Assembly: GCA_963807605.1 (NCBI GenBank)
Contig: CAWECG010000003.1
Coordinates: 64,001 to 128,000, forward strand
Source of the DNA: Candidatus Bathyarchaeota archaeon
Lineage (GTDB): Archaea; Thermoproteota; Bathyarchaeia; 40CM-2-53-6; RBG-13-38-9
Direction: 5' to 3'
Length of the DNA: 64,000 nt
Shown: positions 1 to 64,000 of the stretch, piece by piece
Layout: the number at the start of each line of letters is the position of its first letter
How positions within the stretch are numbered: the first letter of the stretch is position 1
Program-made: the position numbers and the translations under genes
The notes under the pieces: generated by a model
What the model was told of the DNA's origin: nothing
Database searches by the model: none
What the model saw: the letters and a program-made list of their open reading frames with translations, nothing else

Positions 1-2
1 GC

Positions 3-716
3 GAGCAGGAATACTTACTGGCTCGTGAAATATCGGATCAACTTTCATTTCTATCCCTGATCATGCCGGAAAGAGTCAGAGAGGTATCACGAGAGTTCCA
101 CACCTCTCAGCTTGGGATTCTTGAAGGAAAGACCGACGAGACTAGCTCAATGTTACGAGGCATTATTGCTGGGAGATTAGCGATGATCGACGACAGTTAC
201 GCTAAAGATCTCGGATCAAAGTTTCACGACTACGAGAAGATTGAACCGGACATGAAGGCCGCTGTCGTAACAGCATACGCACGGGCGTACGGAGATCTTG
301 AAGGTCTCGTGAAAAAATACAGAGTCTGCACGTCAGACGAGGAAAGAGATAGATTGCGCGCCGCGATGGTCAGCCTCAAGGAGCCGACGTCGGTCGCCAT
401 TTCACTGGGATTAGCCTGGATTGAAGTAAAGACGCAAGACTCCGCTTCAATGATTCTGGCAGCTGCAACAAACCCAGATGCGAGAGACGTTACCTGGGAA
501 TGGATAAAGGTCAACATTGAAAGGCTGAGGAAAATTCATGAGGGCACCCGCACACTCTCACGGATTTTGCTCTCCGCCATCCCCATTCTCGGAATTGGCA
601 AAGTAGAGGAAGTTGAGAGATTCTTTAAGGAGAATGAAATGCCAGAAGCCACGAAGGGGATTGAGGCGGGACTCGAGAGACTCAGGATTTATGACAGATT
701 TGTGAAGAATGTCTGA
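3..716 (+). CDS. M1 family aminopeptidase (tricorn interacting factor F2/F3-like), C-terminal ERAP1-like domain; 5' partial
   Basis: Frame is open from the window start (EQEYLLAREISDQLS...); helical C-terminal domain with NPDARDVTWEWIKVNIERL and GIEAGLERL, typical of archaeal M1 peptidases. Confidence 0.75.
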   Translation, partial: EQEYLLAREISDQLSFLSLIMPERVREVSREFHTSQLGILEGKTDETSSMLRGIIAGRLAMIDDSYAKDLGSKFHDYEKIEPDMKAAVVTAYARAYGDLEGLVKKYRVCTSDEERDRLRAAMVSLKEPTSVAISLGLAWIEVKTQDSASMILAAATNPDARDVTWEWIKVNIERLRKIHEGTRTLSRILLSAIPILGIGKVEEVERFFKENEMPEATKGIEAGLERLRIYDRFVKNV

Positions 717-800
717 ACCATTATAGCCTACGGTATGTTCCAACGTGTTCCAGTACTAAGCACGTCGCTTAGCCGCATCAACTATACGTGCACGTGTCGA

Positions 801-2033
801 TCAGAAGAATTCGAAGCCTTTGTTTCGTTGTAACGTTTTCCTACCAAGGGAAAGGTTTCTAACACCAATGATCTTGGTATTGTAGAAGAAGTGATAGTTG
901 AACCCCGTCCTCTCTCCTCCTTTCTTCTCGGGGATCGGAACCAGCCGGGATATCAAAGGCTTATCCAGTAACAAGGCCAGCGAAGACATGTCCAGCATTA
1001 TGGAGGCCATCTCCTTCTCAGAGATATTCCCGGGCAAGGGGATCATATCGGGTCCGCACCCGCATACCGCGGAGTATAGAAGCATACTCTCCATACTAAG
1101 CAGCCCCCTATCATTGCTCTCAGCCAAAAATCTATCCTCTAAGACAGGGTACATCACACCCGTAAAGCCTACCGTGCGGATGGCCAAGCTCTCCTCCAAC
1201 TGCCTCAACATATTGGTCAAGTAGGCTGTCAGGAAGAGCGTTCCATTCGCTCCGAACCTTTCGACACCGAGCTTCTGAATCGCCCTTCCGATAGACTGAG
1301 CATTATCAGGGTAGGGGGCTAATGATAAGTCAAGACCATAGTATCTCATGCCAGTCGCAGCTTCTATCTTCCTTGCACTCTCGTCAATGCTTTCGAATTC
1401 AGATGAAAGCGCGCTCATGATCTTCTTCCTAATTTCAGAAAGATCTCTCTCTCCACGGGCATATTCCAGTATCAGGTCGATAGTCTCCATACCCAGTGAG
1501 AATCCATCCTCGCCGCGGTGCCACGAGTAAGGAAAGAATGCTCCATTCGGCTTTGCATTAGCACTCACACAAAACCTAAAGTTGTCAAAACCGTTACTGC
1601 TAATCCTTGAAATCCTCTTGACCTGCTTGGCACACTCATTAATAGCATCGAAACTCAAACATTTGCCCTGAGTCACGATAACGTTCGAGAAAGATATCTC
1701 TGAGTTTCTCATAATATGAGGAACCGTTCTGATGAACTGGAGATCCCTCCGGCTCTGACATTCCCCCACCGGTAGGCAGAACCAGTCTATTCCCTCCCTC
1801 TTGCAGAGTCTATCGATCTCCTTGACGAGGGGACCAACGCCCTTAGGCTGTAAACCGTTAACCTCAATCAGGGGCTGAGAGCAGAAGCGAGTCGTTCTGA
1901 CGCGGGGGTACTTGCTCTTAAAAGTTCTCCGCACTTCCGAGATGAGTCTGGAAGCTTCGTTGACGATCTTCCCGTTTTTCTCAAGCTCGATGTTGAAACC
2001 CGCATTTATAGATCTTATATTCATGGTGAGCAA
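801..2033 (-). CDS. DUF711 / UPF0210 (PFL-like) family protein
   Basis: NFRFCVSANAKPNGAFFPYSWH, GLDLSLAP, GFTGVMYPVLED, YSAVCGCGPDMIPLPG motifs. Confidence 0.85.
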   Translation of the reverse strand: MLTMNIRSINAGFNIELEKNGKIVNEASRLISEVRRTFKSKYPRVRTTRFCSQPLIEVNGLQPKGVGPLVKEIDRLCKREGIDWFCLPVGECQSRRDLQFIRTVPHIMRNSEISFSNVIVTQGKCLSFDAINECAKQVKRISRISSNGFDNFRFCVSANAKPNGAFFPYSWHRGEDGFSLGMETIDLILEYARGERDLSEIRKKIMSALSSEFESIDESARKIEAATGMRYYGLDLSLAPYPDNAQSIGRAIQKLGVERFGANGTLFLTAYLTNMLRQLEESLAIRTVGFTGVMYPVLEDRFLAESNDRGLLSMESMLLYSAVCGCGPDMIPLPGNISEKEMASIMLDMSSLALLLDKPLISRLVPIPEKKGGERTGFNYHFFYNTKIIGVRNLSLGRKTLQRNKGFEFF

Positions 2034-2069
2034 GGTCTCCCAAGAATGCTAAAAAAGTTAGGGCCAAGC

Positions 2070-2091
2070 GCACGCGCCAAGCAGCGCGTGC
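2070..2091 (-). terminator. Possible terminator hairpin downstream of 2168..2578
   Basis: Perfect 8-bp stem GCACGCGC/GCGCGTGC with a 6-nt loop, followed on the minus strand by a T6 run. Confidence 0.35.
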
Positions 2092-2167
2092 AACCAACCT
2101 AACAGGTAATCCGATCGGGAATTCAACATTATATCCCCAAACGACTTCGAAGGGCTGAAGACCTGCG

Positions 2168-2578
2168 TCAGGCTTCTTTCAATTTCTCAGATATGGTCTT
2201 GAATTTGCCATGTTCCAGAATCTTGATCTTAACGTCAAATCTCAGTTTGAGCCCTATCATTCTCATGATCTGAAGGAGTTGGCCTTCATCGACATGCTCG
2301 GTTACCTCCCCGCTCAGCACTAAACGCGCGAGATTCGGCTCAAGTCTCTCCATGACTTGCGGATACTGTTTCCATGCTGCATCCCAGACCTCGAAGGCCC
2401 GACCGACAAATATCTTCTTAAGGACGTCTCTGGGCTGGGTCTTCTCTTTCGGTGGGGTCTCTTCCCCGGCTTTCCTCTTCTCTTCCTCGGCCTTCTTGAC
2501 CAAGAGACGCTTCTGCATCTCAAGCAATTTACGTCGCTTCCAGAGGTCAAGATCAGCGTCGTCAGACAAGGGATTCAC
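2168..2578 (-). CDS. PDCD5-like / dsDNA-binding domain protein (divergent paralog)
   Basis: N-terminal DDADLDLWKRRKLLEMQKR and LARLVLSGEVTEHVDEGQLLQIMR resemble the PDCD5 family. Confidence 0.55.
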   Translation of the reverse strand: MNPLSDDADLDLWKRRKLLEMQKRLLVKKAEEEKRKAGEETPPKEKTQPRDVLKKIFVGRAFEVWDAAWKQYPQVMERLEPNLARLVLSGEVTEHVDEGQLLQIMRMIGLKLRFDVKIKILEHGKFKTISEKLKEA

Positions 2579-2898
2579 CGGCTGAGCGCGAATTCGCGTG
2601 AATGTCTTCTCTACTCACATATAGCGATAATGTGGTGCAAGAGTCTCTCAAAATCGGCAGTGTTACATCTGGAACGAGTGCTAGGTTTCTGGTATCAGGC
2701 AGTAGCAGTTCTTGTAGGATACTAGACGTAGAGGTTGCAGGCAGTGCACTCTCGACCCGTACCAATGGAAATTGAAGGCTTTCAGCGATCATGGAGTAAA
2801 CCTTGTCAAATGTAATGATAGAGACCTCTTTAGAGTTATTGATTATTTCAACGGTTAAGTGCTCCCTATGAGGCCGAAACGCGCGCGCGTTGATTCTC

Positions 2899-3597
2899 TC
2901 ACCTCAAAGATTCGGCAGATGCGTCGAGACCTGTCACCTGTTGATAAGCGAAAATGAACCAGGAGGTTACAGTCCATGCCTCCAGCCCTGTGGAGTAGAT
3001 CTTGGCAGCTTCATCAATAAGCCTCATCGTCTCTTCAGAGAAGTGTCCTCTCGGAAATCCTCCTATGATGACGGTCGGCCTCTCCTGCTTTGCTAGGAAC
3101 GTGGCTAGGCTTTGTATTCTTCTATCCTTTCCTTGGAGAGTCAATCCAGCGGTGTATGTTGGTGCAATCGTCTTCAACAGTTGGATTAGGTTCATCGATC
3201 GAATCTCAAGAAGCGGTTGGCCACTTGGGGGTACTCGACCGGACTCATAGAGCTGTTCAATTAATCCCTTGAATCGCTCACTGTTTCGGGGTATTCTCAC
3301 CTCAGGTGATACTGTGATGACGCGATTTTCGAGGGTGTGTACGTAGACTCTCAATCGTCCTGCTAGGTTTAGGGGGGAGCCTAGAGAAGTTAACAAGGCG
3401 ATGTGCACTATGTCCGGTCTGCCTCTTCTCTGGGCGTTCGGGATCCTCGCCATGGCTCTATGATGGTAAGATCTGTCCAAGAGAAGCTGTTCCGGTCTCT
3501 TACCTCTTCTCCTCGCGTCCCAAATTATTTGGGGATGGTGGACCAATTCTATTGGAACCAGTTCAAGCGCAGATTCCGCAAGTACAATCGTAAGCAA
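2899..3597 (-). CDS. nep1: 16S rRNA pseudouridine N1-methyltransferase Nep1/Emg1
   Basis: LAESALELVP, LLDRSYHH, RRGRPDIVH, RIPRNSERFKGL, IGGFPRGHF motifs. Confidence 0.95.
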   Translation of the reverse strand: MLTIVLAESALELVPIELVHHPQIIWDARRRGKRPEQLLLDRSYHHRAMARIPNAQRRGRPDIVHIALLTSLGSPLNLAGRLRVYVHTLENRVITVSPEVRIPRNSERFKGLIEQLYESGRVPPSGQPLLEIRSMNLIQLLKTIAPTYTAGLTLQGKDRRIQSLATFLAKQERPTVIIGGFPRGHFSEETMRLIDEAAKIYSTGLEAWTVTSWFIFAYQQVTGLDASAESLR

Positions 3598-4235
3598 CAG
3601 TAGCCCCTCGAAAGTCTAGCCCCGAGTAATATGGAGTAGCATTTTGGTCAAGTATTAGGCTTGTCAATTGTTGTTTCCCAGAGAACTAACTTGGATGTCG
3701 AAAAGGATTCTCACGTTTGCGCGCGTGTAACCGCTATTTTCAAGGTTCTCGATCGAGGGCGTGAATATGCGCTCGGAGGAGAGTGCGTATGAGCGCTTCT
3801 TCACTAAGGCCTTTGCTCTTGATGATTTACTAGTGGAAGCCAAGCACCTTAAGGGCGCGCTTTGTCATCGACGCTCTCATTATCTTGCGATTACTCTTCT
3901 TCACCCTGTATGCGGCACTCACATGGACGTGGAAGGCAACTATGAACGTAGAAAATACGTGGGTGCCTGCTTTTTATCGCGGAAGAAGCAGTAGCCGTCT
4001 TTGATGTTTGCTCTTCGCCTGACACATAATTCGTCTTCGAATTGACAGTTAGCGCAGGCTATTTTTTCTGACTTTATCAGAGTCTCTTCGCATCCTGAAC
4101 AATAAGATACTCAGCGTGCGGTATAGGTGTATGGGTGTCTTACAGATCGGCTGAAAGGCGCGCGGCGCATATCAGATTAACTGTATACGGTCAGCATGAG
4201 AATTAGCGAAAAATGAATAGCTTGCCAGTAAAGAT

Positions 4236-4610
4236 ATGAAGAAGAACCCCATGAGACAGAACAGTATCTATAGGGAGCTTGCCAGAGAAAGGATCGAGAA
4301 GCTCTTTGCCTTAGCTAGTGAATGCTTTGGAAGAAAGCCTCAGCTCGCCAACCGCTATGTCGACCTTGCAAGGAGTGTTGGGATGAAGTGTCGAGTCAGG
4401 ATACCGCCTCATCTGAAGATGCGTTTCTGCAAGCAATGTGGATCGTTCCTGGTCTCAGGGGTAAATTCAAGGGTCAGGATTAGACCTGATGGAAAAGGAA
4501 GAGTTGTGATTACATGTCTGAAGTGCGGGATGATAAAGCGCTATCCGATGAAGAGGGAGAAGCTAAAGAGAAGAAGAGACGTCATAGGCTCAGCCGAAGG
4601 TCCGCGGTAA
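4236..4610 (+). CDS. rnp4: Ribonuclease P protein component 4 (Rpp21)
   Basis: LARERIEKLF, RYVDLA, FCKQCGSFLVSG...RVRI...ITCLKCG zinc ribbon. Confidence 0.93.
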   Translation: MKKNPMRQNSIYRELARERIEKLFALASECFGRKPQLANRYVDLARSVGMKCRVRIPPHLKMRFCKQCGSFLVSGVNSRVRIRPDGKGRVVITCLKCGMIKRYPMKREKLKRRRDVIGSAEGPR

Positions 4611-4906
4611 TCAAGCCCAAGGTCTGGATCGGTAAGACGGGGGTATCAACAGCTCTCGTTGGTCAGTTGAATAGACAACTCAAATTTGATAAGCTGGTAA
4701 AGGTGAAGGTCCAGAAGAGTATCTCAGGAACTCAAGAGATGGAAAGGATCTCGAGGGAAGTCGCCTTCGCCACCGATTCATCATTAGTTGATGTTAGGGG
4801 CAGGACCTTTACATTATGGTTAAATGATAGAAGGTCGAGGAAGGTCGATAGGCAGCCTGTGCCGGGGAAGAAAAGACGAAGAAGAATGGATCATGTGTTG
4901 AGATAA
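4514..4906 (+). CDS. yhbY: YhbY-family CRM-domain RNA-binding protein (start uncertain)
   Basis: KPKVWIGKTGVS...LVKVKV...VDVRGRTFTL; usual position after rnp4. Confidence 0.85.
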   Translation: MSEVRDDKALSDEEGEAKEKKRRHRLSRRSAVIKPKVWIGKTGVSTALVGQLNRQLKFDKLVKVKVQKSISGTQEMERISREVAFATDSSLVDVRGRTFTLWLNDRRSRKVDRQPVPGKKRRRRMDHVLR

Positions 4907-4936
4907 TCTCATTGAACTAGGCTTAGCTGCCACTGC

Positions 4937-5458
4937 TTAATGGGAATCATTCAATGCATTTTTTGTATTGCTGAGGAAGCGCGCGAGCGCGCTTGGTGTT
5001 TCTTTAGGGCTTGCCCTAAAGTAGTAGTTGGTTCTCTTCTTTATCTTGCCACACTTTGTCATGCGGCCCAAAACTGCTTCCAGCCATGTTTTTGAGTAGT
5101 TGGTGGCTTTCAGGAGATTAGCCATGTTTGCTCTACCGTCTGGTTGAGCGTCTATTGCATCGAAGACTATCTTACATTGTTGTTCGATGACTTTTTGACA
5201 TTCGTCGGGCGTCGGGATCACGTAGTACTCACCTTTCTTCGCGATCTTGCCAATCGTTATTCCGAATTGCAGGACGGCTTTTGGATACTGACTGGGCTTG
5301 AATCCTGCAGCTTTCATTAGTTCTTCAAATCTCAAGTGTCCCTTTGGTGTTTTGGATATAGCTTCAGTCATATCGGTGAGGATGCTTTCGAATAACTGAG
5401 CAAGAGACGTTCTCTTGATGTTTCTTGCTTTCTGTAGAGTATCCTCGAATTTTTTCAT
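4937..5458 (-). CDS. Hypothetical protein, probably tandem winged-helix DNA-binding domains
   Basis: Two similar halves ending in GKIAKKGEYY and GKIKKRTNYY. Confidence 0.5.
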   Translation of the reverse strand: MKKFEDTLQKARNIKRTSLAQLFESILTDMTEAISKTPKGHLRFEELMKAAGFKPSQYPKAVLQFGITIGKIAKKGEYYVIPTPDECQKVIEQQCKIVFDAIDAQPDGRANMANLLKATNYSKTWLEAVLGRMTKCGKIKKRTNYYFRASPKETPSALARFLSNTKNALNDSH

Positions 5459-5479
5459 TCTGTCAGGGTTGATTGCTTA

Positions 5480-5491
5480 CGCGCGCGCGCG
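5480..5491. repeat. TA-(CG)6 palindromic tract at the helicase truncation
   Basis: ttaCGCGCGCGCGCGatc; member of the dispersed (CG)n family also at 2880, 7915, 10157, 11024, 12355, 12690, 16991, 22673 and shorter copies. Confidence 0.95.
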
Positions 5492-7336
5492 ATCCGACGA
5501 ACTCGTGACTACATCAAGCGCAACTACCCAGACGCTACTGTGAACGGGAAGAAGGTAATCTTCCCCGAACGACGCTTGGAAAACACGAGCTACAAGCTCG
5601 GTTCAACATACAAAGGCATGTACAAGACAATATCCCACGCTTTGACTGAAGAGCTGACCATGGCGTACTACCGCCTCCTCGAATACAAGAAGGCCGAGAA
5701 GCTCAGCATGGAGGAGCAACTGGCGCTCGGACGGATGATTGCCCTTGAAGGCATATTCAGGACTATCATGCTCAAGAGGCTTGAAAGCAGCGTCGAAGCA
5801 TTCAGGAAGAGCGTTTCGAAGCACATCGATTTTCTGCACGCATTGGAGGAACATTTGAAGCAAGGCAAGCTCCTCACAAAAGAAGCATTCAATCGGTACC
5901 TGATGAGCGTCGACGAAGAACTGGAGGAGTATATCGAGACACTCTCCGATTTCAATCCTGACGAATACAACCTTGACAAACTGTTCAACGACATCAACAA
6001 GGATCTCGCCGTTTTCACAGGAATCTTGTCCAAGGTCAAAGTCATCAGGCCGGAAGATGACGCCAAGCTGTTGGAGTTCAAAAGGAGGCTACACGAACTG
6101 GCCGCCAAGGGACAAGTAATCGTTTTCACATATTACGCTGATACGCTGGATTACATTCATGAACAAGTTTCAAAATCAGTTGATTTTGCTAATCTCAAAA
6201 TAGAGAAAATCTCCGGCGCAACCCCGCCGTCCAAACGGGAAGCTCTCGTTAATGATTTCCTCGCTAAGAAAATTGACGTTCTCATGAGCACTGATGTCCT
6301 CTCGGAAGGAATGAATCTGCAGTCTGCGCAGTTCGTCATTAATTACGACCTCCATTGGAATCCAACTCGTATGATTCAGAGAGCGGGAAGGATAGACAGA
6401 ATCGGATCGCCTTACAAGCAGATTTTCGTATACAACTTCTTTCCGGAAGACGAGCTCGAAGAACTTCTAAGGTTGGTGCAGATACTCCAAAACAAGATTA
6501 TCGATATCGATGAGTCCGTGGGCCTTGACCAGACCATCTTAGGAGAGACAATCCACCCCAAAGTCTTCGGCGTAATCAGGCGCATTTTGAAAAAAGATGC
6601 TACCATCCTCGAAGAACTGGAGACCAGCGCCTTCGGAGGCGGAGAAAAATTCTACCAGCCGCTGAAGGATTTCCAAAAACAACGGGTGATAGAGGAGCTG
6701 GATCAGATACCTTTCGGCATACACAGCGGACTTCAGAGCCAGAAATTACGTGCGATATTCTTCTATTACAAGTACGGACAAGATTCCCATTTCTGGTGCC
6801 TTGTCGACCCAGGGTCTGGAACCATCATCAGTCGGAACAAGAGCGAAATCGTTGATTATCTGGCTTGTCCGACCAATGAGCCTAGGGTCATACCCGACTT
6901 CTTCGAGGCCGTGTATGAAGCGAACAAGAAAGCTCTGGAAGACATACAGACTACTTACAAGAAAATGGAGCAGGTGCAGGGAGTAGATACGACTCTCGTG
7001 GATTACAGCAAGGAACAGAGCACGAAGTTCGTCAAGGACCTATTGAGAGAAATCGAACTTCAGCTTGAGGAATATCTTGATGAGTTTCCAGCAGAGAAGA
7101 ATCTTGAATCGAGATGGGAAGTAATAAGAACGAAGATGCTCGGCATCCCTCTTACCAAAAGGCGATTGCGTGACATCAGACGCATCTGGAGACATTATAA
7201 GAACGCGAAAGATTGGAAGAAGCTGATAGACGAACTCGATCAATTCTTGGCACAGAAGGGTCTACAACAAAGAGAGCCGATTGAGCCGTTCGACGCCGAA
7301 AGATTGAAGCTGGTAGCGATCGACTTCATATCCTGA
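5492..7336 (+). pseudogene. SNF2-like SF2 helicase, C-terminal half only (N-terminal ATPase lobe missing)
   Basis: Frame begins IRRTRDYIKRNYP right after the CG tract; motifs IV-VI present (IVFTYYADT, STDVLSEGMNLQ, NYDLHWNPTRMIQRAGRIDRIG); no Walker A or DExx. Confidence 0.85.
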
Positions 7337-7349
7337 TACACATCTGGCG

Positions 7350-7838
7350 ATGAGAGTCCTCTTGAGCGAAAAAGTTGCGTCCGAAACAGTGGGAATCATT
7401 TTCCCACTTTTGCCAAAACACGCAGAACGATTCCTCAATGAGGGCAAAACTGTATTCGTGAAATTCTTCGGAAAAGAAAGGATTACTCTGAGGCTTCGGC
7501 CAGGAAGTAAACTCTTCCTATACGAGTCCCAACGCAACAAGGAAATTGTCGGTGAGGCAAGGATCATTCGACTCGAATCGGTACGAGCTTCTGATGCGGT
7601 TTCGATGTACGGTGCGAGACTCTTTCTCACGCAATTAGAATTTGAGGAATATGTGGGAAACAGAAGAGACAAGACGATGCTTGCACTTGTCCTAGGGGAT
7701 GTAAGGAGATATGCAGTTCCCCTCAGCCTCGACAAGTCTGTGACAATGGCTGGGCGCTACATGACACGAGAAATGCACCAACAGATTCTGCGTCAACCGA
7801 GAAATTCATTCACGATAAAGGCCAAATCACGAGTCTAA
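7350..7838 (+). CDS. DUF365 / PUA-like (ASCH/EVE-related) protein
   Basis: FPLLPKHAERFLNEGKTVFVK, LRPGSKLFLYES...IVGEARI, LFLTQLEFEEY, TMAGRYMT. Confidence 0.7.
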   Translation: MRVLLSEKVASETVGIIFPLLPKHAERFLNEGKTVFVKFFGKERITLRLRPGSKLFLYESQRNKEIVGEARIIRLESVRASDAVSMYGARLFLTQLEFEEYVGNRRDKTMLALVLGDVRRYAVPLSLDKSVTMAGRYMTREMHQQILRQPRNSFTIKAKSRV

Positions 7839-7976
7839 CTCTTCTTTCCTTTGGGTATTGTGTTTCTGTTCCGTCTCGTCGAACGTACAAGCCGAATCGT
7901 CTTTGACATGTATACGCGCGCGCGTTCTCTAGCGCTTCTGCTCGCTGGGGCGTCTACTCTTGATTGACCTTTTCCG

Positions 7977-8252
7977 CTAGCGTTCCTTCAGTTTGCGCTC
8001 AAGATTCTCAAGCCTTTTGGTGGCCTGCTCAAACTGTAGCAAAGTCAAGTCTACTGTCAGGATCATGATGCAGGTTTCTGCAGTGATTGTTGGCCTAAAC
8101 ACATTCATCCAAACCAGTGCTATAACTTCGAGGTTAAGGGAGGAAGTCATGCCAAAAAGACGAAGGTGGAAACCAAAGCGACTGTGGATCCTGCCGAGGT
8201 AGAAGACCCGCACATTGAGACAGAATAGATCTGCTAATGTGAGCGCACCCAT
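7977..8252 (-). CDS. Small chimeric ORF ending in an integrase-like coiled-coil tail
   Basis: C-terminus QFEQATKRLENLERKLKER matches the C-terminus of the recombinase at 21827 (KFEEATRRLEDLERKLTEK). Confidence 0.4.
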   Translation of the reverse strand: MGALTLADLFCLNVRVFYLGRIHSRFGFHLRLFGMTSSLNLEVIALVWMNVFRPTITAETCIMILTVDLTLLQFEQATKRLENLERKLKER

Positions 8253-9127
8253 TCCTCATATTTCCAGCGAGACTCGGCGAGGCTGGTCATCGGGGCCACG
8301 CTCCCACTGTTCAGCCCGCCTTTTTTTACGCGCTCGAAGAGTTTCATCGCCTTTTCAGGCTCAGCGTGACCGTGAATAAGCAAGGCCGGATTAGCTCTAT
8401 CAATTATGCCGCTGACAGTTTGAGCTTCAAGGTCCTTCCTGTTGCCGATATAGCTGCAGATCAATCCGGATGTAGCATTCAGACTATTAGGAACCGACAG
8501 GACCCGCATTGGATCCACACTCAGAATAAAATGGCTCCTGTCATAGACGAAGGTTTCCAAGGCTAGGATCTTGCTAAACCTGAATCGGGCAACCTCATGT
8601 GACTTTATTGGATTCCTAGCATCATAATGAGTAAAGTCTCTAATGTCAAAGTCTAAAGCATAGACGTGAAAACCACGCCGACCACTGAAGACAATCGCGA
8701 TCTTGGAATAGTAGTTTTCAATCTTCTCGCAGAGCTGAACCGTCATCTTCCGGCTGAGCTCAACACACTTACGGCAGACACCTTTGACGATTAGACAGTT
8801 ATGGAAATTCTGCCATCTCTGAATGACGTATGCGTCAATATCCACGGCATAGCTTCCACCAATTGGAACTGCATGTCGTGCCTTGTTTTTTCTGCCAACT
8901 CTCTCGGGGAAGAGCCAGTCAAGCACGGAAAAGTAGACATGGGAGGGAGCATATTTGACACAGTATTCTTTGAGTTCTCGCTGATTGATTCGGTTTTGAA
9001 ACTTGTTCAGCTTCACAAACTTGTGGTTTAAGATTTCAAGCCGGAAATGCTTCCTTGAATAGTTCCAGGGGAGTTTGCCCTCCAGAGGTGCAGCTTGATA
9101 GTAGGATTGGATCTCGTGGGGTCGCAT
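8234..9127 (-). CDS. Archaeo-eukaryotic primase, PriS-like catalytic subunit (element-borne)
   Basis: HVYFSV, YAVDIDA (DxD), Cys/His cluster HNC...VCRKC, IVFSGRRGFHVY, VDPMRVLSVPNSLN. Confidence 0.88.
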   Translation of the reverse strand: MRPHEIQSYYQAAPLEGKLPWNYSRKHFRLEILNHKFVKLNKFQNRINQRELKEYCVKYAPSHVYFSVLDWLFPERVGRKNKARHAVPIGGSYAVDIDAYVIQRWQNFHNCLIVKGVCRKCVELSRKMTVQLCEKIENYYSKIAIVFSGRRGFHVYALDFDIRDFTHYDARNPIKSHEVARFRFSKILALETFVYDRSHFILSVDPMRVLSVPNSLNATSGLICSYIGNRKDLEAQTVSGIIDRANPALLIHGHAEPEKAMKLFERVKKGGLNSGSVAPMTSLAESRWKYEEWVRSH

Positions 9128-9400
9128 TCCAGCTCAGACCATCAGGATCCTTCATAGGATGTGAAGCTGAGAGGAGCCTGAATGTTAAGAGAGAGTGTAA
9201 TAAAATTACAGAACTGCAGATTAGGCTTTAGGCTACAGATTCTCTCTAATCCATTTCTTCATACCCTCACTACGCGCGCCAAGGTAGAAGACGACTAACT
9301 AAGAGGTTCTGTTACTTCTGTGGGACATAGTTCTGACTGTTAACTGTCTGGACATGATATTTCCAACAGTGTTAAGAGTGCAAGGAGGTGACGGTACTGG

Positions 9401-9703
9401 ATGAGAAGAAGAGATTTGGTCGAGGAACAAATAGAAGCTGAAGTTCTTGAGGCGAAAAATGTCGGTTCAAATGTGGTCATGTTCACCTTAAGTGATGAAA
9501 CACGAATCAAAGCTACTGTTACAATTGCAACCGTACTCCGCTCGAAAGAACTTAATCCTGATGGAAGTCACAAGTATCATGCTAATGTGAATGTGAATTT
9601 GGAGTTTGTACAACCTGCTGGCAAGATTGTCAAAGTACCTCGCTCTATCTTTGGCCCACCTCAGCCTTCAGTGAAACCAAGTGATACTAGACTAGTGACA
9701 TGA
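9401..9703 (+). CDS. Hypothetical protein
   Basis: Strong GGAGGTGA Shine-Dalgarno upstream, 100 aa with plausible composition. Confidence 0.65.
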   Translation: MRRRDLVEEQIEAEVLEAKNVGSNVVMFTLSDETRIKATVTIATVLRSKELNPDGSHKYHANVNVNLEFVQPAGKIVKVPRSIFGPPQPSVKPSDTRLVT

Positions 9704-9902
9704 CGAATCAGAGTTTTTGAGTGCTAAACAACTACAGCTTTCTTCTTAGACTTTTCTGCTTTATACTCCCTCGCCCACTACGCGCGCGTAAAAGAGCCAC
9801 TAGGCTTGATAGTACTAAGAATAATGGTACTTGGGAGAGCTTTGATGGCTAATGCTGTAGATCAGATTGTTGTTTCGAATACTGCAGATGTATACTCTGG
9901 AT

Positions 9903-10152
9903 AGTATGAGTACTATGAGTATGATGAAGCCTATACTATGAATGCTTAAGCCTATACTATGAGTATGCTTGAAGCCTATGCTGAAGCCTCAAAGTATATG
10001 ATACTAGCCTTATCATCAAGCTTGCCGAAGCCTTCTGAAGCTTGCTGGCTATAGTGGTACATTTGTATACAGTTCTAGGGGATGCTAGAGAAGCATACTG
10101 GTAAGCTTAGTTAAGCTTAAGCAAGCCTATGATGACCTATGATGAGCCTATG
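9903..10152. repeat. Degenerate short tandem repeat built from AAGCCTATA/G and TACTATGAGTATG words
   Basis: AAGCCTATACTATGA at 9927 and 9948; TACTATGAGTATG at 9911 and 9955; four AAGCTT; CCTATGATGA repeated near 10126-10145. Confidence 0.8.
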
Positions 10153-10243
10153 CCAACGCGCGCGCGTAGCTATGCTTGATTCGTGAAAAGTTGGCTGACG
10201 AGCGCGGTTTCTTCCGTTCTAGCGACAAAGGTTAACAGGTTAC

Positions 10244-10411
10244 TCAAGGATATATTATGCGCAGAATCATCAGTTCCTCTAGAAGCAATGCCAGCCCTAT
10301 CACGAAGACTGCTACCGCAGCTATCGTAGTTCCCCTACTCTGGGTTCGTACCCCTATTATGACAGCCAAAACCAGGAGAGCTATTTCCATTATGAGGTTT
10401 GGAATTGACAT
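10244..10411 (-). CDS. 55-aa two-TM membrane protein (below ORF-track cutoff)
   Basis: MSIPNLIMEIALLVLAVIIGVRTQSRGTTIAAVAVFVIGLALLLEELMILRIIYP. Confidence 0.55.
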   Translation of the reverse strand: MSIPNLIMEIALLVLAVIIGVRTQSRGTTIAAVAVFVIGLALLLEELMILRIIYP

Positions 10412-10555
10412 GTGTTCTATGTGTGTTTGTCGGGCATGATAAGACTTGCTAAATTCTTATGCGCCAGAGAATTACGCGCGCTCGACTCTGCTTTGCGTCG
10501 TGCGAACGATGAAGGCGCGCGCGTCAGTGTATCTGTCTTTTGATCGCAGGGCATG

Positions 10556-10963
10556 TTACTTCTTATAGAGTGTTGAGAGCACGTATCCATATGAGATGCT
10601 TATGAAGAATCCTACGTAGATGAGCCCAACCGCTATACTGGTAGCCATGTCAACGAGGCCGACGAATGAACCGGCTGCGATGTTCATGACGAGCCAGATC
10701 ATCAGGCCGAAGTAGACGCCTTTCATGACGCCTTTCCCAGGAATCCCATCATAGAACCTTTGGTAGAACATGCTGAATATTGCGCCCCAGATTATTGTGA
10801 GGACGATCGCGCGCGCTAGAACAAAAGTTGAGGTTGAACCTGGAGCAGCTGTCATGAGCCCTGACGAAACGCCTATGATCGCAAAAATGACTCCTACTAT
10901 GCCACCGACAAGTCCTGCAATAGCACCCGCCGCAATAACGCTTTTCAAATACCCACCTCCCAT
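10556..10963 (-). CDS. Four-TM membrane protein
   Basis: Gly-rich hydrophobic helices, FYDGIPGKGVMKGVYFGLMIW. Confidence 0.7.
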   Translation of the reverse strand: MGGGYLKSVIAAGAIAGLVGGIVGVIFAIIGVSSGLMTAAPGSTSTFVLARAIVLTIIWGAIFSMFYQRFYDGIPGKGVMKGVYFGLMIWLVMNIAAGSFVGLVDMATSIAVGLIYVGFFISISYGYVLSTLYKK

Positions 10964-11071
10964 CTCGTGGATCGGTAAAAAAACCGTCAGAGCAAGAACG
11001 CGTCAAATAGATTTAACACTTGTCGCGCGCGCGTAGGATCCTGACGGCATAGCCCCAGCGGGAGACTCTTC

Positions 11072-11266
11072 ATGTTTGAGGTGTCAACTGCGCGGCGGGG
11101 AGACCGGCTGACTTTTCGCGAGGAGAAGAGGAAGGTTGAGCTTCTAGTCAAGATCTCCGCGAGGAAAGGAATAGATCTGTCAGACTATCTCAGAATGGCC
11201 CTGCGGGAAGCCTTGAGATCGGATCCCCTGGTGACGGAGGAGGAGAAGAAGGCACCCGGCCTCTAG
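11072..11266 (+). CDS. Ribbon-helix-helix (CopG-like) DNA-binding protein
   Basis: RLTFR...LLVKISARKGIDLSDYLRMALREAL. Confidence 0.6.
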   Translation: MFEVSTARRGDRLTFREEKRKVELLVKISARKGIDLSDYLRMALREALRSDPLVTEEEKKAPGL

Positions 11267-11345
11267 GCCATATCACAAGAGCGTAAGATTAGAAGAGAGC
11301 ACTGGCCGGTAAATTCGCGCGGGGGAGCGTTAAGGGATCAAAGCC

Positions 11346-11618
11346 TTAAGAGAAGACCTGGGAGCCAAACTTGCGCCGATGGAAGGGTGAGGTGCTTTTG
11401 TTCATCCACTCTGCATCCGATCCCGTATTTACTTCCATTAGACTCTCAATCTTGTAGAGGTAGTCCTTCTTGCTGCATGTAGATGTCTTGCCGCATCGAG
11501 GACACCTCTCTGGGATATTGACTAGTGGTGCAACTCTGAAGGTGTCGTAGTCCATCTCTATTGTTGCGAGGTGTGTACTACCGCATCCTGGAACCTTGCA
11601 TCTGACCATTAAAGGCAT
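11346..11618 (-). CDS. Small zinc-ribbon protein
   Basis: CKVPGC ... CPRCG. Confidence 0.55.
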   Translation of the reverse strand: MPLMVRCKVPGCGSTHLATIEMDYDTFRVAPLVNIPERCPRCGKTSTCSKKDYLYKIESLMEVNTGSDAEWMNKSTSPFHRRKFGSQVFS

Positions 11619-11784
11619 AACTAGGATCTAATACTGCATGGTGTTGCTTCTGGCAGTGTTGCAATATCTGGTGTGTGCTCAATCTCAAAGTTTATGTCAC
11701 TTTAGTCTTCAATGTCCTGTTACGCCAGCCTACGCGGGGGCTAGACCATACAGGGGCCACTTTCAAGGATAGAGGAAAAGCAGT

Positions 11785-12336
11785 ATGAAGACTGGGCCTG
11801 CGGTAGAAACATCCGAACCGGCCAAACTCAACATTCAGGTCTCAACTGAGTCAAAGGCGAAGATGTTCTTTGGGCTGATACCTACGAAGGAAATCGTCAG
11901 AGGTCAGAAATTCAAGATTAAGCTCACAATTCGAAATATGTCAAGGACGAAGCCCTTCAAGGGGAGATATCATATTGATATCGTATATCCAACAAGAGAG
12001 AGAAATCGCATTAAACATGAGGCATTGCAACCATGGGAACCGGGGAGCGAATTGACTGAAGAGATTGAATTTGAGGCGCTCTCTGAAGGATATGCTCTAA
12101 TTGAGTTCTATCCAGAGAGAGGTGAATCCATCGAGATTGTAGATGATGCTGGCAATACTATCGAGCATGGGCCCGCGTCTGCGCATGAACCGCCTGCGCT
12201 TGGGATCTTTCATGTAACAACTAATCGAGACATCTACGCCTTCTATGCAGTTGTGATTAGCCTTTTTGCACTCTTGATAATTGCGGCTGAGAAGGTCGTC
12301 TCTTTACTGAATTTCTTCCTTCGTCGGCAGCCCTAG
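11785..12336 (+). CDS. Hypothetical beta-rich protein with a C-terminal TM helix
   Basis: 183 aa, IYAFYAVVISLFALLIIAA anchor. Confidence 0.65.
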   Translation: MKTGPAVETSEPAKLNIQVSTESKAKMFFGLIPTKEIVRGQKFKIKLTIRNMSRTKPFKGRYHIDIVYPTRERNRIKHEALQPWEPGSELTEEIEFEALSEGYALIEFYPERGESIEIVDDAGNTIEHGPASAHEPPALGIFHVTTNRDIYAFYAVVISLFALLIIAAEKVVSLLNFFLRRQP

Positions 12337-12889
12337 TTCAAGCCCATCTTTGAGCGCGCGCGCGTAAGCGTAAGATCAAAAGAAAAGCAGCGAACGTACC
12401 GTTCGCTGGGTATGGGAAAACAGGGCTACTGTTCCTCATGGAATCTGCGTCTACGGGCCCAGCCTTACAGCAATGGTATGCTTGCAGGATCCGGTTCTGT
12501 CAAGGCTTCGGGTGATATTTCTCCCTATCAAGTTGGGGAGATTCCTTGTGGGGATTCTGGTGGCTTGTTTCGAATTAGTTGCAGAACCTCGTCTTCAGTG
12601 ATAGGCTCATTTTTTTTGAAGCCAACTTTTACCATCTCGAATCTGATTGCATCAAATTTCTGACTTGTACCTTGAGCCAGTATTTTCTACGCGCGCGCGT
12701 CGCTTAGGCTTCTTCTTCGCCAACTTGGGCTTGCAACTGCCTGACTGTGAGAGCCCAATGCTAAACGAAAAGTTCTGAAGATCAAGGCGGCCTGGCAAAA
12801 GAAGACACCGGATCGAGTCGGGCGGCACCCTAGAAAGTGCTTTATCGTCAGATCAAAGATTACAAACATGATGCCTAGGGTGTTGCCCA

Positions 12890-14683
12890 ATGAAGAAGCG
12901 CCCCAAAAGCAATGATAAACCCTACAAACTAAAAGTAGGGGATGACCCGGTAGAGAGTTTCGAGTCTGACCTCCTTGATTTCAAAAACCCAGCCATAGAA
13001 CTTGCAAAGGACCTTTACGAGATCTCCAAGACCTCTGGAGTTTGCTGCGGCGTGGTCGGTTCGTGGGGAAGCGGTAAATCAAGCTTCATGAAATTGATGG
13101 ACGAACATGTGCGAAAGGAGTATACTGGAAAGAAAGGATACACGGCATGGTTCACAGCATGGGATCCCGGCGGAGCACATGATCTAGGAGACGCGATGCT
13201 ACACAGCCTTTTCCGCGAACTTGCCGAAGGAAACAAAGAGCTATCGAACCCTTTCAAAGAACTTGAAAACGCTCTCGGAATGCGCCGAAGTGCCAAGCAG
13301 ACAGTCGGTCGAATCTTACAGAATGTCTCGGGAGCATTACCTGAGGGAGGACGCGTTGCAGCAAAAGCCACTGGTAGCTTGCTTTGCGAATTAGATACAT
13401 CAAGGACGATCAGAGAATCTTTTGTCAGCCTTATGGAGTGGCTTAGGAAAGAAGACTGCACGGTCTTCTACTTTATTGACGACATAGATCGTGCTTCAGG
13501 AGACCAAATCAGAGATCTCTTGTCTGAGCTTAAGTTGTATGTAAGCCATTCCGGGATCATTGCTATCTTGGGATATGACACAGACTACGTAGTTAATGCA
13601 TTAAGAGTTCCAGGAATACTGCCCCAGGGCACAGACCCGGAGAAGTATCTAGAGAAGATAGTGACCATCAGAAGAAACGTTCCAACGGCAAGCTTCGTGA
13701 AAATGAGGGAGTACGCAGCCCTTCTTACACAAACGATGACCAATCTCATCAAAGATTCCGGAGTGATTGCTTATCTAGCAGCCCTTCTATCTTCTGGTAA
13801 CCCTCGGCAATTGAAGCGCCTTATTCTCAGGTTCACCAACCTTATTGACTCTGAGTTCGTGAAACAGACTAATCTGTCCTCACGGGACCTTCGATACGTA
13901 ATACTGAGTGCGCTTCTAATCACAGCAGCTGCCGAGATGGGCCTCCTAGCGGATGACGGCATTAGAGATTCCCTACAAACCTCTCAAGGACTCGAAGCCA
14001 TGCTTCAAGAATACATTAAAAACCACCCATCGAAGACAAAGGAAGTAGAACTTTTCAAAGAAGCAATGATGAAGATCCCGGGACTCGCAAGTGGGCTTAT
14101 AGGAGAGCTAAGGTTGCATCAATATCCGGGATCTGCACAATTATGGGTTCCTGAAGGGTTGGAAAAACGCGGACCACCATTTGACTGGAGACATGTGATA
14201 ATCCCAATTATTTCTAGTGCTGCTGAACATGGATTCAAGATACCGCCAAGTATCGCAGACTCCTCGGAAGATATTACTGTTCCACCCTCCGCAACTAACA
14301 TCGTCGAAGGAAGCCGATTGGCAAACTATCTTACTGCTGCCTACGCATATTTACAAGGAGAGACGGGTAATGTTTGTCTACTAACTTGGAATCAATTCAA
14401 TATGTTCGTTCAGGTTTTCGATTCGAGCCGTGGCAGTCCCTTTAGTATCTTCGGCGATTATGCCAATCGATCTGCGCTCCGTACCTCAGAGAAAGGCTTT
14501 GCAGCTTGGATAATCGATGAAGGGGGTCAAATAGATAGTTCTGAATGGACACGCATCGCCCAAGTCGCTCAAGAATCCTCAAAAGGTCTGAAGAATCCGC
14601 TGGTATTCTTGTACACACCCGCCTCCAAGATCGAGGCATTGGTGTCATTTCTTTTGAAAGTCTCGCAAGGGCAGCCTGACTAA
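12890..14683 (+). CDS. KAP-family P-loop NTPase
   Basis: GVVGSWGSGKSS (Walker A), WFTAW, FIDDIDR (Walker B), YLEKIV, NPRQLKR. Confidence 0.9.
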   Translation: MKKRPKSNDKPYKLKVGDDPVESFESDLLDFKNPAIELAKDLYEISKTSGVCCGVVGSWGSGKSSFMKLMDEHVRKEYTGKKGYTAWFTAWDPGGAHDLGDAMLHSLFRELAEGNKELSNPFKELENALGMRRSAKQTVGRILQNVSGALPEGGRVAAKATGSLLCELDTSRTIRESFVSLMEWLRKEDCTVFYFIDDIDRASGDQIRDLLSELKLYVSHSGIIAILGYDTDYVVNALRVPGILPQGTDPEKYLEKIVTIRRNVPTASFVKMREYAALLTQTMTNLIKDSGVIAYLAALLSSGNPRQLKRLILRFTNLIDSEFVKQTNLSSRDLRYVILSALLITAAAEMGLLADDGIRDSLQTSQGLEAMLQEYIKNHPSKTKEVELFKEAMMKIPGLASGLIGELRLHQYPGSAQLWVPEGLEKRGPPFDWRHVIIPIISSAAEHGFKIPPSIADSSEDITVPPSATNIVEGSRLANYLTAAYAYLQGETGNVCLLTWNQFNMFVQVFDSSRGSPFSIFGDYANRSALRTSEKGFAAWIIDEGGQIDSSEWTRIAQVAQESSKGLKNPLVFLYTPASKIEALVSFLLKVSQGQPD

Positions 14684-15123
14684 CAATGCGGCACCCCTCT
14701 GATCATCCTCATCTGAGGACAAGGAGATTACCCCGACAAGGCATCTAAGCACCAAGAAGCTGTCGCAACACTTGGATTAGTCATTTGATACTCGTCACAT
14801 GATAAGACGGACCTGTAGACGCTAGAAGCTTCTGTTAAGGCTTCCAGTCGTTTCAGTTTGGCAAGCAGGTCGGGTCTGCACTTGCACGGCTGCTCAATTT
14901 CACGATGAGTTGCGAAGAGGCTACAGTAGTCACAATACATAATCTCAATATCCACACCCTTCAATCTTGTAATCTTGTGTGACGGATGAGGATTCATCAA
15001 GACAACCCCCGACGCAACTATCAACTGAGAAATCATGGGGAATAAAAGATAGAGAGAACAGCGAGAAAGCGGCCCTTGATGACCTCCAAACTCTCAGATA
15101 TCTTTTGGGCAAAGCCTAATTGA

Positions 15124-15660
15124 TTGAGCGTCTATCGTGAGCGTATGGATGAGTGGCTGAGTGTTCTTACCAATTTTCTAGCGACTTTTGTCGGTGTAGG
15201 CTTGGCCTTCGGACTCACATTCTGGTATGATCGACGTAACAAAACAGTTCAAACGTGGGAAACGAAGATTCGCATTCTTGAGGCCATTATTCTCGAGTAT
15301 CAAATGACCCTTGATTTACTGGGTCAATTAGTTGAAGGAGAAGTGAAGCCAGACAAGCCTATCCGTTTTTCTACCTTGGCTGTCGATTCCGCAGTGGGAT
15401 CCGGTGATTTATCGCTTCTAGACCCGAACATCCAACAGGCCATTGGCGAATTGAGAACATATTTCAAGGAAGCGGAGATGTATTCAGATAAGATACTCTC
15501 GATGATTGGATCTGCTGATATGGCAATGTCTAATGCACCAATTGAACTGATTAGGTTTAGAGCATCCTCGACAACAACACAAAACACTCTGCGTGTGAGA
15601 ATACCTCAAGTACTCAAAGTTCTCAAAGATGAAGTAGAGAGACTTAAAAAACAGAGGTGA
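15124..15660 (+). CDS. Hypothetical protein with an N-terminal TM helix (start may be 15145)
   Basis: FLATFVGVGLAFGLTFWY followed by a helical domain. Confidence 0.65.
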   Translation: MSVYRERMDEWLSVLTNFLATFVGVGLAFGLTFWYDRRNKTVQTWETKIRILEAIILEYQMTLDLLGQLVEGEVKPDKPIRFSTLAVDSAVGSGDLSLLDPNIQQAIGELRTYFKEAEMYSDKILSMIGSADMAMSNAPIELIRFRASSTTTQNTLRVRIPQVLKVLKDEVERLKKQR

Positions 15661-15667
15661 CCGTCGT

Positions 15668-16054
15668 TTGGAATACTGTCCTTATTGTCAAAGATGGGTT
15701 GAACCGAAGAAAGACTATAACGATCTTATTGCAGGAGGTGTCATATTCGGAGCTGCAGGTGCACTAGTCGGAGGTGCCCACCACCTGCTCAAAGGCTCCC
15801 GATGCCCAATCTGCAATAACATAATACAAGGCAGAGGAGCTGCAACCGTACCTCCACAAGCCCTGTCACAACCACCACATCAACAATACCCACCTCCACC
15901 TTTGCCGTATCAAATGGCTAATGCTCAACGTTCGTACCCCCCAGCCCCACAACCCCTAACTCCTGGAACCAGCCACAACTGCCCGAGATGTGGCCAGCCA
16001 CTAGTCTGGACACCTCAACTCCAACGATGGTACTGCTACTACTGCAAGACATAG
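15668..16054 (+). CDS. Zinc-ribbon / Pro-Gln-rich protein
   Basis: CPYC, CPIC, CPRC and CYYC pairs with a glycine-zipper segment and a proline-rich linker. Confidence 0.65.
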   Translation: MEYCPYCQRWVEPKKDYNDLIAGGVIFGAAGALVGGAHHLLKGSRCPICNNIIQGRGAATVPPQALSQPPHQQYPPPPLPYQMANAQRSYPPAPQPLTPGTSHNCPRCGQPLVWTPQLQRWYCYYCKT

Positions 16055-16256
16055 CGTCTTCATGAGTTGTTTTTGACTCTTAACACGACAGTGGAGAAGC
16101 CAACATAGTGGGCCTGCGACTGACTGAGAGCGAGACCCTAATTTGAAAACTTGACAGAACCGCATGGGTTAGACTTTGAAACTTGCCGGAACTGATACTG
16201 AAAACAAACCAGGCTGGCGAGGGTTTCAGCTTAAATAATGTGAAAATTCTCACATA

Positions 16257-16664
16257 ATGAGGAAAAAATCTATGATTGATACGAGTCGCTACGAACGTGG
16301 CTGGAAAAAGCTAAGAGAGATTCATGGCAAAGTTGGTGAGCGTGTCATCGAAGATCTTCAGTCAATAGCGCCTGATTTTGCGCGTTACCTAATAGAATTC
16401 ACATTTGGCGACATTTACTCTCGTCCAGGTCTGGATTTAAAGTCGAGAGAGGCAGCTGCAGTTGCAGTTTTGACGGCTCTTGGAAACGCTCAAACCCAAC
16501 TCAAGGCACACATTCATGGAGCGCTGAATGTTGGTTGCACTCGTGAGGAGATCGTTGAGGTGATCATGCAGACTGCTGTTTATGCGGGGTTTCCTTCGGC
16601 TCTGAACGCCATGAGCGTGGCTAACGAGGTTTTTCAGGAACGTGCCGCTCAAAGACAGCCCTGA
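16257..16664 (+). CDS. Carboxymuconolactone decarboxylase family protein
   Basis: FGDIYSRPGLDLKSRE, HIHGALNVG, EIVEVIMQTAVYAGFP. Confidence 0.92.
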   Translation: MRKKSMIDTSRYERGWKKLREIHGKVGERVIEDLQSIAPDFARYLIEFTFGDIYSRPGLDLKSREAAAVAVLTALGNAQTQLKAHIHGALNVGCTREEIVEVIMQTAVYAGFPSALNAMSVANEVFQERAAQRQP

Positions 16665-17000
16665 CACTAAAGAAATAGAAGACCCCCCCCCAAGGCAGCC
16701 CCTATCCGTGAAGCCATCAAGAAGATCAAAACTCTCCTCGAGAACGACCCATACAGTCAACCAATCCACTAGGGGATCCCTTGAAAACACCATGCATCAT
16801 CCAGAAAGAACCTTAACGTTTTCTTCATGGATTCGTAATGATGACTTACAACTACTCTTGATCGTCTTGTTAGTGCACACCATTTCCAGCACACATTTCG
16901 CAGTAGGGGCAGTAAGAATACCATTCATCGCAAAGAACACCAGTAGAAAGACAGTTTGGTCTGGGTCGAGACGCAGCGGAAGATACCTCTCGCGCGCGCG

Positions 17001-17175
17001 TCCCAACAATCCTCTCTTCATCGGCTGCAAGACGGAAGACTACTCCAAACGGATGAAGAATATACGGCTGACCTACCTTGTCAACCTGTCCGCGATGAGC
17101 CTTCACCGCCAGAAGAATAGCATCGTCCAATGTTGTTTTCCGCTTTGCCTTCTTCTTCGAAGATGACCTAGTCAT
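17001..17175 (-). pseudogene. HD-domain (RelA/SpoT-like hydrolase) protein, truncated before the HD motif
   Basis: LDDAILLAVKAHRGQVDKVGQPYILHP...EERIVG, then the (CG)5 tract where VLHD is expected. Confidence 0.85.
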
Positions 17176-17428
17176 ACCAGACAACGCCACCTGTGGCGAG
17201 CGCCCCGTACCGTTTGCTAGATTGACAAGTACCGGGTTAACCCTTTCCCTTTGTCTATCCTCCACAAGCAGATGTGCGAAGGAGAAGAAATCTTTTTGAC
17301 TACCCGCCAAGGCATGAAAAACCATAGCGCGTTAGGATGCCGCGATTCCCAAGCCCCGTTATGATATCGCTCATGACGCGAGGAAGCGGATATAAGCTCA
17401 CACAAGAGAATACTTTGATGACTGTGAC

Positions 17429-19618
17429 TTGTCTAAGACAGATACTTCTGTCGGAAACCTTGTCGAATGGATGAGGAGTGGGGAACTACGCCTCCTAGAG
17501 ATACAGCGCCGGTATGTATGGCCCGCAACACGTGTGAGAGACCTCCTCGATTCGTTGTACCGCCAATACCCGACTGGCACCATCCTCGTCTGGGAGACTG
17601 ACCAACCGAAGCCAAGTAAGAATCTGGCCGTTTCACAAGAAGAGAGTCCCTTCAAGGGACGAAGGCTGCTCTTAGATGGCCAACAGCGACTCACCTCCCT
17701 CTACGCGGTCATACTCGGCCAACCCGTGACAGTCCGAGGACGCAAAAAACCAATTGAGATTCTGTTTAACCTCGAGCATCCGGAGAAGTTTGAAGGAGAA
17801 GTGGAAGAGATTGAATACGACACAAGGACTGACGACTCAGATTCTGACGACTCAACTGAGGAAGAAAACACCCCCAACGTCTAGCAGCGACTGAAGCAGA
17901 GGACATTCGTTGTAGAAAGCAAGGCTCTACTCGCGGATCCGCACTGGGTCAAGGTAACAGACATCTTCACGAAATCTGATGCACAAATCCTCAAACCATT
18001 AGTGAAAAGCCTCGACGATCCAAACTATGAAAAATACTCTGAGCGATTACAAAAAGTCCGCAAGATCAAGGATTATCCATATGTAGTGCAAGTTCTAGAC
18101 AAAAGTCTTGACTATCCAGAAGTCACTGAGATTTTTGTCCGCGTTAACTCCCTTGGCATGAAGCTGCGCGGATCAGATCTAGCACTTGCCCAGATAACGT
18201 CACGTTGGCAAGACTCGTTGCGACTTTTCGAAGATTTCCAAGAGGAATGTGAGGAACGAGGCCTCACGATCGATCTCGGAGTTCTCGTCAGAGCAATGGT
18301 CGTCTTTGCCACAGATCATAGCAGATTTCTAACAGTCAATACGATTCTCATTAATAAGTTGAAGTCAGCATGGGAAACCACCAAAGATGGCGTTCAGTTC
18401 GCCGCAAACTTCCTTCTAGCCAACGCTGCGATAGAAGACATCAGCCTACTTTCGTCTCCCATCTTCATCATAACACTAGCTTACGCTTTGACCAAGAGAG
18501 GCAAGCAACTGACCGGTGAGGAAGAGCGCGCACTGAAGCAATGGCTCTACATCGCAAGTGCTCGTGGCCACTATTCAGGCTCTTCTGAGTCGACTCTGGA
18601 CAGCGATCTAGCGGCAATTCTTAAGGGCGGTGCATTAGAGCTGCTTAACATTCGCAATCAACTCGGCGGAATGCCTATCTTGCCAAGTGATCTAGCCGGC
18701 CGTGGAAGAAATAGTCTCCTCTTCCCCATGACGTACCTCGCGTTGAAGGCACTTGGTGCGAAAGACTGGAGCACCCAACTTGGACTTAGCCTCGCAAACC
18801 AAGGACATCAACATGCAATCCAACATCATCATATTTTTCCAAAAGCCCAACTCAGGAAGGCGGGTTACGAAAGAAGCGAGATCAATGAAATCGCCAACAT
18901 GGCCTTTATCTCGGCTGGAACGAACCGAGAACTGTCAACCACCTCTGCAGAGGAATATCTCGCAGATATCCTGAAACGCCTTGGCAAGCAGTCCTTGGAG
19001 AGTCACTGTATTCCAACAGAGCCGAGCCTTTGGAAAATAGAATCATTCCGTGAGTTTCTCAAATACAGACGCGCCGCTCTTGCAAAGGCAGTCAACGATT
19101 TCATCCTACAACAAGGACCTGAATCAGAAGCAGTTGACATAGAGAAGCTAGTAGATCTAGGCGAAAACGAGAACGTCGAGTTCAAGACTTCGGCACGCTG
19201 GGACTACCGTGCAAACATGGTCAACAAGGCTTTGGAGAGGGTTATTGTGAAATCTCTGGCTGGGTTTCTGAACGGCAAGGGCGGAGTACTCATTCTTGGT
19301 GTGGACGACAGTGGTGCATTGGTTGGGTTGGAGAAGGATTATTCCACATTGTCCAGCAGACCTAACCGAGATGGATACTATCAGTTTCTGGTAAACCTGT
19401 ATTCGTCTCTGGGACGAGACATAAGCAGCAATATCTCCGTGGTATTTCACAACTTGAAGAATCGCGAAATATGTGCGCTGAAGATAGGCCACAGCTCGAG
19501 GCCTGTCTGGGTTGAGGATGGGATACTGAGGAGATTTTACCTTAGAAGCGAAAACACCACACAGGAACTCAATGCTCAGGAAGCAACAGAGTACATCAGA
19601 ATTAAGTGGCCCAAGTGA
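17429..19618 (+). pseudogene. GmrSD-type DUF262 + HNH-like nuclease fused to an AlbA_2/Schlafen domain, interrupted by one in-frame TAG (17882-17884)
   Basis: IQRRYVW, LLDGQQRLT, FVRVNSLG, QHHHIFPK...NEIANM, GENENVEFK...GFLNGKGGVLILGVDD; the 151-aa and 538-aa ORFs are in frame, with 39 open codons between them. Confidence 0.85.
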
Positions 19619-19977
19619 GGGATGGGAACATGCAAATCAATCCCCAGATTCGCGAACTTGCCTACGATACTTTGCCTTCAGACACGCTGAAGAAGGCTTA
19701 CCGGCTAGCGCGCGCTATTCCTTAAGGAAGAACTTAGAGGTAAAGACATTTTTCGAATCTGGTCCCATCCAGGAAAAACCATCTAAGAATAACTTCCTAG
19801 TCTTCGACTTATGACTCTTGGGACTCGGATCCAACGGTGTATGGTGGGCGATTGTGGTTGTTTTAAGCATGCTTTCAAGTTGTTCTTTCCTGCCGCCCAA
19901 ATTGAGGTTATGTTTGCGCAGTAACCTATATCCTTATATTTCATATGACGTAATCCCCTTTAGAGGGGGAAAACAGA

Positions 19978-20784
19978 ATAAAAAACATAAGATTAGGGCC
20001 AAACGAACTCAAGCTAATCTTTACACTAGAAAGAGACCAAAAGACAGTATTTACACCGTTGACGGCCAAGGAAATACTTGGTACATCTGACAAAGCAGTC
20101 TACGGGGTATTAGAGGGACTCAAAAAGAAGAAAAGGATTAAACAAATACGTGGCGGCCTCTATCTGCTTGCCCCAGCTAAATCAGGGATCGAAGCTGAAT
20201 GGACTGAGCACATATTTACAATCCTTCCCAGCCTCTTGAAGACATCTTATTATGTCGGGTTCTGGTCCGCGCTCTCTTACTGGGGAATGACAGAACAGAT
20301 CCCAGAAGTAACCTATGTCGTGGTAACAAGACAGAGAAGAAAACTGCAGTTTGACGGCAGAGTTGTCCAGTTTATTACCTACCCTGAGACTCGCTTCTTC
20401 GGTTACGAGAAGGGAACATTGGGGAATACGGAGTTTAACATATCCGATCGTGAAAAAACGATAGTTGATTCCCTAGCACATCCAGAATATGTTGGTGGCA
20501 TATCCGAAGCAGCTAAGGCCATCTGGATGAATAGAGATGAAATCAAGATCGCCCAACTGATTGACTATTCACAAAGAATGAATATCAAAGCCGTGCGTAT
20601 GCGATTGGGTTACTTGTTGAAAATACTCGGCTTTGGTGAAGAATCATACAATTCACTGCTGCCTAATGGTCCTACAGGTGCACCGTGGCTGGATCCCTCG
20701 AGCGAAAAAAGGCAGATAAAATATTCGTCTAGGTGGGGCCTTCGCTTGAATGTACCAGAAAAAGTAATCCTTCATTGGAAGTGA
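19978..20784 (+). CDS. Type IV toxin-antitoxin antitoxin, AbiEi family
   Basis: IRGGLY, YYVGFWSALSYWGMTEQIP, ISDREKTIVD...PEYVGG; frame extends upstream of the TTG at 20059 to an ATA at 19978. Confidence 0.85.
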   Translation: MKNIRLGPNELKLIFTLERDQKTVFTPLTAKEILGTSDKAVYGVLEGLKKKKRIKQIRGGLYLLAPAKSGIEAEWTEHIFTILPSLLKTSYYVGFWSALSYWGMTEQIPEVTYVVVTRQRRKLQFDGRVVQFITYPETRFFGYEKGTLGNTEFNISDREKTIVDSLAHPEYVGGISEAAKAIWMNRDEIKIAQLIDYSQRMNIKAVRMRLGYLLKILGFGEESYNSLLPNGPTGAPWLDPSSEKRQIKYSSRWGLRLNVPEKVILHWK

Positions 20785-20788
20785 TTAG

Positions 20789-21739
20789 ATGGAGTTAGAT
20801 GGACTGAAAAGATATGCAGCGTCAAAACAGATAGCTTTGGGCACAGTCGAAAAGGACTGCGTGCTGTCTGTAGTGCTTTCACAGCTTTCTAAGAGCCAGT
20901 TTGCAAACCAGCTAATCTTCAAAGGCGGCACAGCCATAAAGAAGGCCTATTTTCCAGACGCAAGATTCTCAGTAGATCTTGACTTCAACTTCTTCGACAT
21001 TTCAGGTGATGCGCTTGTTAAGGAAATCTCGGAGCTTTTCAGCGGAAAAACCATCCTAGAGACAGTATTTGAAGATATCAAGAATGTGGAGATGGGGAAT
21101 GATAAAGTGCTGTTACGCTTGAGGTACAAAGCACAACTTGACCATCTTGACAGTGTAAGACTCGACCTCACCTTCAGGGAACCAGTAATGCTCGAACCAA
21201 GATGGTGGACGCCAAAAGATGATTATGATGTGACAAGAAGAATGACTTGTGAACATCTGACCTTAGGAGACATCAGGCCTATAACGAACGTTGAAGAACG
21301 ACTTTACGGGTGTAAACTCGGCAGAATGAGCGGAACAGCAAGAAACCGCAGAGCATGTCTCGACTGCAAAATGCAGAGCCCGAGAAGGAAGGACCCACTC
21401 CCCTCAGCCTTCAAGGCAATGTCTCTAGAAGAAATGCTATCAGAGAAAGTCAGAGCATGCCTAATGAGAGGTAGGCCGAGGGACCTCTACGACATTTGGT
21501 TCCTTCAGTCAAAAGGCATCATCTTAGACCGTCAGATGACCATCGATAAGCTTCACCTCTACCAAGAATTTCATCAGAGAATACCCAATATCAGGGAAAT
21601 AAGAGAAAACTTGGTAGTTATTGAACCAGAATGGGACAGGAATCTTGCGGCCCTAGCTCCTTCAAAGACATATCCGAAGTTTCAGGAGGCTCTCGAGAGC
21701 CTGATTCTCTTTTTAGAAAAAACAGGTTGGGAAACATGA
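20789..21739 (+). CDS. Type IV toxin-antitoxin toxin, AbiEii nucleotidyltransferase
   Basis: VEKD, LIFKGGTAIKK, RFSVDLDF, EEMLSEKVRA...RPRDLYD. Confidence 0.92.
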   Translation: MELDGLKRYAASKQIALGTVEKDCVLSVVLSQLSKSQFANQLIFKGGTAIKKAYFPDARFSVDLDFNFFDISGDALVKEISELFSGKTILETVFEDIKNVEMGNDKVLLRLRYKAQLDHLDSVRLDLTFREPVMLEPRWWTPKDDYDVTRRMTCEHLTLGDIRPITNVEERLYGCKLGRMSGTARNRRACLDCKMQSPRRKDPLPSAFKAMSLEEMLSEKVRACLMRGRPRDLYDIWFLQSKGIILDRQMTIDKLHLYQEFHQRIPNIREIRENLVVIEPEWDRNLAALAPSKTYPKFQEALESLILFLEKTGWET

Positions 21740-21826
21740 CCCAGCACACATCTTAGCACACTTAACAAATTACGCTTGATCCACATGGAAGTTGATGCTG
21801 CCCATTCGTGTCTGAACGTGATACTG

Positions 21827-22672
21827 CTATGTTTTCTCTGTTAATTTTCGCTCGAGATCCTCCAGTCTTCTTGTTGCTTCCTCAAACTTTAGTGTGAGCT
21901 TCTTTACAGCCTCGTCGCGTCTCTGCATCTCTTCCTGGAGCTGGGAGACCTCAGCTGATCCCGAGATTATGTTAAGATACTTCTCAGCTATCCTGTACTG
22001 AGTCAGCGTATAGTTCTTGTCTTTGAAGAAATTGTCATACTGATTCGGATCTGTAACATGACCCATGAAGAATTCAACAGCCTCCAGATCTAACCCCTCC
22101 TTCTTGCCTTGAAGATGAAGTAGGGTTCTCGCTGTATCCCTGAACTCGTGCAGGTTGAAGCCGTGTCGGTTACCAGTTGAGCCGCCACGCTTAATGTATT
22201 TCAGCCTTTCAAGAAGCCGCAGATGCCTCATGCGTATACCATGTTTGCGTACAGCCTTCCCATCAGCATCCAGGTAGATGGGTTCACCGTCTCGAGGCCA
22301 GCCCCTCTTCCTCTCAAAATACTCCTTCCAGGCAGCTAGAGCATCGTAGCCGATGAAGGTGTGACATTCCCGCTTGCCCTTGTTCTCCTTTCGGCCAGCA
22401 TAACTAAACATGAAGGGCTCCTCAACTCCCTTCTCCTTCAAGTGTTTGACGAGAACTCCAGCGCAAGTCGTGTTGAAGATCATGAATCTCTCAAGATCCA
22501 TGATTCCCATCCATAAAGTCAGGTAGAAGGCTTTCCGACCAACATCCACATTATCAATTAAACTCTTAACAACCTCAACACTCAACCTGCCAGAACTCGG
22601 CGACTTATCAGGATTAATCCGAAAATCATCAGCAGGCAGGGAAACACGGTTCTTCTTGAAGAAACCCCTAAT
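21827..22672 (-). pseudogene. Tyrosine recombinase/integrase lacking its N-terminus
   Basis: AIRGFFKKNRVSLP, FNLHEFRD (HxxR), FFMGH, NQYD catalytic Tyr region; no in-frame ATG/GTG/TTG between 22585 and the pncB stop. Confidence 0.8.
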
Positions 22673-22789
22673 CGCGCGCGCGTACGGGCTATTGATTCGC
22701 GATCGTGTATTCGAGTATTGGCTCAGATTGAGAAGCGCTTCTAGGTAGCCAGATCTGTGATCGAGTAGAAGCTGCTGAACCCTGACGAC

Positions 22790-24225
22790 CTAAGCTGGCT
22801 TCGTATATTCTAACCAGAGTCTGTCTCTCAACTTCTTGATCCCAGGGCTTATCCCGACAGGATACTGCTCAGTTGCGTCGATACTCCTTATCACATCAGG
22901 GAGCATCCCCAACTGTTCATTAGCATACTCCCTGACATCCTTAACATGTGGAAAGTTGTAGACTACCTTCCCCTTGACCATGATGGGGATCAATAAGGGG
23001 CGCCAGCCATCCTCTGGCTCTGGTTTCTCATCCCAGAGGGTTACCACATCCTCCGCGAACTTATCAGAGCTTGTGCGCCTGTAGACCTGCTTTCTTCCCG
23101 GCAAGGTCGCCTTTGACATATCGTCTGTGATCTTCATCTTGGGTATTACCTTACCATCCTCAATTCTCTCCGATATCTTGTATATGCCGTTGAGCGCCGA
23201 GACCTCCCCCCTGTCAGTCAACGGATTGTAGTTCGCACCCGTAATCAACCGTGTGCCCACTCCGAAACCGCCTATAGGTGCACCGGCTCTGAGGAGTCTA
23301 TCTATAACGAACTCGTCCAAGTCGCTACTGGCGAAGATCTTTGTTTCCCTCAGGCCTTCCTCATCTAGGATGGCTCTGACTTTCTTGCTCAATTCGAGCG
23401 TATCGCCACTGTCGAGTCTGACCCCTCTTAGTTCGCAGCCTTTCTTCCTGAGCTCTTTGCCAACTATGCATGCGTTCCTAGCTCCTGCCAGGGTGTCGTA
23501 AGTGTCTATAAGCAGTATTGAGTTGTGAGGAAATGATTCCGCATAGTCGCGGAAGGCATCAAGTTCGTTCTCCCTGTCCTGAATGAATTTGTGGGCCATG
23601 GTCCCGATGTAGGGTATGTCCCACATCTTGCCTGCCATAACAAGGGAGGTTCCTGTGGCGCCTCCGATGAAAGCCGCCCTAGCTCCCATGATGGCTGCAT
23701 CCCTACCATGAGCTCTCCTTGCACCAAAGTCTACAACATCCCTGCCTCGAGCGGCCTTGACTATCCTGGAGGTCTTTGTGGCTATGAGGGTCTGGAAGTT
23801 CATTATGTTGAGAACATATGTCTCGAAGAGTTGGACATCGGGGGAAGGCCCTGTGACATTTATTATCGGCTCATTCGGAAAGGCCACGGTGCCCTCGGGG
23901 ATAGCATATACATCTCCTGTAAATCTGAAGTTAAGGAGGTACTTGTAGAATTTCTCCTCGAAATCTTTTCCAGCAGTATCACTCAGCCATTCAATATCCT
24001 CCTGGGTGACTTGGCAGTTCTGGATGAAGTGGATGACCTGTTCTAAGCCGGCCGAGACAAGGTAGGAGCCTTGAGGTATCTTTCTGACATAGTAATTCTC
24101 TGTGATAATATCACGATTGAAGTGGTCAAGATTCGGCCTTTGCCATGGTTAATTCGTAATAGTCCAGAAAGAGACCCAAGGATTCTCTCATCAATCAAAC
24201 CTGACCTAGCTTGATTGTTACTCAA
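22790..24225 (-). pseudogene. pncB: Nicotinate phosphoribosyltransferase with two +1 frameshifts near the 5' end
   Basis: LFLDYYELTM, AGLEQ, PEGTVAFPNEP, TLIATK, DFGARRAHG, GTMAH, LIDTYD, GVRLDSGD; the N-terminal motifs lie in three different frames (shifts near 24176 and 24133). Confidence 0.9.
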
Positions 24226-24392
24226 CTATTGCGACTCCCTAATGAGATCCTTGACTGATGTTCTTTGTGAAGGAATTTGTGAGCATCAGTGCCTCAGCAG
24301 TTCAGGTGGTAATGAAAACTTATATTGCGCATTTGAATCTAGTGGTTAGAAATGTAAGCTCAGAGTGAGATTCCCAAAGGAGCGCCAATCTA

Positions 24393-24827
24393 TTGCCAAC
24401 ACCATATGAGGTTCCAGTTGACTTATTCATCAAGAGGTTAGCCGCTTACCTGAAGGAGAATGTTGGAGAGGTCTCACCTCCAGCATGGTCTCTTACCGCC
24501 AAGACCAGTTCACACAAGGAATACCCTCCCCAGGACCCTGACTGGTGGTATACGAGATGCGCCTCAATCCTGCGCAAGCTGTACATTCATGGTACGGTCG
24601 GAGTCTCCAGAATGCGGGCTGAGTATGGTGGAAGGACGAGGCGCGGAACGAGCAGAGAACATGCGAGGGCCGGCGGGGGCTCATCTGTCAGAGAGCCGCT
24701 TGCACAATTGGAGAAGGCAAAGTTCGTCTCGAAGGTTGAGAAGGAGGGACGCAAGCTCACAAGCGAGGGGGTAAGATTACTCAACAAGCTCTCGACTGAG
24801 ATCCTTAAGAGCTCAAGAGTGGGGTAG
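24393..24827 (+). CDS. rps19e: 30S ribosomal protein S19e
   Basis: PPQDPDWWYTRCASILRKLY, YGGR, GRKLTSEG. Confidence 0.97.
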   Translation: MPTPYEVPVDLFIKRLAAYLKENVGEVSPPAWSLTAKTSSHKEYPPQDPDWWYTRCASILRKLYIHGTVGVSRMRAEYGGRTRRGTSREHARAGGGSSVREPLAQLEKAKFVSKVEKEGRKLTSEGVRLLNKLSTEILKSSRVG

Positions 24828-24837
24828 AAGTTGGAAG

Positions 24838-25182
24838 ATGAGTTCTGAGGGCCTAGGCGAGGAGGAGCTCGAACAGATTCGTAAGAGGAAGATCTCAGAG
24901 CTCCAACGCGCGATGGCCGATGAACAGAGAGCAGAGAGAGCCCAAAAACAGCTAGAGTCTCAGAAAGAGGCCCTTTTGAGAGAGATACTTACGCCCGAGG
25001 CGAGACAGAGGCTGACAAACATAAGGATGGTCCGCCCGGACTTTGCTGACCAGCTTGAACTCCAGCTTATCCAGCTTGCTCAAGGCGGAAGACTCAGAAT
25101 TCCACTAAGTGACGTTCAATTGAAGGAAACCTTAAGACGCCTCCAAAGTCAGAAGAGAGAAATCAAGATAAGAAGGATGTAG
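24838..25182 (+). CDS. PDCD5-family DNA-binding protein
   Basis: ELEQIRKRK, ILTPEARQRLTNIRMVRPDFA, LIQLAQ. Confidence 0.95.
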   Translation: MSSEGLGEEELEQIRKRKISELQRAMADEQRAERAQKQLESQKEALLREILTPEARQRLTNIRMVRPDFADQLELQLIQLAQGGRLRIPLSDVQLKETLRRLQSQKREIKIRRM

Positions 25183-25184
25183 AT

Positions 25185-25340
25185 TTGGCAAGAAACAAAC
25201 CAGCCGCCAGAAAGCGAAGACTGGGCAGTGCCGGCAAGAAGAGCAAGCCCGTCCCCACGTGGGTAGTTGGAAAAACAAAAGGGACGGTAAGGTCAACTCA
25301 CAAGAGCAGGCACTGGAGAAGAACCAAACTAAAAATTTAG
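25185..25340 (+). CDS. rpl39e: 50S ribosomal protein L39e (below ORF-track cutoff)
   Basis: MARNKPAARKRRLGSAGKKSKPVPTWVVGKT...RHWRRTKLKI, 51 aa, expected synteny. Confidence 0.95.
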   Translation: MARNKPAARKRRLGSAGKKSKPVPTWVVGKTKGTVRSTHKSRHWRRTKLKI

Positions 25341-25352
25341 GTTGGAAAGGAG

Positions 25353-25736
25353 ATGCCGACGGAGGAAACTCAATCCGAACCGAAACCTGTAGATGAGGTT
25401 GAAGAGGAAGTGGAACAACCGGCACCCACCGTGAAGGCTGAAGAGCCTGTGCCACCTCCTGAGGAAGAAGGAATAGAGATTGTTGAGGAGAAGTTCTACA
25501 CAGTCAACCTTAGAGATGCTTGGACTGTGCCCAGAAAGCAGAGGGCGCCCAAAGCTGTCAGGATACTCAAAGATTTTGTAAAACGAAACATGAAGGCGGA
25601 AGATATCAAGGTCAGCAATGGAATCAACCAGGAGATCTGGTTAAGGAGCATACAAAAGCCTCCGAGAAAATTGAAGATACGTGTTGTAAAAGATAAAGAA
25701 GGACAAGTAATAATATTCCCCGTGAAAGCCGCATAG
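25353..25736 (+). CDS. rpl31e: 50S ribosomal protein L31e with an acidic N-terminal extension
   Basis: YTVNLR, RAPKAV, INQEIW...QKPPRKLKIRV. Confidence 0.95.
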   Translation: MPTEETQSEPKPVDEVEEEVEQPAPTVKAEEPVPPPEEEGIEIVEEKFYTVNLRDAWTVPRKQRAPKAVRILKDFVKRNMKAEDIKVSNGINQEIWLRSIQKPPRKLKIRVVKDKEGQVIIFPVKAA

Positions 25737-26101
25737 CGTATTGCGCGATTCTTTCCTAACAAAGAAGTAGCGTCCGCAAGTGAACAGTAGAGTAATCTTT
25801 CTCTAGAGAATCTTGTAGCGGGGATCCCTGAGGCCGCCATTCAGTGCCAATACGAAACTATCGTCAAGGTCACACAGGGATTGATGCCGTTAAGGCAAAA
25901 GACGCATGTCAGCAATGCACTGAGAATTCGAAACGACCGTTCACGGAAAACGCTATAAGATATCGGCAGCCACCCGCTACTCCTCTAGCTCTAGAAAAGG
26001 CAATAGCGAACGAGCCTGGAGATAACGAACAAAAACTATTAATCTCTAGGGGCTACGGGCTTGAGGTCGTACATTAGCTTGAAAGTCCGGGATGCTGTCT
26101 G

Positions 26102-27910
26102 ATGGAAATGAAAATCCTTGAAAAAGGCACCAAGTTTCAGGAACCCAAGATAACCCCTAATGATTTTCGAGAGTGGAATCGTAAGAATAAGCCTAGAGCT
26201 ATGAAAGACAAGACTATGGACGCGAAGACGGCGGTCAAGAAGTTCGTCAAGAGTGGAGATATTGTCTCAATAAGCGGCTGTAGCTTCGTAAGGATTCCAG
26301 TAGCCATCCTGCATGAAGTACTCAGACAAGGAACAAGAGACCTGTATGTTGCAGGAGGCACAAGATCTTACGACTTGAACATGCTCACAGATAACGGCAG
26401 AGTAAGCCACATCGACCCCGGATACATAATCGGTCTAGAGGTTCTTGGAATCCCCAAGATGAGTCGCAAAATAGTCGAGCAAGCCGTAACCAAAGGCCAA
26501 ATTACTCTCACTGAGTGGGACAACGCATCTATGGCTTGGAGACACAAAGCCGCGGGAATGGGGATACCATTCATCCCTGTCAGACATATGATGGGTGGAG
26601 ACGGATTCAAGTATAGTGGGGCAGTCAAAGTTCAATGCCCATTCACAAAAGAAGAAGTTGTTCTGGTTCCAGCTCTCTACACAGACGTAGCCTTGATCCA
26701 CGTACACGAATCAGACATCTATGGAAACGCGAGAATAACGTCAGGCGCGATTGTTGAGGATTGGGGCAAAGTAAGGGGCGCAAAGAGGGTCATCCTAAGC
26801 ACAGAGAAAATCATCAGCACCGAAGAGATCAGGAAGCAGCCTGACAGAACATTCGTTCCCTACTTCTATGTTGATGCCGTTGTAGAGGCAAAGTACGGGT
26901 CACATCCAGGCAACATGCCAGGGATGTACTATGTGGACATGGACCATTTTTCAGAGTACAGGACTGCTTGCGAAGATATGACGGGGGAGGCGTTGAAGCA
27001 GTATTACGACAAATACATCTTCAGCGTCGACTCGTTTGAAGAATATCTGTCTAAGATTGGCGGAGAGAAGAAGTTAAAGTATCTTGAAGATCTTGAGTTT
27101 TTGAGAGTGAAGCCGAGGAAGGGCCCCTCAATGACTGGAGAATACAACCCTATGGAATTGATGACAATAGTTGCCAGCAGAGACATAGAAGATGAGAAAA
27201 TAATCTACGTCGGAACAGGCATACCCATGCTCGTCACATCTCTTGCGCAGAAGACGAGAAATCTGAAGATCACCCCGATCTTCGAGGTTGGGGGGATAGG
27301 CCCTGAGATGCCGACACTACCCCTGTCTGTAGCCTGCTCAAGAACAACCTGGAGAGCCCTCAGAACAGCAGACAGCTCCGAAGCGTTTGAGATAGCGCAG
27401 GCAGGATTCGCAGACTACGCATTTCTGGGTGGAGCCCAGATCGACAAGTACGGCAATCTTAACTCGACGAACCTGGGCGATCATGACGCCCCTAAAGTTC
27501 GATTCCCAGGAAGCGGCGGCGCGAACGCCTTCGCCTCTTTCGCATGGAAGACCATGATAATCATGAATCACGAGAAGCGAAGGTTCATCGAGAAAGTTGA
27601 CTACATCACTTCGCCCGGATACCTTGATGGCCCCGGCGCAAGGGAGAAGATAGGACTACCCCCGGGAACGGGTCCGCACAGAGTATACACTACGAAAGGC
27701 ACCTTCGACTTTGATGAGAAGACCAAGAGGATGCGATTGTTTGCACTAAATCCTGGAGTGACTGTGGATGACGTCATCGCCAACACAGGGTTCGAACTTA
27801 TGATCCCGGCCAAGATTCAGCAGACGGAGCCGCCTACACGTGTAGAGTTGAAGATACTAAGGGAAGAAGTTGATCCCTACAGGGTTATACTTGGAAGGGG
27901 AGAGGCATAA
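26102..27910 (+). CDS. Family I CoA-transferase, fused alpha+beta (glutaconate CoA-transferase-like)
   Basis: MGIPFIP, DVALIHVHESDIYGN, VDAVVEAKYGSHP; beta part YVGTGIP, FEVG, FLGGAQIDKYGNLN, RFPGSGGA. Confidence 0.9.
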   Translation: MEMKILEKGTKFQEPKITPNDFREWNRKNKPRAMKDKTMDAKTAVKKFVKSGDIVSISGCSFVRIPVAILHEVLRQGTRDLYVAGGTRSYDLNMLTDNGRVSHIDPGYIIGLEVLGIPKMSRKIVEQAVTKGQITLTEWDNASMAWRHKAAGMGIPFIPVRHMMGGDGFKYSGAVKVQCPFTKEEVVLVPALYTDVALIHVHESDIYGNARITSGAIVEDWGKVRGAKRVILSTEKIISTEEIRKQPDRTFVPYFYVDAVVEAKYGSHPGNMPGMYYVDMDHFSEYRTACEDMTGEALKQYYDKYIFSVDSFEEYLSKIGGEKKLKYLEDLEFLRVKPRKGPSMTGEYNPMELMTIVASRDIEDEKIIYVGTGIPMLVTSLAQKTRNLKITPIFEVGGIGPEMPTLPLSVACSRTTWRALRTADSSEAFEIAQAGFADYAFLGGAQIDKYGNLNSTNLGDHDAPKVRFPGSGGANAFASFAWKTMIIMNHEKRRFIEKVDYITSPGYLDGPGAREKIGLPPGTGPHRVYTTKGTFDFDEKTKRMRLFALNPGVTVDDVIANTGFELMIPAKIQQTEPPTRVELKILREEVDPYRVILGRGEA

Positions 27911-27914
27911 GCCT

Positions 27915-29339
27915 CTATTTCGAAGAAGCTCTTATTCGCGAATATCTGTACATGGTGGCAAGTGCTTCGGCGGCCATCTCTGGTGAGATGTAGACCGGTA
28001 CCCCTTGCCCTTGCTTCTCAAGATCCGCCTGCATCTTGTCAACCATTTCCCACTCGCTAGTAGCATAGACTATGATGGGCTTCTCTGGGTGTCTTCTTGA
28101 AGCTGCAGCGATGAAGCTGTTATCCTTCAACTCTGTAAATCCCTTCGTGAGCATGAAACCGGCGATGATAGCGTCCACGTTTTTATCTTCAAACATGGAG
28201 TCGATAGCAACCTTGTAGGCTTCATCCATGCCTACAAACGAGACTGATGGCCAGATGTCATAGGGGTTCCCTACATCAATGAACGGCGGGCTTGCCTTCT
28301 TGAATTTGTTCAAGGTTTCATCTGTGAGTCTTGTGACCTCCAAGCCTGAGCTTTGACAGGCATCCGCCGTTATCACCCCTAGGGCTCCCGATGGTGTGAT
28401 TATTCCGACGCGATTGCCTCGTGGCGGTTGTTGGTAGACGAACGCTTTTGTGAGGTTTATGAGATCCATGTAGTTCTTTACGCGTATTACGCCAGCCTGT
28501 TTCAATGCAGCATCAACTATCACGTCATTGGCAGCTAGGGAAGCGGTATGTGAGTGGGCTGCTTTTGAGCCGGCAGAGGTTCTTCCGGACTTTAAAGCAA
28601 GTACGGGCTTCTTCTTGACAACCCTTTTTGCAACTTCCAAGAATCTTCTGCCGTCCTTCAGCCCTTCAATGTACATGGCTATGACTTTAGTTTCCGGATC
28701 ACTCTCCAAGTATTCTAGCGCGTCTGCATCGTCGACATCACACTTGTTGCCTAGACCTATCACTCTGCTGATTCCGAAATGTTCCTTTGAGAGTATCCAC
28801 TTGAATGTGACAGATGCAAAGTTACCTGTCTGAGCAATATAGGCTGCAGGCCCTGGCCTCAGGTCAACGCCTGCTTGGAAGGTTGTGGAAAAGCGGCTTG
28901 GAGTGCTGATGAGTCCGGTTGTGTTTGGCCCGATGATTCTCATTCCGGACTTTCCGGCGACATCTAGAATTTCCCGCTGCATCTTAGCGCCTTTTTCATC
29001 AACCTCGCCAAATCCTCCAGCGACGATGACGGCGTGTTTGATTCCTTTCTCAGCAAAATCCTTTATTACGCTAACAGCTGCTTCAGCTGGGACAAGGACC
29101 AGTCCAACATCAACGGGTCCGGGAATATCTTTCACATTAGGATAGGCCTTCAGGCCTAAGATTTCATCGACCTTTGGATTTACAGGGTAGATCTTTCCTT
29201 GGTAGCCAATCTTGAGAAGATTCTCAATAGCTATGTAACCTAGCTTTCCGGGGGTTTTTGAGGCCCCGACGACGGCGACGCTCTTTGGACTGAAGAATGT
29301 ATCCAGACTTGTCTTCATTATAGCCACTCTTTTCTGCAA
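27915..29339 (-). CDS. acdA: Acetate/acyl-CoA ligase (ADP-forming) alpha subunit
   Basis: FFSPKSVAVVGAS, YPVNP, RIIGPN, GLGNKCD, KSGRTSAGSKAAHSHTASLA. Confidence 0.88.
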   Translation of the reverse strand: MQKRVAIMKTSLDTFFSPKSVAVVGASKTPGKLGYIAIENLLKIGYQGKIYPVNPKVDEILGLKAYPNVKDIPGPVDVGLVLVPAEAAVSVIKDFAEKGIKHAVIVAGGFGEVDEKGAKMQREILDVAGKSGMRIIGPNTTGLISTPSRFSTTFQAGVDLRPGPAAYIAQTGNFASVTFKWILSKEHFGISRVIGLGNKCDVDDADALEYLESDPETKVIAMYIEGLKDGRRFLEVAKRVVKKKPVLALKSGRTSAGSKAAHSHTASLAANDVIVDAALKQAGVIRVKNYMDLINLTKAFVYQQPPRGNRVGIITPSGALGVITADACQSSGLEVTRLTDETLNKFKKASPPFIDVGNPYDIWPSVSFVGMDEAYKVAIDSMFEDKNVDAIIAGFMLTKGFTELKDNSFIAAASRRHPEKPIIVYATSEWEMVDKMQADLEKQGQGVPVYISPEMAAEALATMYRYSRIRASSK

Positions 29340-29532
29340 TGCTACATATCAAGGCGATAAAAACATTTTCTGGACATCTTCCACATCAAAGTGCATGCAA
29401 AATCCATTAAGCACATTTAGCCCTGCGAATTGCCATGGCCCAAAAGACGCCGACGCTAAATGGAACCGTGATTCTGCGAAGACAGCAAGTCTTAATAATT
29501 ATTATTTTAGAATGACGGCTCAGGTGTTTGAC

Positions 29533-30237
29533 TTGATTCGATTAATCGACCTCTCACAAGAGATCTACCAAGGAATGCCAGTCTATCCCGGTCATCTGAA
29601 GACTATTCTTTGGTACCACAATACGCATGAAGAGACGCGATCAACATTTCCGGACGAATACCCGTTCCACTCGTATGCTAGCATGGGCATGCTGATGAGT
29701 GATCACGGTCCAACTCACGTGGACTCTATTTTTCACATAAGACCGGATGGGGAAACAATAGATAAACTGCCTTTGGAAATGTTCTACACGGAGGCTGTGT
29801 GCCTTGATGTCTCTCACGTTCCCCCAGACAAATTCATCACGCTAAAGGACATAAAGGACGCCCTTGCCAAGCATAAACTGACAATCAAGAAAGGCGACAC
29901 AGTGCTGCTTTACACTGGACACTACAACAGGAGGTACGGAACGGAGGACTGGCTTTTCAAGTACACTGGCCTGGATATGGAGGCTGCAAAATGGCTTGGC
30001 GACCAGGGGGTAGTCAATATCGGCGAAGACGCGCCGAGCATAGATAGCAGCCAAGCTATGAAGTCAAGATACTATCCAGGCCACATAGTATGCAGAGAGA
30101 AACGCATCCTAAATACTGAGAACCTAGCAAACCTCGACAAGGTCGCAGGGAAACGTTTCATCTACGCAGGTCTACCTCTGAAGATAAGAGGAGGAACAGG
30201 CTCACCCATCAGAGCAATCGCCATCCTAAATGAATAA
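29533..30237 (+). CDS. Cyclase / kynurenine formamidase family metal hydrolase
   Basis: IDLSQEIYQGMPVYPG, SDHGPTHVD, ENLANL, PLKIRGGTGSPIRA; start taken at the TTG after AGGTG. Confidence 0.9.
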   Translation: MIRLIDLSQEIYQGMPVYPGHLKTILWYHNTHEETRSTFPDEYPFHSYASMGMLMSDHGPTHVDSIFHIRPDGETIDKLPLEMFYTEAVCLDVSHVPPDKFITLKDIKDALAKHKLTIKKGDTVLLYTGHYNRRYGTEDWLFKYTGLDMEAAKWLGDQGVVNIGEDAPSIDSSQAMKSRYYPGHIVCREKRILNTENLANLDKVAGKRFIYAGLPLKIRGGTGSPIRAIAILNE

Positions 30238-30381
30238 ACTCCTGAAAAATTCAAGTCCCTGATGCGGGTAGATGCTGAACCAAAGCTCAAGCTAACAAGA
30301 AGACAATTAGCATATCCGAGCAGAGTATTAGTTCTGCCGTCTAGGCCGACAAGGCGGCCTCTTGAACTGGCGTCCTAGGTG

Positions 30382-30747
30382 TTAGAGCGAACCAATAAGG
30401 TAGGTGAGGTGCACATGCTGTAGCGGCGACTTTCCACCGACCGCCTTAGCCTTTATGATGGCGACTTCAGCCAGCTTGTCGGATATCACTTCGGTTGTTG
30501 CTTCGCCATTAACTAATTTGAGCGTAATGTTTTTTGAAGAGTCTTTAAACCGCAACCTACATTCATGATTTATCGAGACCTCAACAACGTCGTCTCTGGA
30601 GGTGTCGATCTTACCTTCGTTGGTTACGGCTCCGACTTTGATAGACTTCTGTTCTTCCTTTCCTATATGCGGAAGAAAGATTACCAGTTTAGTGGCTTGA
30701 GGCTTCTTCTCCTCTTTCTTGGTCTCGATTGAGGTTTCAACCATCAT
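30382..30747 (-). CDS. Hypothetical protein (beta-sandwich-like)
   Basis: 121 aa ORF with plausible composition, downstream of the Mo-enzyme operon. Confidence 0.55.
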   Translation of the reverse strand: MMVETSIETKKEEKKPQATKLVIFLPHIGKEEQKSIKVGAVTNEGKIDTSRDDVVEVSINHECRLRFKDSSKNITLKLVNGEATTEVISDKLAEVAIIKAKAVGGKSPLQHVHLTYLIGSL

Positions 30748-30896
30748 GCAAACCTTCGTGTGGAATTTCAGCTCTATGAGTTTCCATGATTTAAATTTTT
30801 TGACTATTCCGTGCGGATGACGGATGAATTAATTAAGCCCTGGCTAAGGGCAAAGCCTTTGATAAATATAAAAAAAGAAAAAAGGGAAAGAGTCGC

Positions 30897-31775
30897 TCAA
30901 GCGGTTGCCCGCGTGAGCAAGCTGCCTATGATGGATACTTTGTACTTGTTGTCGCTTAGTGGTGTTGCTGCGCCGATGGCCGTTGTCATGTCAGAGGCTG
31001 CTCCGTTTGGAATTACTGGGGCGACGCCGCCTAGCGCGACGGTGGTTCCTTTGCTGGTTGTTGCTACTGCGACGCTGGCAGTTGCGAAGTCTATTGCTCC
31101 TCTGGTTCTGCTTTTGAGGAAGACTCCTTTGCTGGGGGCTTCAGGAACAACTATGTCGGTGATCATTTCGTCAGGCTTTAGGACGTTTCCCAAGACGATG
31201 TAGAATTGGTTCATCGGGACTGTCCTTGTGCCTGAGCTGCCTTGTATTGTCAGGTTGGCGCCGAGCGCTGTTAAGGCCGTTGATAGGTCTCCTGGTACGA
31301 CTGCGTTGCAGACCTGTTGCTGCATTACTGCGTGGAACGCGTTGCGCCCTGCTGCAGCAAAGCAAGTTGGGCCTCCTTTTCTGTAGCAGTTAAAGTCAGC
31401 GTATCTGTAGTACCAACACCAGACGTTTTGGCATAGGTTGCCTCCGACGGTTGCTCGAGTTCTAATGTTTGGCGCGGGTCCATTCTTGGCTGCGTCGGCA
31501 AGCATCTGTATGGGATTTTGATCTATAAGATCTGCCAGTGTGACTGTTGGTCCGATGTGTATTCCGTCTGATAGTTTCTGGATAGTGTTTAGGCCTGAGA
31601 TCTTTTTGATGTTTATTAGGACACTTGGTGTTGGCATGTATCGTTTCTTCAACCAGTCGATTATGTCGATGCCGCCAGCGTAGACCTTGGCTTTTCCTGC
31701 GTATTGATTCAGCATTGATGTTGCGTCTTGAACTGAGGTTGCTTCATAGTAGTTGAACGGTGCTAATGCTCTCAT
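30897..31775 (-). CDS. Xanthine dehydrogenase family FAD-binding subunit with a 4Fe-4S insertion (PaoB-like)
   Basis: YAGGIDI, NIRTRATVGGNLCQNVWCWYYR...C...C...C, VALGGVAP. Confidence 0.9.
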   Translation of the reverse strand: MRALAPFNYYEATSVQDATSMLNQYAGKAKVYAGGIDIIDWLKKRYMPTPSVLINIKKISGLNTIQKLSDGIHIGPTVTLADLIDQNPIQMLADAAKNGPAPNIRTRATVGGNLCQNVWCWYYRYADFNCYRKGGPTCFAAAGRNAFHAVMQQQVCNAVVPGDLSTALTALGANLTIQGSSGTRTVPMNQFYIVLGNVLKPDEMITDIVVPEAPSKGVFLKSRTRGAIDFATASVAVATTSKGTTVALGGVAPVIPNGAASDMTTAIGAATPLSDNKYKVSIIGSLLTRATA

Positions 31776-31790
31776 TTGTTTTCTCCTCCT

Positions 31791-34217
31791 TTACGCCTTC
31801 CCCAAGGCACTCAGTATTTTTGCCTGCGTTGCTATCGGAGTATCTGTGATCCAGACGCCTATAGCATCGTGGATTGCGTCCTGTAGGGCTGGCATAGCCG
31901 AGTTGAGAACTCCTTCTCCGATTCCTTTTGCTCCGAATGGACAGTCGATTATTGGGTTTGTTCCGAAGTATTGGGCCCATACTGGGACTATGGCTGTGCT
32001 GATATCGTCTACTTTGGCGTAGTCGAGTATTGTGGGTATCTTCCAGTCGAGATACGACTTGGCTGTGTAGACTCCTGTAGGGTCAATGTAGGGTTGCTCG
32101 TACAGTCCGTTAGCAAGGCCGTGGAACATTCCACCAATCATCTGTCCTTCCACGAGTGTTGGGTTGATGGGGAGTGCGTCGTTTCCAGCTAGCATCTTGG
32201 TCACTCTCACCTCTCCAGTTTCTTTGTTCACCATCACTTCGAAAGCGTTGGCCATGAAGTCCATGTGTAATACCAGTCTATAGTATGGTCCTAAGGCTTG
32301 TCCTGTGCCGTAGTCGTTCTTTCCAGGTCCATCGTAGTCGCTTGGAGCACCAACCGGGTCGTTCAATCCACCAGCTACAATCATGTCTGAGCGGGGTGCC
32401 AAAATGTCAGCCCATTTGACGGATGCGCTCGGGTTGGCTGCGACGAAGACCGTTCCGTCCTTCGTGTCAAGGTCTCCAGGTTTTGCTTTAAGCATGGGTG
32501 CCGCCGCCGCGAAAAGTTGATCTCTGGCGTTCTTGGCTGCCGTTATGATTGCGCCTCCGAAGTCGACTGATGCCGAGCTTGAGAATGAGTCTGATGTGTA
32601 GGGAACATACTCTGTATTCACGTCAGTTCTGCGGACATTCTCTATTGGAACGTTTAGTGCTTCAGCCACGAATTGTCTGATTACGGTGTTCGCGCCTTGG
32701 CCTATGTCCATGGTATCAGCTATGATGTCGACCAGTCCAGAGCCTCGCAACTTGAGGAATATTAGATTGTGCACCATGTCTCCTTGTGAGTACTTGTTTG
32801 CCGCTGAGATACCTCTGCCTACAACCCATGGGTCTTGAACGGCTGGTTTGTCTCCCCATGCAGCCATTAATTCTTTGGTTTTCGTCAGCATTGGGCCGGT
32901 ACCGACGCCGCGTATGATCTCGTGTTGAGCGCTGAAATCTCCTTCCTTTGTTAGGTTCATCAGTCTGAGGTCAATCCTGTCCATGCCCAGCTTGTCGGCG
33001 AGCATGTTGATTATACCCTCGAAGGGGAAGGAGGATTCATTTGCACCGAAACCTCTGTACGACATTGTGTCGGCTGTATTAGCGTAGGTGTTATATCCTG
33101 TGAACATCACGTTAGGCACCTTGTAGAGGGATGGGTTTCCCCAGTGGTATGTACAGGTTAACGATTCTCTCATTCTTTCAATAAGTGTCATGCTGAACCT
33201 TACAAATGGCGTGCAGGTGTAAGCGGTCGCTTCGATAGCTGTGAATCTACCGTCCTTCTTTGCTCCAGCCTTTACGTGATAGTGGCTCCAACAACGAGTT
33301 GCGTGCAATAGCTTGAAGTCGTCGAATATCACATGTATAGGTCTGCCTGTTACCTTAGCCAGTAGTGTCGCGTATACGCCTGGTACCCCACAGTTCTTTC
33401 CGCCGAAACCATTGGCGCACTTTTGAGGACCGATAACGGTAACCTTGTCCTGAGGCAGGCCTGCGGCTCCCGCAGCTGTAGGCCATGGGACTGGGTGAAT
33501 GTTCTGGACGTCCGTCCACAAAGTTATGGTTCCATCACCGTTAGGTTGAGCAATTCCGGAGACAGGAACGATGTAGCCGTGAGGGTCGCCTGAGACATCG
33601 AAGTCTGATTCGACTATTACATCAGCATCTGCGAATCCTTTCGTGGTATCACCGCTTTTCACGTAGAGGCAGTTGATCACGTTTGGTCTGTTCGCTTCGA
33701 ATGGCGGAGTTATAGTTCTCGGTGTGTGGACTACTACTGGGGGACTTGCGTCTGAGGCTGCAACAGGATCAAATACGCCTTGCATTGGGTTATATTTCAC
33801 GTCGACTGCGAATGCTGCATCGTCTGCCTGCTCCTGTGTTTCAGCAACGACTACCGCGACTGGCTGCATGTTGTAGAATACATCAGTATCTGCTAAGAGA
33901 GGTTCATCGCCTAGGTTCAGTATTCCAGCAAATTCAGGTGATTTGCCAGTGTACACTGCTATTACACCGGGCATACTTTGGGCTGCGCTTGTGTCTATGC
34001 TGGTAATCGATGCACGCGCGTATGGATTTCTCACAAACTTCGTATAACACATTCCATGAGGCTGCTCGTTAGCGGTGTACTTTACATTTCCCGTAACAAT
34101 AGATGGCCCATCAACGTCAGGTACTCGTTGTCCCATGAATCTCATGCCATGGGCGCCTTGTGCTTGCATCTTAGACGCGAAGGCATCAAGACTTCCAACA
34201 TAATTTGTTCTTGTCAT
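31791..34217 (-). CDS. Xanthine dehydrogenase family molybdopterin-binding subunit
   Basis: VTGNVKYT, GFGGK, YRGFG, DIGQG, NPTLVEGQMIGG, AKGIGE. Confidence 0.93.
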   Translation of the reverse strand: MTRTNYVGSLDAFASKMQAQGAHGMRFMGQRVPDVDGPSIVTGNVKYTANEQPHGMCYTKFVRNPYARASITSIDTSAAQSMPGVIAVYTGKSPEFAGILNLGDEPLLADTDVFYNMQPVAVVVAETQEQADDAAFAVDVKYNPMQGVFDPVAASDASPPVVVHTPRTITPPFEANRPNVINCLYVKSGDTTKGFADADVIVESDFDVSGDPHGYIVPVSGIAQPNGDGTITLWTDVQNIHPVPWPTAAGAAGLPQDKVTVIGPQKCANGFGGKNCGVPGVYATLLAKVTGRPIHVIFDDFKLLHATRCWSHYHVKAGAKKDGRFTAIEATAYTCTPFVRFSMTLIERMRESLTCTYHWGNPSLYKVPNVMFTGYNTYANTADTMSYRGFGANESSFPFEGIINMLADKLGMDRIDLRLMNLTKEGDFSAQHEIIRGVGTGPMLTKTKELMAAWGDKPAVQDPWVVGRGISAANKYSQGDMVHNLIFLKLRGSGLVDIIADTMDIGQGANTVIRQFVAEALNVPIENVRRTDVNTEYVPYTSDSFSSSASVDFGGAIITAAKNARDQLFAAAAPMLKAKPGDLDTKDGTVFVAANPSASVKWADILAPRSDMIVAGGLNDPVGAPSDYDGPGKNDYGTGQALGPYYRLVLHMDFMANAFEVMVNKETGEVRVTKMLAGNDALPINPTLVEGQMIGGMFHGLANGLYEQPYIDPTGVYTAKSYLDWKIPTILDYAKVDDISTAIVPVWAQYFGTNPIIDCPFGAKGIGEGVLNSAMPALQDAIHDAIGVWITDTPIATQAKILSALGKA

Positions 34218-34235
34218 TTCTTTTCGCCTCCTTAT

Positions 34236-34886
34236 CTATGGCCCACCCAGTATCGCCTGGGTAATACGGTCGTAGGTTCCGCAGCGACAAAGGTTTCCAG
34301 AGATTGCTTGTCTAACATCATCTTCTGTAGGCGAGCTGTTCTTGGCAAGAAGTGCTGTTGCTGACATGATGAATCCAGGGGTGCATGCTCCGCACTGGAA
34401 AGCAGAATATTTGATGAAGTTGTTTTGTAGGGCGTTTAGGGTGCCACCTTGGGCGAGCCCCTCGATTGTGGTGACTTGCCATCCGTCGGTCTCGATTGCG
34501 AGTATCTCACAAGCTAGGACAGGCTTGCCATTGGCTATGACTGTGCAGGCTCCGCATTCACCTAGAGTACATCCTTCACTTGTTCCAACTAGTCCCAATT
34601 GAGTCCGAAGCAGTCCAAGCAATGTCCAACGGGCGTTCACCCACATTGGAATGGTTTTGCCATTGATGGTTATGGTCAGCTCTTTTCCGTCTACAGGCCC
34701 GACAGTAGGAGCCATCATAGCAGACGGTGCGGCTGGTTTCATCATACTGGTAGCGCCGTATGTTGCAGCAGCTCCTACTACTAGCCCTGCAACTGTTCCA
34801 GCAATGAACTTGCGTCTTGAAAGCCCTTGTTCAACCTTCTTCTTTTCGTCAGTTACTTTATCTTCAGTCTTCTTTTCTACTGTCAT
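34236..34886 (-). CDS. 2x[2Fe-2S] subunit with a twin-arginine signal (PaoA-like)
   Basis: LSRRKFIAG plus hydrophobic helix; GCTLGECGACTV, QCGACTPG, GNLCRCG. Confidence 0.93.
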   Translation of the reverse strand: MTVEKKTEDKVTDEKKKVEQGLSRRKFIAGTVAGLVVGAAATYGATSMMKPAAPSAMMAPTVGPVDGKELTITINGKTIPMWVNARWTLLGLLRTQLGLVGTSEGCTLGECGACTVIANGKPVLACEILAIETDGWQVTTIEGLAQGGTLNALQNNFIKYSAFQCGACTPGFIMSATALLAKNSSPTEDDVRQAISGNLCRCGTYDRITQAILGGP

Positions 34887-35153
34887 TTTGACTTCTTCCT
34901 TTTAATTCGTTTTTCTTGTTTTCCTATTTTCGCCTTTTTAGGCTGTGAGACATAACTTTCTATAGGATATAACGGTTGCCGTACTATTCCAGAATCCTTA
35001 GCGCTCCCGCGCTTACCTCAGATCACTACGTAATCCTTTTCACTTACGGAAACTCGGCGCGCTGGTTAGCCACTACATCAAAGATGTAGTACTACAGTTG
35101 CTCGTGTGGCAAGACTTCATTAGACGGTCATCTTCACTACTGATGGACGAGAT

Positions 35154-35348
35154 TTGCCTGATTTCGAGAATTCCGAGGGAAGATTTACCGTAGTTACATG
35201 TTCATTCTGTGGTTCGACATTCAAAGCTACACCGCCGGACAAGGTACACTACTACGCTGCTTCGGACCCCGAGGCTTTCAAAGACGGAACAAGAGTCGAA
35301 CTTGAATGCCCTAAATGCAAAGGGATTAATGTTCTATACTGGGGATAG
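35154..35348 (+). CDS. Small zinc-ribbon protein
   Basis: CSFCG ... CPKCK, 64 aa. Confidence 0.6.
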   Translation: MPDFENSEGRFTVVTCSFCGSTFKATPPDKVHYYAASDPEAFKDGTRVELECPKCKGINVLYWG

Positions 35349-35466
35349 GCTAAAGGAACCACCCTGTAATTTCCCAAGATTATGTGCACGCATCAAATTC
35401 TTGCGTATAAGAAAGCGCAAGCTAATCACGTCTTGAATTGAGGGCAAAGCCACAAGCTTTGACTAG

Positions 35467-36759
35467 ATGAAACCAGGAGAATCTATCCGGTCAAAGTTGA
35501 TCGTCTTAACTCTCAACTGTGGAAGTTCCTCAGTCAAGTATTCTCTCTGGGACACGACGAGACTCCAGAAGCTCTGCGGTGGAATCGTGGAGCGCGTTGG
35601 ACTTGAAGGCTCCTTTGTCATACATGAAACCCCCGACCGAGGGATATCCAAGACGGTACGACCGGTCAAAGACTACAAGGACGCAGTCAACTTGGTTCTT
35701 GAAGCGTCGGCAGGGATACGCTCTTCCCTACAGACTGGATTTGATCAGATCGATGCAGTCGGCCATAGAGTGGTTCACGGAGGCAATAAACTAAGCAGGT
35801 CAACCCTCATAGATCATGACGTTTTGGCGGAGATTGCCAAATGGAGTGAACTTGCTCCTCTCCATAATCCTTCGAACCTGCTTGGGATAGAAGCGGCGAT
35901 GAAGGTTCTGCCCGACATCCCACACGTAGCCATCTTCGATACCACCTTCCTCTCAACCATGCCACCTTGCGCTCACACGTACGCACTGCCCAGAGAATGG
36001 AGGGAGAGATTTGGGATTCGCCGATACGGTTTCCATGGAACTTCACACCTCTACGTAAGCAAGAGGATAGCAGCGATTCTTAGAAGACCCAATGTGAACA
36101 TGATCAGTTTGCATATTGGAAATGGTGTCAGCGTCACAGCCGTGAAAGAAGGGCTAGCTTACGATCATAGTATGGGATTTACCCCCCTCGAGGGCGCTGT
36201 GATGGGAACTCGCTGTGGGGATCTTGACCCGGCCATACTGCTGTACATTATGCGCAAGCTCAGACTATCCACTGAAGAGATGGAGGAAGCACTCAACCGG
36301 AAGAGTGGGCTGCTCGGGATTACCTCACAATACACGGATCGGAGGGACATTCTCAAGGCCGCCGATGCAGGCGATGAGAATTGCAAACTCGCTTTTGCCA
36401 TCGAATGTTACAGGCTCAAGAAGTACATCGGCGCTTACGCGGCAGCCCTAGGGCGTCTCGATGCGATCGCGTTCACCGGAGGGACTGGCGAAAGATCTCC
36501 TCGCTACAGAGATGCAGTCTGTTCTGGTCTTGAACGAATGGGGATTGAGATTGAGAGGGAAAGAAACGAGAAAGCAGAGGGAGATTCTGAGTATGAGATA
36601 AGCAGTGATCCCTCAAAGGTCAGAGTCTACGTTATTCCCACAAACGAGGAAATAGTCTTCGCCGAGGATACGGCTGCCGTCTTAGAAGGCAGGTATGCGC
36701 CTCACTGGAATTTCAAGTACTCGTTTGAAACCAGCGGATCAGCTGTCCGCGAAAGTTGA
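35467..36759 (+). CDS. ackA: Acetate kinase
   Basis: LNCGSSSVK, GHRVVHGG, LAPLHNP, RRYGFHGTSH, SMGFTPLEG, TRCGDLDP, IPTNEE. Confidence 0.96.
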   Translation: MKPGESIRSKLIVLTLNCGSSSVKYSLWDTTRLQKLCGGIVERVGLEGSFVIHETPDRGISKTVRPVKDYKDAVNLVLEASAGIRSSLQTGFDQIDAVGHRVVHGGNKLSRSTLIDHDVLAEIAKWSELAPLHNPSNLLGIEAAMKVLPDIPHVAIFDTTFLSTMPPCAHTYALPREWRERFGIRRYGFHGTSHLYVSKRIAAILRRPNVNMISLHIGNGVSVTAVKEGLAYDHSMGFTPLEGAVMGTRCGDLDPAILLYIMRKLRLSTEEMEEALNRKSGLLGITSQYTDRRDILKAADAGDENCKLAFAIECYRLKKYIGAYAAALGRLDAIAFTGGTGERSPRYRDAVCSGLERMGIEIERERNEKAEGDSEYEISSDPSKVRVYVIPTNEEIVFAEDTAAVLEGRYAPHWNFKYSFETSGSAVRES

Positions 36760-36801
36760 TCGTAATTTGACGAGCTGCCGCTCGTCTTCTTCTCGACGGC
36801 A

Positions 36802-37917
36802 TTAGTCTAAATCAGCCATCTCAAGTTTTGCAGGCAGATATTCATCGACTATGTAGGTGAGACCGTACCTGCTGAAGGCTTCCTGTTCAGCCTTCTTCTT
36901 GATCTTGACAAATGTGTCAATTTCTCTGTTCCACAGTTTTCCTTTGTATCGAGGGTCTTTCTTCAGTTCGTAGAGTCTCTTGATATCGAGTTCAGTTAAT
37001 TTGTCGCTTGGGAGTTTGTAGTCGACTATGTCTGTCGCCCAGACCCCGAACCATTTTGCATCCGGGGTATTCAGGTCTCGGAGGTGAGCTGCATTTGCTG
37101 AGCCGGATATTATCACCATAGCAATGTGCATCCCCCAAGGATCGCCATCTGTGAAGATGTGTACTGGCAGGCCAAGCTCCTGGTTTAGTCTTCTCAGGAA
37201 ACCTCTTGTAGCCCTCGGCGCTTGTCCGGCCGTGTGTATGAGTAGAGCTTTATGCTTTGTGTGAACTCTCTCTTCAATGAATCTTGTGAAGAGTCCGCCC
37301 TTCTCTATTGCTATCACCTTGTCAGCTTTGCAATCAACAAACTCTGCGCCGGTGAGCGCAGGGCCTATCATCATGCCGTCTGGGTGGGATGTCAGGTTAA
37401 GTTTCTTTCCTTCATAGCCAGGAAGAGTATACTCGATCGTGAGGTCGCCGAAGATGGCGCTTCGCTCCTCAGGAAATATTTTAAAGTCCTCTCTTGAGTA
37501 GCCAATCACGGTCTCTAGGTCGGTTATGAGGTTGTCACTCTCCTGTTGATCTACGAAGCTCATCTCGTAGGCTTGGGCTGAATAGTAGACATCTCGGAGA
37601 GTGCTCGTCTTGCTCTGCCTTGTCAATTCATCCGCGAACATTCCAGTCCAAACGAGTTGCGTCAGAGGTTTTATGTGCCTGATATTTCTTGAGCTACGCT
37701 TTACGCTCCGGCTTCCCAGGATATATTGTCTGAGCTTCTCGTCGTAGAATATGTTGTTTATTGATCTACTGGGCATCTTGGTCCATGGGAATTCTCCGGA
37801 ATCGATCTGGTTGCAGATCTTGGTTCCAAAGTCCTGAAGGGACTCGAGGACTTTCTTCTTCCTCTCTTTAACTGCTCCCTTCCGCTCCCTCTTCCGTTCC
37901 CTCTTCTTCCTCGACAT
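36802..37917 (-). CDS. top6A: DNA topoisomerase VI subunit A
   Basis: STLRDVYY, IAIEK, FTDGDPWG, KAEQEA. Confidence 0.96.
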   Translation of the reverse strand: MSRKKRERKRERKGAVKERKKKVLESLQDFGTKICNQIDSGEFPWTKMPSRSINNIFYDEKLRQYILGSRSVKRSSRNIRHIKPLTQLVWTGMFADELTRQSKTSTLRDVYYSAQAYEMSFVDQQESDNLITDLETVIGYSREDFKIFPEERSAIFGDLTIEYTLPGYEGKKLNLTSHPDGMMIGPALTGAEFVDCKADKVIAIEKGGLFTRFIEERVHTKHKALLIHTAGQAPRATRGFLRRLNQELGLPVHIFTDGDPWGMHIAMVIISGSANAAHLRDLNTPDAKWFGVWATDIVDYKLPSDKLTELDIKRLYELKKDPRYKGKLWNREIDTFVKIKKKAEQEAFSRYGLTYIVDEYLPAKLEMADLD

Positions 37918-39436
37918 ATTTTGCAACACCTTTTAGGAGTCTTTTGACGTCTGGAACTTTCTCCCTCTTAGCTAGCTTGGCTGAGAAGGAGGCGATCTTC
38001 GGCAAGTATTTGGAGAATACATCTAGTCGCTTCTTCTCTCTCTCCATGTGATGCTTCTTTGATAAAAAGAGTGCTAGCTGTCGGGCGACCTCTCTTAGAG
38101 CGTTCAAGACCTCATGTTCGACCTCAGGTCTGTCGGCTATGAACTCCTTCCCAACGGTCTTGTAGGGGATCTTGAGGCTGCAGATATGGACGAATACTGC
38201 AAGAGGAGTCTCAGGCAGGACATTGTAGTGTCTCCAATTCATCATCTCGTGTGCCACTTTGTAGGAGACGTCGCTCGCTTCATCAAATAGAAGAGGGATC
38301 CTGTTTGCAAAACGGTAGAGCAGGATACCGTTGGTCTTGGGTATGTCACCGCCATATGCTGCGCCAACTTCGACTATGAAAGGAAAGCCGGAGTAGGCTG
38401 CCGCTCTTCTTTGGTATACAGCCACAAATTCTGGATTTAGCTCCTTTTTGATGCCCGTCTTGAGAAGTTCGTTTCCCAAGGGCGATAGACAACTGGCGTC
38501 GGGCGACAGAAACCCATCATAATTCTTGATGGCGTTGACGAACTTCACTATATCCTCTGTGGTGAGTTTCTTCGGGTTCTTCTTTGGTCCGATATCTGTG
38601 AATTCGAGAAATCTTCTCGCTATCGTTTCGCCAACCCTCTGGAAGTGGCGCTTCATAAAATCCTTCATAGTCCTTGAGCTGGTCGAATCAATCATCCTCT
38701 TGAGCGTCTCGATGTCAATCCCGTGAGGATGTGGCAACGTCTCGGTTGGAGGTTTAGGCATTAGGGTCGTTGCTCTCTCAAACTTGTAGAATCTGCCTCT
38801 CGGGTCTACGAAGGTCAGATTGGCGTAGGGAACGACTATCGCTGTCTGTTGCAAATAGTCAAGAATCTTTGCCATGGCTCTTGAGTAGTCAGCTTCGGTC
38901 GTAAACTCCACTAAGGTTCCATGCCATCTGGACTTGTTACTGTGGACCTTATGTTTGATGACGATCGGCCGGTTCTTCTGAATATCCATCATCAAAGAGT
39001 AATCGTACTCCTTTGAGGTGCCAGTGCTCGATAGGATCCTTGACTGCCCGTGTGTCGTTATCTGTCCGTAGAGCACAGCCATCTTTCCACCTAGACCGAA
39101 AGTGCCGCGGGTCTGTCGGAGTTTATACTTCGATCCGAAGAGAACTTGACCGAAAGCGGAGGGGATAACCTCACCGGGCAAGCCTGACCCGTTATCCTCA
39201 ACTCTGATTCTGTAGATGGTGGGGTCTGAGGCAGGCTCTTTCTCCAGAGAGACCCTGATATAGATCTCCGGAAGTATTCCGTTGATCTCGCATGCATCCA
39301 GAGAGTTCTCGACTAACTCTCTTATTGTTGAGTATATTGCTCTGGAAGGATTTGTGAAGCCTGCGATGTCTCTGTTACGGTAGAAGAAGTCCGAGGGGCT
39401 AATTTCCTGAAAACTCTCAGCCATGGAATGCGTCAC
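37868..39436 (-). CDS. top6B: DNA topoisomerase VI subunit B
   Basis: ELVENSLDA, EDNGSG, QTRGTFGLG, PHPHG, RFANRIPL. Confidence 0.97.
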   Translation of the reverse strand: MTHSMAESFQEISPSDFFYRNRDIAGFTNPSRAIYSTIRELVENSLDACEINGILPEIYIRVSLEKEPASDPTIYRIRVEDNGSGLPGEVIPSAFGQVLFGSKYKLRQTRGTFGLGGKMAVLYGQITTHGQSRILSSTGTSKEYDYSLMMDIQKNRPIVIKHKVHSNKSRWHGTLVEFTTEADYSRAMAKILDYLQQTAIVVPYANLTFVDPRGRFYKFERATTLMPKPPTETLPHPHGIDIETLKRMIDSTSSRTMKDFMKRHFQRVGETIARRFLEFTDIGPKKNPKKLTTEDIVKFVNAIKNYDGFLSPDASCLSPLGNELLKTGIKKELNPEFVAVYQRRAAAYSGFPFIVEVGAAYGGDIPKTNGILLYRFANRIPLLFDEASDVSYKVAHEMMNWRHYNVLPETPLAVFVHICSLKIPYKTVGKEFIADRPEVEHEVLNALREVARQLALFLSKKHHMEREKKRLDVFSKYLPKIASFSAKLAKREKVPDVKRLLKGVAKYVEEEEGTEEGAEGSS

Positions 39437-39476
39437 TTGTTGTGAACCAGAGAATGACTGGACTGTAGCTTGACAC

Positions 39477-40055
39477 TCACTTTCGCGCTGGCTCCCACAG
39501 TTCAGTTATCTTCTTTATCTTCTCTTCGTGTCGGCGTCTTCTTAGAAGCTTGTAGACAGTTGAGTGTTGTTTTCCCTCTATAAGCATCATGATCGCTTCT
39601 CTTACCGTTGAGACAGACTCGAAGTCACCTATCATCGATATCGTGTGGCCGTAGATGGAGACATTTGTCTTCGTGAGTTCTTCAAGCATATTTCTGGTTT
39701 TGCCCTGTCGCCCGATCACTCTTCCTTTGATTCGAGCAATGTCACTTTCACTCTTTCCAAATATCTCTCTAAGATCTACGACGTCGAGGATCATATCTTC
39801 CTCTTTCAGCTTGAATGCCCTCTCAGGAGAGAAGCCTCTTCCAATTGCATTCACAACATCTCGAACCTGCAGGAGGGATGCGGCATCGCCATCCTGAGGA
39901 GCTGAGATTATCTCTACGATCCCGCTTTCACTGTCCACATTCAAGGTGACCTTGAATATTCTCTCAATAGTCCCTTTGACCTTACCTTCCTCGCCGACGA
40001 GCACGCCAACCCTATCCTGGGGGATGATTACGTTAAACTTGTTCTGCACCTTCAC
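39477..40055 (-). CDS. KH-domain ribosome biogenesis protein (Dim2/Pno1-like)
   Basis: IPQDRVGVLVG, AIGRGFSPERA, RIKGRVIGRQGKTR, HSTVY. Confidence 0.93.
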   Translation of the reverse strand: MKVQNKFNVIIPQDRVGVLVGEEGKVKGTIERIFKVTLNVDSESGIVEIISAPQDGDAASLLQVRDVVNAIGRGFSPERAFKLKEEDMILDVVDLREIFGKSESDIARIKGRVIGRQGKTRNMLEELTKTNVSIYGHTISMIGDFESVSTVREAIMMLIEGKQHSTVYKLLRRRRHEEKIKKITELWEPARK

Positions 40056-40839
40056 CAGTCACCTGTCTATAGAGGACATCGGGACTTGGAACGTCCGCAA
40101 TTCTTGAAAAATACTTGCTTATGGTTGAGAGGTCCCGTCTCAAAAAAGTGCCGGACATAGGGTGGTCCAGCTTGACCGCCTGAGAGAAGTCAAAAATCAC
40201 TGGATGATTCTTCCAGAACATTATGTTATACTCGCTCAGGTCTCCATGGACGAGTTGAGCTTTCTGATAAAGGTTCGCTACGCCATTGACTATCTCCTTG
40301 AGGGTCTTATTGGGATCCTTCAGGAGTGCCTCTCTCAGAAGAGGAGCTGAAACCCCCTTAACGCCGATAAACTCCATGAGGAGGACGTTCTTTTCAACAG
40401 CCACTACTTTTGGAACTTTGACTCCCGCATCTCTTGCCAATCTTAGATTTTCGTATTCCTTCTGGGCCCAGAGGTAGATTAAGGATCTCGTGTCTCTGCT
40501 GACCCGTTCGAATCTGGGATCCCCCTGCAGATACTTCTGCATACCCCGCTTGAACTCAGCGGATGTTGTCAAGTAGATCTTAACGGCAAGCTCGGCGCCT
40601 TTAGATCCATTTCCCCAGTATATTCGTGACTCTTTCCCTGAACTTACAACTCCAGAGATATCTTGCAAGTACCCCCTGTTTAGGAGGCTGTAGACGGTCA
40701 TCAGCGTAGGTCTATCAAAGACTTCCTCAAGAACCTTCAATTGTTCGCTTCGCTTTACGCGCATCCGCCTCTCGACGTCATATCTTCTCTCTCTGAGTTT
40801 GAGTCTCTCTCGCACCTTACTCTTCGAGGAGTCACTCAA
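40033..40839 (-). CDS. rio1: RIO1 family Ser/Thr kinase
   Basis: SSGKES, AVKIY, GDPRF, WAQKEYENL, LVHGDLSEYN, IFDFSQAV. Confidence 0.95.
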   Translation of the reverse strand: MSDSSKSKVRERLKLRERRYDVERRMRVKRSEQLKVLEEVFDRPTLMTVYSLLNRGYLQDISGVVSSGKESRIYWGNGSKGAELAVKIYLTTSAEFKRGMQKYLQGDPRFERVSRDTRSLIYLWAQKEYENLRLARDAGVKVPKVVAVEKNVLLMEFIGVKGVSAPLLREALLKDPNKTLKEIVNGVANLYQKAQLVHGDLSEYNIMFWKNHPVIFDFSQAVKLDHPMSGTFLRRDLSTISKYFSRIADVPSPDVLYRQVTGEGAEQV

Positions 40840-40848
40840 GCTTTTTCC

Positions 40849-41157
40849 CTATTGAGCAGGAAGGTAGCCGCGTTGCCTCAGGGTTTCTACTTGGCTTTTA
40901 GTATAGCGCCAGAGGATGTCTCCCCGTTCGTTATACTGGAAGTCCCAAGGTTCTACTAGGACAGCGTCGCCCATCCTAACCCAAACCCTTCTCTTCATCT
41001 TTCCTCTGATTCTGCAGAGTCTCTCAAAACCATCAGGACACTTGACCCTGACCCTGTCAAAGCCTAACAGCTGTGAGACGAACCCAACAACCTGCCTCGG
41101 ACCTGGAACGACGAGTTCTCTAAGTTCTTCCTCACTGATTACCTTCTTCTTTCCCAT
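40849..41157 (-). CDS. eif1a: Translation initiation factor aIF-1A
   Basis: RLCRIRGKMKRRVWVRMGDAVLVEPWDFQ...GDILWRY. Confidence 0.96.
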   Translation of the reverse strand: MGKKKVISEEELRELVVPGPRQVVGFVSQLLGFDRVRVKCPDGFERLCRIRGKMKRRVWVRMGDAVLVEPWDFQYNERGDILWRYTKSQVETLRQRGYLPAQ

Positions 41158-41376
41158 TACAGATTCTTAGACTCCGTTTTCGCGTAGTCGAGATTTAGAA
41201 TGCTGAAGCTGGTTATCTTGAATTCAACAGTGCAAATAAAGGTTTGGCTAAGTCAAGAAATAATTCGGGATCGCGAATCAATGAGCACGTTGAAATCAAT
41301 CCTAGCCAAGCAATGCACGGTGTATTGTTATCACTGAGGGCTACGGATCCGCGTCGAGACGAATTAGTGACCTAGC

Positions 41377-41676
41377 TTAAAGTCTGACTATCTGGACGTG
41401 CGGAACTCCAGCTATGTAGATTACGGCCGCCGGATCCACAAGATCGTTCTCGACTGCTACCTTCACCGCATTCTCTCCTACAAGGTTCCCAGAGTCTGCT
41501 TTCGAGAGAGCTTCGGCAACCTCATCTGCATTTGCTAGCTCCCCTCCGTAGAACTGGCTTGTGACTTCAAGCTTCAGTCTGCCCTCTCTCAACGTCTTGC
41601 CTATTAAGTCCATGTCACATACTGTGACCAGAGTGTACCTACCTTTAACATATTTCTTGAGATAGACCTTCTTCAA
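41377..41676 (-). CDS. DUF424 family protein
   Basis: LVTVCDMDLIGK, FYGG, NLVGENAV, IAGVPHVQ. Confidence 0.88.
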   Translation of the reverse strand: MKKVYLKKYVKGRYTLVTVCDMDLIGKTLREGRLKLEVTSQFYGGELANADEVAEALSKADSGNLVGENAVKVAVENDLVDPAAVIYIAGVPHVQIVRL

Positions 41677-41687
41677 TATCTCGCTCT

Positions 41688-42101
41688 CTAGACGGGTCTT
41701 ATAGGTGATTTTGCGCCACACGCCTCACATGATAGCGTGGTGATCCCGCCTGACTTTTCTATCTTTGTATCTGGCCTCTTACAGATAGGACAGATAACAT
41801 ACTTCGCCACGTAGATGTGTAGGAGATGAACTATCGAATCCCCTGGAAACTTTCCCTTGAAGAATACCCGCTGACCGTCGTAGGTTCCCGCTGTGGCCAT
41901 CTCCTTGGATAGGAATTTCAATATGTGATTAGGATCTCTATTCAATCTCCGTGACAAGTCGGCGAAGTTAGCTATCATGGTTCTGGTCCTACCGAAGACC
42001 ATAATCTCAGGCTTCGGCTCCTCGAAACGCTCTCCGCTGATCATTCTCTTCGGAATCTTCTCGAGCGCTTTGTCTAGACTCTTAAGATATTTCTCAGACA
42101 T
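41688..42101 (-). CDS. eif2b: Translation initiation factor aIF-2 beta
   Basis: RFEEP, LNRDPNHILKFLSKEMATAG, YVICPICKRPDT, CEACGA. Confidence 0.96.
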   Translation of the reverse strand: MSEKYLKSLDKALEKIPKRMISGERFEEPKPEIMVFGRTRTMIANFADLSRRLNRDPNHILKFLSKEMATAGTYDGQRVFFKGKFPGDSIVHLLHIYVAKYVICPICKRPDTKIEKSGGITTLSCEACGAKSPIRPV

Positions 42102-42278
42102 ATCCTGCCGTCACCGATAGTCACAGAAGAAGATCTAGGTGAGATATTTAAGTTGAAATCTCCTCGAGAATTGATCTTGCTTATAGTTTAACAATTCTCT
42201 TCAGAGAATCTTTTAATCCGCAGACGTAATCTCTTAGGAGCGAATCTCATCTGTCGAGGTGAGACCGGTGGTATTGCA

Positions 42279-43952
42279 GTGGGAAGATGGATCGTAAACG
42301 CAGCTTGGCCCTATGTCAACTCCGTCCCTCACCTGGGAACTTTTATCCATCTCCTCGCGGCGGACGTCTTCACCAGGTACCTACGTCTGAAAGGCGAAGA
42401 CGTCATTACAGTCACAGGATCAGATGAGCATGGAACACCCATAGAGGTGGAAGCCCTCAAACAAGGCATAGAACCTAGACAACTAACCGACCACTACCAC
42501 AACCTGATATTGGATTTGCTTGAGAAATACTCCATATCATTCGACAACTATACCCGAACAGAATCGCCAACCCATATCAAATTCACCCAGTCCTTCTACC
42601 TCAAACTCTATGAGAACGGCTACATCTTCAAAAAAGAGGTTGAACTTCTACACTGCGAAAAATGCGATCGGTTCCTCCCAGACCGATTTGTGCAAGGAAC
42701 CTGCCCATTTTGCGGGTCCCAAAATGCACGTGGAGACCAATGTGAAGACTGTGGAAGAGTTTTAGACTCCACTGAGCTAGTGAATCCGCGATGCATATTC
42801 TGCGATTCAACACCTACTGTCAAGTCTTCCCTCCACTGGTTCTTTGACCTGCCGAAGTTTGAAATAGAGATCAAGCGATACCTCACTGAGAACAGACAAC
42901 TCCCAGACAACGCCAGGAACTTCTCACTGAGATGGCTTAAGGAAGGGCTGAAACCTAGGGCACTGACACGTGACAATAAGTGGGGAGTTCCGTCCCCCTT
43001 TCCAGGATCCGAGGGGAAGACTATCTACGTCTGGATGGAGGCTGTCCTAGGATACATCTCAGCCTCGATAGAACTAGGCGAGAGAAAGGGCAATCCAGAC
43101 CTCTGGAGAGATTACTGGCTGAATGAATCGACTAAGAACGTTCATTTCATTGGGAAAGATAATATCCCCTTCCACACAATTATACTCCCAGCTCTCCTTC
43201 TGGGCAGTCCTGAAAAATACATCCTCCCTTGGGAAGTCTCCTCAACAGAATTCGTACTATACGAGGGCCAGGGAAAATTCTCTAAGAGCCGGCGGATAGG
43301 GGTTTGGATTGATGATGCTCTAAGAATAGCTGAGTCAGAGTATTGGAGGTATATTCTGATCGCCATGAGACCAGAGGCTAAAGATGCTAACTTCACGTGG
43401 AAAGAGTTTGAAAGACACATAAATACGGAGCTAAACGACATATTAGGGAATTTCATACACAGGACGCTGACATTTGTCAGGTCTAATTTTGGCGGTCGTA
43501 TTCCAGCGGTAGGGGAACTCTCCTCATCGGATAGAAGTCTAACTGAGAGAGTCTACGAGAGTCCTTTGACTGTAGGTCGCCTGATGGACCATTTTAGGCT
43601 CAGGGATGCGTTGGCCGCAGTCCTTGAGTTAGCCAGATCTGGAAACGAGTATCTAAGCGAGAGGGAACCATGGCATTTAATCAAAACTGACAAGCAAGAG
43701 GCTGCTACCGTAATCAATTTGTGTAGTCAATCCGTCCGATCACTTGCGATTCTCTTGTATCCATTTATGCCCCAAACCGCGAATGCGATCTGGAAACAAC
43801 TAGAGGCTGGAGGGAGACTCGAAGAGCAGCGTTGGGAGGATGCCGGAAGCCTATTACTCAACCCAAACCACCCGATTGGCGAGTCTCGACCACTTTTCCA
43901 TAAGGTAAACGCCAAAGAGATAGAGAAGATGTGGAACTCAGCTACCCCCTGA
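42279..43952 (+). CDS. metG: Methionine--tRNA ligase (short form, no C-terminal tRNA-binding domain)
   Basis: AWPYVNSVPHLG, GSDEHGTPI, zinc knuckles, FIGKDNIPFH, KFSKS. Confidence 0.97.
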   Translation: MGRWIVNAAWPYVNSVPHLGTFIHLLAADVFTRYLRLKGEDVITVTGSDEHGTPIEVEALKQGIEPRQLTDHYHNLILDLLEKYSISFDNYTRTESPTHIKFTQSFYLKLYENGYIFKKEVELLHCEKCDRFLPDRFVQGTCPFCGSQNARGDQCEDCGRVLDSTELVNPRCIFCDSTPTVKSSLHWFFDLPKFEIEIKRYLTENRQLPDNARNFSLRWLKEGLKPRALTRDNKWGVPSPFPGSEGKTIYVWMEAVLGYISASIELGERKGNPDLWRDYWLNESTKNVHFIGKDNIPFHTIILPALLLGSPEKYILPWEVSSTEFVLYEGQGKFSKSRRIGVWIDDALRIAESEYWRYILIAMRPEAKDANFTWKEFERHINTELNDILGNFIHRTLTFVRSNFGGRIPAVGELSSSDRSLTERVYESPLTVGRLMDHFRLRDALAAVLELARSGNEYLSEREPWHLIKTDKQEAATVINLCSQSVRSLAILLYPFMPQTANAIWKQLEAGGRLEEQRWEDAGSLLLNPNHPIGESRPLFHKVNAKEIEKMWNSATP

Positions 43953-43956
43953 CAAG

Positions 43957-44601
43957 ATGGAAGAGATGTTACTCAGGATAGATACCCACGTTCACACAAC
44001 AAATTCCCCAGATGGATCAGTTGAGGCTGGGCAGATACCTCAGGTACTTCGGTTGAAGAGGTTAGATGGAGTAGCTGTCACGGACCACGACAGATTCTTT
44101 GATCAAGAGATCAAAGGGATAATTGTCATCCCAGGGATCGAAGTGAGCACCAAACAGGGCCACCTCCTCGGGTTGGGAGATGTGGGCGAAATAAGCACTG
44201 GGCTGTCTGTTGATGAGACTGTAAGGATCATTCACGGCAGAGGTGGTGTAGCAATACTCGCTCATCCTTATGATGTTATTCGGGGCGGTATTAGGCCGTC
44301 GCAGGTCACTGAAAGGCTTGATGGAATCGAGACTATCAACTCGAAAGCCCATCCTTACAGCCTCTCAAAACACCTTGCTGAGAAAGCTGCTAAAGAATTG
44401 AGCGTCCCAATGTTCGGTGGTAGCGACTCGCACACGCTTGAGACGATTGGAGATGCATATACCTGCATTGAGTCAAGATCTGGATCAGTAGTGGATATTC
44501 TCCATGCGATGAATACGGGGAAGGTTTACGCGCGTGGCGGCCCATCAGGAGGCATCAAGCAGTTGAAACGCGTTGGAGCCGGGATCAGACGCAGACTCTA
44601 G
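43957..44601 (+). CDS. PHP-domain phosphoesterase
   Basis: DTHVHT, VTDHD, PGIEVS, AHPY, GGSDSH. Confidence 0.92.
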   Translation: MEEMLLRIDTHVHTTNSPDGSVEAGQIPQVLRLKRLDGVAVTDHDRFFDQEIKGIIVIPGIEVSTKQGHLLGLGDVGEISTGLSVDETVRIIHGRGGVAILAHPYDVIRGGIRPSQVTERLDGIETINSKAHPYSLSKHLAEKAAKELSVPMFGGSDSHTLETIGDAYTCIESRSGSVVDILHAMNTGKVYARGGPSGGIKQLKRVGAGIRRRL

Positions 44602-44859
44602 GCGAAGTGGAAGAGGGATGTCGCGGGACGATAGTTCAGTACTTAGCGCTCGCACTCGACTTCGCAGAATCTTGACTTGTTCAGGATTGCAGACATTACC
44701 TAGATGTCGCTTCTGTTCGAGGCATATCCAAAGCTCTCAAAGTAGACTGCTTTGCATCCCTACTCCCATATGGTGTATCGACGGAGTCCCTAGCTTTCTC
44801 AGAGCCGATTCCACGCCGCTGCAAGTAAGCTTTCAAGTGGCAAATACTGGTCCAGTGCC

Positions 44860-45153
44860 CTAGCGGATTCCTCCGCCGACTGGTGGGATGATGGCAAAGG
44901 CGCATCCATCATACAGGGGGGTTTCAGTTCCATTGATCATGGCAATATTCTTCCCATCTATGAGGAAGTTAAGATTGGGCGATATCTCCTCTCTGCTTTT
45001 GGCAAAGATGTAATCGCAGATGGGCGCTCCGTACCTTTCGGATAATATGCCGAGAAGATCTCTAACTGTGGCTCTCTCAGGCACCTCGAAGGTCTCTTCA
45101 CTCTTTCCCACTATTTCTCTCACACCAGCAAAGTATCTTACCTTAACCTTCAT
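44860..45153 (-). CDS. MoaD/ThiS-family ubiquitin-like protein (SAMP-like)
   Basis: MKVKVRYFAGVREIVG...IIPPVGGG-IR. Confidence 0.9.
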   Translation of the reverse strand: MKVKVRYFAGVREIVGKSEETFEVPERATVRDLLGILSERYGAPICDYIFAKSREEISPNLNFLIDGKNIAMINGTETPLYDGCAFAIIPPVGGGIR

Positions 45154-45287
45154 GGGAGAAACCTGGCGAGACCTTCTTTCACCATTTTGTGGTGACAATC
45201 TAATAAATCAAGTGTCTACATAACAGGATTTGTAGGAATCAAAGATCTTAAAGTAAGAATCAGTGAAAAACTAAAGGGGTTGGATCA

Positions 45288-46088
45288 TTGGTCACGGCAG
45301 GGAGGAGGATAGATCCGTCTGCAGTAGTGAGTGAGTCAGCAAAGGTCGGACTAGGTTGCTGTATTGAAGCGGGAGTCGAGATAATGGGTGGCGCAAAACT
45401 TGAAGACTCTGTATGGTTGGATTCGAATGTTACCATCTACGGAGACGTTACCATCAAGGAGTCGGCCTATATTGGGAAGGGCTGTATTGTAGGTCACCCA
45501 AAACGGCAAGATCTCAAGAAGATGATCAAGAGCAGGGTAAAGGAGGTGGCCTTCTCCGGGCGTTCAATTCTAGGAAGGAGATCCACCATGAGATCAGGCT
45601 CAATAGTTTATTCTGATGTGGCTGTTGGCGACAATGTGGAATTAGGTCACAATGTAATAATCCGAGAGCAGTCAAGTATAGGAGATAACTCGTTGATTGG
45701 AACCAATGTTGTAATTGATGGCGAGACAACAGTAGGGAAAGGTGTCTCCATACAAACGGGTGTATATATTTGCAGAAGATCAACGATTGAAGACTTCGTC
45801 TTTCTCGGACCCTATTGCATATTCACAAACGACAAGTATGCGATGCAGAGAGAGACGGACCTCAAGGGGCCAATTGTTAAGAAAGGTGCCAGCATAGGAG
45901 CCAACTCAACACTAATGCCCGGAGTGACTGTCGGTGAAGGTGCAGTCGTTGGGGCCCACGCTGTTGTAACAAGGAATGTCCCAGCTGGGACGATGTTCTT
46001 GGGAGTTCCCGCACGTCAAGTGAAGAGAGTTCCTGAGGGTTGGAGGTCACTCCTGGAAGAGCGGCACCGGAGAGCAACTATTCTCTAA
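45288..46088 (+). CDS. Hexapeptide-repeat acyltransferase (sugar N-acetyltransferase-like)
   Basis: Left-handed beta-helix repeats, VFLGPYCIFTNDKY, GASIGANS, GVPAR. Confidence 0.88.
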   Translation: MVTAGRRIDPSAVVSESAKVGLGCCIEAGVEIMGGAKLEDSVWLDSNVTIYGDVTIKESAYIGKGCIVGHPKRQDLKKMIKSRVKEVAFSGRSILGRRSTMRSGSIVYSDVAVGDNVELGHNVIIREQSSIGDNSLIGTNVVIDGETTVGKGVSIQTGVYICRRSTIEDFVFLGPYCIFTNDKYAMQRETDLKGPIVKKGASIGANSTLMPGVTVGEGAVVGAHAVVTRNVPAGTMFLGVPARQVKRVPEGWRSLLEERHRRATIL

Positions 46089-46119
46089 TGCAACTGAGCT
46101 TGGGTTTCCTACGCGGAGA

Positions 46120-46515
46120 CTAGGCTTTCTCGACCTTGATTCTCTCTCCATCCTTGACCTTATTGAAGACTCTGGCATCGCCAACGATTCTTCCGAAGAC
46201 ATTAACAGAGCTTGCGGCCACAGGTTTGTTGCCGCTACTTGCGGGTGTTTTTCCGAAGAATATGCAGAAACAATTTCCAGCGGGCCAGTATCCGCAGTCA
46301 CCCACCTCAACCTCACACTGTCCCTTCTCGTCACTGACATTTACTGGAATACTGAAGTAGACTTCCTCGCCCCACGTACTTGCTCTGGACTCAAAAGGAA
46401 GACTATCAAGTATAGCCTTGGCGGTTTTAGGGTTCCTCTCGTCAAGTACTTCGGCCTCAACGTAGCCGGTACTAGGAGTATGGATTTTTATTCTTGTCGA
46501 CATAAGATTCACCAA
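46120..46515 (-). CDS. Cyclophilin-like fold protein (DUF369/TM1367 type)
   Basis: PKTAKAILDSLPF, WGEEVYFSIP, YWPAGNCFCIFFGKTP. Confidence 0.9.
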   Translation of the reverse strand: MVNLMSTRIKIHTPSTGYVEAEVLDERNPKTAKAILDSLPFESRASTWGEEVYFSIPVNVSDEKGQCEVEVGDCGYWPAGNCFCIFFGKTPASSGNKPVAASSVNVFGRIVGDARVFNKVKDGERIKVEKA

Positions 46516-46749
46516 TTCACCATTTTGGTTTCGGAAATATATAAGACTGTAACATGTGTTGACCAGGCCCTTTTTTCCTTGGAGCTGATCGAGCTCGGAT
46601 CCTCAGGTGTGAGGTAGTGTTCCACGGTGAGAGCGTAGCAGCCAAATTTCTGACTTTAAAAATGTCTCGATTACTCCGCCACCATTCTTGAAAGAGAACT
46701 GTCAGGGCTCTGCCCACTTCAAACCCTCAATTCTCCTTAGCGCGCGAAG

Positions 46750-47073
46750 TCATTTCTGGCCTTGTGGAGGGGTAGGTCTGACCTCCACCTTCATGACGTT
46801 TTCCTTATCTTGTCCTACTATTCTCCATTTGGCTTTCACGAGAATATCAACATCTTTCTCGATTTTTGATGAAGCCACAAAAGTTCCCGTTGCACGCCCT
46901 TTGGGATCAGTCTTGACTTTTTCAGCTTCCATCGAGCCCGCATCTTTCGGCTCAACCTCGAAGGATATTTCTACGCCCGCGATACCTCTCCCACTCTCCT
47001 GTATCTCAATAGTGAATACACTCTTCTCTCCAGGGCGTATCGTCCGGGGTTCTCTCATCATAGACCAATTCAA
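46750..47073 (-). CDS. Hypothetical Ig-like domain protein
   Basis: GIAGVEISFEV...KTDPKGRATGTFVA resembles Big_1-type strands; GGTGA upstream. Confidence 0.55.
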   Translation of the reverse strand: MNWSMMREPRTIRPGEKSVFTIEIQESGRGIAGVEISFEVEPKDAGSMEAEKVKTDPKGRATGTFVASSKIEKDVDILVKAKWRIVGQDKENVMKVEVRPTPPQGQK

Positions 47074-47166
47074 TTAAGAGTCACCTACAGATCTCCATTC
47101 CCTCCAGTTCTGGAATATAAAAAGAAAGTGCCAGCATTCGTAATGCTGACTACGATGGGCTAGGTC

Positions 47167-47319
47167 TTAGCACCAGAAGGGTAAGAACGGATAATAAAAG
47201 GGCGTCGGGGAGCAGTAGTAGGGAATTGGGTAGTAGCAGGAAGACATCCAAGGATAAGCCCACATATATGGCATAGTCCACGTGTACGGCCAACATCCTC
47301 CGAATGGATAAACGAACAT
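47167..47319 (-). CDS. 50-aa aromatic/Pro/Cys-rich peptide (below ORF-track cutoff)
   Basis: MFVYPFGGCWPYTWTMPYMWAYPWMSSCYYPIPYYCSPTPFYYPFLPFWC, AGGTGA Shine-Dalgarno just upstream. Confidence 0.65.
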   Translation of the reverse strand: MFVYPFGGCWPYTWTMPYMWAYPWMSSCYYPIPYYCSPTPFYYPFLPFWC

Positions 47320-47504
47320 CACAATCACCTACAAAACATGGAGTGTTCCCGCGTATTTTTCAAGGTTTCTAAAACCGTCAAACAATAAAGCAATGAAGGG
47401 GGCTACATCATATGTCAAATCAAGAGCTTTAAGCGACGGTTGAGGATTCAACTTAGCCGTGACAGAAACCGCTAAGGGTATCTTGTTGGCAACTATTTGG
47501 TGAG

Positions 47505-48074
47505 TTGACGATGGTAGACTTTAGAAGAATAGGAGATCATCACCTGAGAAGGCTGGCTTCAGACTATCCTGAGTCGGCCAGCTATCCAGGAGCTTTGGAA
47601 CAGAAGATCTTGATCATCTGGAACTTTCTTACCGAGAGATCTACAAGCTCCATTGAAGCTTACGGTATTGAATTGAAAGAAGGCGCCAAGAAGGAGCTTG
47701 AGAGGAGGCTCGAGGAGGAGAGACGTCGAAGGGCTGAGTATGAAGCCAAGGAAGCAAAGAGAAGGACTGCTCTAATAAAGAAACTGAACCGCTGGCTAAT
47801 GGGAATGGAAGATCCCATATCACTCATAGAAGAGACAGGACACCTCCAATGGAAATGCCCAGTTTGCGGCAACAAAGCAAAGTTCGACCTTAAGGACTAC
47901 ATCGATGACGTATCGAAGGGGAAGTTGGCGCTTATAACCTGGTCTTGCGCAGGGAAGGACGTAGTTGAAGGCCCGAACCACTGGGGATTGACCCGCGAGA
48001 TCAGGCTCGCCCAAGGCGAGGAGATAAGCAAAAAGATACTCGAAGGAAGGCGAAAGTCAAGCGCGGAACACTAA
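47505..48074 (+). CDS. Hypothetical protein with a coiled coil and a CPVC zinc motif
   Basis: 189 aa, ELERRLEEERRRRAEYE, WKCPVCG...WSC...H. Confidence 0.6.
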   Translation: MTMVDFRRIGDHHLRRLASDYPESASYPGALEQKILIIWNFLTERSTSSIEAYGIELKEGAKKELERRLEEERRRRAEYEAKEAKRRTALIKKLNRWLMGMEDPISLIEETGHLQWKCPVCGNKAKFDLKDYIDDVSKGKLALITWSCAGKDVVEGPNHWGLTREIRLAQGEEISKKILEGRRKSSAEH

Positions 48075-48280
48075 GCAACCAAATCGATACCGCCTATCGG
48101 GACGCTTAGAGTCGGTTTTACAGTCCAGGGATCTTCAGTCTATAGCAGTTATCAAAGATTGATCCACCCTGTTTGGCCATCGAGTTTCCAAAAAAAACGA
48201 CCTCCAAAACAAGATATATTAGCAAGATATTCTGTGTAAGCCTGCAACCAATATCAAGATTGGATTCAAAGTGACGTGTC

Positions 48281-49975
48281 TTGTCTCGACTTCCTGCTTT
48301 GACAATTATCATATTAATAGCGATATCCTCACTACTCAGTTCTACTAGCTGTTCAACAGAAGTTTATATCTCAAAGGCCAGCAGGCTGATGAATATAAAC
48401 AACTTCGGAATCACCACAATTACAGATGCCTTGACGGTGGCAAATAACGGAACAAGCCAGATAGAAACGCTATATTTCGGCTTTCCAAAGACCTATGCCA
48501 GCGGTCTTGAATCACTTGAAGCTCAGGGGCCCTCAGGCGAAGCCTTGAAGACAGAGAGGATAGTTAACGAATCCTCGACCAACTACATGGTTAGCTGCAG
48601 TCTAGCCAAATCCCTTGCCCCAGGAAGCACATACGAGATCAGATTAAGATCAGTCTTTTCCAACTTGGTATCATATAGTGGCAATGAGTTTGTCTTCTCT
48701 TACGTAGCTTACCCAACCCTTCCGGTGAGGGCACAAGTCTACAACTCGACCATAATCTTTCCAAAGGGCTCAACCCCCACGCAATGGCCCAACAAGACTT
48801 ACACGGCGACCAACGTCGGAGGTCAGCCCGCGCTGAATGGCACTCAGAGGCCGCTAGAACCCTTTTCAACAGTAGATATCTCAATCAGATACTCGAATGA
48901 TGCTCAACAACTGATCTCTTTCAAATCTGTCAAGAGAGAGATTACGATTTCCCCCAGCGGCGAAGTGACTTCAAAAGATACGTACTCGGTATTCAATTTC
49001 GGGTCGGAACTGAATGCCTTAACACTCCCACGCCCCCAGAACATAAGCCAAATAATGCTCTATGACTCAGCCGGGGCCATTGAGGATAGACTTCAAGCCC
49101 AGAATGACACTATAAGCGTCGCGCCGCGATTCGGAAAGTTGCCAGGAGAAACCTCATTCACCTTCAGACTCGAATACAATTTAGCCCAGCAAGACGACTT
49201 AAAGAGGTTGGAATGGCCTGGAAGATACCGATTCTCAGTTGAGACAGTCCCCCCCCGCGAATATCTAACCGAGGAGTACCTCGTCAACGTATCTCTGCCA
49301 AGAGGATCTAAGTCCGAAGTAGCATCACCACCACCGAATGCAACAACTCTCCTTCCAGACGGCGTTGAGGTCCTGACCTATAACCTCGATCGGCTCCTGC
49401 CGGGCCAAGCTAGTGCGACAGCTGTTGAATATAGTTATCCGATCTTCACACCTTCGATATACCCGCTCCAGTGGGTCTTTTCTCTAGAAGTAATCGTCGG
49501 AGCCTTTGCTGCTGCTGTTCTCCTCAAGAGGCCGACGAAAGCCGCTCCATCGGCTCCACTTGAGAAGATCAGAAGATTCATAGAACTTCAGGACGAGAAG
49601 AGGGCTTTGAGGCTCGAATTGGAAAAGAGAAGTGAAGAACTTGGAAGAGGAGCAGTTACAAAGCAAGATTACCGCAGACGAAGAAGATTGATTGAGACCC
49701 GGCTCAGCGAGATCAACAGATCCTTGGCGACATTGAAGACTGAGATCAAGGCCGTCGACCCAAGATATGACCAGATGACAAGGAGACTTGAGAAGGCTGA
49801 AGGAGAAGTAGATGCGCTACGTGCAAGCGAGAGTCAGATCACAAGTCAATACAGGTCAGGCCGGATAAGCAAGGAGGTTTATGAATCACTGGTGAGCGAC
49901 TTGAGGAAACGGATCGAGAAGGCCAAGGACACGGTCGACAGGACAATCATAACTCTCAGAGAAGAAGTAAGGTAA
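48281..49975 (+). CDS. Ribophorin I-like (oligosaccharyltransferase alpha subunit-like) membrane protein
   Basis: Signal peptide, two beta domains with EPFSTVDISIRYSN...FKSVKREITISPSG and ISVAPRF...FTFRLEYNL, single TM, C-terminal coiled coil. Confidence 0.7.
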   Translation: MSRLPALTIIILIAISSLLSSTSCSTEVYISKASRLMNINNFGITTITDALTVANNGTSQIETLYFGFPKTYASGLESLEAQGPSGEALKTERIVNESSTNYMVSCSLAKSLAPGSTYEIRLRSVFSNLVSYSGNEFVFSYVAYPTLPVRAQVYNSTIIFPKGSTPTQWPNKTYTATNVGGQPALNGTQRPLEPFSTVDISIRYSNDAQQLISFKSVKREITISPSGEVTSKDTYSVFNFGSELNALTLPRPQNISQIMLYDSAGAIEDRLQAQNDTISVAPRFGKLPGETSFTFRLEYNLAQQDDLKRLEWPGRYRFSVETVPPREYLTEEYLVNVSLPRGSKSEVASPPPNATTLLPDGVEVLTYNLDRLLPGQASATAVEYSYPIFTPSIYPLQWVFSLEVIVGAFAAAVLLKRPTKAAPSAPLEKIRRFIELQDEKRALRLELEKRSEELGRGAVTKQDYRRRRRLIETRLSEINRSLATLKTEIKAVDPRYDQMTRRLEKAEGEVDALRASESQITSQYRSGRISKEVYESLVSDLRKRIEKAKDTVDRTIITLREEVR

Positions 49976-50109
49976 TTACGTCCGCTTCCAAACTTGACTT
50001 GTCTTTTCACAGTTGTTTGATGTTTGGCCTTGGACATAAATGTCCACTACGGCCCTTCTGATAGACCGAGCCCCTGTTACACCAGTCGCGCGCGTCGCAA
50101 CCAGACAGA

Positions 50110-51594
50110 TCAAGGTGAATATCTGAAGGGATGCTTCGCCATCTCACTATCCCTAAGAAGTTCCTCTACTGTTGGTCTACCTTCGACGGCCTTTCTAGTC
50201 GCGTGTCTCATAGCTTTGTAGTTGTTTATGTAGACCCGTTTTCTATCCACTGCAGAGGGATGAACAAAAACATTCGTTATTACGATCAGTTCGTCGACGA
50301 CAGCCTCAGGTAGCGTGCCGTCGCCCACACAGTCCATAACTGCCTTTGCAACAGCTGCTTGAGCAGGACCGTAGACCATGCTCGCCTGCCGCATATTCTT
50401 AATTGTCACTGTCGGAATGATCAGGGTTGTCGGCTTGACAGCGAGATTTGGTTCAAGGATGGCGATCAGTGGTTCGTGACCTGCAGAGGGCGTTGCCCTA
50501 GCCTTTGCGAAGGCTTCCGCCAAGGGACCGTCCCTACTTCCCAACATCACTTCTATGTGAGCAACCTCGGGGCCCGACCCCGCAAGTGACTCTCCGGTCT
50601 TGAGTCTAAAGTTCTTGACGAATTCATCTGTGACACCTATTTTGGCAAATCCCTCAGCTACAAGTTTGGGAGACTCAACTTCTGCTGCGGTAGATTTCAC
50701 TTTTAGTTTCCCAATCTTCTCCAAGTCGATCCTCAACTCTTCCATATCCTCGTAAGTCAACTCTCCTCCAACAGATAGCGGCAGCCTAACGGGCCCCACT
50801 TTGACTCCTAACATGTTGAGCGCAGCCTTAGACCCAACTGGACCGCTTCGAGCTGTGATTCTGGCAATCTTCTGGATCCCCAGTTGAGTCACCCGTCCTG
50901 AATTGAGGTCTCCCTTCTTCACTGCATCATAGACTTTGACCCAGACATCAGGTATGAAATTCGCACTCGCAAGGATCATACCTGATGCTCCGACTGCAAG
51001 TGCTGGAAGGACAACTTCGTCGTGCCCGCATAGCACCGAGAGCCTAGAGCCTGTCTTCTCGAAGACAGAGAGCATGTATCTTAGTTCTCCACTGCTATCC
51101 TTGAGTCCAATTATGTTAGGAATCTCAACAAGGTCTTCCACCATCTGCCAGCTTAGGTTCACACCAGTGGCTTGGGGGATATTGTATAAGATAATTGGAA
51201 GATCAACTGCCTCAGTCAGTGTTCTGTAATGTTCGTAGATCCCCCTATCCATGGGCTTGTGATAGTATGGCGTAACCACAAGGGCAGCATCAGCACCAAC
51301 ATCTTTAGCGTGTCGTGTCAACTCTATGGTTAGTTTGGTGCTGCTGTGTCCAGTCCCGGCTATGACAGGGATCCTCCCTTTAGCCTGGTCCACCACGATC
51401 TCAATGACCTTCTTTCTCTCATCCAATGAGAGGTTCTGAAATTCACCCGTTGTACCGCATGGTACCAAGGCTGAGACGCCCCGCTCAATAACGTAGTCGA
51501 CTAACCCTCTAAGCCGTCTTTCGTCTACCTGGTTTCCATCATCAGTAAAGGGGGTTACAAGAGCCGGCATTACACCCTGAGGTCTGAACACCAT
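50110..51594 (-). CDS. DapA/NAL-family class I aldolase fused to a formaldehyde-activating enzyme (Fae) domain
   Basis: N-term PALVTPF, CGTTGE, VTPYY, LYNIP, GLKDSSG; C-term GESLAGSGPEVAHI, LEPNLAVKP, YGPAQAAVAKAV, VFVHP, NNYKA, AKHPF. Confidence 0.92.
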   Translation of the reverse strand: MVFRPQGVMPALVTPFTDDGNQVDERRLRGLVDYVIERGVSALVPCGTTGEFQNLSLDERKKVIEIVVDQAKGRIPVIAGTGHSSTKLTIELTRHAKDVGADAALVVTPYYHKPMDRGIYEHYRTLTEAVDLPIILYNIPQATGVNLSWQMVEDLVEIPNIIGLKDSSGELRYMLSVFEKTGSRLSVLCGHDEVVLPALAVGASGMILASANFIPDVWVKVYDAVKKGDLNSGRVTQLGIQKIARITARSGPVGSKAALNMLGVKVGPVRLPLSVGGELTYEDMEELRIDLEKIGKLKVKSTAAEVESPKLVAEGFAKIGVTDEFVKNFRLKTGESLAGSGPEVAHIEVMLGSRDGPLAEAFAKARATPSAGHEPLIAILEPNLAVKPTTLIIPTVTIKNMRQASMVYGPAQAAVAKAVMDCVGDGTLPEAVVDELIVITNVFVHPSAVDRKRVYINNYKAMRHATRKAVEGRPTVEELLRDSEMAKHPFRYSP

Positions 51595-51772
51595 AGACCG
51601 ATCACTTAGACAGCATTAGCCCTGTCAAATAATGGGAGACTTAATAAAACTAGCTTAGGCTAAGCAGAGATGAAAAGCCGGATTCTTGGAATTTGGAAAG
51701 TCGGTGAAGCCGGCTATGTAAGCTTATCCCAAGTATTTGATTTATGATGGTTTCAAGCGGGTTCTGCAGCTA

Positions 51773-52072
51773 CTACGCTTGCTTGGGTGCTGGTTGTCCT
51801 TCGCGCTTTAGAACGATCTCAATAGACGACACTGATCTGTTGCCACCTTCCTCCAACTTGACCTCCTCAGTGCTAATGGACACACCATCGATCTTCAAGT
51901 TGGTCAGAAACCTTCTCCTCGTAATCTCGGCGACGTCAACTGCTGTAGTGATGGCTCGACCTCTGGCTTTAAGGACAACTTCATTATTCCCGACGCTTAA
52001 ACGACTCACAACGGATAGGACGTAGGTCATTAAGGGTTTCCTCCCGATGTAGATAGTGTTTGAATCCAACAA
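51773..52072 (-). CDS. albA: DNA/RNA-binding protein Alba
   Basis: IYIGRKPLMTYV, KARGRAITTAVDVAE, VSSIEIVL. Confidence 0.97.
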   Translation of the reverse strand: MLDSNTIYIGRKPLMTYVLSVVSRLSVGNNEVVLKARGRAITTAVDVAEITRRRFLTNLKIDGVSISTEEVKLEEGGNRSVSSIEIVLKREGQPAPKQA

Positions 52073-52354
52073 ATCTCACCCGCTTTCTAGACGTAGTCTA
52101 CCTAACAAGGATTTAAGGTTGATATTAGCATTCGGATCTCACGGCGTCTTCTTAAAGACGTTGGTTTTAGTGGCAATTTCTAGAATACCTGAAAGCTTGT
52201 AGGAAACGAAGAAATAACCATCGCATGAAAAATAGAACCGGTAAACGTGATTAGAACTCAGCATTTGCGAATAGCTATTCTAACGCGACCGTTAACTAGC
52301 TACGTTGCACGACCAAAAACATATTAGCTGCACCCTATTTTTTTCCCTTCAGAC

Positions 52355-53341
52355 ATGACCAATTCAAGAATGCGCAAGAAGAAGCGCCAAATTGGGAAAC
52401 GATCCCTTGAAATCGCATTCTTGGCTTTGATGATCGGCCTTGTCGTCTTTGCAGTCCACGACTGGTTCATTCAACAGGGATCGGAGGAGACCAATTCTTC
52501 AAGAAAAGCTGCCTTGATCGATCAGCTCTCAATCACTTATCCAAACCCTAGTTTTACTCACGAGTTCACCAAGATCTTAAAGGATTCTGGATTCACCTCT
52601 GACGTCTACAGCGGCTCTCAGGTGAATATCGACCTCTACAGAAGACTACCATCTCTAGGGTACAAGCTCATAGTATTCAGAGTTCATCAATCTACCCCCG
52701 TTGAGTATCTGCTCCCGAATAACAGACCGGTAACTGGATCTCCAGTATACCTCTTTACAGGCGAACCTTATGACCAGCGCGAGTATCTGGTAGAGCAGCT
52801 CTCAGATCTTATCGTTCCTGCAAGAGAGTTCAATGGATCCACGATCTACTTTGCGATAGGTCCACAATTTGTTCAGTCCATGTCTGGCAAATTCCCAAGT
52901 ACAGTGATAATTCTCGCAGGCTGCTCAGGTCTTTACAGCGCGGATCTTGCCGATTCATTCATAGTGAAAGGTGCTTCGGTAGTAGTTGGATGGCAAAGGT
53001 TTGTACAGATGGACTATACTGACAAGGCGATCATTCGTTTTCTTAGGGCCTTGCTTCTTGAGCGGAGTACGATATTCAGAAGCATCATGACCATGACTAG
53101 CGATGTGGGCCTAGATCCCACCTATAAGACCAACTTACTCTGCTATCCGGAGGAGAGAATGGGGCTGACCTTCAGCGAAGCTATTGAATTAAATGAGAAA
53201 GTGATAGTAGTCCAGCAGATAGGTGTGCAATTCGCAATATTCGGCAAATATTGTCTGAAGCCTTTCCAGAAAGCAGATGAGGAGCGTCGGGCTTCGTTAA
53301 TACATCTTCTCCCTTTCGGTCGGTTGCGACACCCATTTTGA
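52355..53341 (+). CDS. Hypothetical membrane-anchored protein
   Basis: N-terminal TM, KAALIDQLSITYPN, LIVFRVH, IILAGCSG. Confidence 0.7.
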   Translation: MTNSRMRKKKRQIGKRSLEIAFLALMIGLVVFAVHDWFIQQGSEETNSSRKAALIDQLSITYPNPSFTHEFTKILKDSGFTSDVYSGSQVNIDLYRRLPSLGYKLIVFRVHQSTPVEYLLPNNRPVTGSPVYLFTGEPYDQREYLVEQLSDLIVPAREFNGSTIYFAIGPQFVQSMSGKFPSTVIILAGCSGLYSADLADSFIVKGASVVVGWQRFVQMDYTDKAIIRFLRALLLERSTIFRSIMTMTSDVGLDPTYKTNLLCYPEERMGLTFSEAIELNEKVIVVQQIGVQFAIFGKYCLKPFQKADEERRASLIHLLPFGRLRHPF

Positions 53342-53418
53342 TTCCTATTGGAATATTTCCTCCATCAAACTATTAATAACAGCAAAAGTAATTCAGCCGT
53401 CAAATCGAGCTGACATGC

Positions 53419-54918
53419 TTGAAAATTCACCGAACGATAGAACAGATCAATGAGAAAATACGGAAAGGCGAGGCAACGGTCGTTACAGCGGAGGAAATGA
53501 CTGAAATTGTCAGAAGCCGAGGAGTTGAAGTTGCTGCTAGAGATGTCGACGTGGTCACGACTGGGACCTTTGGTGCAATGTGCGGTTCAGGCGTTTTCCT
53601 GAATTTCGGTCACTCCGACCCTCCAATCAAGATGGAGAGTGTTACACTAAATGGCGTCGAGGCCTATCACGGAAACGCAGCTGTGGATGCATATCTCGGC
53701 GCGACGAAGATGCACCCGGAAAAAAGGTTTGATTACGGTGGAGGCCACGTAATAGAGGATCTCGTCTCTGGTAAAGAAGTAGAGCTAGTCGCTACTGGGT
53801 ACGGCACAGACTGTTATCCAAGGAAGTCTATCAGAACATCGGTAACCATAGATGATCTAAACCAGGCAATCCTCTGCAATCCAAGAAATGCCTATCAGAA
53901 GTACAACGCTGCCACAAATGGAAGGGACGAGTTGATATACACTTACATGGGAAAGCTCCTCCCAAATTATGGGAACGCCACATACTCCGGCTCCGGTGAA
54001 CTGAACCCTCTTACAAACGATCCTGATTACGAGAGCATAGGTGTGGGCACACGGATCTTTCTCGGCGGCGGAATAGGATACGTAACCGGTCCCGGAACCC
54101 AACATGAACCAGCAAACGGATTAGGCACCCTGATGGTTCAGGGCGACCTCAAAAGGATGAACTCAAAATTCCTCAGAGGCGGCAGCTTCACGAACTATGG
54201 TGCAACACTCTACGTCGGGCTTGGCATACCGATACCAATACTCAACGAGGGACTGGCCATGAAGACTGGCGTAAGTGACGAAGAGGTCAAGACGAATCTC
54301 TTGGACTATGGGATCCCACGCAGGAGCAGACCGATCATTAAAGTGACGGACTATGCGGAACTCAAATCAGGAAAGATAAGGCTGAAAGATAGAACAATCC
54401 CCGTCACCGCCCTCTCAAGTCTCAGGCTTGCGAGAGAAGTTGCGTCAACATTGAAACGTTGGATCAACGAAGGAAAGTTTCTACTCACATCTCCACAGGA
54501 AAGGCTACCACATGTAGGAACACTGAAACCAATGAAGATAAGCAGAGAAACATTATTCGCTCAGAACATAATGGTTCCTGCTGTAACATGCAAACCTGAA
54601 GAAGATATCGATACAGTAGCCAGGCGAATAGTTGAAGAGAACGTCAATCATGTGGTTGCTGTAGAACCAGCAGGAGCGCTCAGCGGCATCGTCACCTCAT
54701 TCGACATTACTAGAGCCGTCGCTCTGAAAAAGCGCAAACTCTCTGACGTGATGACCAAGCAGGTCGTGACAGCCTCACCAGACGAGCCTATTGAGTCATG
54801 TGTGCGGAAGATGAAGAAACACGATATCTCAGCCCTACCAGTTATCGATGCGGAGAGGAATATTCTCGGCATCGTGACCAGTGAACGAATCAGCAGATTG
54901 TTTGGGGAGTACCAGTAG
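53419..54918 (+). CDS. L-aspartate semialdehyde sulfurtransferase (homocysteine biosynthesis; DUF39 + CBS pair)
   Basis: RTIEQINEKI, VDVVTTGTFGAMC, GGGHVIEDL, GTDCYP, NPRNAYQ, C-terminal CBS domains. Confidence 0.93.
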   Translation: MKIHRTIEQINEKIRKGEATVVTAEEMTEIVRSRGVEVAARDVDVVTTGTFGAMCGSGVFLNFGHSDPPIKMESVTLNGVEAYHGNAAVDAYLGATKMHPEKRFDYGGGHVIEDLVSGKEVELVATGYGTDCYPRKSIRTSVTIDDLNQAILCNPRNAYQKYNAATNGRDELIYTYMGKLLPNYGNATYSGSGELNPLTNDPDYESIGVGTRIFLGGGIGYVTGPGTQHEPANGLGTLMVQGDLKRMNSKFLRGGSFTNYGATLYVGLGIPIPILNEGLAMKTGVSDEEVKTNLLDYGIPRRSRPIIKVTDYAELKSGKIRLKDRTIPVTALSSLRLAREVASTLKRWINEGKFLLTSPQERLPHVGTLKPMKISRETLFAQNIMVPAVTCKPEEDIDTVARRIVEENVNHVVAVEPAGALSGIVTSFDITRAVALKKRKLSDVMTKQVVTASPDEPIESCVRKMKKHDISALPVIDAERNILGIVTSERISRLFGEYQ

Positions 54919-54919
54919 T

Positions 54920-55303
54920 ATGAAGGCACGTTTAAGATTCAACAAGGAAAGGACCGCAGAGCCGATCATATCCTCGGTAATACTGAAGACCAAGGCTCCA
55001 ATAAACATCCTTCGAGCCGAAGTGGACGAGAGCGAAGGAGAAGTTCTTGTTGAGGTTCCAGATGAGAAGGCAGAGGGGACTATCGCAGCCTTCAAACAGA
55101 TGGGCGTCGATGTTCAAGTCGGACGATTCATAGAGATTTCGCGTGAGAGATGCATTGACTGTGGACATTGCATAACGATATGCCCGGTTGCAGCCATAGC
55201 AGCAGGAGAGGACCTCTCGGTCAACATCGATCCTCAGAAGTGCATAAATTGTGGGGCATGCATCGACTCCTGCCCAACAAGAGCTATCAAGATGCTCCAG
55301 TAG
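54920..55303 (+). CDS. NIL-domain ferredoxin (iron-sulfur subunit of aspartate semialdehyde sulfurtransferase)
   Basis: INILRAEV; CIDCGHCITICP and CINCGACIDSCP. Confidence 0.92.
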   Translation: MKARLRFNKERTAEPIISSVILKTKAPINILRAEVDESEGEVLVEVPDEKAEGTIAAFKQMGVDVQVGRFIEISRERCIDCGHCITICPVAAIAAGEDLSVNIDPQKCINCGACIDSCPTRAIKMLQ

Positions 55304-55314
55304 GAGGGTGGGAC

Positions 55315-56046
55315 ATGGCAGAGGCACTTACATATCGAAGAGTAATCGGAGAGTCTTCAATACTAGTCAAGACGGACTTTCATGAGACTGCTGAAGCTGC
55401 CTTCCAAACGATCACCAGGAATAGAGTGGAACTTGAGAGGTACGTAAGAGCCTTCCCTGAATTTCTCCTCGCGCTAGATCCCCTGAGAGTAAGCCAAGAC
55501 GCTCCTGAGATCGTCGTGAGGATGTCTCAAGCCGCTGAAAAGGCAAATGTAGGCCCGATGGCTGCTGTTGCCGGAGCCTTGGCGGATCTCGCAACCGAGG
55601 AGATGACTAGACAGGGGGCAAAGATTGCAGTCGTCGAGAACGGTGGAGAGATCTCGATCCGAAGTGAAGTCAAGGTGGATGTGGCAATATATTCAGGGAA
55701 ATCTCCTATCTCCGGAAGACTTGGCTTCCGAATCCTTCCACATGAGATTCCTCTTGGCCTTGCCACAAGCTCCGGCACTGTAGGCCATGCTCTGAGCTTC
55801 GGTTTTGCCGATTCAGCCACAGTCATAGCTGATGATGCAGCTCTGGCGGATGCAGCGGCGACGGCGGTCTGTAATGCTGTTGAAGACGAAGATTTGGAGA
55901 TTTCGATCCAGAAGGGTTTGAAGGTTGCCAGTACAATTCAAGGAGTTAGAGGAGCTCTAATAGTTAGAGACGACCATGTGGGCATGGTCGGGCGTCTTCC
56001 AGAACTAATCGGCATAGACCTTTGTTCTCAGTCTCAATCGCGTTAG
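55315..56046 (+). CDS. UPF0280 / ApbE-like protein
   Basis: VGPMAAVAGA, VENGGEI, TSSGTVGHALSFG, ADAAATAVCN. Confidence 0.92.
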   Translation: MAEALTYRRVIGESSILVKTDFHETAEAAFQTITRNRVELERYVRAFPEFLLALDPLRVSQDAPEIVVRMSQAAEKANVGPMAAVAGALADLATEEMTRQGAKIAVVENGGEISIRSEVKVDVAIYSGKSPISGRLGFRILPHEIPLGLATSSGTVGHALSFGFADSATVIADDAALADAAATAVCNAVEDEDLEISIQKGLKVASTIQGVRGALIVRDDHVGMVGRLPELIGIDLCSQSQSR

Positions 56047-56810
56047 TGACCAGAGGGAGTGTGGTTGCAAACTCTCCTAAATTCGAGTTTGTAGAACTCT
56101 ACATCTGATCCTTCACAAGTCGTCACAAGTTGACCTTCATAATCAAGACAAACGACCAGTTTCCGTATCTTCTCTAAGGAAGTGCCAGTGGACTTTGCAT
56201 AGCCCGCCGCGAGCCTGCAGACCTGTGCAACTGAGGAGTCTCGTGCCCTAGTCTCAAGCTCAACAACCACCGGGTTGCCTTTTCCGTCTCTTAAGAGTGC
56301 ATCAATAACTCCCGCGTCGGTCTCAAAGTTCCTGCCCAAGGGAACCATTCCTTTTTCCAAAGATTCAGGGTAGTCGAAGAGTATCTTGATCAATGGATCC
56401 TCTAGAATACCTCTTGCCTCACGATACTCATCCGGGCCAACTCTTAAGATTCTGGAGAGTGCATCAACAGGACTACTATAGCTCGTGCCAAGCAAGTGCG
56501 GATAGACATCCAGGGGGGTTCCATTCTTCTTAAGCAGAACAACTGGCGTATTCTTTAGATTGAGTCGTTTAGTTCCGGAAAAGGGTAGTATGTGATTTCC
56601 TGAGCTGACTATTCTGCCTCTTACCTGCGGCGGTATCGACCTGATTGATGACTGGAGCCGTTCGATCTCGGTTGAAGTCAGCCGTCCAGTCTCGAAGATC
56701 GCGTAATCGGCATTCCACTTAAGTTTCAACTCCTCGAGTACAGTGGTTAGTTGTTTGAGTTTGGACACGTAGGAACCTTCGGGATCAAAATAAAGGTCGA
56801 ACTGATACAA
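56043..56810 (-). CDS. Protein with a C-terminal NucS-like PD-(D/E)xK domain
   Basis: YPESLEKG, TDAGVIDALLRDGKGNPVVVELE, VAQVCR. Confidence 0.6.
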   Translation of the reverse strand: MYQFDLYFDPEGSYVSKLKQLTTVLEELKLKWNADYAIFETGRLTSTEIERLQSSIRSIPPQVRGRIVSSGNHILPFSGTKRLNLKNTPVVLLKKNGTPLDVYPHLLGTSYSSPVDALSRILRVGPDEYREARGILEDPLIKILFDYPESLEKGMVPLGRNFETDAGVIDALLRDGKGNPVVVELETRARDSSVAQVCRLAAGYAKSTGTSLEKIRKLVVCLDYEGQLVTTCEGSDVEFYKLEFRRVCNHTPSGH

Positions 56811-56833
56811 GCCGCCACGACACCGAATGAAGC

Positions 56834-57337
56834 TCAGTATATCGAGACCTTGGCTATCCCGGGAACCTTAAGCAGTTTTGGGATCAGTTCGCCGGGCAAT
56901 TCCTTCTCAGCTATCAGCGTTAGCTTAGGCTCAGGGGAGAGTTCTGGGTCATCCACTATAGCTTGCCTGATGCTTATGTTGTGCTCAGAGATTAACGTTG
57001 AAGCCTTTGCTAAGATTCCTACGGAGTGCGGGTCTTGGGGGGTTATCTCCAAGACGCCGAATTCGAGATGTTTTGCAATCTCCCTGAGCGATAGACCGGC
57101 AGATCTCATATGCGTGAATATCTCCTTCAACTGAGGGTTGGAGGAGATCGTCTGGATTGTCTTGGTGACGGTTCTCCTATCCACCCCTGCTGCTTGGGCA
57201 ACCCTTTTTGTCGGGATCTCTATTTGGTTGCAGTAAATCTTCCCATCCCTTATTGAGAGCCCAGTCTCGATGAGGAGTCGGGCTACTGCAAGTCTTTCTG
57301 GGTGTCCTTCCAAATGTTTGGCAATATTGCTCCACAT
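56834..57337 (-). CDS. ACT-domain regulator of amino acid metabolism (COG2150-like)
   Basis: MWSNI, AGVDRRTV, GILAKASTLISEHNISIRQAIVDDPEL. Confidence 0.88.
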   Translation of the reverse strand: MWSNIAKHLEGHPERLAVARLLIETGLSIRDGKIYCNQIEIPTKRVAQAAGVDRRTVTKTIQTISSNPQLKEIFTHMRSAGLSLREIAKHLEFGVLEITPQDPHSVGILAKASTLISEHNISIRQAIVDDPELSPEPKLTLIAEKELPGELIPKLLKVPGIAKVSIY

Positions 57338-57426
57338 GGTAGTCCACATAATATTTTGAGTATTAATGTGTACACGAAAGATTAAAATATTTCCTAGAGG
57401 TCCAAGAAAGGACAAAAACGTAAAGA

Positions 57427-58806
57427 GTGATACAAATGTCAAAAAAGACAGTCAAAGTCAACCTGACCACTGATGAGATGCCTAAGAGATGGTACAACAT
57501 ACTACCACACCTTCCTCCAGGCTACCCGCCCCCTCTGGACCCGAAGACTCTCAAGCCTCTATCGCCAGAACCGCTGTTGAGGCTTTTCGCTAAGGAATGC
57601 ATCATGCAGGCTGTCTCAACTCAGCCTGAGATAGACATTCCAGAAGAAGTCCTTGAGACATACATGACAATGGGGAGGCCAACCCCTCTGCAGCGTGCAG
57701 CAAGACTAGAGAAACACCTTGGAACACCTGCCAAGATCTATTTCAAGAGAGAAGACGTCAATCCTGTTGGAAGCCACAAACCGAATACTGCCATACCCCA
57801 GGCCTACTACAGCATGAAAGACGGCGCTGAAAGGCTCACAACTGAAACGGGAGCTGGACAGTGGGGTTCAGCACTCGCCTTAGCATGTGCTCTTTTCGAT
57901 TTGGACTTAACTGTGTATATGACAAGGAGCAGCTATCTGAGCAAGCCGGGCCGAAAAACAATGATAGAGGCCTACGGAGCAAATGTGTTCCCTTCTCCGA
58001 GTGACAACACTGAAGTGGGGAGGGAAATGCTCAAGCAGGATCCAAATCATCCTGGAAGCCTCGGGATAGCTATCAGCGAAGCGGTTGAAGACTGCTTAAA
58101 AGATGACAAGACAAAATACTCTCTCGGAAGCGTTCTGGACTTTGTCTTATTACACCAAAGCATAATCGGACTTGAAGCCAAGAAGCAGATGGAACTTTTT
58201 GACGCCTACCCGGATATCGTGATTGGCTGCATCGGCGGCGGAAGCAACTTTGGAGGCATCAGCTACCCGTTCCTTCATGACAAACTAAAGGGCAAAAGAG
58301 ACACGAGATTCATCGGAGTCGAACCTTCAGCAGTACCCTCCACAACCAAAGGCGTCTATCAATACGACTATGGCGACACATCAGAGCTTACATTTCTGGC
58401 CAAGATGTATACTGTAGGACACACTTTCCAATGTCCACCCATCCATGCCGGAGGCCTAAGATACCACGGAAAAGCACCAAGCCTGTCCTTCCTGATAAAC
58501 AAGGGTTTGATTGAGAGCCGCGCTTACGGTCAAAGACAAGCAATGGAGGCAGCAGACCTATTCGCCAACACTGAAGGCTTCATAGCTGCACCAGAGACTG
58601 CACATGCAATCAAAGCGACCATAGACCTTGCTCTTGAGTGCAAGAAGACAGGCGAAGAGAAGGCGATACTCTTCAACTATAGCGGCCACGGACTTCTCGA
58701 CCTCAGTGTCTACGACGAATACCATGCGAGCACCCTGAAAGATTTTGCGGCCACCAAGGAGATGTTGGAGGCTGGGCTTAGGTCACTACCTAAGATCCCT
58801 GCCTGA
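57427..58806 (+). CDS. trpB2: TrpB-like pyridoxal phosphate enzyme (TrpB2)
   Basis: PKRWYNI, RPTPLQRA, GSHKPNTA, TETGAGQWG, GCIGGGSN, IHAGGLRYHG, SGHGLLDL. Confidence 0.95.
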   Translation: MIQMSKKTVKVNLTTDEMPKRWYNILPHLPPGYPPPLDPKTLKPLSPEPLLRLFAKECIMQAVSTQPEIDIPEEVLETYMTMGRPTPLQRAARLEKHLGTPAKIYFKREDVNPVGSHKPNTAIPQAYYSMKDGAERLTTETGAGQWGSALALACALFDLDLTVYMTRSSYLSKPGRKTMIEAYGANVFPSPSDNTEVGREMLKQDPNHPGSLGIAISEAVEDCLKDDKTKYSLGSVLDFVLLHQSIIGLEAKKQMELFDAYPDIVIGCIGGGSNFGGISYPFLHDKLKGKRDTRFIGVEPSAVPSTTKGVYQYDYGDTSELTFLAKMYTVGHTFQCPPIHAGGLRYHGKAPSLSFLINKGLIESRAYGQRQAMEAADLFANTEGFIAAPETAHAIKATIDLALECKKTGEEKAILFNYSGHGLLDLSVYDEYHASTLKDFAATKEMLEAGLRSLPKIPA

Positions 58807-58900
58807 TCCTCCTTTTTTCTACAGGTATCTAGAGTTTTCACAACAATTTCTTTACCAACGAGACTTATAGTCCAACCTCCTTTCGTCTGCATGAGAGCAC

Positions 58901-59551
58901 TTGCTCAAAGACATCCTGCGGGAATGGGATAGAGAAGATCAGAAACCTCTCCTAACCCGCTTGAAAGGAAAAGTTCTAAGATCTCGCCCACTCAGGGAGC
59001 GGATAATATTCTGCATTTACCGCCTCATAATTCAAAAAGACAGATTGGAGATAGTTATCCTAAAACTCAAGCGGCGTGACGGAGAGATCTTTGGCAAGTG
59101 TGTAGAAGCCAAAATGAGAAAAGACGAGGCCAGAGCTTCAATCTACGCCGAAGAACGCCATGAAGTCAGAAAGTTATTCAAGATAGTCTACCACTGCAAA
59201 CTTCGAATTGAGCAAGCAATACTCAGACTTGAGACGATAGAGATATTCTCCGGCCTAGCTGCCTCTGTCATCATCCCCATGAGCATCATTAAAGAAATAA
59301 GGAGCAAGCTGGCAGGGATTCTACCATCAGTGTCTTCCCAAATTGGTCAAATCGCATCCGAACTTGAAAATATCGTCGTGGTCGCAGGGGGAGCAGAACC
59401 AAGTAATATCGAAGTCTCAAGTCTTACTGATGAGGCCAGCCTAATACTTAAACAGGCACAGGCAGTTGTTGAGGAAAAGACTAAGGAAGTCTTCCCCGAT
59501 CTCCTAGACGAACAAGTCCCAGAGCTAGACCGTGAACTAGAGCCGGCTTGA
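58901..59551 (+). CDS. ESCRT-III / CdvB-like Snf7 family protein
   Basis: PLRERI...LKRRDGEIFGKCVEA...RASIYAEE...LRIEQAILRLET...EASLILKQA...FPDL. Confidence 0.8.
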   Translation: MLKDILREWDREDQKPLLTRLKGKVLRSRPLRERIIFCIYRLIIQKDRLEIVILKLKRRDGEIFGKCVEAKMRKDEARASIYAEERHEVRKLFKIVYHCKLRIEQAILRLETIEIFSGLAASVIIPMSIIKEIRSKLAGILPSVSSQIGQIASELENIVVVAGGAEPSNIEVSSLTDEASLILKQAQAVVEEKTKEVFPDLLDEQVPELDRELEPA

Positions 59552-59791
59552 ATGCAGAAGAAGCACACGATCTCTTAGAGCCGTCGGTAAAAAGTGACTG
59601 CTGGCTGGTTTTGCAGTTTTGAAGCGCTATTTTTTTGCGTGAATGTGAATAGCGCTCGCGCAAACCTAGAATAACGCCGACTCAGAACGTTGCTCATCCC
59701 AACTTGGCTTGAACGCATTGAATCTTCACAAGAAATCACAGTCGCTCTTAACTCAATCTTTAAGAATTAGAAGCTTCTTCTTCAAGGAGTC

Positions 59792-60883
59792 ATGTCCTCT
59801 TATGATGGTTTAGTGAAGAACGTTCTTTCCACCACTCTTGGCATTCAGTCAGGTGACGATGTTATCGTCGAAACATGGGATCATGGTCTCCCAATCGCGG
59901 ATGCTTTCATCTATCATTTGCGTGAGCTGGGTGCGCGTCCGATGCTTCTGTTTGAGCATGAGGAGGCATTCTGGAAACGTGCCGAGTCTCTTTCGGGCGA
60001 TGTGCTGGGAAAGGTTGGTGAACATGAATGGGCTGCAATGGAGAAGGCAAAGGGATATGTATTCATCCCTGGACCTGCGAACTTCACAAAAGTCTGGAAG
60101 AACATTTCAAAGTTCCATGCCGCTGTTAGTTACAATCAGGAATGGTATGAAAGGGCTAAACGTTGCCGCTTGAAGGCAGCGCGAATTGCATTGGGCTATG
60201 CTTCTCGGGAACGCGCCCGAGGCTCCAATATTTCATTTACTGCTTGGCAGCGTATGCTACTCGCCGCTTCTAACATCGACTATGAAGCGCTTAAAGATAA
60301 GATGGGGAAGGTTGCTGCTTTGCTTCGTAATGGTCAAGTCCATATCACGGCTCCCAATGGGACGGACCTGAATCTACGATTGGCAGGTCGAGATGCTTAC
60401 CCGGAAGATTGCATAGTTGACAACGATGACTTAGACCATGGGCGAAACACAGCTAACATACCAGGCGGCAACCTGTTAGTGTGTCCTGACGAGAATTATG
60501 CGGACGGAACCATAGTCTTTGATAGACCAACTCCCTACATGGGCAAATGGGTTAACGGAATCCGCTTTGACTTCAAGAACGGAACATTGAATGAGCATCG
60601 AGCCCGTTTGAACGCGAATGTTCTGAAAGCGAGCTATGAGAAAGCTACAGGCGAAAAAGACAAAGTTGCAGTTCTAGGAATAGGATTGAACCCAAAGGCA
60701 CGGCTCGGATTCTTACAAGACAACATCTGCGCAGGAGCCATAACTGTTGGAATTGGTGGCAATGATGATGTGGGAGGCGCGAACAAAACGAACTTCTACT
60801 TTCCAGGCGTAATAACGAAAGCGACACTAACCATCGACGACAACACCATCATCCAAAACGGGAAAGTCACTCTAACCTCCTAA
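59792..60883 (+). CDS. M29-like (AmpS/AmpT) aminopeptidase family protein
   Basis: ITAPNGTDL, NIPGG, ADGTIVFD, LGIGLNP, IGGNDDVGGAN; some metal ligands look substituted. Confidence 0.8.
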   Translation: MSSYDGLVKNVLSTTLGIQSGDDVIVETWDHGLPIADAFIYHLRELGARPMLLFEHEEAFWKRAESLSGDVLGKVGEHEWAAMEKAKGYVFIPGPANFTKVWKNISKFHAAVSYNQEWYERAKRCRLKAARIALGYASRERARGSNISFTAWQRMLLAASNIDYEALKDKMGKVAALLRNGQVHITAPNGTDLNLRLAGRDAYPEDCIVDNDDLDHGRNTANIPGGNLLVCPDENYADGTIVFDRPTPYMGKWVNGIRFDFKNGTLNEHRARLNANVLKASYEKATGEKDKVAVLGIGLNPKARLGFLQDNICAGAITVGIGGNDDVGGANKTNFYFPGVITKATLTIDDNTIIQNGKVTLTS

Positions 60884-60940
60884 CAACCAACATTGTCATA
60901 AACAAATCGTTCGTCGTGTTCGTATTACCAATTTCAACTA

Positions 60941-61978
60941 TAGTAGCTAACTTAAGTATTTGACTATATTTAATCTGAATCTCTTTGTTCTCAGCGTCTT
61001 TGAGATCTCTTTCTTCATGGCTTCGAATGTCGGATGGATGTGGTTGGCTTGTATGATGTCCTTGCTCTGTCTCCAGCATTCCTCGATGGGGTTGAGTTCC
61101 GGCCTGGCTGAGGGGAACCACTTGACATTTATGCAGCTGCGATTTTTGCGCAGCCACCGTTGGACACGTCGGTTGCGGTGATGGGGTACAGACTTATCTA
61201 GAAAGATAAGGAATACGCCGAACTTTCGTTTAAGCACCCTCATGTAGGCGAGGAAGCTTTCACCGTTTATCGCATCGTACTGCCGGAAGAGCTGCCTACT
61301 GTCGAGGGAGACGGCGCCGAAGAGGCAGGTGCGACGGTGGGAACCCGTTGTCAATACCATGGGCGTGCGTCCCCTCTTGGCCCACACGTAGCGGGAGACA
61401 GAGTCGTAGAGGAAGATGGACTCGTCCTCGCATAATACCGTCCAACCGTTCCTTTCCGCCTCTTTTACCGCTTTTTTCGCCCTTTTTTAAAACGGTTGAC
61501 CTCTTCGTCTGAGGCAGCGTTGACGTGCCTTCTGTCTGGTCGCTTTCTTGAAAGCCCCCACGAGTGGAGGAGACGGGTGATGTGCATGAGCGAGTACCGG
61601 ACGCCGGTCTGCTCATGAACAAGCTTCAGGACCTCCGTGGCGGTGGTGTACTCCTTCCCCTTCACGATTCTCTTTATGCACTCCATCTCCATGCTGGAGA
61701 TTTTCTGAGGTCTTCCAGACTTGGGCTTATTACGTAGACCGGGAAGCCCTTCCTTCTGGAAGCGGTACTTCCAGTAGAGGACCTTGGAGTGGGGACAATT
61801 ATGCTCCCTACCCACATCGTAGGAGGAGAGGCCGTCCAAAAGCTTCAGCACCATCAGAATCCTCTCTTTGACCTTCAGGTTCTTTTCGGCTCTCCACGCC
61901 TCTTCCAGAACTGACCTATCCATGCAATCCTGAATGCCTGATGTTACATAAATAGTCAACTACTTTAGTTAGTCACTA
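60941..61978 (-). mobile_element. IS630-family insertion sequence, apparently intact
   Basis: Imperfect terminal inverted repeats (60939-60967 vs 61952-61980, 25/29 identical including the flanking TA); TA duplicated in a C-TA-G target. Confidence 0.93.
60947..61959 (-). CDS. IS630 transposase, two ORFs joined by a -1 frameshift at TTT-AAA-AAA-G (about 61482-61492)
   Basis: HTH ORF (61465..61959) then -1 frame WTVLCEDES...FLDKSVPHH...RPELNPIEECW (DDE). Confidence 0.9.
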
Positions 61979-61994
61979 TAGTATGCATGGTGTT

Positions 61995-62702
61995 TTATTT
62001 TGGTAATGAAATGTGTTCGTTCACCGTGGCGCCGCCTTCTAGCGCGTGCTTCTGCCCCGTAACAATCAATCCTGTGGTCACGGTTCTTACTTCTGATCCG
62101 CTTAACCTTGTTTGACCGAGTATTGATTGGATCTCTTCAGGAACATAGGACGCGTTTATCGACGAGATTAGGCCGGGTCTTATTTCCCTTGGTTTCGTGA
62201 TAAAGTACATGAGCCACTTCATCAGCGGATTTAAGTCTCGACGGAGATCGCTGATCAGATACCTTCCTCCAGGTTTCAAGACCCTGTAGAGCTCGTCGAA
62301 TATCATATTCGGTTCCGACCATTCATGAAGTGAACCATTCGTAAACACACCATCGAAGGTGTTGTCTTCAAAAGGCATATTCCGTGCATCACCCTTTACG
62401 TATTTGATCCTGCCCTGCAATCCATATTCCTTGGCGTTCCTCTCTGCAATCTGTATCATGTCTGGACTGATTTCTAAAGCCTCTAGCTTTGTTCCATTCG
62501 TCTTCCTCAACCATTCGAGCCCCAGATAGCCGGGTCCAGGACCTACCTCAAGCGCCAAACCCTGCTCTATGCCTGTCTTGAGTACAAGGTCGGTCTCAAT
62601 CCAGCCTCTGTCTCTCATCCGCCTCATGAAACGATCGTAAGTTTCGACGTTGAATTCTCCTTGTATCCCCTCATTCGTCTCTACAATTCTAGGCTTTACC
62701 AC
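61995..62702 (-). CDS. Class I SAM-dependent methyltransferase
   Basis: LEVGPGPG, GDARNMPFEDNTFD, SLHEW, RVLKPGG. Confidence 0.92.
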   Translation of the reverse strand: MVKPRIVETNEGIQGEFNVETYDRFMRRMRDRGWIETDLVLKTGIEQGLALEVGPGPGYLGLEWLRKTNGTKLEALEISPDMIQIAERNAKEYGLQGRIKYVKGDARNMPFEDNTFDGVFTNGSLHEWSEPNMIFDELYRVLKPGGRYLISDLRRDLNPLMKWLMYFITKPREIRPGLISSINASYVPEEIQSILGQTRLSGSEVRTVTTGLIVTGQKHALEGGATVNEHISLPK

Positions 62703-62757
62703 TGAAACTCCTCCCCTCTCATACACTACACGCGCACATAAATTACCAAGAATTAGC

Positions 62758-64000
62758 AAGAAAGCTCCCTGCTTCAGCAGGGAGATGAATTACGCTCCAG
62801 ACAGAATGTTTGAGGTTTAAACGTCTGGCACTCCAATATTAATATTGGTAGTTTCATGCGGAGAACTAACACCTTCATCCTTGCCCCAACAATGGAGCAA
62901 GAAAGAACACTGAGGGATAGAGCTACCAACTGTGCTAAACTTTGGAACGAGGTAACCTACCGCAGAAGAGAGGCATACATGAACTATCAACCAATAGATT
63001 GGAGATGCAAAGACCTCTACCAGAAATATGCATCACTGATTGATTCAGCGACAGCACAGCAAATCATCAGGAAGAGCAACGAGGCTTGGAGAAGCTTCTT
63101 CGCATTGAAGCAGTTGAAGCGAGAGGGTAAACTCCCACCAAATATTGAGAGGGTTTGCTTGCCCGGCTACTGGAAGCGAGATGGAAAATACAAGCTAATG
63201 ATGGTTCTAAGAAACAACATCTATAGTGTAAAGGATGGAGCGATGAAGCTACCAAAGAAGTTGAAGATACCCATCCGAGGCAAGCCGAGATGGAGTGGGA
63301 AGCAGGGAAAGGCCGAGGTCATCTATGATGAGGTTGATGGGAAGTGGCGTGTCTTTCAGGCTGTAAAGGTTAGGCCATTATTCAAGCCGAGAGGCTCCAA
63401 GACATGCTACATCGACCCCGGCATAATCAACCTGTTCACCATCTGGCTTGAAGGATGGAGGCAACCGATAGCATACAGTGGGAGAAATCTACTCTCTGAT
63501 TGGTGGTACTGGAATAGGAGAATAGCGGATTGTCAGAGCATACTTGAGACAATCAACGGCAAGAAAAGTTCGAAGAGACTAAGCATCCTCTACAGGATGA
63601 GACAACGGAGATTCAGGCAAGCAGTCAACACCATGATAAGAAGCATGGTAAGAGACCTCTATGATCTCGGTGTTTCAAAGATTATGATAGGAGATCTGAC
63701 AGGCATCAGAGAGAACAATGGAGAGAATAGTCACAAGACCAACTCAATGATTCATAACTTCTGGAGTTTCAACTACATTGTTCAAAGGCTAAGGTGTACG
63801 GCACAGGAATATGGCATCCGAGTCAAAGAGGTCAGCGAATACAAGACCTCAAGCAGATGCATAAGATGCAGATCAGAGAACATTGAGAGAAAAGGAAGGC
63901 TCTTCAAATGCTTGGAGTGTGGGATGGAAGCTCACAGGGATGCTATTGGAGTCTTGAACATGGCAAACCTCTACGGAGGAACAGCTATCAGGGTGATGAC
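62758..64000 (+). mobile_element. IS200/IS605-family (IS1341-type, tnpB-only) element; right end outside the window
   Basis: Left-end hairpin CTCCCTGCT-TC-AGCAGGGAG (62765-62784) followed by tnpB; no tnpA upstream. Confidence 0.8.
62856..64000 (+). CDS. tnpB: TnpB RNA-guided endonuclease, 3' partial (absent from the ORF track because no stop lies in the window)
   Basis: MRRTNTF...AKLWNE, SATAQQIIRK...AWRSFF, RuvC-I YIDPG, IMIGDL, VSEYKTSSRCIRC, FKCLECG, HRDAIGVLN. Confidence 0.93.
   Translation, partial: MRRTNTFILAPTMEQERTLRDRATNCAKLWNEVTYRRREAYMNYQPIDWRCKDLYQKYASLIDSATAQQIIRKSNEAWRSFFALKQLKREGKLPPNIERVCLPGYWKRDGKYKLMMVLRNNIYSVKDGAMKLPKKLKIPIRGKPRWSGKQGKAEVIYDEVDGKWRVFQAVKVRPLFKPRGSKTCYIDPGIINLFTIWLEGWRQPIAYSGRNLLSDWWYWNRRIADCQSILETINGKKSSKRLSILYRMRQRRFRQAVNTMIRSMVRDLYDLGVSKIMIGDLTGIRENNGENSHKTNSMIHNFWSFNYIVQRLRCTAQEYGIRVKEVSEYKTSSRCIRCRSENIERKGRLFKCLECGMEAHRDAIGVLNMANLYGGTAIRVM

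Follow-up and report, generated by a model that had tools for sequence, protein, structure and literature searches.

Double-strand-break repair in archaea that lack Ku is an open question. Two G-C pairs are enough for the primase PriSL to anneal DNA ends, and it repairs breaks in vivo (PMC12019639); in Saccharolobus, the scars of PriSL microhomology end joining (MMEJ) are for the most part indels of 1-2 bp that create CC, GGC, CGG or CCG (PMC12019639, PMC3333859). Telomerase inserts short interstitial telomeric sequences (ITS) at double-strand breaks (PMC2246262), and DRT3b carries out the protein-templated synthesis of poly(dCdA), an alternating dinucleotide DNA made without a nucleic-acid template (PMC13174585). 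Ku-LigD NHEJ, the addition of N-nucleotides by TdT/Pol mu and IEE AEP-helicase joining (PMC9943667) involve untemplated or slipped bases and deletions and need no homology. HIP1 is a highly iterated GC-rich palindrome of prokaryotic genomes, conserved between genomes and found inside genes in all frames (PMC5861425).

The locus described here, a window of 64,000 nucleotides (the whole stretch analysed) from a Bathyarchaeia genome (G000), carries tracts of alternating C and G, and literature searches returned no description of this motif. As with ITS, a fixed repeat in register with the end base occupies a repaired break and is absent from the empty allele, the flanks are often deleted and old copies decay (PMC2246262); the tracts differ in being prokaryotic, in having, in place of TTAGGG, a GC palindrome of ~8 nt that is self-complementary, and in that each of the two ends seems to receive a tail before they pair, with no reverse transcriptase or template RNA found here. 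They share with PriSL-MMEJ a Ku-independent archaeal break repair by terminal transfer and annealing via a few G-C pairs, PriS and PriL being present and Ku not needed; in comparison, neither a constant 8-10 nt filler nor the joining of unrelated fragments is described for PriSL-MMEJ (PMC12019639, PMC3333859). Ku-LigD, TdT/Pol mu and AEP-helicase joining likewise add bases and delete without homology, but their inserts are variable whereas the tracts are constant, and the distribution of PolX and accessory AEPs does not follow the tract trait. DRT3 is a reverse transcriptase system that makes free DNA for phage defence, while the tracts are built into chromosomal joints. Unlike HIP1, the tracts avoid genes, occupy unconserved positions and are created at joints; the analogies to HIP1 and Z-DNA drawn in the preliminary description fail because the donors lack any CG run at the breakpoint. 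Nor do the tracts behave as site-specific recombination sites (att, attC, dif), with donors devoid of the run, no consensus beyond T or TA and the island integrases absent from G160, a complete, single-contig, tract-rich genome of another order. To our knowledge, and in the papers searched, a constant written scar at joints has not been reported for any prokaryote. The tracts point to an undescribed DNA repair that writes its own glue, by which some sediment and soil Bathyarchaeia would rejoin broken or incoming DNA with an A-GCGCGCGC-T patch absent from both parents.

Alternating CG tracts in the window and in the genome

Nine tracts of at least 10 nt start at positions 2880, 5480, 7915, 10157, 11024, 12354/5, 12690, 16991 and 22673 of the window, exactly as first listed, with 5480 being (CG)6 and 12354/5 being G(CG)5. 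A recount agrees that seven of the nine have TA directly on one side, and every shorter copy reported (3719, 4158, 4979, 9273, 9781, 10475, 10516, 10808, 19708, 46740 and 50087) is present. The proposed clustering in an island holds within the window, where positions 4907-22789 represent 28% of the sequence and carry 12 of the 14 runs of at least 8 nt, but the motif is genome-wide and not island-specific. This mosaic island (~17.9 kb, 4907-22789) lies between a yhbY-like gene (4514-4906) and pncB (22790-23887), two genes that are ~100 bp apart in seven loci from relatives (L003, L005, L012, L036, L037, L039 and L041).

To the left of the island, a (CG)5 scar (2880-2889) lies immediately beyond the nep1 stop and borders a ~0.2-kb expansion of a core intergenic spacer that measures about 100 bp in relatives; the same spacer holds tracts with unrelated flanks in other genomes and no tract in one close relative, and across three relatives the orthologous spacer was found empty, aged and fresh. 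The (CG)6 scar (5480-5491) caps a SNF2/DrmD-like helicase gene deprived of its N-terminal half (ORF 5540-7336, the frame running from the tract into IRRTR). Its truncation is supported by a profile match that begins at position 337 of 1021, and the breakpoint, placed from this match rather than from a DNA donor, would fall at the tract. Intergenic tracts follow at 7915-7924 ((CG)5), 9781-9788 ((CG)4) and 10157-10166 ((CG)5), together with a stand-alone PriS-like (AEP) gene (8234-9127, minus strand; weak PF01896/TIGR00335 match). A captured 0.5-kb segment (10515-11033), 90% identical to a paralogue at C1:409.1-409.6 kb, is bounded on the left by a 9-nt scar (10515-10523), with no run at the matching position of the paralogue, and on the right by a (CG)5 scar (11024-11033), where the paralogue runs on without a CG run. 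Within it, in a membrane-protein gene (10556-10963, minus strand), another 9-nt scar (10808-10816) swaps ATCA, four bases of the paralogue, for the seven bases GCGCGCG, turning Val-Met into Ala-Arg-Ala in frame.

A G(CG)5 tract (12354-12364) comes after ORF 11785-12336, and a (CG)5 tract (12690-12699) adjoins the start-less frame 12528-12686 (minus strand, about 52-53 codons), a real frame with no homologue among the genomes compared. The (CG)5 scar at 16991-17000 cuts an HD-hydrolase gene (minus strand) just before the HD motif; the truncation suspected there is confirmed by a homologue in genome G001 (86%, L135) that continues without the run. A canonical TA-GCGCGCGC-TA tract (19708-19715) lies between a GmrSD-like gene and an AbiE pair. 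At the right edge of the island, a (CG)5 scar (22673-22682) caps a tyrosine-recombinase-like gene (21827-22672, minus strand) missing ~93 N-terminal codons, and an intact 382-aa paralogue (C4:98071-99219, 63% identical, no run at the break) bears out this truncation as well. A (CG)4 tract (50087-50094) is found outside the island.

The G000 genome contains 320 alternating CG runs of at least 8 nt. Their typical form is not the (CG)5 first put forward: the mode is an 8-mer in GC phase (147 of 320), and the commonest form, A-GCGCGCGC-T, is 78-fold over a Markov model. Over-representation as such stands, (CG)5 occupying 41 genome sites against ~0.7 expected under order-2/3 models. The enrichment displays a length threshold and a polarity, with observed/expected ratios of 1.6 for AGCGCGCT, 78 for AGCGCGCGCT and 1.0 for TGCGCGCGCA. 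The TA flank stressed earlier is the commonest case, but the constant flank is an A before and a T after the run on each strand (A..T in 199 of 320); around G000 tracts no consensus extends beyond T or TA, and the two flanks of a tract are independent of each other, with no fold-back.

Scars made at joints

The tracts are scars, not target sites. The reading of the preliminary description, a scar of a joining mechanism, is upheld when flanks are aligned with their homologues: at most tract sides, homology ends at the tract and the donor lacks the run. In G000, paralogue homology (at least 85%) breaks off at the tract for 57 of the 67 sides (controls 15/220), and the result is repeated in G160 (24 of 45 sides; controls 13/106); the number of repeat ends no more than 5 bp from a tract is 88, where 6.8 would be expected. 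When both flanks belong to one paralogue, the tract replaces 4-6, 17 and 252 bp in G000 and, in G160, 3, 20 and 23 bp as well as a stretch of up to 2 kb; two such cases show 97-99% identity to the paralogue; for 15 G000 tracts, the flanks map to different places. The tracts fuse two donors and cap truncated genes, as at 10515, 10808, 11024, 16991 and 22673 in the window. The run is new at the joint and marks places of deletion, fusion or insertion of DNA, after which it is inherited and ages; one-transition variants of the tract, i.e., decayed copies, occur at 7 times the expected frequency. An even spread through intact genes, previously named as the contrary outcome, is not seen: ORFs of at least 900 nt cover 46% of G000 yet hold 7 of its 320 tracts, and long ORFs hold 11 of the 432 tracts of G160.

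Register of the added bases and candidate joining route

In G000 and G160, the bases added at joints keep a register, in which an end T gains A, an A gains G or C, and alternation follows. Single added bases are A in 16 of 17 cases, 15 of these 16 following T (p 1e-7), and none of the 32 direct joints ends on T (p 3e-5); of 76 informative joints, 27 fall outside the register rule, their ends being longer or diverged. The pattern would arise if each end received a copy of a fixed TA(GC)n template and the resulting tails annealed to one another. Among the three origins initially offered, the one that fits is the writing of a CG patch on broken ends, while a recombinase site and a filled-in restriction cut fail because the parental sequences have no CG run at the breakpoint. 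A fold-back or P-nucleotide origin was rejected, flank palindromy not being in excess, and the contexts of tracts in G000 and G160 showed no conservation that would suggest a template RNA. A resemblance of the tracts to the protelomerase core TACGCGCGTA was dropped because the tract flanks are not inverted repeats.

The tracts are best read, with a probability of about 0.72, as scars of a Ku-independent end joining that writes a fixed self-complementary filler. Each broken 3' end would be lengthened in register with TA(GC)n or TA(CG)n: A would be added to an end in T, G or C to an end in A, and ends in G or C would carry on the alternation; the two tails would pair via about 8 G-C pairs and, upon trimming and ligation, give left-A-GCGCGCGC-T-right. 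As all tailed ends would be compatible with one another, such a route could seal deletions and also splice foreign or duplicated gene-sized fragments into the chromosome. The weakest step is the enzyme, which may be a polymerase that these archaea share on their chromosomes, with PriSL and/or PolB2 (a damage-induced extender) the likeliest candidates, and which would use a short palindromic oligonucleotide as template or slip on the partner end; scar load would then tell how often a lineage resorts to this backup route. The scar makes the repair route countable in genomes, with hundreds of dated events in each; it also shows that this route assembles gene-sized pieces into the accessory genome of an abundant sediment lineage. 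For an enzyme hunt, the T to A to G/C alternation and the 8-bp threshold are an exact biochemical read-out and, if such an enzyme exists, palindrome writing on any two ends would be a useful cloning or editing tool.

A palindromic, strongly over-represented sequence at junctions might also be a pre-existing site (a recombinase, HIP1-like methylation or restriction site, or a Z-DNA fragile site) where rearrangements start, and the run is shared with the paralogue at 32 of 126 tract sides; these sides are IS copies or segments duplicated after scarring. The donors lack the run at the other 94 sides, which refutes this origin for the majority of sites, CGCG and GCGC 4-mers are neither enriched nor depleted genome-wide, and tract positions are not conserved between relatives, all of which makes a pre-existing site very improbable. 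Transposition is a somewhat less remote source, the tracts being footprints or targets of IS1182/IS5-like elements with adjacent deletions ending there. Two DDE_Tnp_1 families (~1.12 and 1.14 kb) do sit in GCGCGC runs in nearly every copy; the element ends, however, start within the run, where CGCG is duplicated (4 bp), and the elements therefore need a pre-existing run. At most breakpoints the donors are CG-free and a target duplication is missing, and the transposase family was not found in tract-rich G003, G004, G007, G160 and G166 (neither family matches G160) while being present in tract-poor G008 and G012. This unlikely origin is largely refuted; IS elements only reuse the scars, their copies having inserted into tracts with target duplication. 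That all genomes are assemblies from environmental DNA invites the suspicion of library or assembly chimeras joined via a GC adaptor-like sequence, which is hardly credible given that tracts avoid long genes in G000 and G160, decay, receive IS insertions, are retained in frame within a gene (10808) and mark 25 genomes, spread over six families, while about 390 lack the trait.

The same scar could, alternatively, be written by a dedicated mobile enzyme residing on an element often missing from genome bins, such as a protein- or RNA-templated nucleotidyltransferase, a divergent reverse transcriptase or a primase-polymerase; this less likely alternative differs from the preferred reading only in the enzyme. 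Tract-rich genomes (25 of 414) are patchily distributed over the six families, and the sharp within-genus differences in tract count (104 vs 3, 53 vs 1 and 83 vs 1) are easier to reconcile with a mobile factor than with a core enzyme; lineages also have dialects, G000 using both GC and CG phase and G160 almost only GC phase, with (TAGC)n enriched 29-fold, and DRT3b is a precedent for protein-templated alternating DNA (PMC13174585). On the other hand, the low-level excess of many genomes (6-14 vs 0-1) looks like a continuum, and comparing G000 with G160 left PolX as the only shared accessory nucleic-acid enzyme, which fails the profile. Viral contigs carrying the 14-mer amounted to 14 unrelated matches, none archaeal by comparison, and a metagenome search with the window integrase as query gave no match. 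Tentatively, such a writer could be a telomerase-like or protein-templated stitching polymerase that puts TA(GC)n on any end and has spread horizontally in Bathyarchaeia; it is possible, though not the favoured view, that it would serve homology-free repair and gene-fragment capture and that IS elements evolved to land in its scars.

Candidate enzymes and the tract trait

The search for an enzyme set the whole of G160 against about a quarter of tract-free G030, a partial core subtraction, and candidates were judged by eye and motif scan, by which short or very divergent genes may be missed. Within these bounds, G000 and G160 have no accessory nucleic-acid enzyme in common but PolX, and no gene among those compared tracks the trait. 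Regarding the chromosomal polymerases of the end-joining route favoured here, PriS is present in G000 and G160 and PriSL is universal; the scar is a constant 8-10 nt, unlike the 1-2 bp scars described for PriSL, and smaller scars would be invisible to a run-based search. PolB2-like genes occur in 23 of 25 tract-rich genomes and in at least 202 of 401 overall, most of them tract-poor; for family f17 the counts are 18 of 22 vs 43 of 104 (Fisher p 7e-4, uncorrected for kin and genome size), and eight loci with G160-type PolB2 from other archaea have 0 tracts in 155 kb. PolB2 is associated with the trait, but not sufficient.

Several other enzymes were rejected. Among 13 tract-rich genomes of the order, Ku is present in G000 only, where the ligase is split, and Ku-LigD was not found in G160; the 31 Ku-positive tract-poor genomes have 0-4 motifs each, Ku being anti-correlated with tracts. 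The PriS-like AEP of the window (8234-9127) is mostly fragmentary in relatives and has no match in G160; it is cargo, not the cause. The nth-linked AEP was rejected by its presence across genomes, and the three island or accessory primases do not explain the tracts. The island recombinase suggested earlier falls as well, the island integrases or tyrosine recombinases having no homologue in G160, and PolY was rejected by a presence comparison that included G160. No match to PF00078 (RVT_1), a profile that a very divergent reverse transcriptase could still escape, was found in G000. LigD phosphoesterase is near universal (61 of 71 genomes), while NurA and NucS (five genomes each) display no contrast. 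A close clade of PolX is present in four tract-rich and four tract-poor genomes and was not found in most tract-rich ones; its 67% identity between two orders, against a median of 41%, was at first striking.

Abundance, setting and spread of the CG tracts

The genome from which the window derives (G000; 2.65 Mb, 5 contigs, 47% GC, window at C3:64001-128000) has its closest named relatives in Candidatus Bathyarchaeia and contains 320 alternating CG runs of at least 8 nt, grouped in variable regions. The positions listed in a preliminary, sequence-only description for nine long tracts and for shorter copies were all confirmed, and the genome-wide count that it had proposed places (CG)5 about 55-fold above an order-2/3 Markov expectation, at which the 4-mers CGCG and GCGC themselves occur. 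Enrichment shows a sharp length threshold and polarity (AGCGCGCT 1.6-fold, AGCGCGCGCT 78-fold and TGCGCGCGCA 1.0-fold relative to expectation). The commonest form is A-GCGCGCGC-T; GC-phase 8-mers make up 147 of the 320 runs, and 199 runs are preceded by A and followed by T. Only seven lie within ORFs of at least 900 nt, although such ORFs represent 46% of the genome.

Within the window, 12 of the 14 runs of at least 8 nt fall between 4907 and 22789, a segment recognized as an inserted island because the yhbY-like gene and pncB are separated by only about 100 bp in seven loci from relatives. The genes surrounding the tracts are of defence type or fragmentary; the island harbors a KAP-family NTPase and an AbiEi/AbiEii toxin-antitoxin pair (12890-14683 and 20059-21739). 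It also encodes a GmrSD-like protein with a C-terminal Schlafen/AlbA domain (17429-19618, plus strand), whose single in-frame TAG (17882-17884) reflects either a nonsense mutation or read-through. A low-complexity degenerate repeat of TATGA/AAGCT-rich units (9900-10150), with look-alikes elsewhere in the genome, lies ahead of the tract at 10157.

Screening with AGCGCGCGCT against its reversed control identified 25 tract-rich genomes (16-131 copies; control 0-7) among 414 Bathyarchaeia, in six families, this being a sample of genomes in which kin are not independent. Copy numbers differ within genera (104 vs 3, 53 vs 1 and 83 vs 1). Further genomes form a tail with a slight excess. A literature search found no paper describing the motif.

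Homology breaks at the tracts

Within G000, 88 repeat ends lie at most 5 bp from a tract, against 6.8 for shifted controls. Where a paralogue reaches the tract, it lacks the CG run on 94 of 126 sides. In a stricter test (paralogue identity 85%, runs of 8 or more), homology ends at the tract on 57 of 67 sides, compared with 15 of 220 control positions. When both flanks are found in one paralogue, the tract stands for 4-6, 17 or 252 bp and the target is not duplicated; at 15 tracts, the two flanks map to separate places. One core spacer differs among three relatives: it is empty in the first, holds an insertion with a decayed tract in the second, and has a shorter version of this insertion, with a fresh tract, in the third.

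In the window, the tracts at 10515 and 11024 form the ends of a 0.5-kb segment, and both runs are missing from its paralogue; the tract at 10808, inside a membrane-protein gene, replaces four bases with seven and Val-Met with Ala-Arg-Ala relative to its paralogue. Of three truncations suspected earlier, two are confirmed: the HD hydrolase is cut at 16991 ahead of its HD motif, and the recombinase at 22673 has lost about 93 codons still present in a whole paralogue. The third is supported, as the helicase 3' of the tract at 5480 matches its profile from position 337 onward only. The flank comparison thus supports the original idea of a scar left by joining, and we consider it very likely (probability about 0.9) that the tracts are scars written at DNA joints.

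Indirect signs in the sequences suggest that the tracts are real and inherited rather than artefactual: their avoidance of genes, an approximately 7-fold excess of one-transition variants in G000 and in G160 (a tract-rich genome of another order), and IS insertions. Elements of two IS1182/IS5-like families lie inserted in tracts, their insertion having duplicated 4 bp, CGCG; they target CGCG in GC scars (G000 C3:458.3 kb, C1:359.5 kb and C1:343.6 kb; regions L013, L014 and L024), possibly as a safe-haven strategy.

G160 (a single 1.98-Mb contig, 39.6% GC) provides an independent replicate, with 432 runs of the same kind, of which 11 are inside long ORFs covering 49% of it. Homology ends at the tract on 24 of 45 sides versus 13 of 106 controls, and in two paralogue pairs of 97-99% identity, 20 and 23 bp are swapped for a run. 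Here (TAGC)n is 29-fold enriched, often adjoining GC runs, and the CG-phase form common in G000 is missing; these contrasts constitute a lineage dialect.

A proposed writing rule and its candidate enzymes

With the two genomes pooled, 16 of 17 single bases between the donor end and the run are A, and this added A follows T in 15 of 16 (p 1e-7). None of 32 direct joints ends on T (p 3e-5); their last base is A, G or C and keeps the register of the run. The register rule leaves out 27 of 76 informative joints, which have longer or diverged ends. Since the two flanks of a tract are independent of one another, fold-back of one end is ruled out. Each 3' end would instead be extended as though one to three of its bases were aligned on TA(GC)n or TA(CG)n; the two tails would then pair via about eight G-C pairs, a tail-and-anneal scheme that we regard as probable. 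Tract formation resembles filler-inserting end joining in how it works. The joints have the anatomy of insertions that telomerase makes at vertebrate breaks, with in-register ends, deletions and decay (PMC2246262), but here the filler is self-complementary. By the features tested, the tracts belong neither to ITS/telomerase insertions nor to att sites, HIP1 (PMC5861425), IS footprints or Ku-LigD NHEJ products.

As for the writer, among the enzyme genes compared with the tracts across genomes, PolB2 is associated, whereas Ku, the island recombinases and the window's AEP (a PriS-like gene, 8234-9127, minus strand) do not follow them. G000 has an island-borne operon of LigD-Pol, Ku, LigD-ligase and DUF72 (C1:588.8-592.2 kb, L079), its ligase split in two frames; However, the order's 12 other tract-rich genomes all lack Ku, and 31 tract-poor genomes have it. 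Almost all Bathyarchaeia carry the LigD phosphoesterase domain, mostly stand-alone (130-220 aa), whereas one large genus group has it in frames of 450-510 aa. The window AEP, an nth-linked AEP, PolY, the island recombinases and the IS transposases lack a match in G160 or fail the presence profile, and a search for a reverse transcriptase in G000 found none. The profile of the IS elements contradicts a reading of the tracts as by-products of mobile DNA. PolX is common to G000 and G160 at 67%, but fails by presence across the class; its PolX-PHP clade (G000 C1:345194-346909; G160 L181:6551-8263, stop-split) was recently transferred, as 62-70% identity spans three orders.

PolB2-like genes occur in 23 of the 25 tract-rich genomes, with an association in one family, f17 (18/22 vs 43/104; p 7e-4, uncorrected); against them, they are present in half of all genomes, and eight outside G160-type loci have no tract. 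In G160, the gene lies apart from RadA-like partners and has tracts on its flanks. In three of the 23 tract-rich genomes with such a gene, belonging to two genera, PolB2 is divided at one point into about 476 and 289 aa (G002:C7:26925-29125, G003:C186:1233-3430, G015:C185:8904-11101), as either a split gene or a programmed frameshift. A backup route by core PriSL and/or PolB2 is favoured because of their published activities: PolB2 is a mismatch extender without proofreading and with low terminal-transferase activity (PMC8764526), and PriSL performs terminal transfer, end annealing via two G-C pairs and break repair in vivo, although its scars are 1-2 bp, unlike the present tracts (PMC12019639, PMC3333859). 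No tract excess is seen in the two families where Ku or PolX abounds, which fits a backup route, albeit in two lineages only. The main rival is a dedicated mobile writer, for which DRT3b (PMC13174585) is a precedent; a categorically new sequence-writing enzyme appears rather unlikely.

Other repeats

A 14-mer palindrome in the intergenic region of a 2.67-kb circular Rep/capsid-type viral contig (L271:93-106) is probably unrelated to the tracts. Another repeat dispersed between genes of G000, (TAGCT or CCCTT)-GGTGAG-CAC, occurs at 98 sites in 77 clusters; it is independent of the CG tracts because it is missing from G160. Its tandem units resemble a tRNA 3' half with CCA at the end, its tails vary ((CA)n, (CAC)n or (CGA)n, at most 116 nt), and examples lie on islands outside the window (C1:137.8 kb, C3:43.2 kb and C4:17.3 kb).

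Follow-up and report, generated by a model that had tools for sequence, protein, structure and literature searches.

Alternating C/G tracts at DNA joints in an uncultured Bathyarchaeia archaeon: possible fillers of end joining rather than docking sites of an integron

The fillers known from end joining, as produced by LigD polymerase with Ku, by TdT, by Pol mu or by Pol theta, are random or copied from the flanks. Such joints, including those with N-nucleotides, contain bases present in neither donor, show variable end loss and occasional short duplications, and form in any orientation. All of this is shared by the alternating C/G tracts described here; however, the tracts follow one self-complementary grammar, and neither Ku nor the LigD polymerase nor PolX tracks them. 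For PriSL, strand annealing that needs no more than two GC pairs, terminal transfer and in vivo break repair have been reported, and PriSL MMEJ in Saccharolobus islandicus leaves insertions of 1-2 bp (PMC12019639). This route is Ku-independent, uses terminal transfer, anneals on 2-4 GC pairs and favours C next to G, like the one considered below (PMC12019639), whereas the joints of the present genome carry a stereotyped palindrome of 8-10 bp in place of 1-2 bp, unrelated DNA is joined by fixed fillers in their hundreds, and PriS is universal yet tract load is patchy, being zero in many complete genomes.

Three other systems show a partial likeness. HIP1 of cyanobacteria (GCGATCGC) is a highly over-represented 8-bp palindrome, patchy by lineage and hit by mobile repeats, but it has one fixed length and a modelled origin in methylation-linked mismatch repair (PMC4390886), while the tracts differ in length (7-15 nt), are scarce in genes and stand at joints in place of lost DNA. 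Insertion sequences such as IS1272 and IS1182-like elements pick palindromic targets, as do two IS families here; IS1272 replaces an inverted repeat without duplication (PMC5678879), whereas insertion of the families here apparently duplicates 4 bp at the centre of a tract, and they use tracts instead of making them. Integrons, including archaeal integrons and CALINs (10.1101/2022.02.06.479319), are superficially alike in their small ORFs, palindromic spacers and nearby tyrosine recombinase. The tracts, in contrast, lack IntI and an attC fold, occur in mixed orientation, cut within genes, are spread genome-wide and are absent from uncut homologs.

The window analysed is a stretch of 64,000 nucleotides from the genome (G000, with contigs C1 and C3) of an uncultured soil archaeon of the Bathyarchaeia. 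Its array of tracts and the neighbouring features are as follows, with the strand given for genes where assigned.

2880-2889: (CG)5 tract outside the array; a related strain has 156 other letters at the site
8234-9127, minus strand: gene for an accessory PriS-like primase (AEP), adjoining the array
9273-9279: CG tract of 7 nt, 146 bp upstream of the accessory primase gene
9401-9703, plus strand: 100-aa ORF without family; weak look-alikes are small archaeal hypothetical proteins (score 0.86, a lead only)
9781-9788: CG tract of 8 nt, A(CG)4T
9789-10156: piece of a dispersed low-complexity repeat family, found by self-comparison of the genome
10157-10166: CG tract of 10 nt, A(CG)5T
10244-10411, minus strand: 55-aa hydrophobic ORF without family
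10475-10481: CG tract of 7 nt
10515-10523: CG tract of 9 nt; similarity to the C1 paralog begins here, and the paralog has GCGC only
10556-10963, minus strand: gene for a 4-TM membrane protein of 135 aa, 87% identical to its paralog at C1:409096-409605 and holding an in-frame scar
10808-10816: CG tract of 9 nt inside the 4-TM gene, 7 bases in place of 4
11024-11033: CG tract of 10 nt; similarity to the C1 paralog stops here, and the paralog continues without a tract
11072-11266, plus strand: 64-aa ribbon-helix-helix-like ORF, with a weak match to ORF56 plasmid copy control (E 0.003, under the cut-off)
11316-11321: CG run of 6 nt, the weakest of the ten, which may be chance
11346-11618, minus strand: 90-aa CxxC zinc-ribbon-like ORF, with a paralog at C3:451333-451521 (57% over 63 aa)
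11785-12336, plus strand: 183-aa ORF with a hydrophobic anchor at the C-terminus; no family was assigned and no close relative turned up
12354-12364: CG tract of 11 nt, hybrid A(GC)5GT
12365-12689: gene fragment, of which 12492-12567 is 84% like C3:442646-442722
12690-12699: CG tract of 10 nt, A(CG)5T, preceding a KAP NTPase block
16991-17000: (CG)5 tract joining two unrelated pieces; it cuts an HD-domain gene just ahead of the HD motif
21827-22585: tyrosine recombinase, first third missing compared with paralogs of 378-394 aa
22673-22682: (CG)5 tract at which similarity to these paralogs ends and the recombinase gene loses its N-terminal third

The ten tracts noted in the preliminary description are real. 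Ten alternating C/G runs of 6-11 nt lie within 9273-12699, and the heptamer CGCGCGC was matched 57 times in the window, both strands counted, compared with 2.8 +/- 2.1 in shuffled sequences. The listed ORFs of the array were likewise confirmed by an ORF check. The piece sizes of 0.3-1 kb apply to some pieces but not to others, the actual values being 501, 368, 308, 33, 284, 207, 282, 1032 and 325 bp, and the 4-TM gene, which had been taken as enclosed by tracts, is instead interrupted by the one at 10808. The sequence described as shared by the tracts at 9273 and 9781 is a true identity of 12 nt, but only 3 letters of it go beyond the TA-(CG)n consensus, as expected by chance among 45 pairs. 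Pattern scans for relatives of the 100-aa and 183-aa ORFs, a tRNA search of the window and an Rfam search of 7.8-23 kb gave no match.

In the whole genome, about 320 alternating-CG runs of at least 8 nt were identified, in its accessory DNA, and GCGCGCGC occurs 298 times versus 17.5 expected. The form is A(GC)4T or A(CG)4-5T, and run lengths peak at 8 (127 runs of 7 nt, 198 of 8 nt). The tracts are clustered in islands; 272 of 320 lie outside ORFs, where non-ORF DNA makes up 23.5% of the genome, and 3 of 320 lie in conserved genes, which make up 22%. The 30-nt flanks of the ten tracts are on average 26% alike, and inverted repeats in tract flanks are no more frequent than by chance. Old tracts decay mostly by C>T and G>A substitutions. 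Since CG runs of the same kind also stand in MAGs built from short reads, and contigs from different samples carry them at identical positions, the tracts are not an assembly artefact.

The preliminary description had proposed an integron-like capture array using a palindrome of 10-12 bp. On such a reading the tracts would be reusable sites, at which a tyrosine recombinase or a Cas1-like integrase inserts cassettes and duplicates the palindrome. This would suit the several small, apparently whole ORFs that sit singly between tracts, the tract islands and the presence of tyrosine recombinases in the genome. However, target duplication cannot make a tract inside a collinear gene as at 10808, and the 4-TM gene is cut at codon 50 here and at codon 22 in L284, while it is uncut in L096 and in the paralog. 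The two tracts that bound one piece resemble each other only as much as chance predicts (96 versus 90 +/- 7). IntI was not found in the genome (best TIGR02249 score 34 bits versus a cut-off of 265), the window recombinase gave no integrase profile match, and, as listed above, it is itself truncated at a tract. Around the ten tracts no consistent attC-like fold was seen (z -2.4 to +2.1), with one core-site pair at chance level. The ORFs of the array lie on both strands, tracts lie within genes at 10808, 16991 and 22673, and tracts are found genome-wide, far from any one integrase. The reservation already made in that description, that this is not a classical attC integron, was thus borne out, and the capture reading as such is already largely refuted and very improbable. 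In practice, annotation of arrays of this kind as integrons should be avoided.

At 10808, inside the 4-TM gene, 4 bases were turned into 7, a net gain of one codon with the frame still open. The tract is absent from the C1 paralog and from an outgroup, so that the uncut form represents the older state. In the paralog both sides of 10808 form one collinear gene, with no tract at the equivalents of 10515, 10808 and 11024; the pieces flanking the tract are therefore collinear where the tract is lacking, which is the outcome that the preliminary description had named as refuting its own reading. Parts of the stretch were found in just two public runs, on contigs from relatives, and in a related contig of run X1 the alignment stops at 10808. 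For the joint at 16991, both G001 homologs continue without a tract. The comparison with a related strain at 2880, which is based on one contig, also revealed a 10-nt CG insertion behind 2909 that the window does not have. In the G001 orthologue of the accessory primase gene a tract lies at a differing distance, 69 bp. Of the repeat family represented at 9789-10156, one copy (C1:134296-134770) has no tract at the corresponding ends and another (C1:511495-511646) is interrupted elsewhere by tracts of its own.

The preliminary description was right that the tracts stand where pieces of DNA with different origins have been joined: they sit at homology breakpoints, and their outer edge includes A/T not found in the donor. 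Of 51 paralogs with a near-identical flank at a tract end, 44 lack the tract, mostly with 0-1 bp of microhomology; these paralogs, at 88-99% identity, serve as proxies for the true donor. In 27 of the 44, no donor base is in common with the tract, and never more than 3 are. The first base past the tract is T in 39 of the 44, another donor base having been replaced 14 times and the reverse never. In collinear sequence, tracts replaced 6, about 20, 46, 252 and 1422 bp in place, with overall sizes from 4 to about 1400 bases; the direction of change is proven solely for gene-internal tracts. Four flanking duplications of 7-9 bp were identified, about 0.1 being expected. The joints show two marks of the broad kind of end joining with filler DNA: joint bases found in neither donor, and variable end loss or short duplication. 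A tract is present at 42 of 244 homology ends (10 of 36 at >=97% identity), and at 14 of 30 in G107, a genome of another family. Since only 17-47% of homology ends in the two genomes carry a tract, the filler route would be one among others.

Ordinary microhomology joins at CG or GC seeds, later lengthened by replication slippage, with GC runs also acting as fragile sites, would require no dedicated filler synthesis. The 17 of 44 donors that share 1-3 bases with the tract, the tract lengths differing in steps of one and two, and the many homology ends without a tract are in agreement with this. It is nevertheless rather improbable, given the 27 donors with nothing in common, the extra outer T that slippage leaves unexplained, and a length peak at 8, which is not a slippage decay curve. 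Furthermore, about 7000 GCGC sites in the genome stay unexpanded, and dinucleotide runs other than CG/GC are not comparably enriched, except CA in one repeat family.

It is also unlikely, though less so, that the tracts are footprints of a mobile element or recombinase, with pieces ending in (GC)n inserting nearly at random and collapsing by end-to-end recombination to a single tract, and with tracts reused as crossovers. Two related families of DDE transposons (both DDE_Tnp_1 + DUF772) with 7 full copies each sit in GC runs without exception, as they do in relatives, none of them within 9271-12700. In 7 of the 51 paralog pairs the tract is common and the sequences diverge beyond it, so tracts are sometimes reused, and neighbours resemble one another in tract type a little more than random tracts do (71 versus 58 +/- 6). 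Against this reading, near-identical IS copies have varied GC flanks, which shows that the flanks come from the target, presumably with a 4-bp duplication. Searches for the transposase gave nothing in G003, G004, G007, G010 and G013, all rich in tracts, where MAGs may have lost IS copies, but 11 matches in tract-poor G012. Uncut alleles lack GCGC at the site, a fixed element end would not yield (TA|GC)n fillers of varied order, and self-comparison of the genome revealed no multi-copy element with such ends. The two IS families use the tracts and do not explain them.

The reading to which we lean is that the tracts are fillers written while two DNA ends are joined, and not cassette docking sites. 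The array itself would then, by a similarly slight preference, be what is left of deletions and fusions that struck dispensable DNA again and again, and not a cassette store. In the proposed mechanism, a broken 3' end would be trimmed or A-tailed, and a polymerase capable of terminal transfer and of annealing on 2 bp would add a self-complementary GC/CG tail by repeated slip-and-copy. Since any two such tails would pair, annealing over about 8 bp would be enough for the ligation of any two ends, whichever way round they lie. Tracts would later decay by point mutation and become landing sites of the two IS families. The absence of tracts from core genes would reflect the lethality of most scars in them, the one at 10808 having survived in frame.

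The tracts at joints are 7-15 nt long. In G107, 23 of 27 pairs follow the same pattern (about 8 being decayed copies), one collinear replacement of 15 nt was found, and compound fillers of TA and GC units reach 28 nt; AGCTAGCT occurs 212 times versus 38 expected. This (TA|GC)n grammar is closed under reverse complement, and longer fillers of this kind are what self-templated synthesis predicts. The scars point to an undescribed DNA-mending route in a very abundant archaeal group. As a tentative generalization, to which we give somewhat less than even chances, many Bathyarchaeia may possess a Ku-independent end joining in which a polymerase makes tails of (GC)n or (TA|GC)n that, being self-complementary, serve as universal sticky ends, fusing broken or incoming DNA in any orientation and building mosaic accessory genomes, with insertion sequences having evolved to home on the scars as safe landing sites. 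A literature search for such a motif in archaea gave nothing relevant, and the literature searched held no prokaryote report of a stereotyped self-complementary filler as a repair signature.

These findings bear on the repair of double-strand breaks and the uptake of non-homologous DNA in archaea that have no Ku. If the filler reading is true, each tract dates a break, the history of deletion and gene capture in uncultured lineages could be mapped from sequence, and a polymerase making universal sticky ends would be a useful reagent. If the tracts were a mobile-element footprint or a product of slippage, they would still be of use as a sign of plastic genomes and as a new IS target, but of less value.

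For candidate enzymes that may write the tracts, gene presence was compared with tract counts in up to 201 genomes. As the screens are MAG-based and kin are not independent, a negative result lowers the odds of a candidate without excluding it. Ku is present in G000 and in the tract-poor family f2, but in 0 of 15 family members, many of them tract-rich; the LigD polymerase has the same distribution with a partial copy in 1 of 15. PolX (62 of 201 genomes) occurs in many with 0-5 tracts and is missing from tract-rich G001, G003, G007 and G113, and the LigD phosphoesterase (145 of 201) is present in tract-free G005. A small AEP near nth is found in tract-free G005 and G011 and was not found in G003, G004 and G010. 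PolY was not found in G107, PolB counts showed no pattern with tract load, G000 has no reverse transcriptase, and presence of the IS A/B transposase does not track tract load. Among the 665 best-hit pairs shared by G000 and G107, about 380 entries were inspected and contained no unexpected polymerase. Since tract load follows none of the patchily distributed repair genes screened, the most likely candidate for the writer would be an enzyme of near-universal occurrence, such as the replicative primase PriSL. PriS was identified above the cut-off at C3:1004710 with a PriL-like gene adjoining, a presence which is uninformative because these proteins are universal.

The AEP of the window (8234-9127) is likewise not supported as the writer, since among the 201 genomes it occurs in 9, of which 5 are rich and 4 poor in tracts, and often as fragments. 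Its loci are often tract-rich, but most tract-rich genomes do not contain it. As a separate observation, viral contigs with the 14-nt palindrome are mostly GC-rich.

Between 9273 and 12699 of the window, ten tracts of alternating C and G were confirmed at the positions reported in a preliminary description. Their abundance is far beyond chance, with 57 matches to CGCGCGC in the window compared to 2.8 +/- 2.1 in shuffled sequences. The description had read the tracts as borders of captured cassettes. They do mark joints; the remainder was not upheld, and integron-like gene capture is very improbable under the integron definitions used (10.1101/2022.02.06.479319), since IntI, the integron tyrosine recombinase, was not found in G000, the genome holding the window, no attC-like fold was found around the ten tracts, the ORFs between them use both strands, and the ends are not fixed. 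The pieces between the tracts range from 33 to 1032 bp, and no ORF of the array received a confident family assignment.

The window corresponds to C3:64001-128000 of the 2.65-Mb genome, in which ~320 CG runs of at least 8 nt are concentrated in accessory islands; 272 of the 320 lie outside ORFs and 3 in genes conserved with G107, a Bathyarchaeia genome from another family with 432 tracts. The most over-represented 8-mer in G000 is GCGCGCGC (298 occurrences compared to 17.5 expected), and AGCGCGCGCT occurs 106 times compared to 1.4 expected. The runs are not artefacts, since they are present in both long- and short-read assemblies and their positions are identical between different samples. Counts of WGCGCGCGCW are patchy across 201 genomes of the class Bathyarchaeia, with top values of 166, 149, 144, 117, 89 and 79 and only 0-5 in most genomes, several of 2.5-3 Mb among these. 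Defence-type genes of the island are a KAP NTPase (12890-14683, 87% DNA identity to the related genome G001), GmrSD split over two ORFs, with a Schlafen/AlbA domain (17429-19618) and an AbiEi-AbiEii pair (20059-21739).

When G000 was compared to itself, repeated segments frequently terminated exactly at a tract. Of the tract ends outside IS copies, 51 have a near-identical flank in a paralog, and at 44 of these the paralog continues without the tract; in 27 of the 44 it has no base in common with the tract, and three is the maximum shared. Immediately outside the tract, 39 of the 44 cases have a T, which in 14 substitutes for a different donor base, the opposite change never being seen; the inserted unit is therefore A(GC)nT or A(CG)nT. 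Between collinear partners, a tract occupies the place of 6, about 20, 46, 252 or 1422 bp. Four tracts are flanked on both sides by 7-9 bp duplications (about 0.1 expected). The longest tract, of 15 nt, at C3:1139707, has a 7-bp duplication at its flanks. The pattern recurs in G107, where the tract is absent from 23 of 27 pairs, some being decayed copies. Homology ends with a tract no more than 10 bp away number 42 of 244 in G000 (3.9 expected) and 14 of 30 in G107 (1.0 expected); the enrichment is strong, but at 17-47% such ends are a minority in both genomes.

Individual joints can be followed in the window. The segment 10521-11024 matches C1:409096-409605 at 90% identity, and the latter lacks tracts both at its two ends and in between. 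The middle tract (10808-10816) lies within the gene for a 135-aa membrane protein, where four bases became seven and one codon was gained; an outgroup protein agrees in length with the C1 paralog at this point, so that the tract is the derived state. In a further homolog the cut, again by a tract, falls at codon 22, and yet another homolog lacks any tract. In G001, the two pieces fused by the tract at 16991 are separate loci free of tracts; the same tract interrupts an HD gene ahead of the HD motif. At the tract at 22673, a tyrosine recombinase is cut short, missing the first third of the length of its 378-394-aa paralogs. One contig of a related strain carries 156 letters in place of the (CG)5 at 2880, and the same contig has 10 inserted nt of CG behind 2909 that the window lacks. 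A 598-aa helicase C-terminal part (5480-7336) begins directly past the (CG)6 tract at 5480 and resembles the second half of a larger gene of the SNF2 type.

It was shown that tract sequence, foreign to both donors, is set at joints with variable end loss. We favour, with moderate confidence, end joining that writes filler as the best account. Broken ends would be A-terminated and lengthened by a self-complementary tail, and two such tails would pair and be ligated. Synthesis is favoured over a fixed element end or slippage because tract lengths peak at 8, a quarter of the tracts are hybrids, with a G-start and a C-start on opposite sides, and the filler in G107 is built from TA and GC units strung together to as much as 28 nt (AGCTAGCT, 212 compared to 38 expected). 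A mobile-element footprint or reuse of tracts is unlikely, and slippage from seeds is less likely still. The (TA|GC)n grammar is what copying of the own tail would produce. Runs of (AGCT)n or (TAGC)n, alone or fused with (GC)n, also occur between genes of G107 and other Bathyarchaeia (loci L098 and L104); a few stop at homology breaks. The tracts would, on balance, belong to the known kind of end joining with filler; a distinct joining route through universal sticky ends is conceivable, if somewhat doubtful.

No report of the motif in archaea was found in the open-access literature searched. The closest iterated palindrome is HIP1 (PMC4390886), from which the tracts differ in how constant their length is and in the origin proposed. 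The present analysis adds the outgroup-polarised in-frame scar inside the array, the one-way T addition and the (TA|GC)n grammar, and class-wide negative screens of the obvious enzymes. In these screens, the presence of Ku, LigD polymerase, PolX, PolY, LigD phosphoesterase, RT, two accessory AEPs (primases) or IS transposase did not track tract load. PriSL of archaea can anneal strands through two GC pairs, has terminal transfer activity and acts in break repair in vivo (PMC12019639), and is therefore the best guess for the writer; its known insertions are 1-2 bp (PMC12019639), and by itself it cannot account for the patchy tract load.

LigD polymerase, Ku and an ATP-dependent-ligase-like ORF (215 aa, possibly partial) lie side by side at L041:9619-12232 (C1:589.6-592.2 kb), bounded by a tract at C1:592274; this group was probably acquired, since no Ku was found in the other family members searched. 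PolX (C1:345080-346909) is 70% identical to the G107 copy, well above the usual 40-55% for genes common to both genomes, which suggests transfer. The primase beside the array (8234-9127, minus strand) belongs to a stand-alone PriS-like family of 260-300 aa with about 130 homologs, mostly in Bathyarchaeia, without a PriL partner, with varying neighbours and often broken.

Old tracts decay chiefly by C>T and G>A, as expected for sequence under no constraint. Two related transposons sit mid-tract, with seven full copies each and an apparent 4-bp duplication:

L043:537-1583 and L044 (G000 C1:359514-360652, C1:531279-532400): two related IS families, DDE_Tnp_1 + DUF772

They occupy tracts in relatives too, and near-identical copies vary in their GC flanks, so that the tracts serve as their targets; IS1272, in contrast, replaces inverted repeats without duplication (PMC5678879). 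The families are 41% identical to each other and target almost only GC tracts; all copies of family B read through one TGA or lack a near ATG.

A second repeat family of G000, not found in G107, resembles a tRNA 3' half, with a T-loop-like GGTTCAAAT followed by CTCACCA. It occurs genome-wide (e.g. C1:137856-137975, C3:39707 and C1:520645), often as short arrays, with tails of (CA)n, (GTC)n or (GGT)n of up to 116 nt behind them.

Follow-up and report, generated by a model that had tools for sequence, protein, structure and literature searches.

The locus described here raises the question of what reaction is served by a single gene in which an aldolase of the DapA/NAL family is joined to a formaldehyde-activating enzyme (Fae) domain. 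It lies in a 64,000-nucleotide stretch of a Candidatus Bathyarchaeota genome (positions 64,001 to 128,000 of contig CAWECG010000003.1), the whole of which we call the window. An earlier note, made from the letters of the window, had read the gene product as a pyruvate-dependent aldolase rather than a true DHDPS, one that might release formaldehyde from 4-hydroxy-2-oxobutanoate (HOB) directly into the tetrahydromethanopterin (H4MPT) pathway. HOB is the keto acid of homoserine.

The fusion gene and its distribution

The gene and its parts are as follows (window coordinates).

50110..51594, minus strand: class I aldolase of the DapA/NAL family with an attached Fae domain, one uninterrupted ORF of 494 aa
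50704..51594, minus strand: aldolase barrel, residues 1-297, with Thr48/Thr49, Tyr111, Tyr137 and Lys165 intact
50605..50703, minus strand: variable linker, residues about 298-330, of low pLDDT and crossed by an independent contig
50125..50604, minus strand: Fae domain, residues 331-490, matching TIGR03126

Residues 7-277 match the dapA model TIGR00674 at 253.8 bits (cut-off 206.15), hence the DapA label in databases, and residues 332-490 match TIGR03126 at 201 bits (cut-off 118), covering model positions 2-160 of 160. Every motif on which the earlier note had built is in place: GTTGE (47-51), Tyr137 in LYNIP, Lys165 in GLKDSSG and His346 in EVAHI. In the AlphaFold model the barrel is of DHDPS type (target TM-score 0.94, rmsd 1.8 Å against solved DHDPS), the linker (301-329) is of low confidence and the C-terminal domain is folded. 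The fusion is real and no assembly artefact, because PF00701 and PF08714 occur together in all 120 full-length homologues among the matches listed (65-97% identity, their named organisms being Bathyarchaeia throughout) and because a contig from a separate soil metagenome covers the linker stretch 50593-50746. Among the indels listed in the comparison with metagenome contigs, none falls within the gene. RNA matches amounted to two 151-base contigs from a single metatranscriptome, too little to demonstrate expression.

The DHDPS-plus-Fae architecture, for which the earlier note had proposed a search, turned up in the Bathyarchaeia homologues and as tandem pairs elsewhere. Of 251 Bathyarchaeia genomes, 63 encode the full-length fusion and nine more a partial one, and these carriers come from many families. 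A divergent form, mostly in tandem pairs, was seen in Anaerolineae, Thermoplasmata, Asgard archaea, Thermodesulfobacteriota, Spirochaetota and Aerophobetes. We found no description of an aldolase-Fae fusion in the literature, and this appears to be a real, widespread and misannotated enzyme subfamily that has so far gone undescribed.

The barrel is not a lysine-pathway DapA

With DapA (TIGR00674) the barrel shares its fold, the Thr-Thr/Tyr/Tyr/Lys machinery for binding pyruvate and about 40% identity; it differs in the appended Fae domain and in three positions that bind aspartate semialdehyde, where Arg138 is replaced by Ala142 (codon at 51169-51171), Asp187 by His191 and Asn248 by Gly251. 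The Arg138 position was the one flagged by the earlier note, and in E. coli DHDPS that residue binds aspartate semialdehyde (PMC3188589). We aligned the window protein with 236 homologues (237 sequences in all, with 120 single-gene homologues and 58 tandem pairs among them). Across the homologues the Tyr and the Schiff-base Lys (Lys165 here, codon at 51100-51102) are invariant, while none of the 237 sequences has Arg at position 138, the window protein having Ala and the homologues V, C, A, I, T or L; the Asp187 position is mostly His and the Asn248 position mostly Gly. The fused barrels carry the signature G-H-D-E and ILASAN and form one clade (29 of its 34 leaves fused, support 0.99), and so make up a subfamily whose active site is both conserved and distinctive. 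The protein falls below every curated cut-off of the NAL, KDG aldolase, KDGDH and HpaI-type models (NF003164, NF040954, TIGR03249, TIGR02313).

The database annotation would make this a genuine lysine-route DHDPS with an appended Fae domain, and besides the TIGR00674 score it can call on the best structural matches, which are DHDPS, and on the fact that the fusion is the sole DapA-like gene of the source genome, the earlier note's suggested check for a separate dapA having found no other. We nonetheless find this reading scarcely credible, since, apart from the missing Arg, neither dapB nor dapF is above cut-off in this 94% complete genome, which instead encodes the LysW pathway (a lysW-lysX-lysY-lysZ-lysJ-lysK cluster), and many carriers have no match to the asd gene that would supply the substrate. 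That the fusion enzyme is not a DHDPS, as the earlier note held, we take as nearly certain. Within the lysine region of the source genome (contig C1, 150942-159023) two divergent lysW-lysX pairs flank a transposase-like gene and an Lrp-type regulator, and are followed by genes of the lysY/Z/J/K type.

The Fae domain and its C1 carrier

The Fae domain matches PDB 1Y5Y/1Y60 with E = 6e-34. Its His22, Gln88, Phe119 and His121 are kept as His346 (50557-50559), Gln412, Phe443 and His445, and all four are kept in 120 of 120 single-gene homologues. We take His22 to be catalytic, and Asp24, Leu53, Lys71 and Gln88 to contact the pterin. Lys71 is changed to Thr395 and Thr50 to Glu374, again in 120 of 120; Leu53 has become Ile, and the Asp24 position holds Glu in the window protein and Asp in 95 of the 120. 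The earlier note's full Fae domain thus stands as to length and the EVAHI His, but it is not wholly canonical. A separate Fae-Hps in the source genome (contig C4, 392862-394043; 593 bits to NF009833) retains both Lys71 and Thr50. In the 58 tandem pairs the first copy always has Gln88 and has mostly lost His22, whereas the second always has His22, together with Phe119, and has mostly lost Gln88. The Fae active site is formed between subunits, and because these half-sites are complementary, they suggest selection on a single composite site. Overall this half of the protein appears to be a working but specialised Fae, and the exchanges at positions 71 and 50 may give the fusion a different mode of pterin binding.

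For the H4MPT pathway that the earlier note expected in the host, the genes are there: mch is above cut-off, and ORFs for fwd, ftr, mtd and CODH/ACS, identified by eye, lie in the same cluster. Among fusion-positive Bathyarchaeia genomes 39 of 40 have mch. The coupling to H4MPT is not general, however, as only seven of 36 family-carrying genomes outside Bathyarchaeia have mch, and most bacterial carriers lack it; such carriers probably use tetrahydrofolate, and a Fae-type site working on tetrahydrofolate would be new. The tandem fusions (loci L109-L189) reside mostly in genomes without mch, Methanomassiliicoccales included.

The invariance of the two exchanges, this scarcity of mch outside Bathyarchaeia and the presence of a separate Fae-Hps in the source genome would also fit a Fae domain that serves as a non-catalytic pterin sensor or scaffold, on a barrel acting as aldolase or dehydratase on some unrelated substrate. 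We consider that very improbable, given the invariant catalytic His of the single-gene members, the complementary half-sites of the tandem pairs, and the membership of the alternative gene partner described below in a pterin-dependent hydroxymethyltransferase family. Near the CODH/ACS and Fae-Hps genes of the source genome lie two adjacent, divergent paralogues of 324 aa (L086:11259-13552; contig C4, about 386260-388550), which to us resemble beta-keto acid cleavage enzymes.

An unnamed TIM barrel with interchangeable partners

Most fusion loci have only housekeeping neighbours, such as trmI. The commonest neighbour of another kind is an unnamed TIM-barrel gene with two distantly related forms, of about 310 and 430 aa, the shorter of which has more than 3000 homologues. 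Examples of the two forms are:

L096:10769-11716: unnamed TIM-barrel gene
L080:6489-7778: unnamed TIM-barrel gene

In counts that come from incomplete and mutually related MAGs, 40 fusion-positive against 40 fusion-negative, the TIM barrel was found in 32 of the former and two of the latter. Of the eight carriers that lack it, seven make up the family of the source genome; in the source genome itself (94% complete) no homologue was found by profile, tblastn or PF01136, and its six relatives likewise have none.

Among 159 loci anchored on the TIM barrel, a PanB-like gene adjoins it in 87 and the fusion in 30, and in no locus do both. PanB exchanges hydroxymethyl units between methylene-tetrahydrofolate and a 2-oxo acid, and an aldolase working with Fae would be expected to carry out the same net reaction. 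PanB models (PF02548 family) gave zero matches to the fusion protein itself. The barrel-linked PanB-like genes cluster apart from the PanB of pantothenate operons (at a modest support of 0.66), lie near fhs/folD in 13 loci, and share the exchanges V179L (85/85), I212L (84/85) and V214I (84/85), whereas the PanB of pantothenate operons has Val at each of positions 179, 212 and 214. Smaller residues in E. coli PanB (I202A/I212A) widen its pocket (PMC7611260); since the residues here are larger, the alignment suggests a pocket tighter than that for ketoisovalerate and a smaller substrate, such as pyruvate. PanB-like genes of this Leu179/Leu212/Ile214 type form a large subfamily in Anaerolineae, Bipolaricaulota and Thermotogae (L203-L267 and L323-L398, e.g. 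L397:6079-6948). Its members pass the panB cut-off and yet are probably not pantothenate enzymes.

Structure prediction returned a generic TIM barrel with no outstanding match (VIA Z 14.5-12.7) for the unnamed protein; its top Foldseek matches were class II aldolases at 10-17% identity, and the 430-aa form had no Atlas match at or above 0.9. The 'U32 peptidase' label that it bears in places is uninformative as to chemistry, and the protein has no conserved cysteine cluster. A Glu/Leu/Phe/Val-type dehydrogenase gene lies beside the TIM barrel in 18 loci, mostly together with the PanB-like gene. When it stands without either partner it can adjoin hom together with a gene for an aldehyde dehydrogenase or AOR (L204, L217, L243, L251, L264), and in L204 these genes occupy the slot that the fusion has in related genomes.

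The window also contains the following trio of genes for homocysteine synthesis.

53419..54918, plus strand: DUF39/HcyBio aspartate-semialdehyde sulfurtransferase with CBS domains
54881..55303, plus strand: NIL and ferredoxin partner of HcyBio
55315..56046, plus strand: UPF0280/COG2122 (ApbE-like) partner of HcyBio, with PRK04334 below cut-off and the start inferred (the listed ORF starts at 55168)

The trio (53419-56046) is complete, is oriented divergently to the fusion and is conserved within the family of the source genome; it lies 1.8 kb from the fusion here and about 2 kb in nine related loci, all of which represent a single shared synteny block. Proteins of these three types convert aspartate semialdehyde to homocysteine, bypassing homoserine (PMC5764234). 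In Bathyarchaeia the TIM barrel is anti-correlated with HcyBio (five of 34 barrel-positive genomes against 35 of 46 others) and with asd (seven of 34 against 40 of 46). As a control, ilvD was present in 19 of the 34 barrel-positive genomes, many of which are general auxotrophs, so that asd, hom and HcyBio seem to be lost more often than they would otherwise. We dropped the assignment of a function from these anti-correlations, which are partly due to general auxotrophy and shared ancestry; that with HcyBio hints at methionine or homocysteine for the TIM barrel, confounded as it is by auxotrophy and kinship.

Pantothenate is an unlikely purpose

A plain replacement of PanB in pantothenate synthesis, with the fusion making ketopantoate from ketoisovalerate and methylene-H4MPT, was our first idea. 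The swap with a PanB-family gene beside the TIM barrel speaks for it, as do the PoK-like and ketopantoate-reductase-like genes of the source genome and the character of that genome's lone PanB, an atypical paralogue outside any pantothenate operon:

Contig C4, 368838-369719 (L001:1438-2316), minus strand: sole PanB of the source genome, atypical, within the H4MPT gene cluster

We abandoned the idea, which now seems to us very unlikely, because canonical PanB freely co-occurs with the fusion: it is present in 22 of the 40 fusion-positive genomes against nine of the other 40, often within an intact pok/pps/panE/coaBC cluster, and pantothenate genes do not recur next to the fusion. In most family members a split transketolase precedes the paralogue of the source genome, which carries T23S, I202W, I212G and V214N in seven of seven; these exchanges suggest that PanB-family enzymes act on yet a third substrate.

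Neighbours and genome content point to the homoserine node

The recurrent metabolic neighbours are those of homoserine. In one genome (G031), which has no match to hom or to the archaeal asd (asd_EA), genes for homoserine kinase (thrB) and threonine synthase (thrC) come immediately after the fusion; in an Anaerolineales genome thrC follows the fusion, and a ThrC-like gene (match below cut-off) follows an unfused member of the fused-barrel clade. Adjacent hom genes occur in two Bathyarchaeia contexts (L071/L416 and L091/L100), and aminotransferase genes adjoin the fusion in L134 and L161. MttB-family methyltransferase genes adjoin tandem fusions in the bacterial loci L134, L140 and L152; demethylation of homoserine betaine would be a speculative link to them.

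Across genomes, hom was found in only 11 of 40 fusion-positive against 32 of 40 fusion-negative genomes. It is missing from five of the seven genomes in the source genome's family, and two of these five retain thrB-thrC. In four carriers (G012, G054, G096 and G129) thrB and a thrC-type gene are neighbours, and neither hom nor a match to PF02774 (semialdehyde dehydrogenase) is present; carriers with this gene content would need another source of homoserine. There are counter-examples: G024 and G075 have thrB without hom and without the fusion, and a third, G088, has a PanB paralogue of the barrel-linked type. In the source genome ask, asd, hom and thrC are all present, and thrB gave no match.

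Proposed reaction

An aldol transfer linked to formaldehyde and a pterin is very probably what the fusion enzyme performs. For the specific reaction our best reading, which we think has a good chance of being right, is the reversible conversion of pyruvate and methylene-H4MPT to HOB. The fusion would then be a two-domain, pterin-dependent pyruvate hydroxymethyltransferase, a functional analogue of PanB assembled from other parts. In the barrel, pyruvate would form a Schiff base and enamine on Lys165 and add to formaldehyde, or HOB would lose formaldehyde, while the tethered Fae domain would exchange that formaldehyde with H4MPT, so that overall pyruvate + methylene-H4MPT + H2O ↔ HOB + H4MPT. 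Transamination, or an amino-acid dehydrogenase, would interconvert HOB and homoserine. That formaldehyde is the aldehyde, that pyruvate and HOB are the pair, that the carrier here is H4MPT and that channelling takes place are our inferences, as is any direction.

The reaction should lie near equilibrium, by analogy with PanB and SHMT, so that either direction is possible. With all steps reversible, the pathway could supply homoserine for threonine and methionine without Ask, Asd and Hom, or could degrade homoserine-type C4 compounds to pyruvate and C1 units, and the direction probably differs between lineages. The links to thrB and thrC and the loss of hom point to synthesis. In genomes that often lack ilvD, links to fhs, tyrosine phenol-lyase, an amino-acid dehydrogenase, an Lrp-type regulator and hom with ALDH/AOR point to breakdown of a C4 compound generated by the TIM barrel. 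The need for the enzyme in the source genome is not obvious, because ask, asd and hom are kept there and the TIM-barrel partner is absent. For the earlier note's proposal of HOB as substrate and of a link between homoserine and C1 metabolism, comparative genomics thus brings support, from the PanB-like swap and from the adjacency of thrB, thrC, hom and aminotransferases; its framing in terms of formaldehyde release needs widening, as the synthetic direction fits at least equally well in some lineages.

The same logic could apply to a different 4-hydroxy-2-oxo acid, cleaved by the aldolase barrel or made by it from formaldehyde and, for instance, 2-oxobutanoate or hydroxypyruvate. Alternatively, HOB could arise from a sugar acid by tetronate dehydration and have nothing to do with homoserine. 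The G-x-D-E motif and the Ala at the Arg138 position, which resemble NAL/KDG aldolases, would fit such a substrate, as would a barrel homologue in a Thermomicrobium cluster of sugar ABC and mandelate-racemase-family genes and an enolase-family gene after the fusion in L140 and L152. PanB, moreover, takes many 2-oxo acids (PMC7611260). We judge this unlikely all the same, since the recurrent neighbours are thrB, thrC, hom, aminotransferases and amino-acid dehydrogenase, with no sugar genes among them, and since the pocket of the alternative PanB-like enzyme appears smaller rather than larger.

Returning to the pyruvate/HOB reading, its wider form is a natural and widespread route in anaerobic archaea and bacteria, in which pyruvate and methylene-H4MPT or methylene-H4F yield HOB and then homoserine through either the fusion or the PanB-like subfamily, bypassing Ask, Asd and Hom and bringing C1 units into threonine and methionine. 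We put this forward tentatively, at somewhat short of an even chance. Together with the unnamed TIM-barrel enzyme, the route may also be tied to methionine or homocysteine turnover.

Comparison with known systems

In design the fusion is like Fae-Hps and in net chemistry like PanB, and it belongs to neither. Fae-Hps of methanogens (NF009833) likewise joins Fae to an aldolase involving formaldehyde, which passes in free form to H4MPT; in the fusion the partner is a DapA/NAL Schiff-base barrel instead of Hps, the domain order is reversed, Lys71 and Thr50 of Fae are changed, and the match to NF009833 reaches 165 bits (cut-off 274), with the Fae part alone matching. With PanB (EC 2.1.2.11) it would share the net conversion of a 2-oxo acid and a methylene-pterin to a 4-hydroxy-2-oxo acid and back, and a PanB-like subfamily fills its gene slot beside the TIM barrel, but its carrier is probably H4MPT, its substrate probably pyruvate, and it has no tie to pantothenate genes. 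PanB is a metal-enolate enzyme, to which a Schiff base with a separate Fae domain is an unrelated strategy.

The HOB aldolase step of the synthetic homoserine cycle (RhmA/YfaU, GarL; He et al., reviewed in PMC8879981) takes pyruvate and formaldehyde to HOB and on to homoserine, as proposed here; there, promiscuous aldolases yield HOB in vivo, endogenous transaminases make homoserine from it, and HOB is termed non-native (PMC8879981). That cycle is engineered and uses promiscuous enzymes and free formaldehyde, whereas the fusion would be a dedicated natural family drawing its C1 unit from a pterin. Hitherto, a route from pyruvate and a C1 unit to homoserine is known only as an engineered pathway; if our reading is true, the fusion provides a natural counterpart, and a dedicated HOB-forming enzyme for synthetic methylotrophy, which now relies on promiscuous aldolases alone. 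YjhH and E. coli DapA are presumably the DapA-family enzymes in a published screen for HOB aldolases. Neither gave rescue as a HOB aldolase in P. putida, which speaks against our reading; in its favour, P. putida PanB gave partial rescue of a homoserine auxotroph (bioRxiv 10.1101/2025.02.17.638773).

Published reconstructions assign the fae genes of Bathyarchaeia to formaldehyde detoxification or use (PMC10321748, PMC11631310); if the proposed reaction is correct, this label and that of lysine synthesis would both be misleading for the fusion, and a large set of 'panB' genes would not be for pantothenate. At this enzyme the aspartate-family amino acids would then meet the C1 branch (the methyl branch of the Wood-Ljungdahl pathway), a natural junction not described before. 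Anoxic sediments are rich in both Bathyarchaeia and Anaerolineae.

Other genes of the window

Convergent with the fusion lies a gene for a membrane-anchored protein of 564 aa (48281-49975), above no NCBIfam cut-off. Directly upstream of the fusion is what we take to be an Alba-like chromatin protein gene (51773-52072), and 57427-58806 is presumably a TrpB2-like gene. Toward the end of the window we recognised, by eye, a split IS630-like transposase (60947-61959) and a TnpB-like ORF (62856-63998) that runs past the window end and has a similar copy on contig C4 of the source genome (G000) at 576965-578260.
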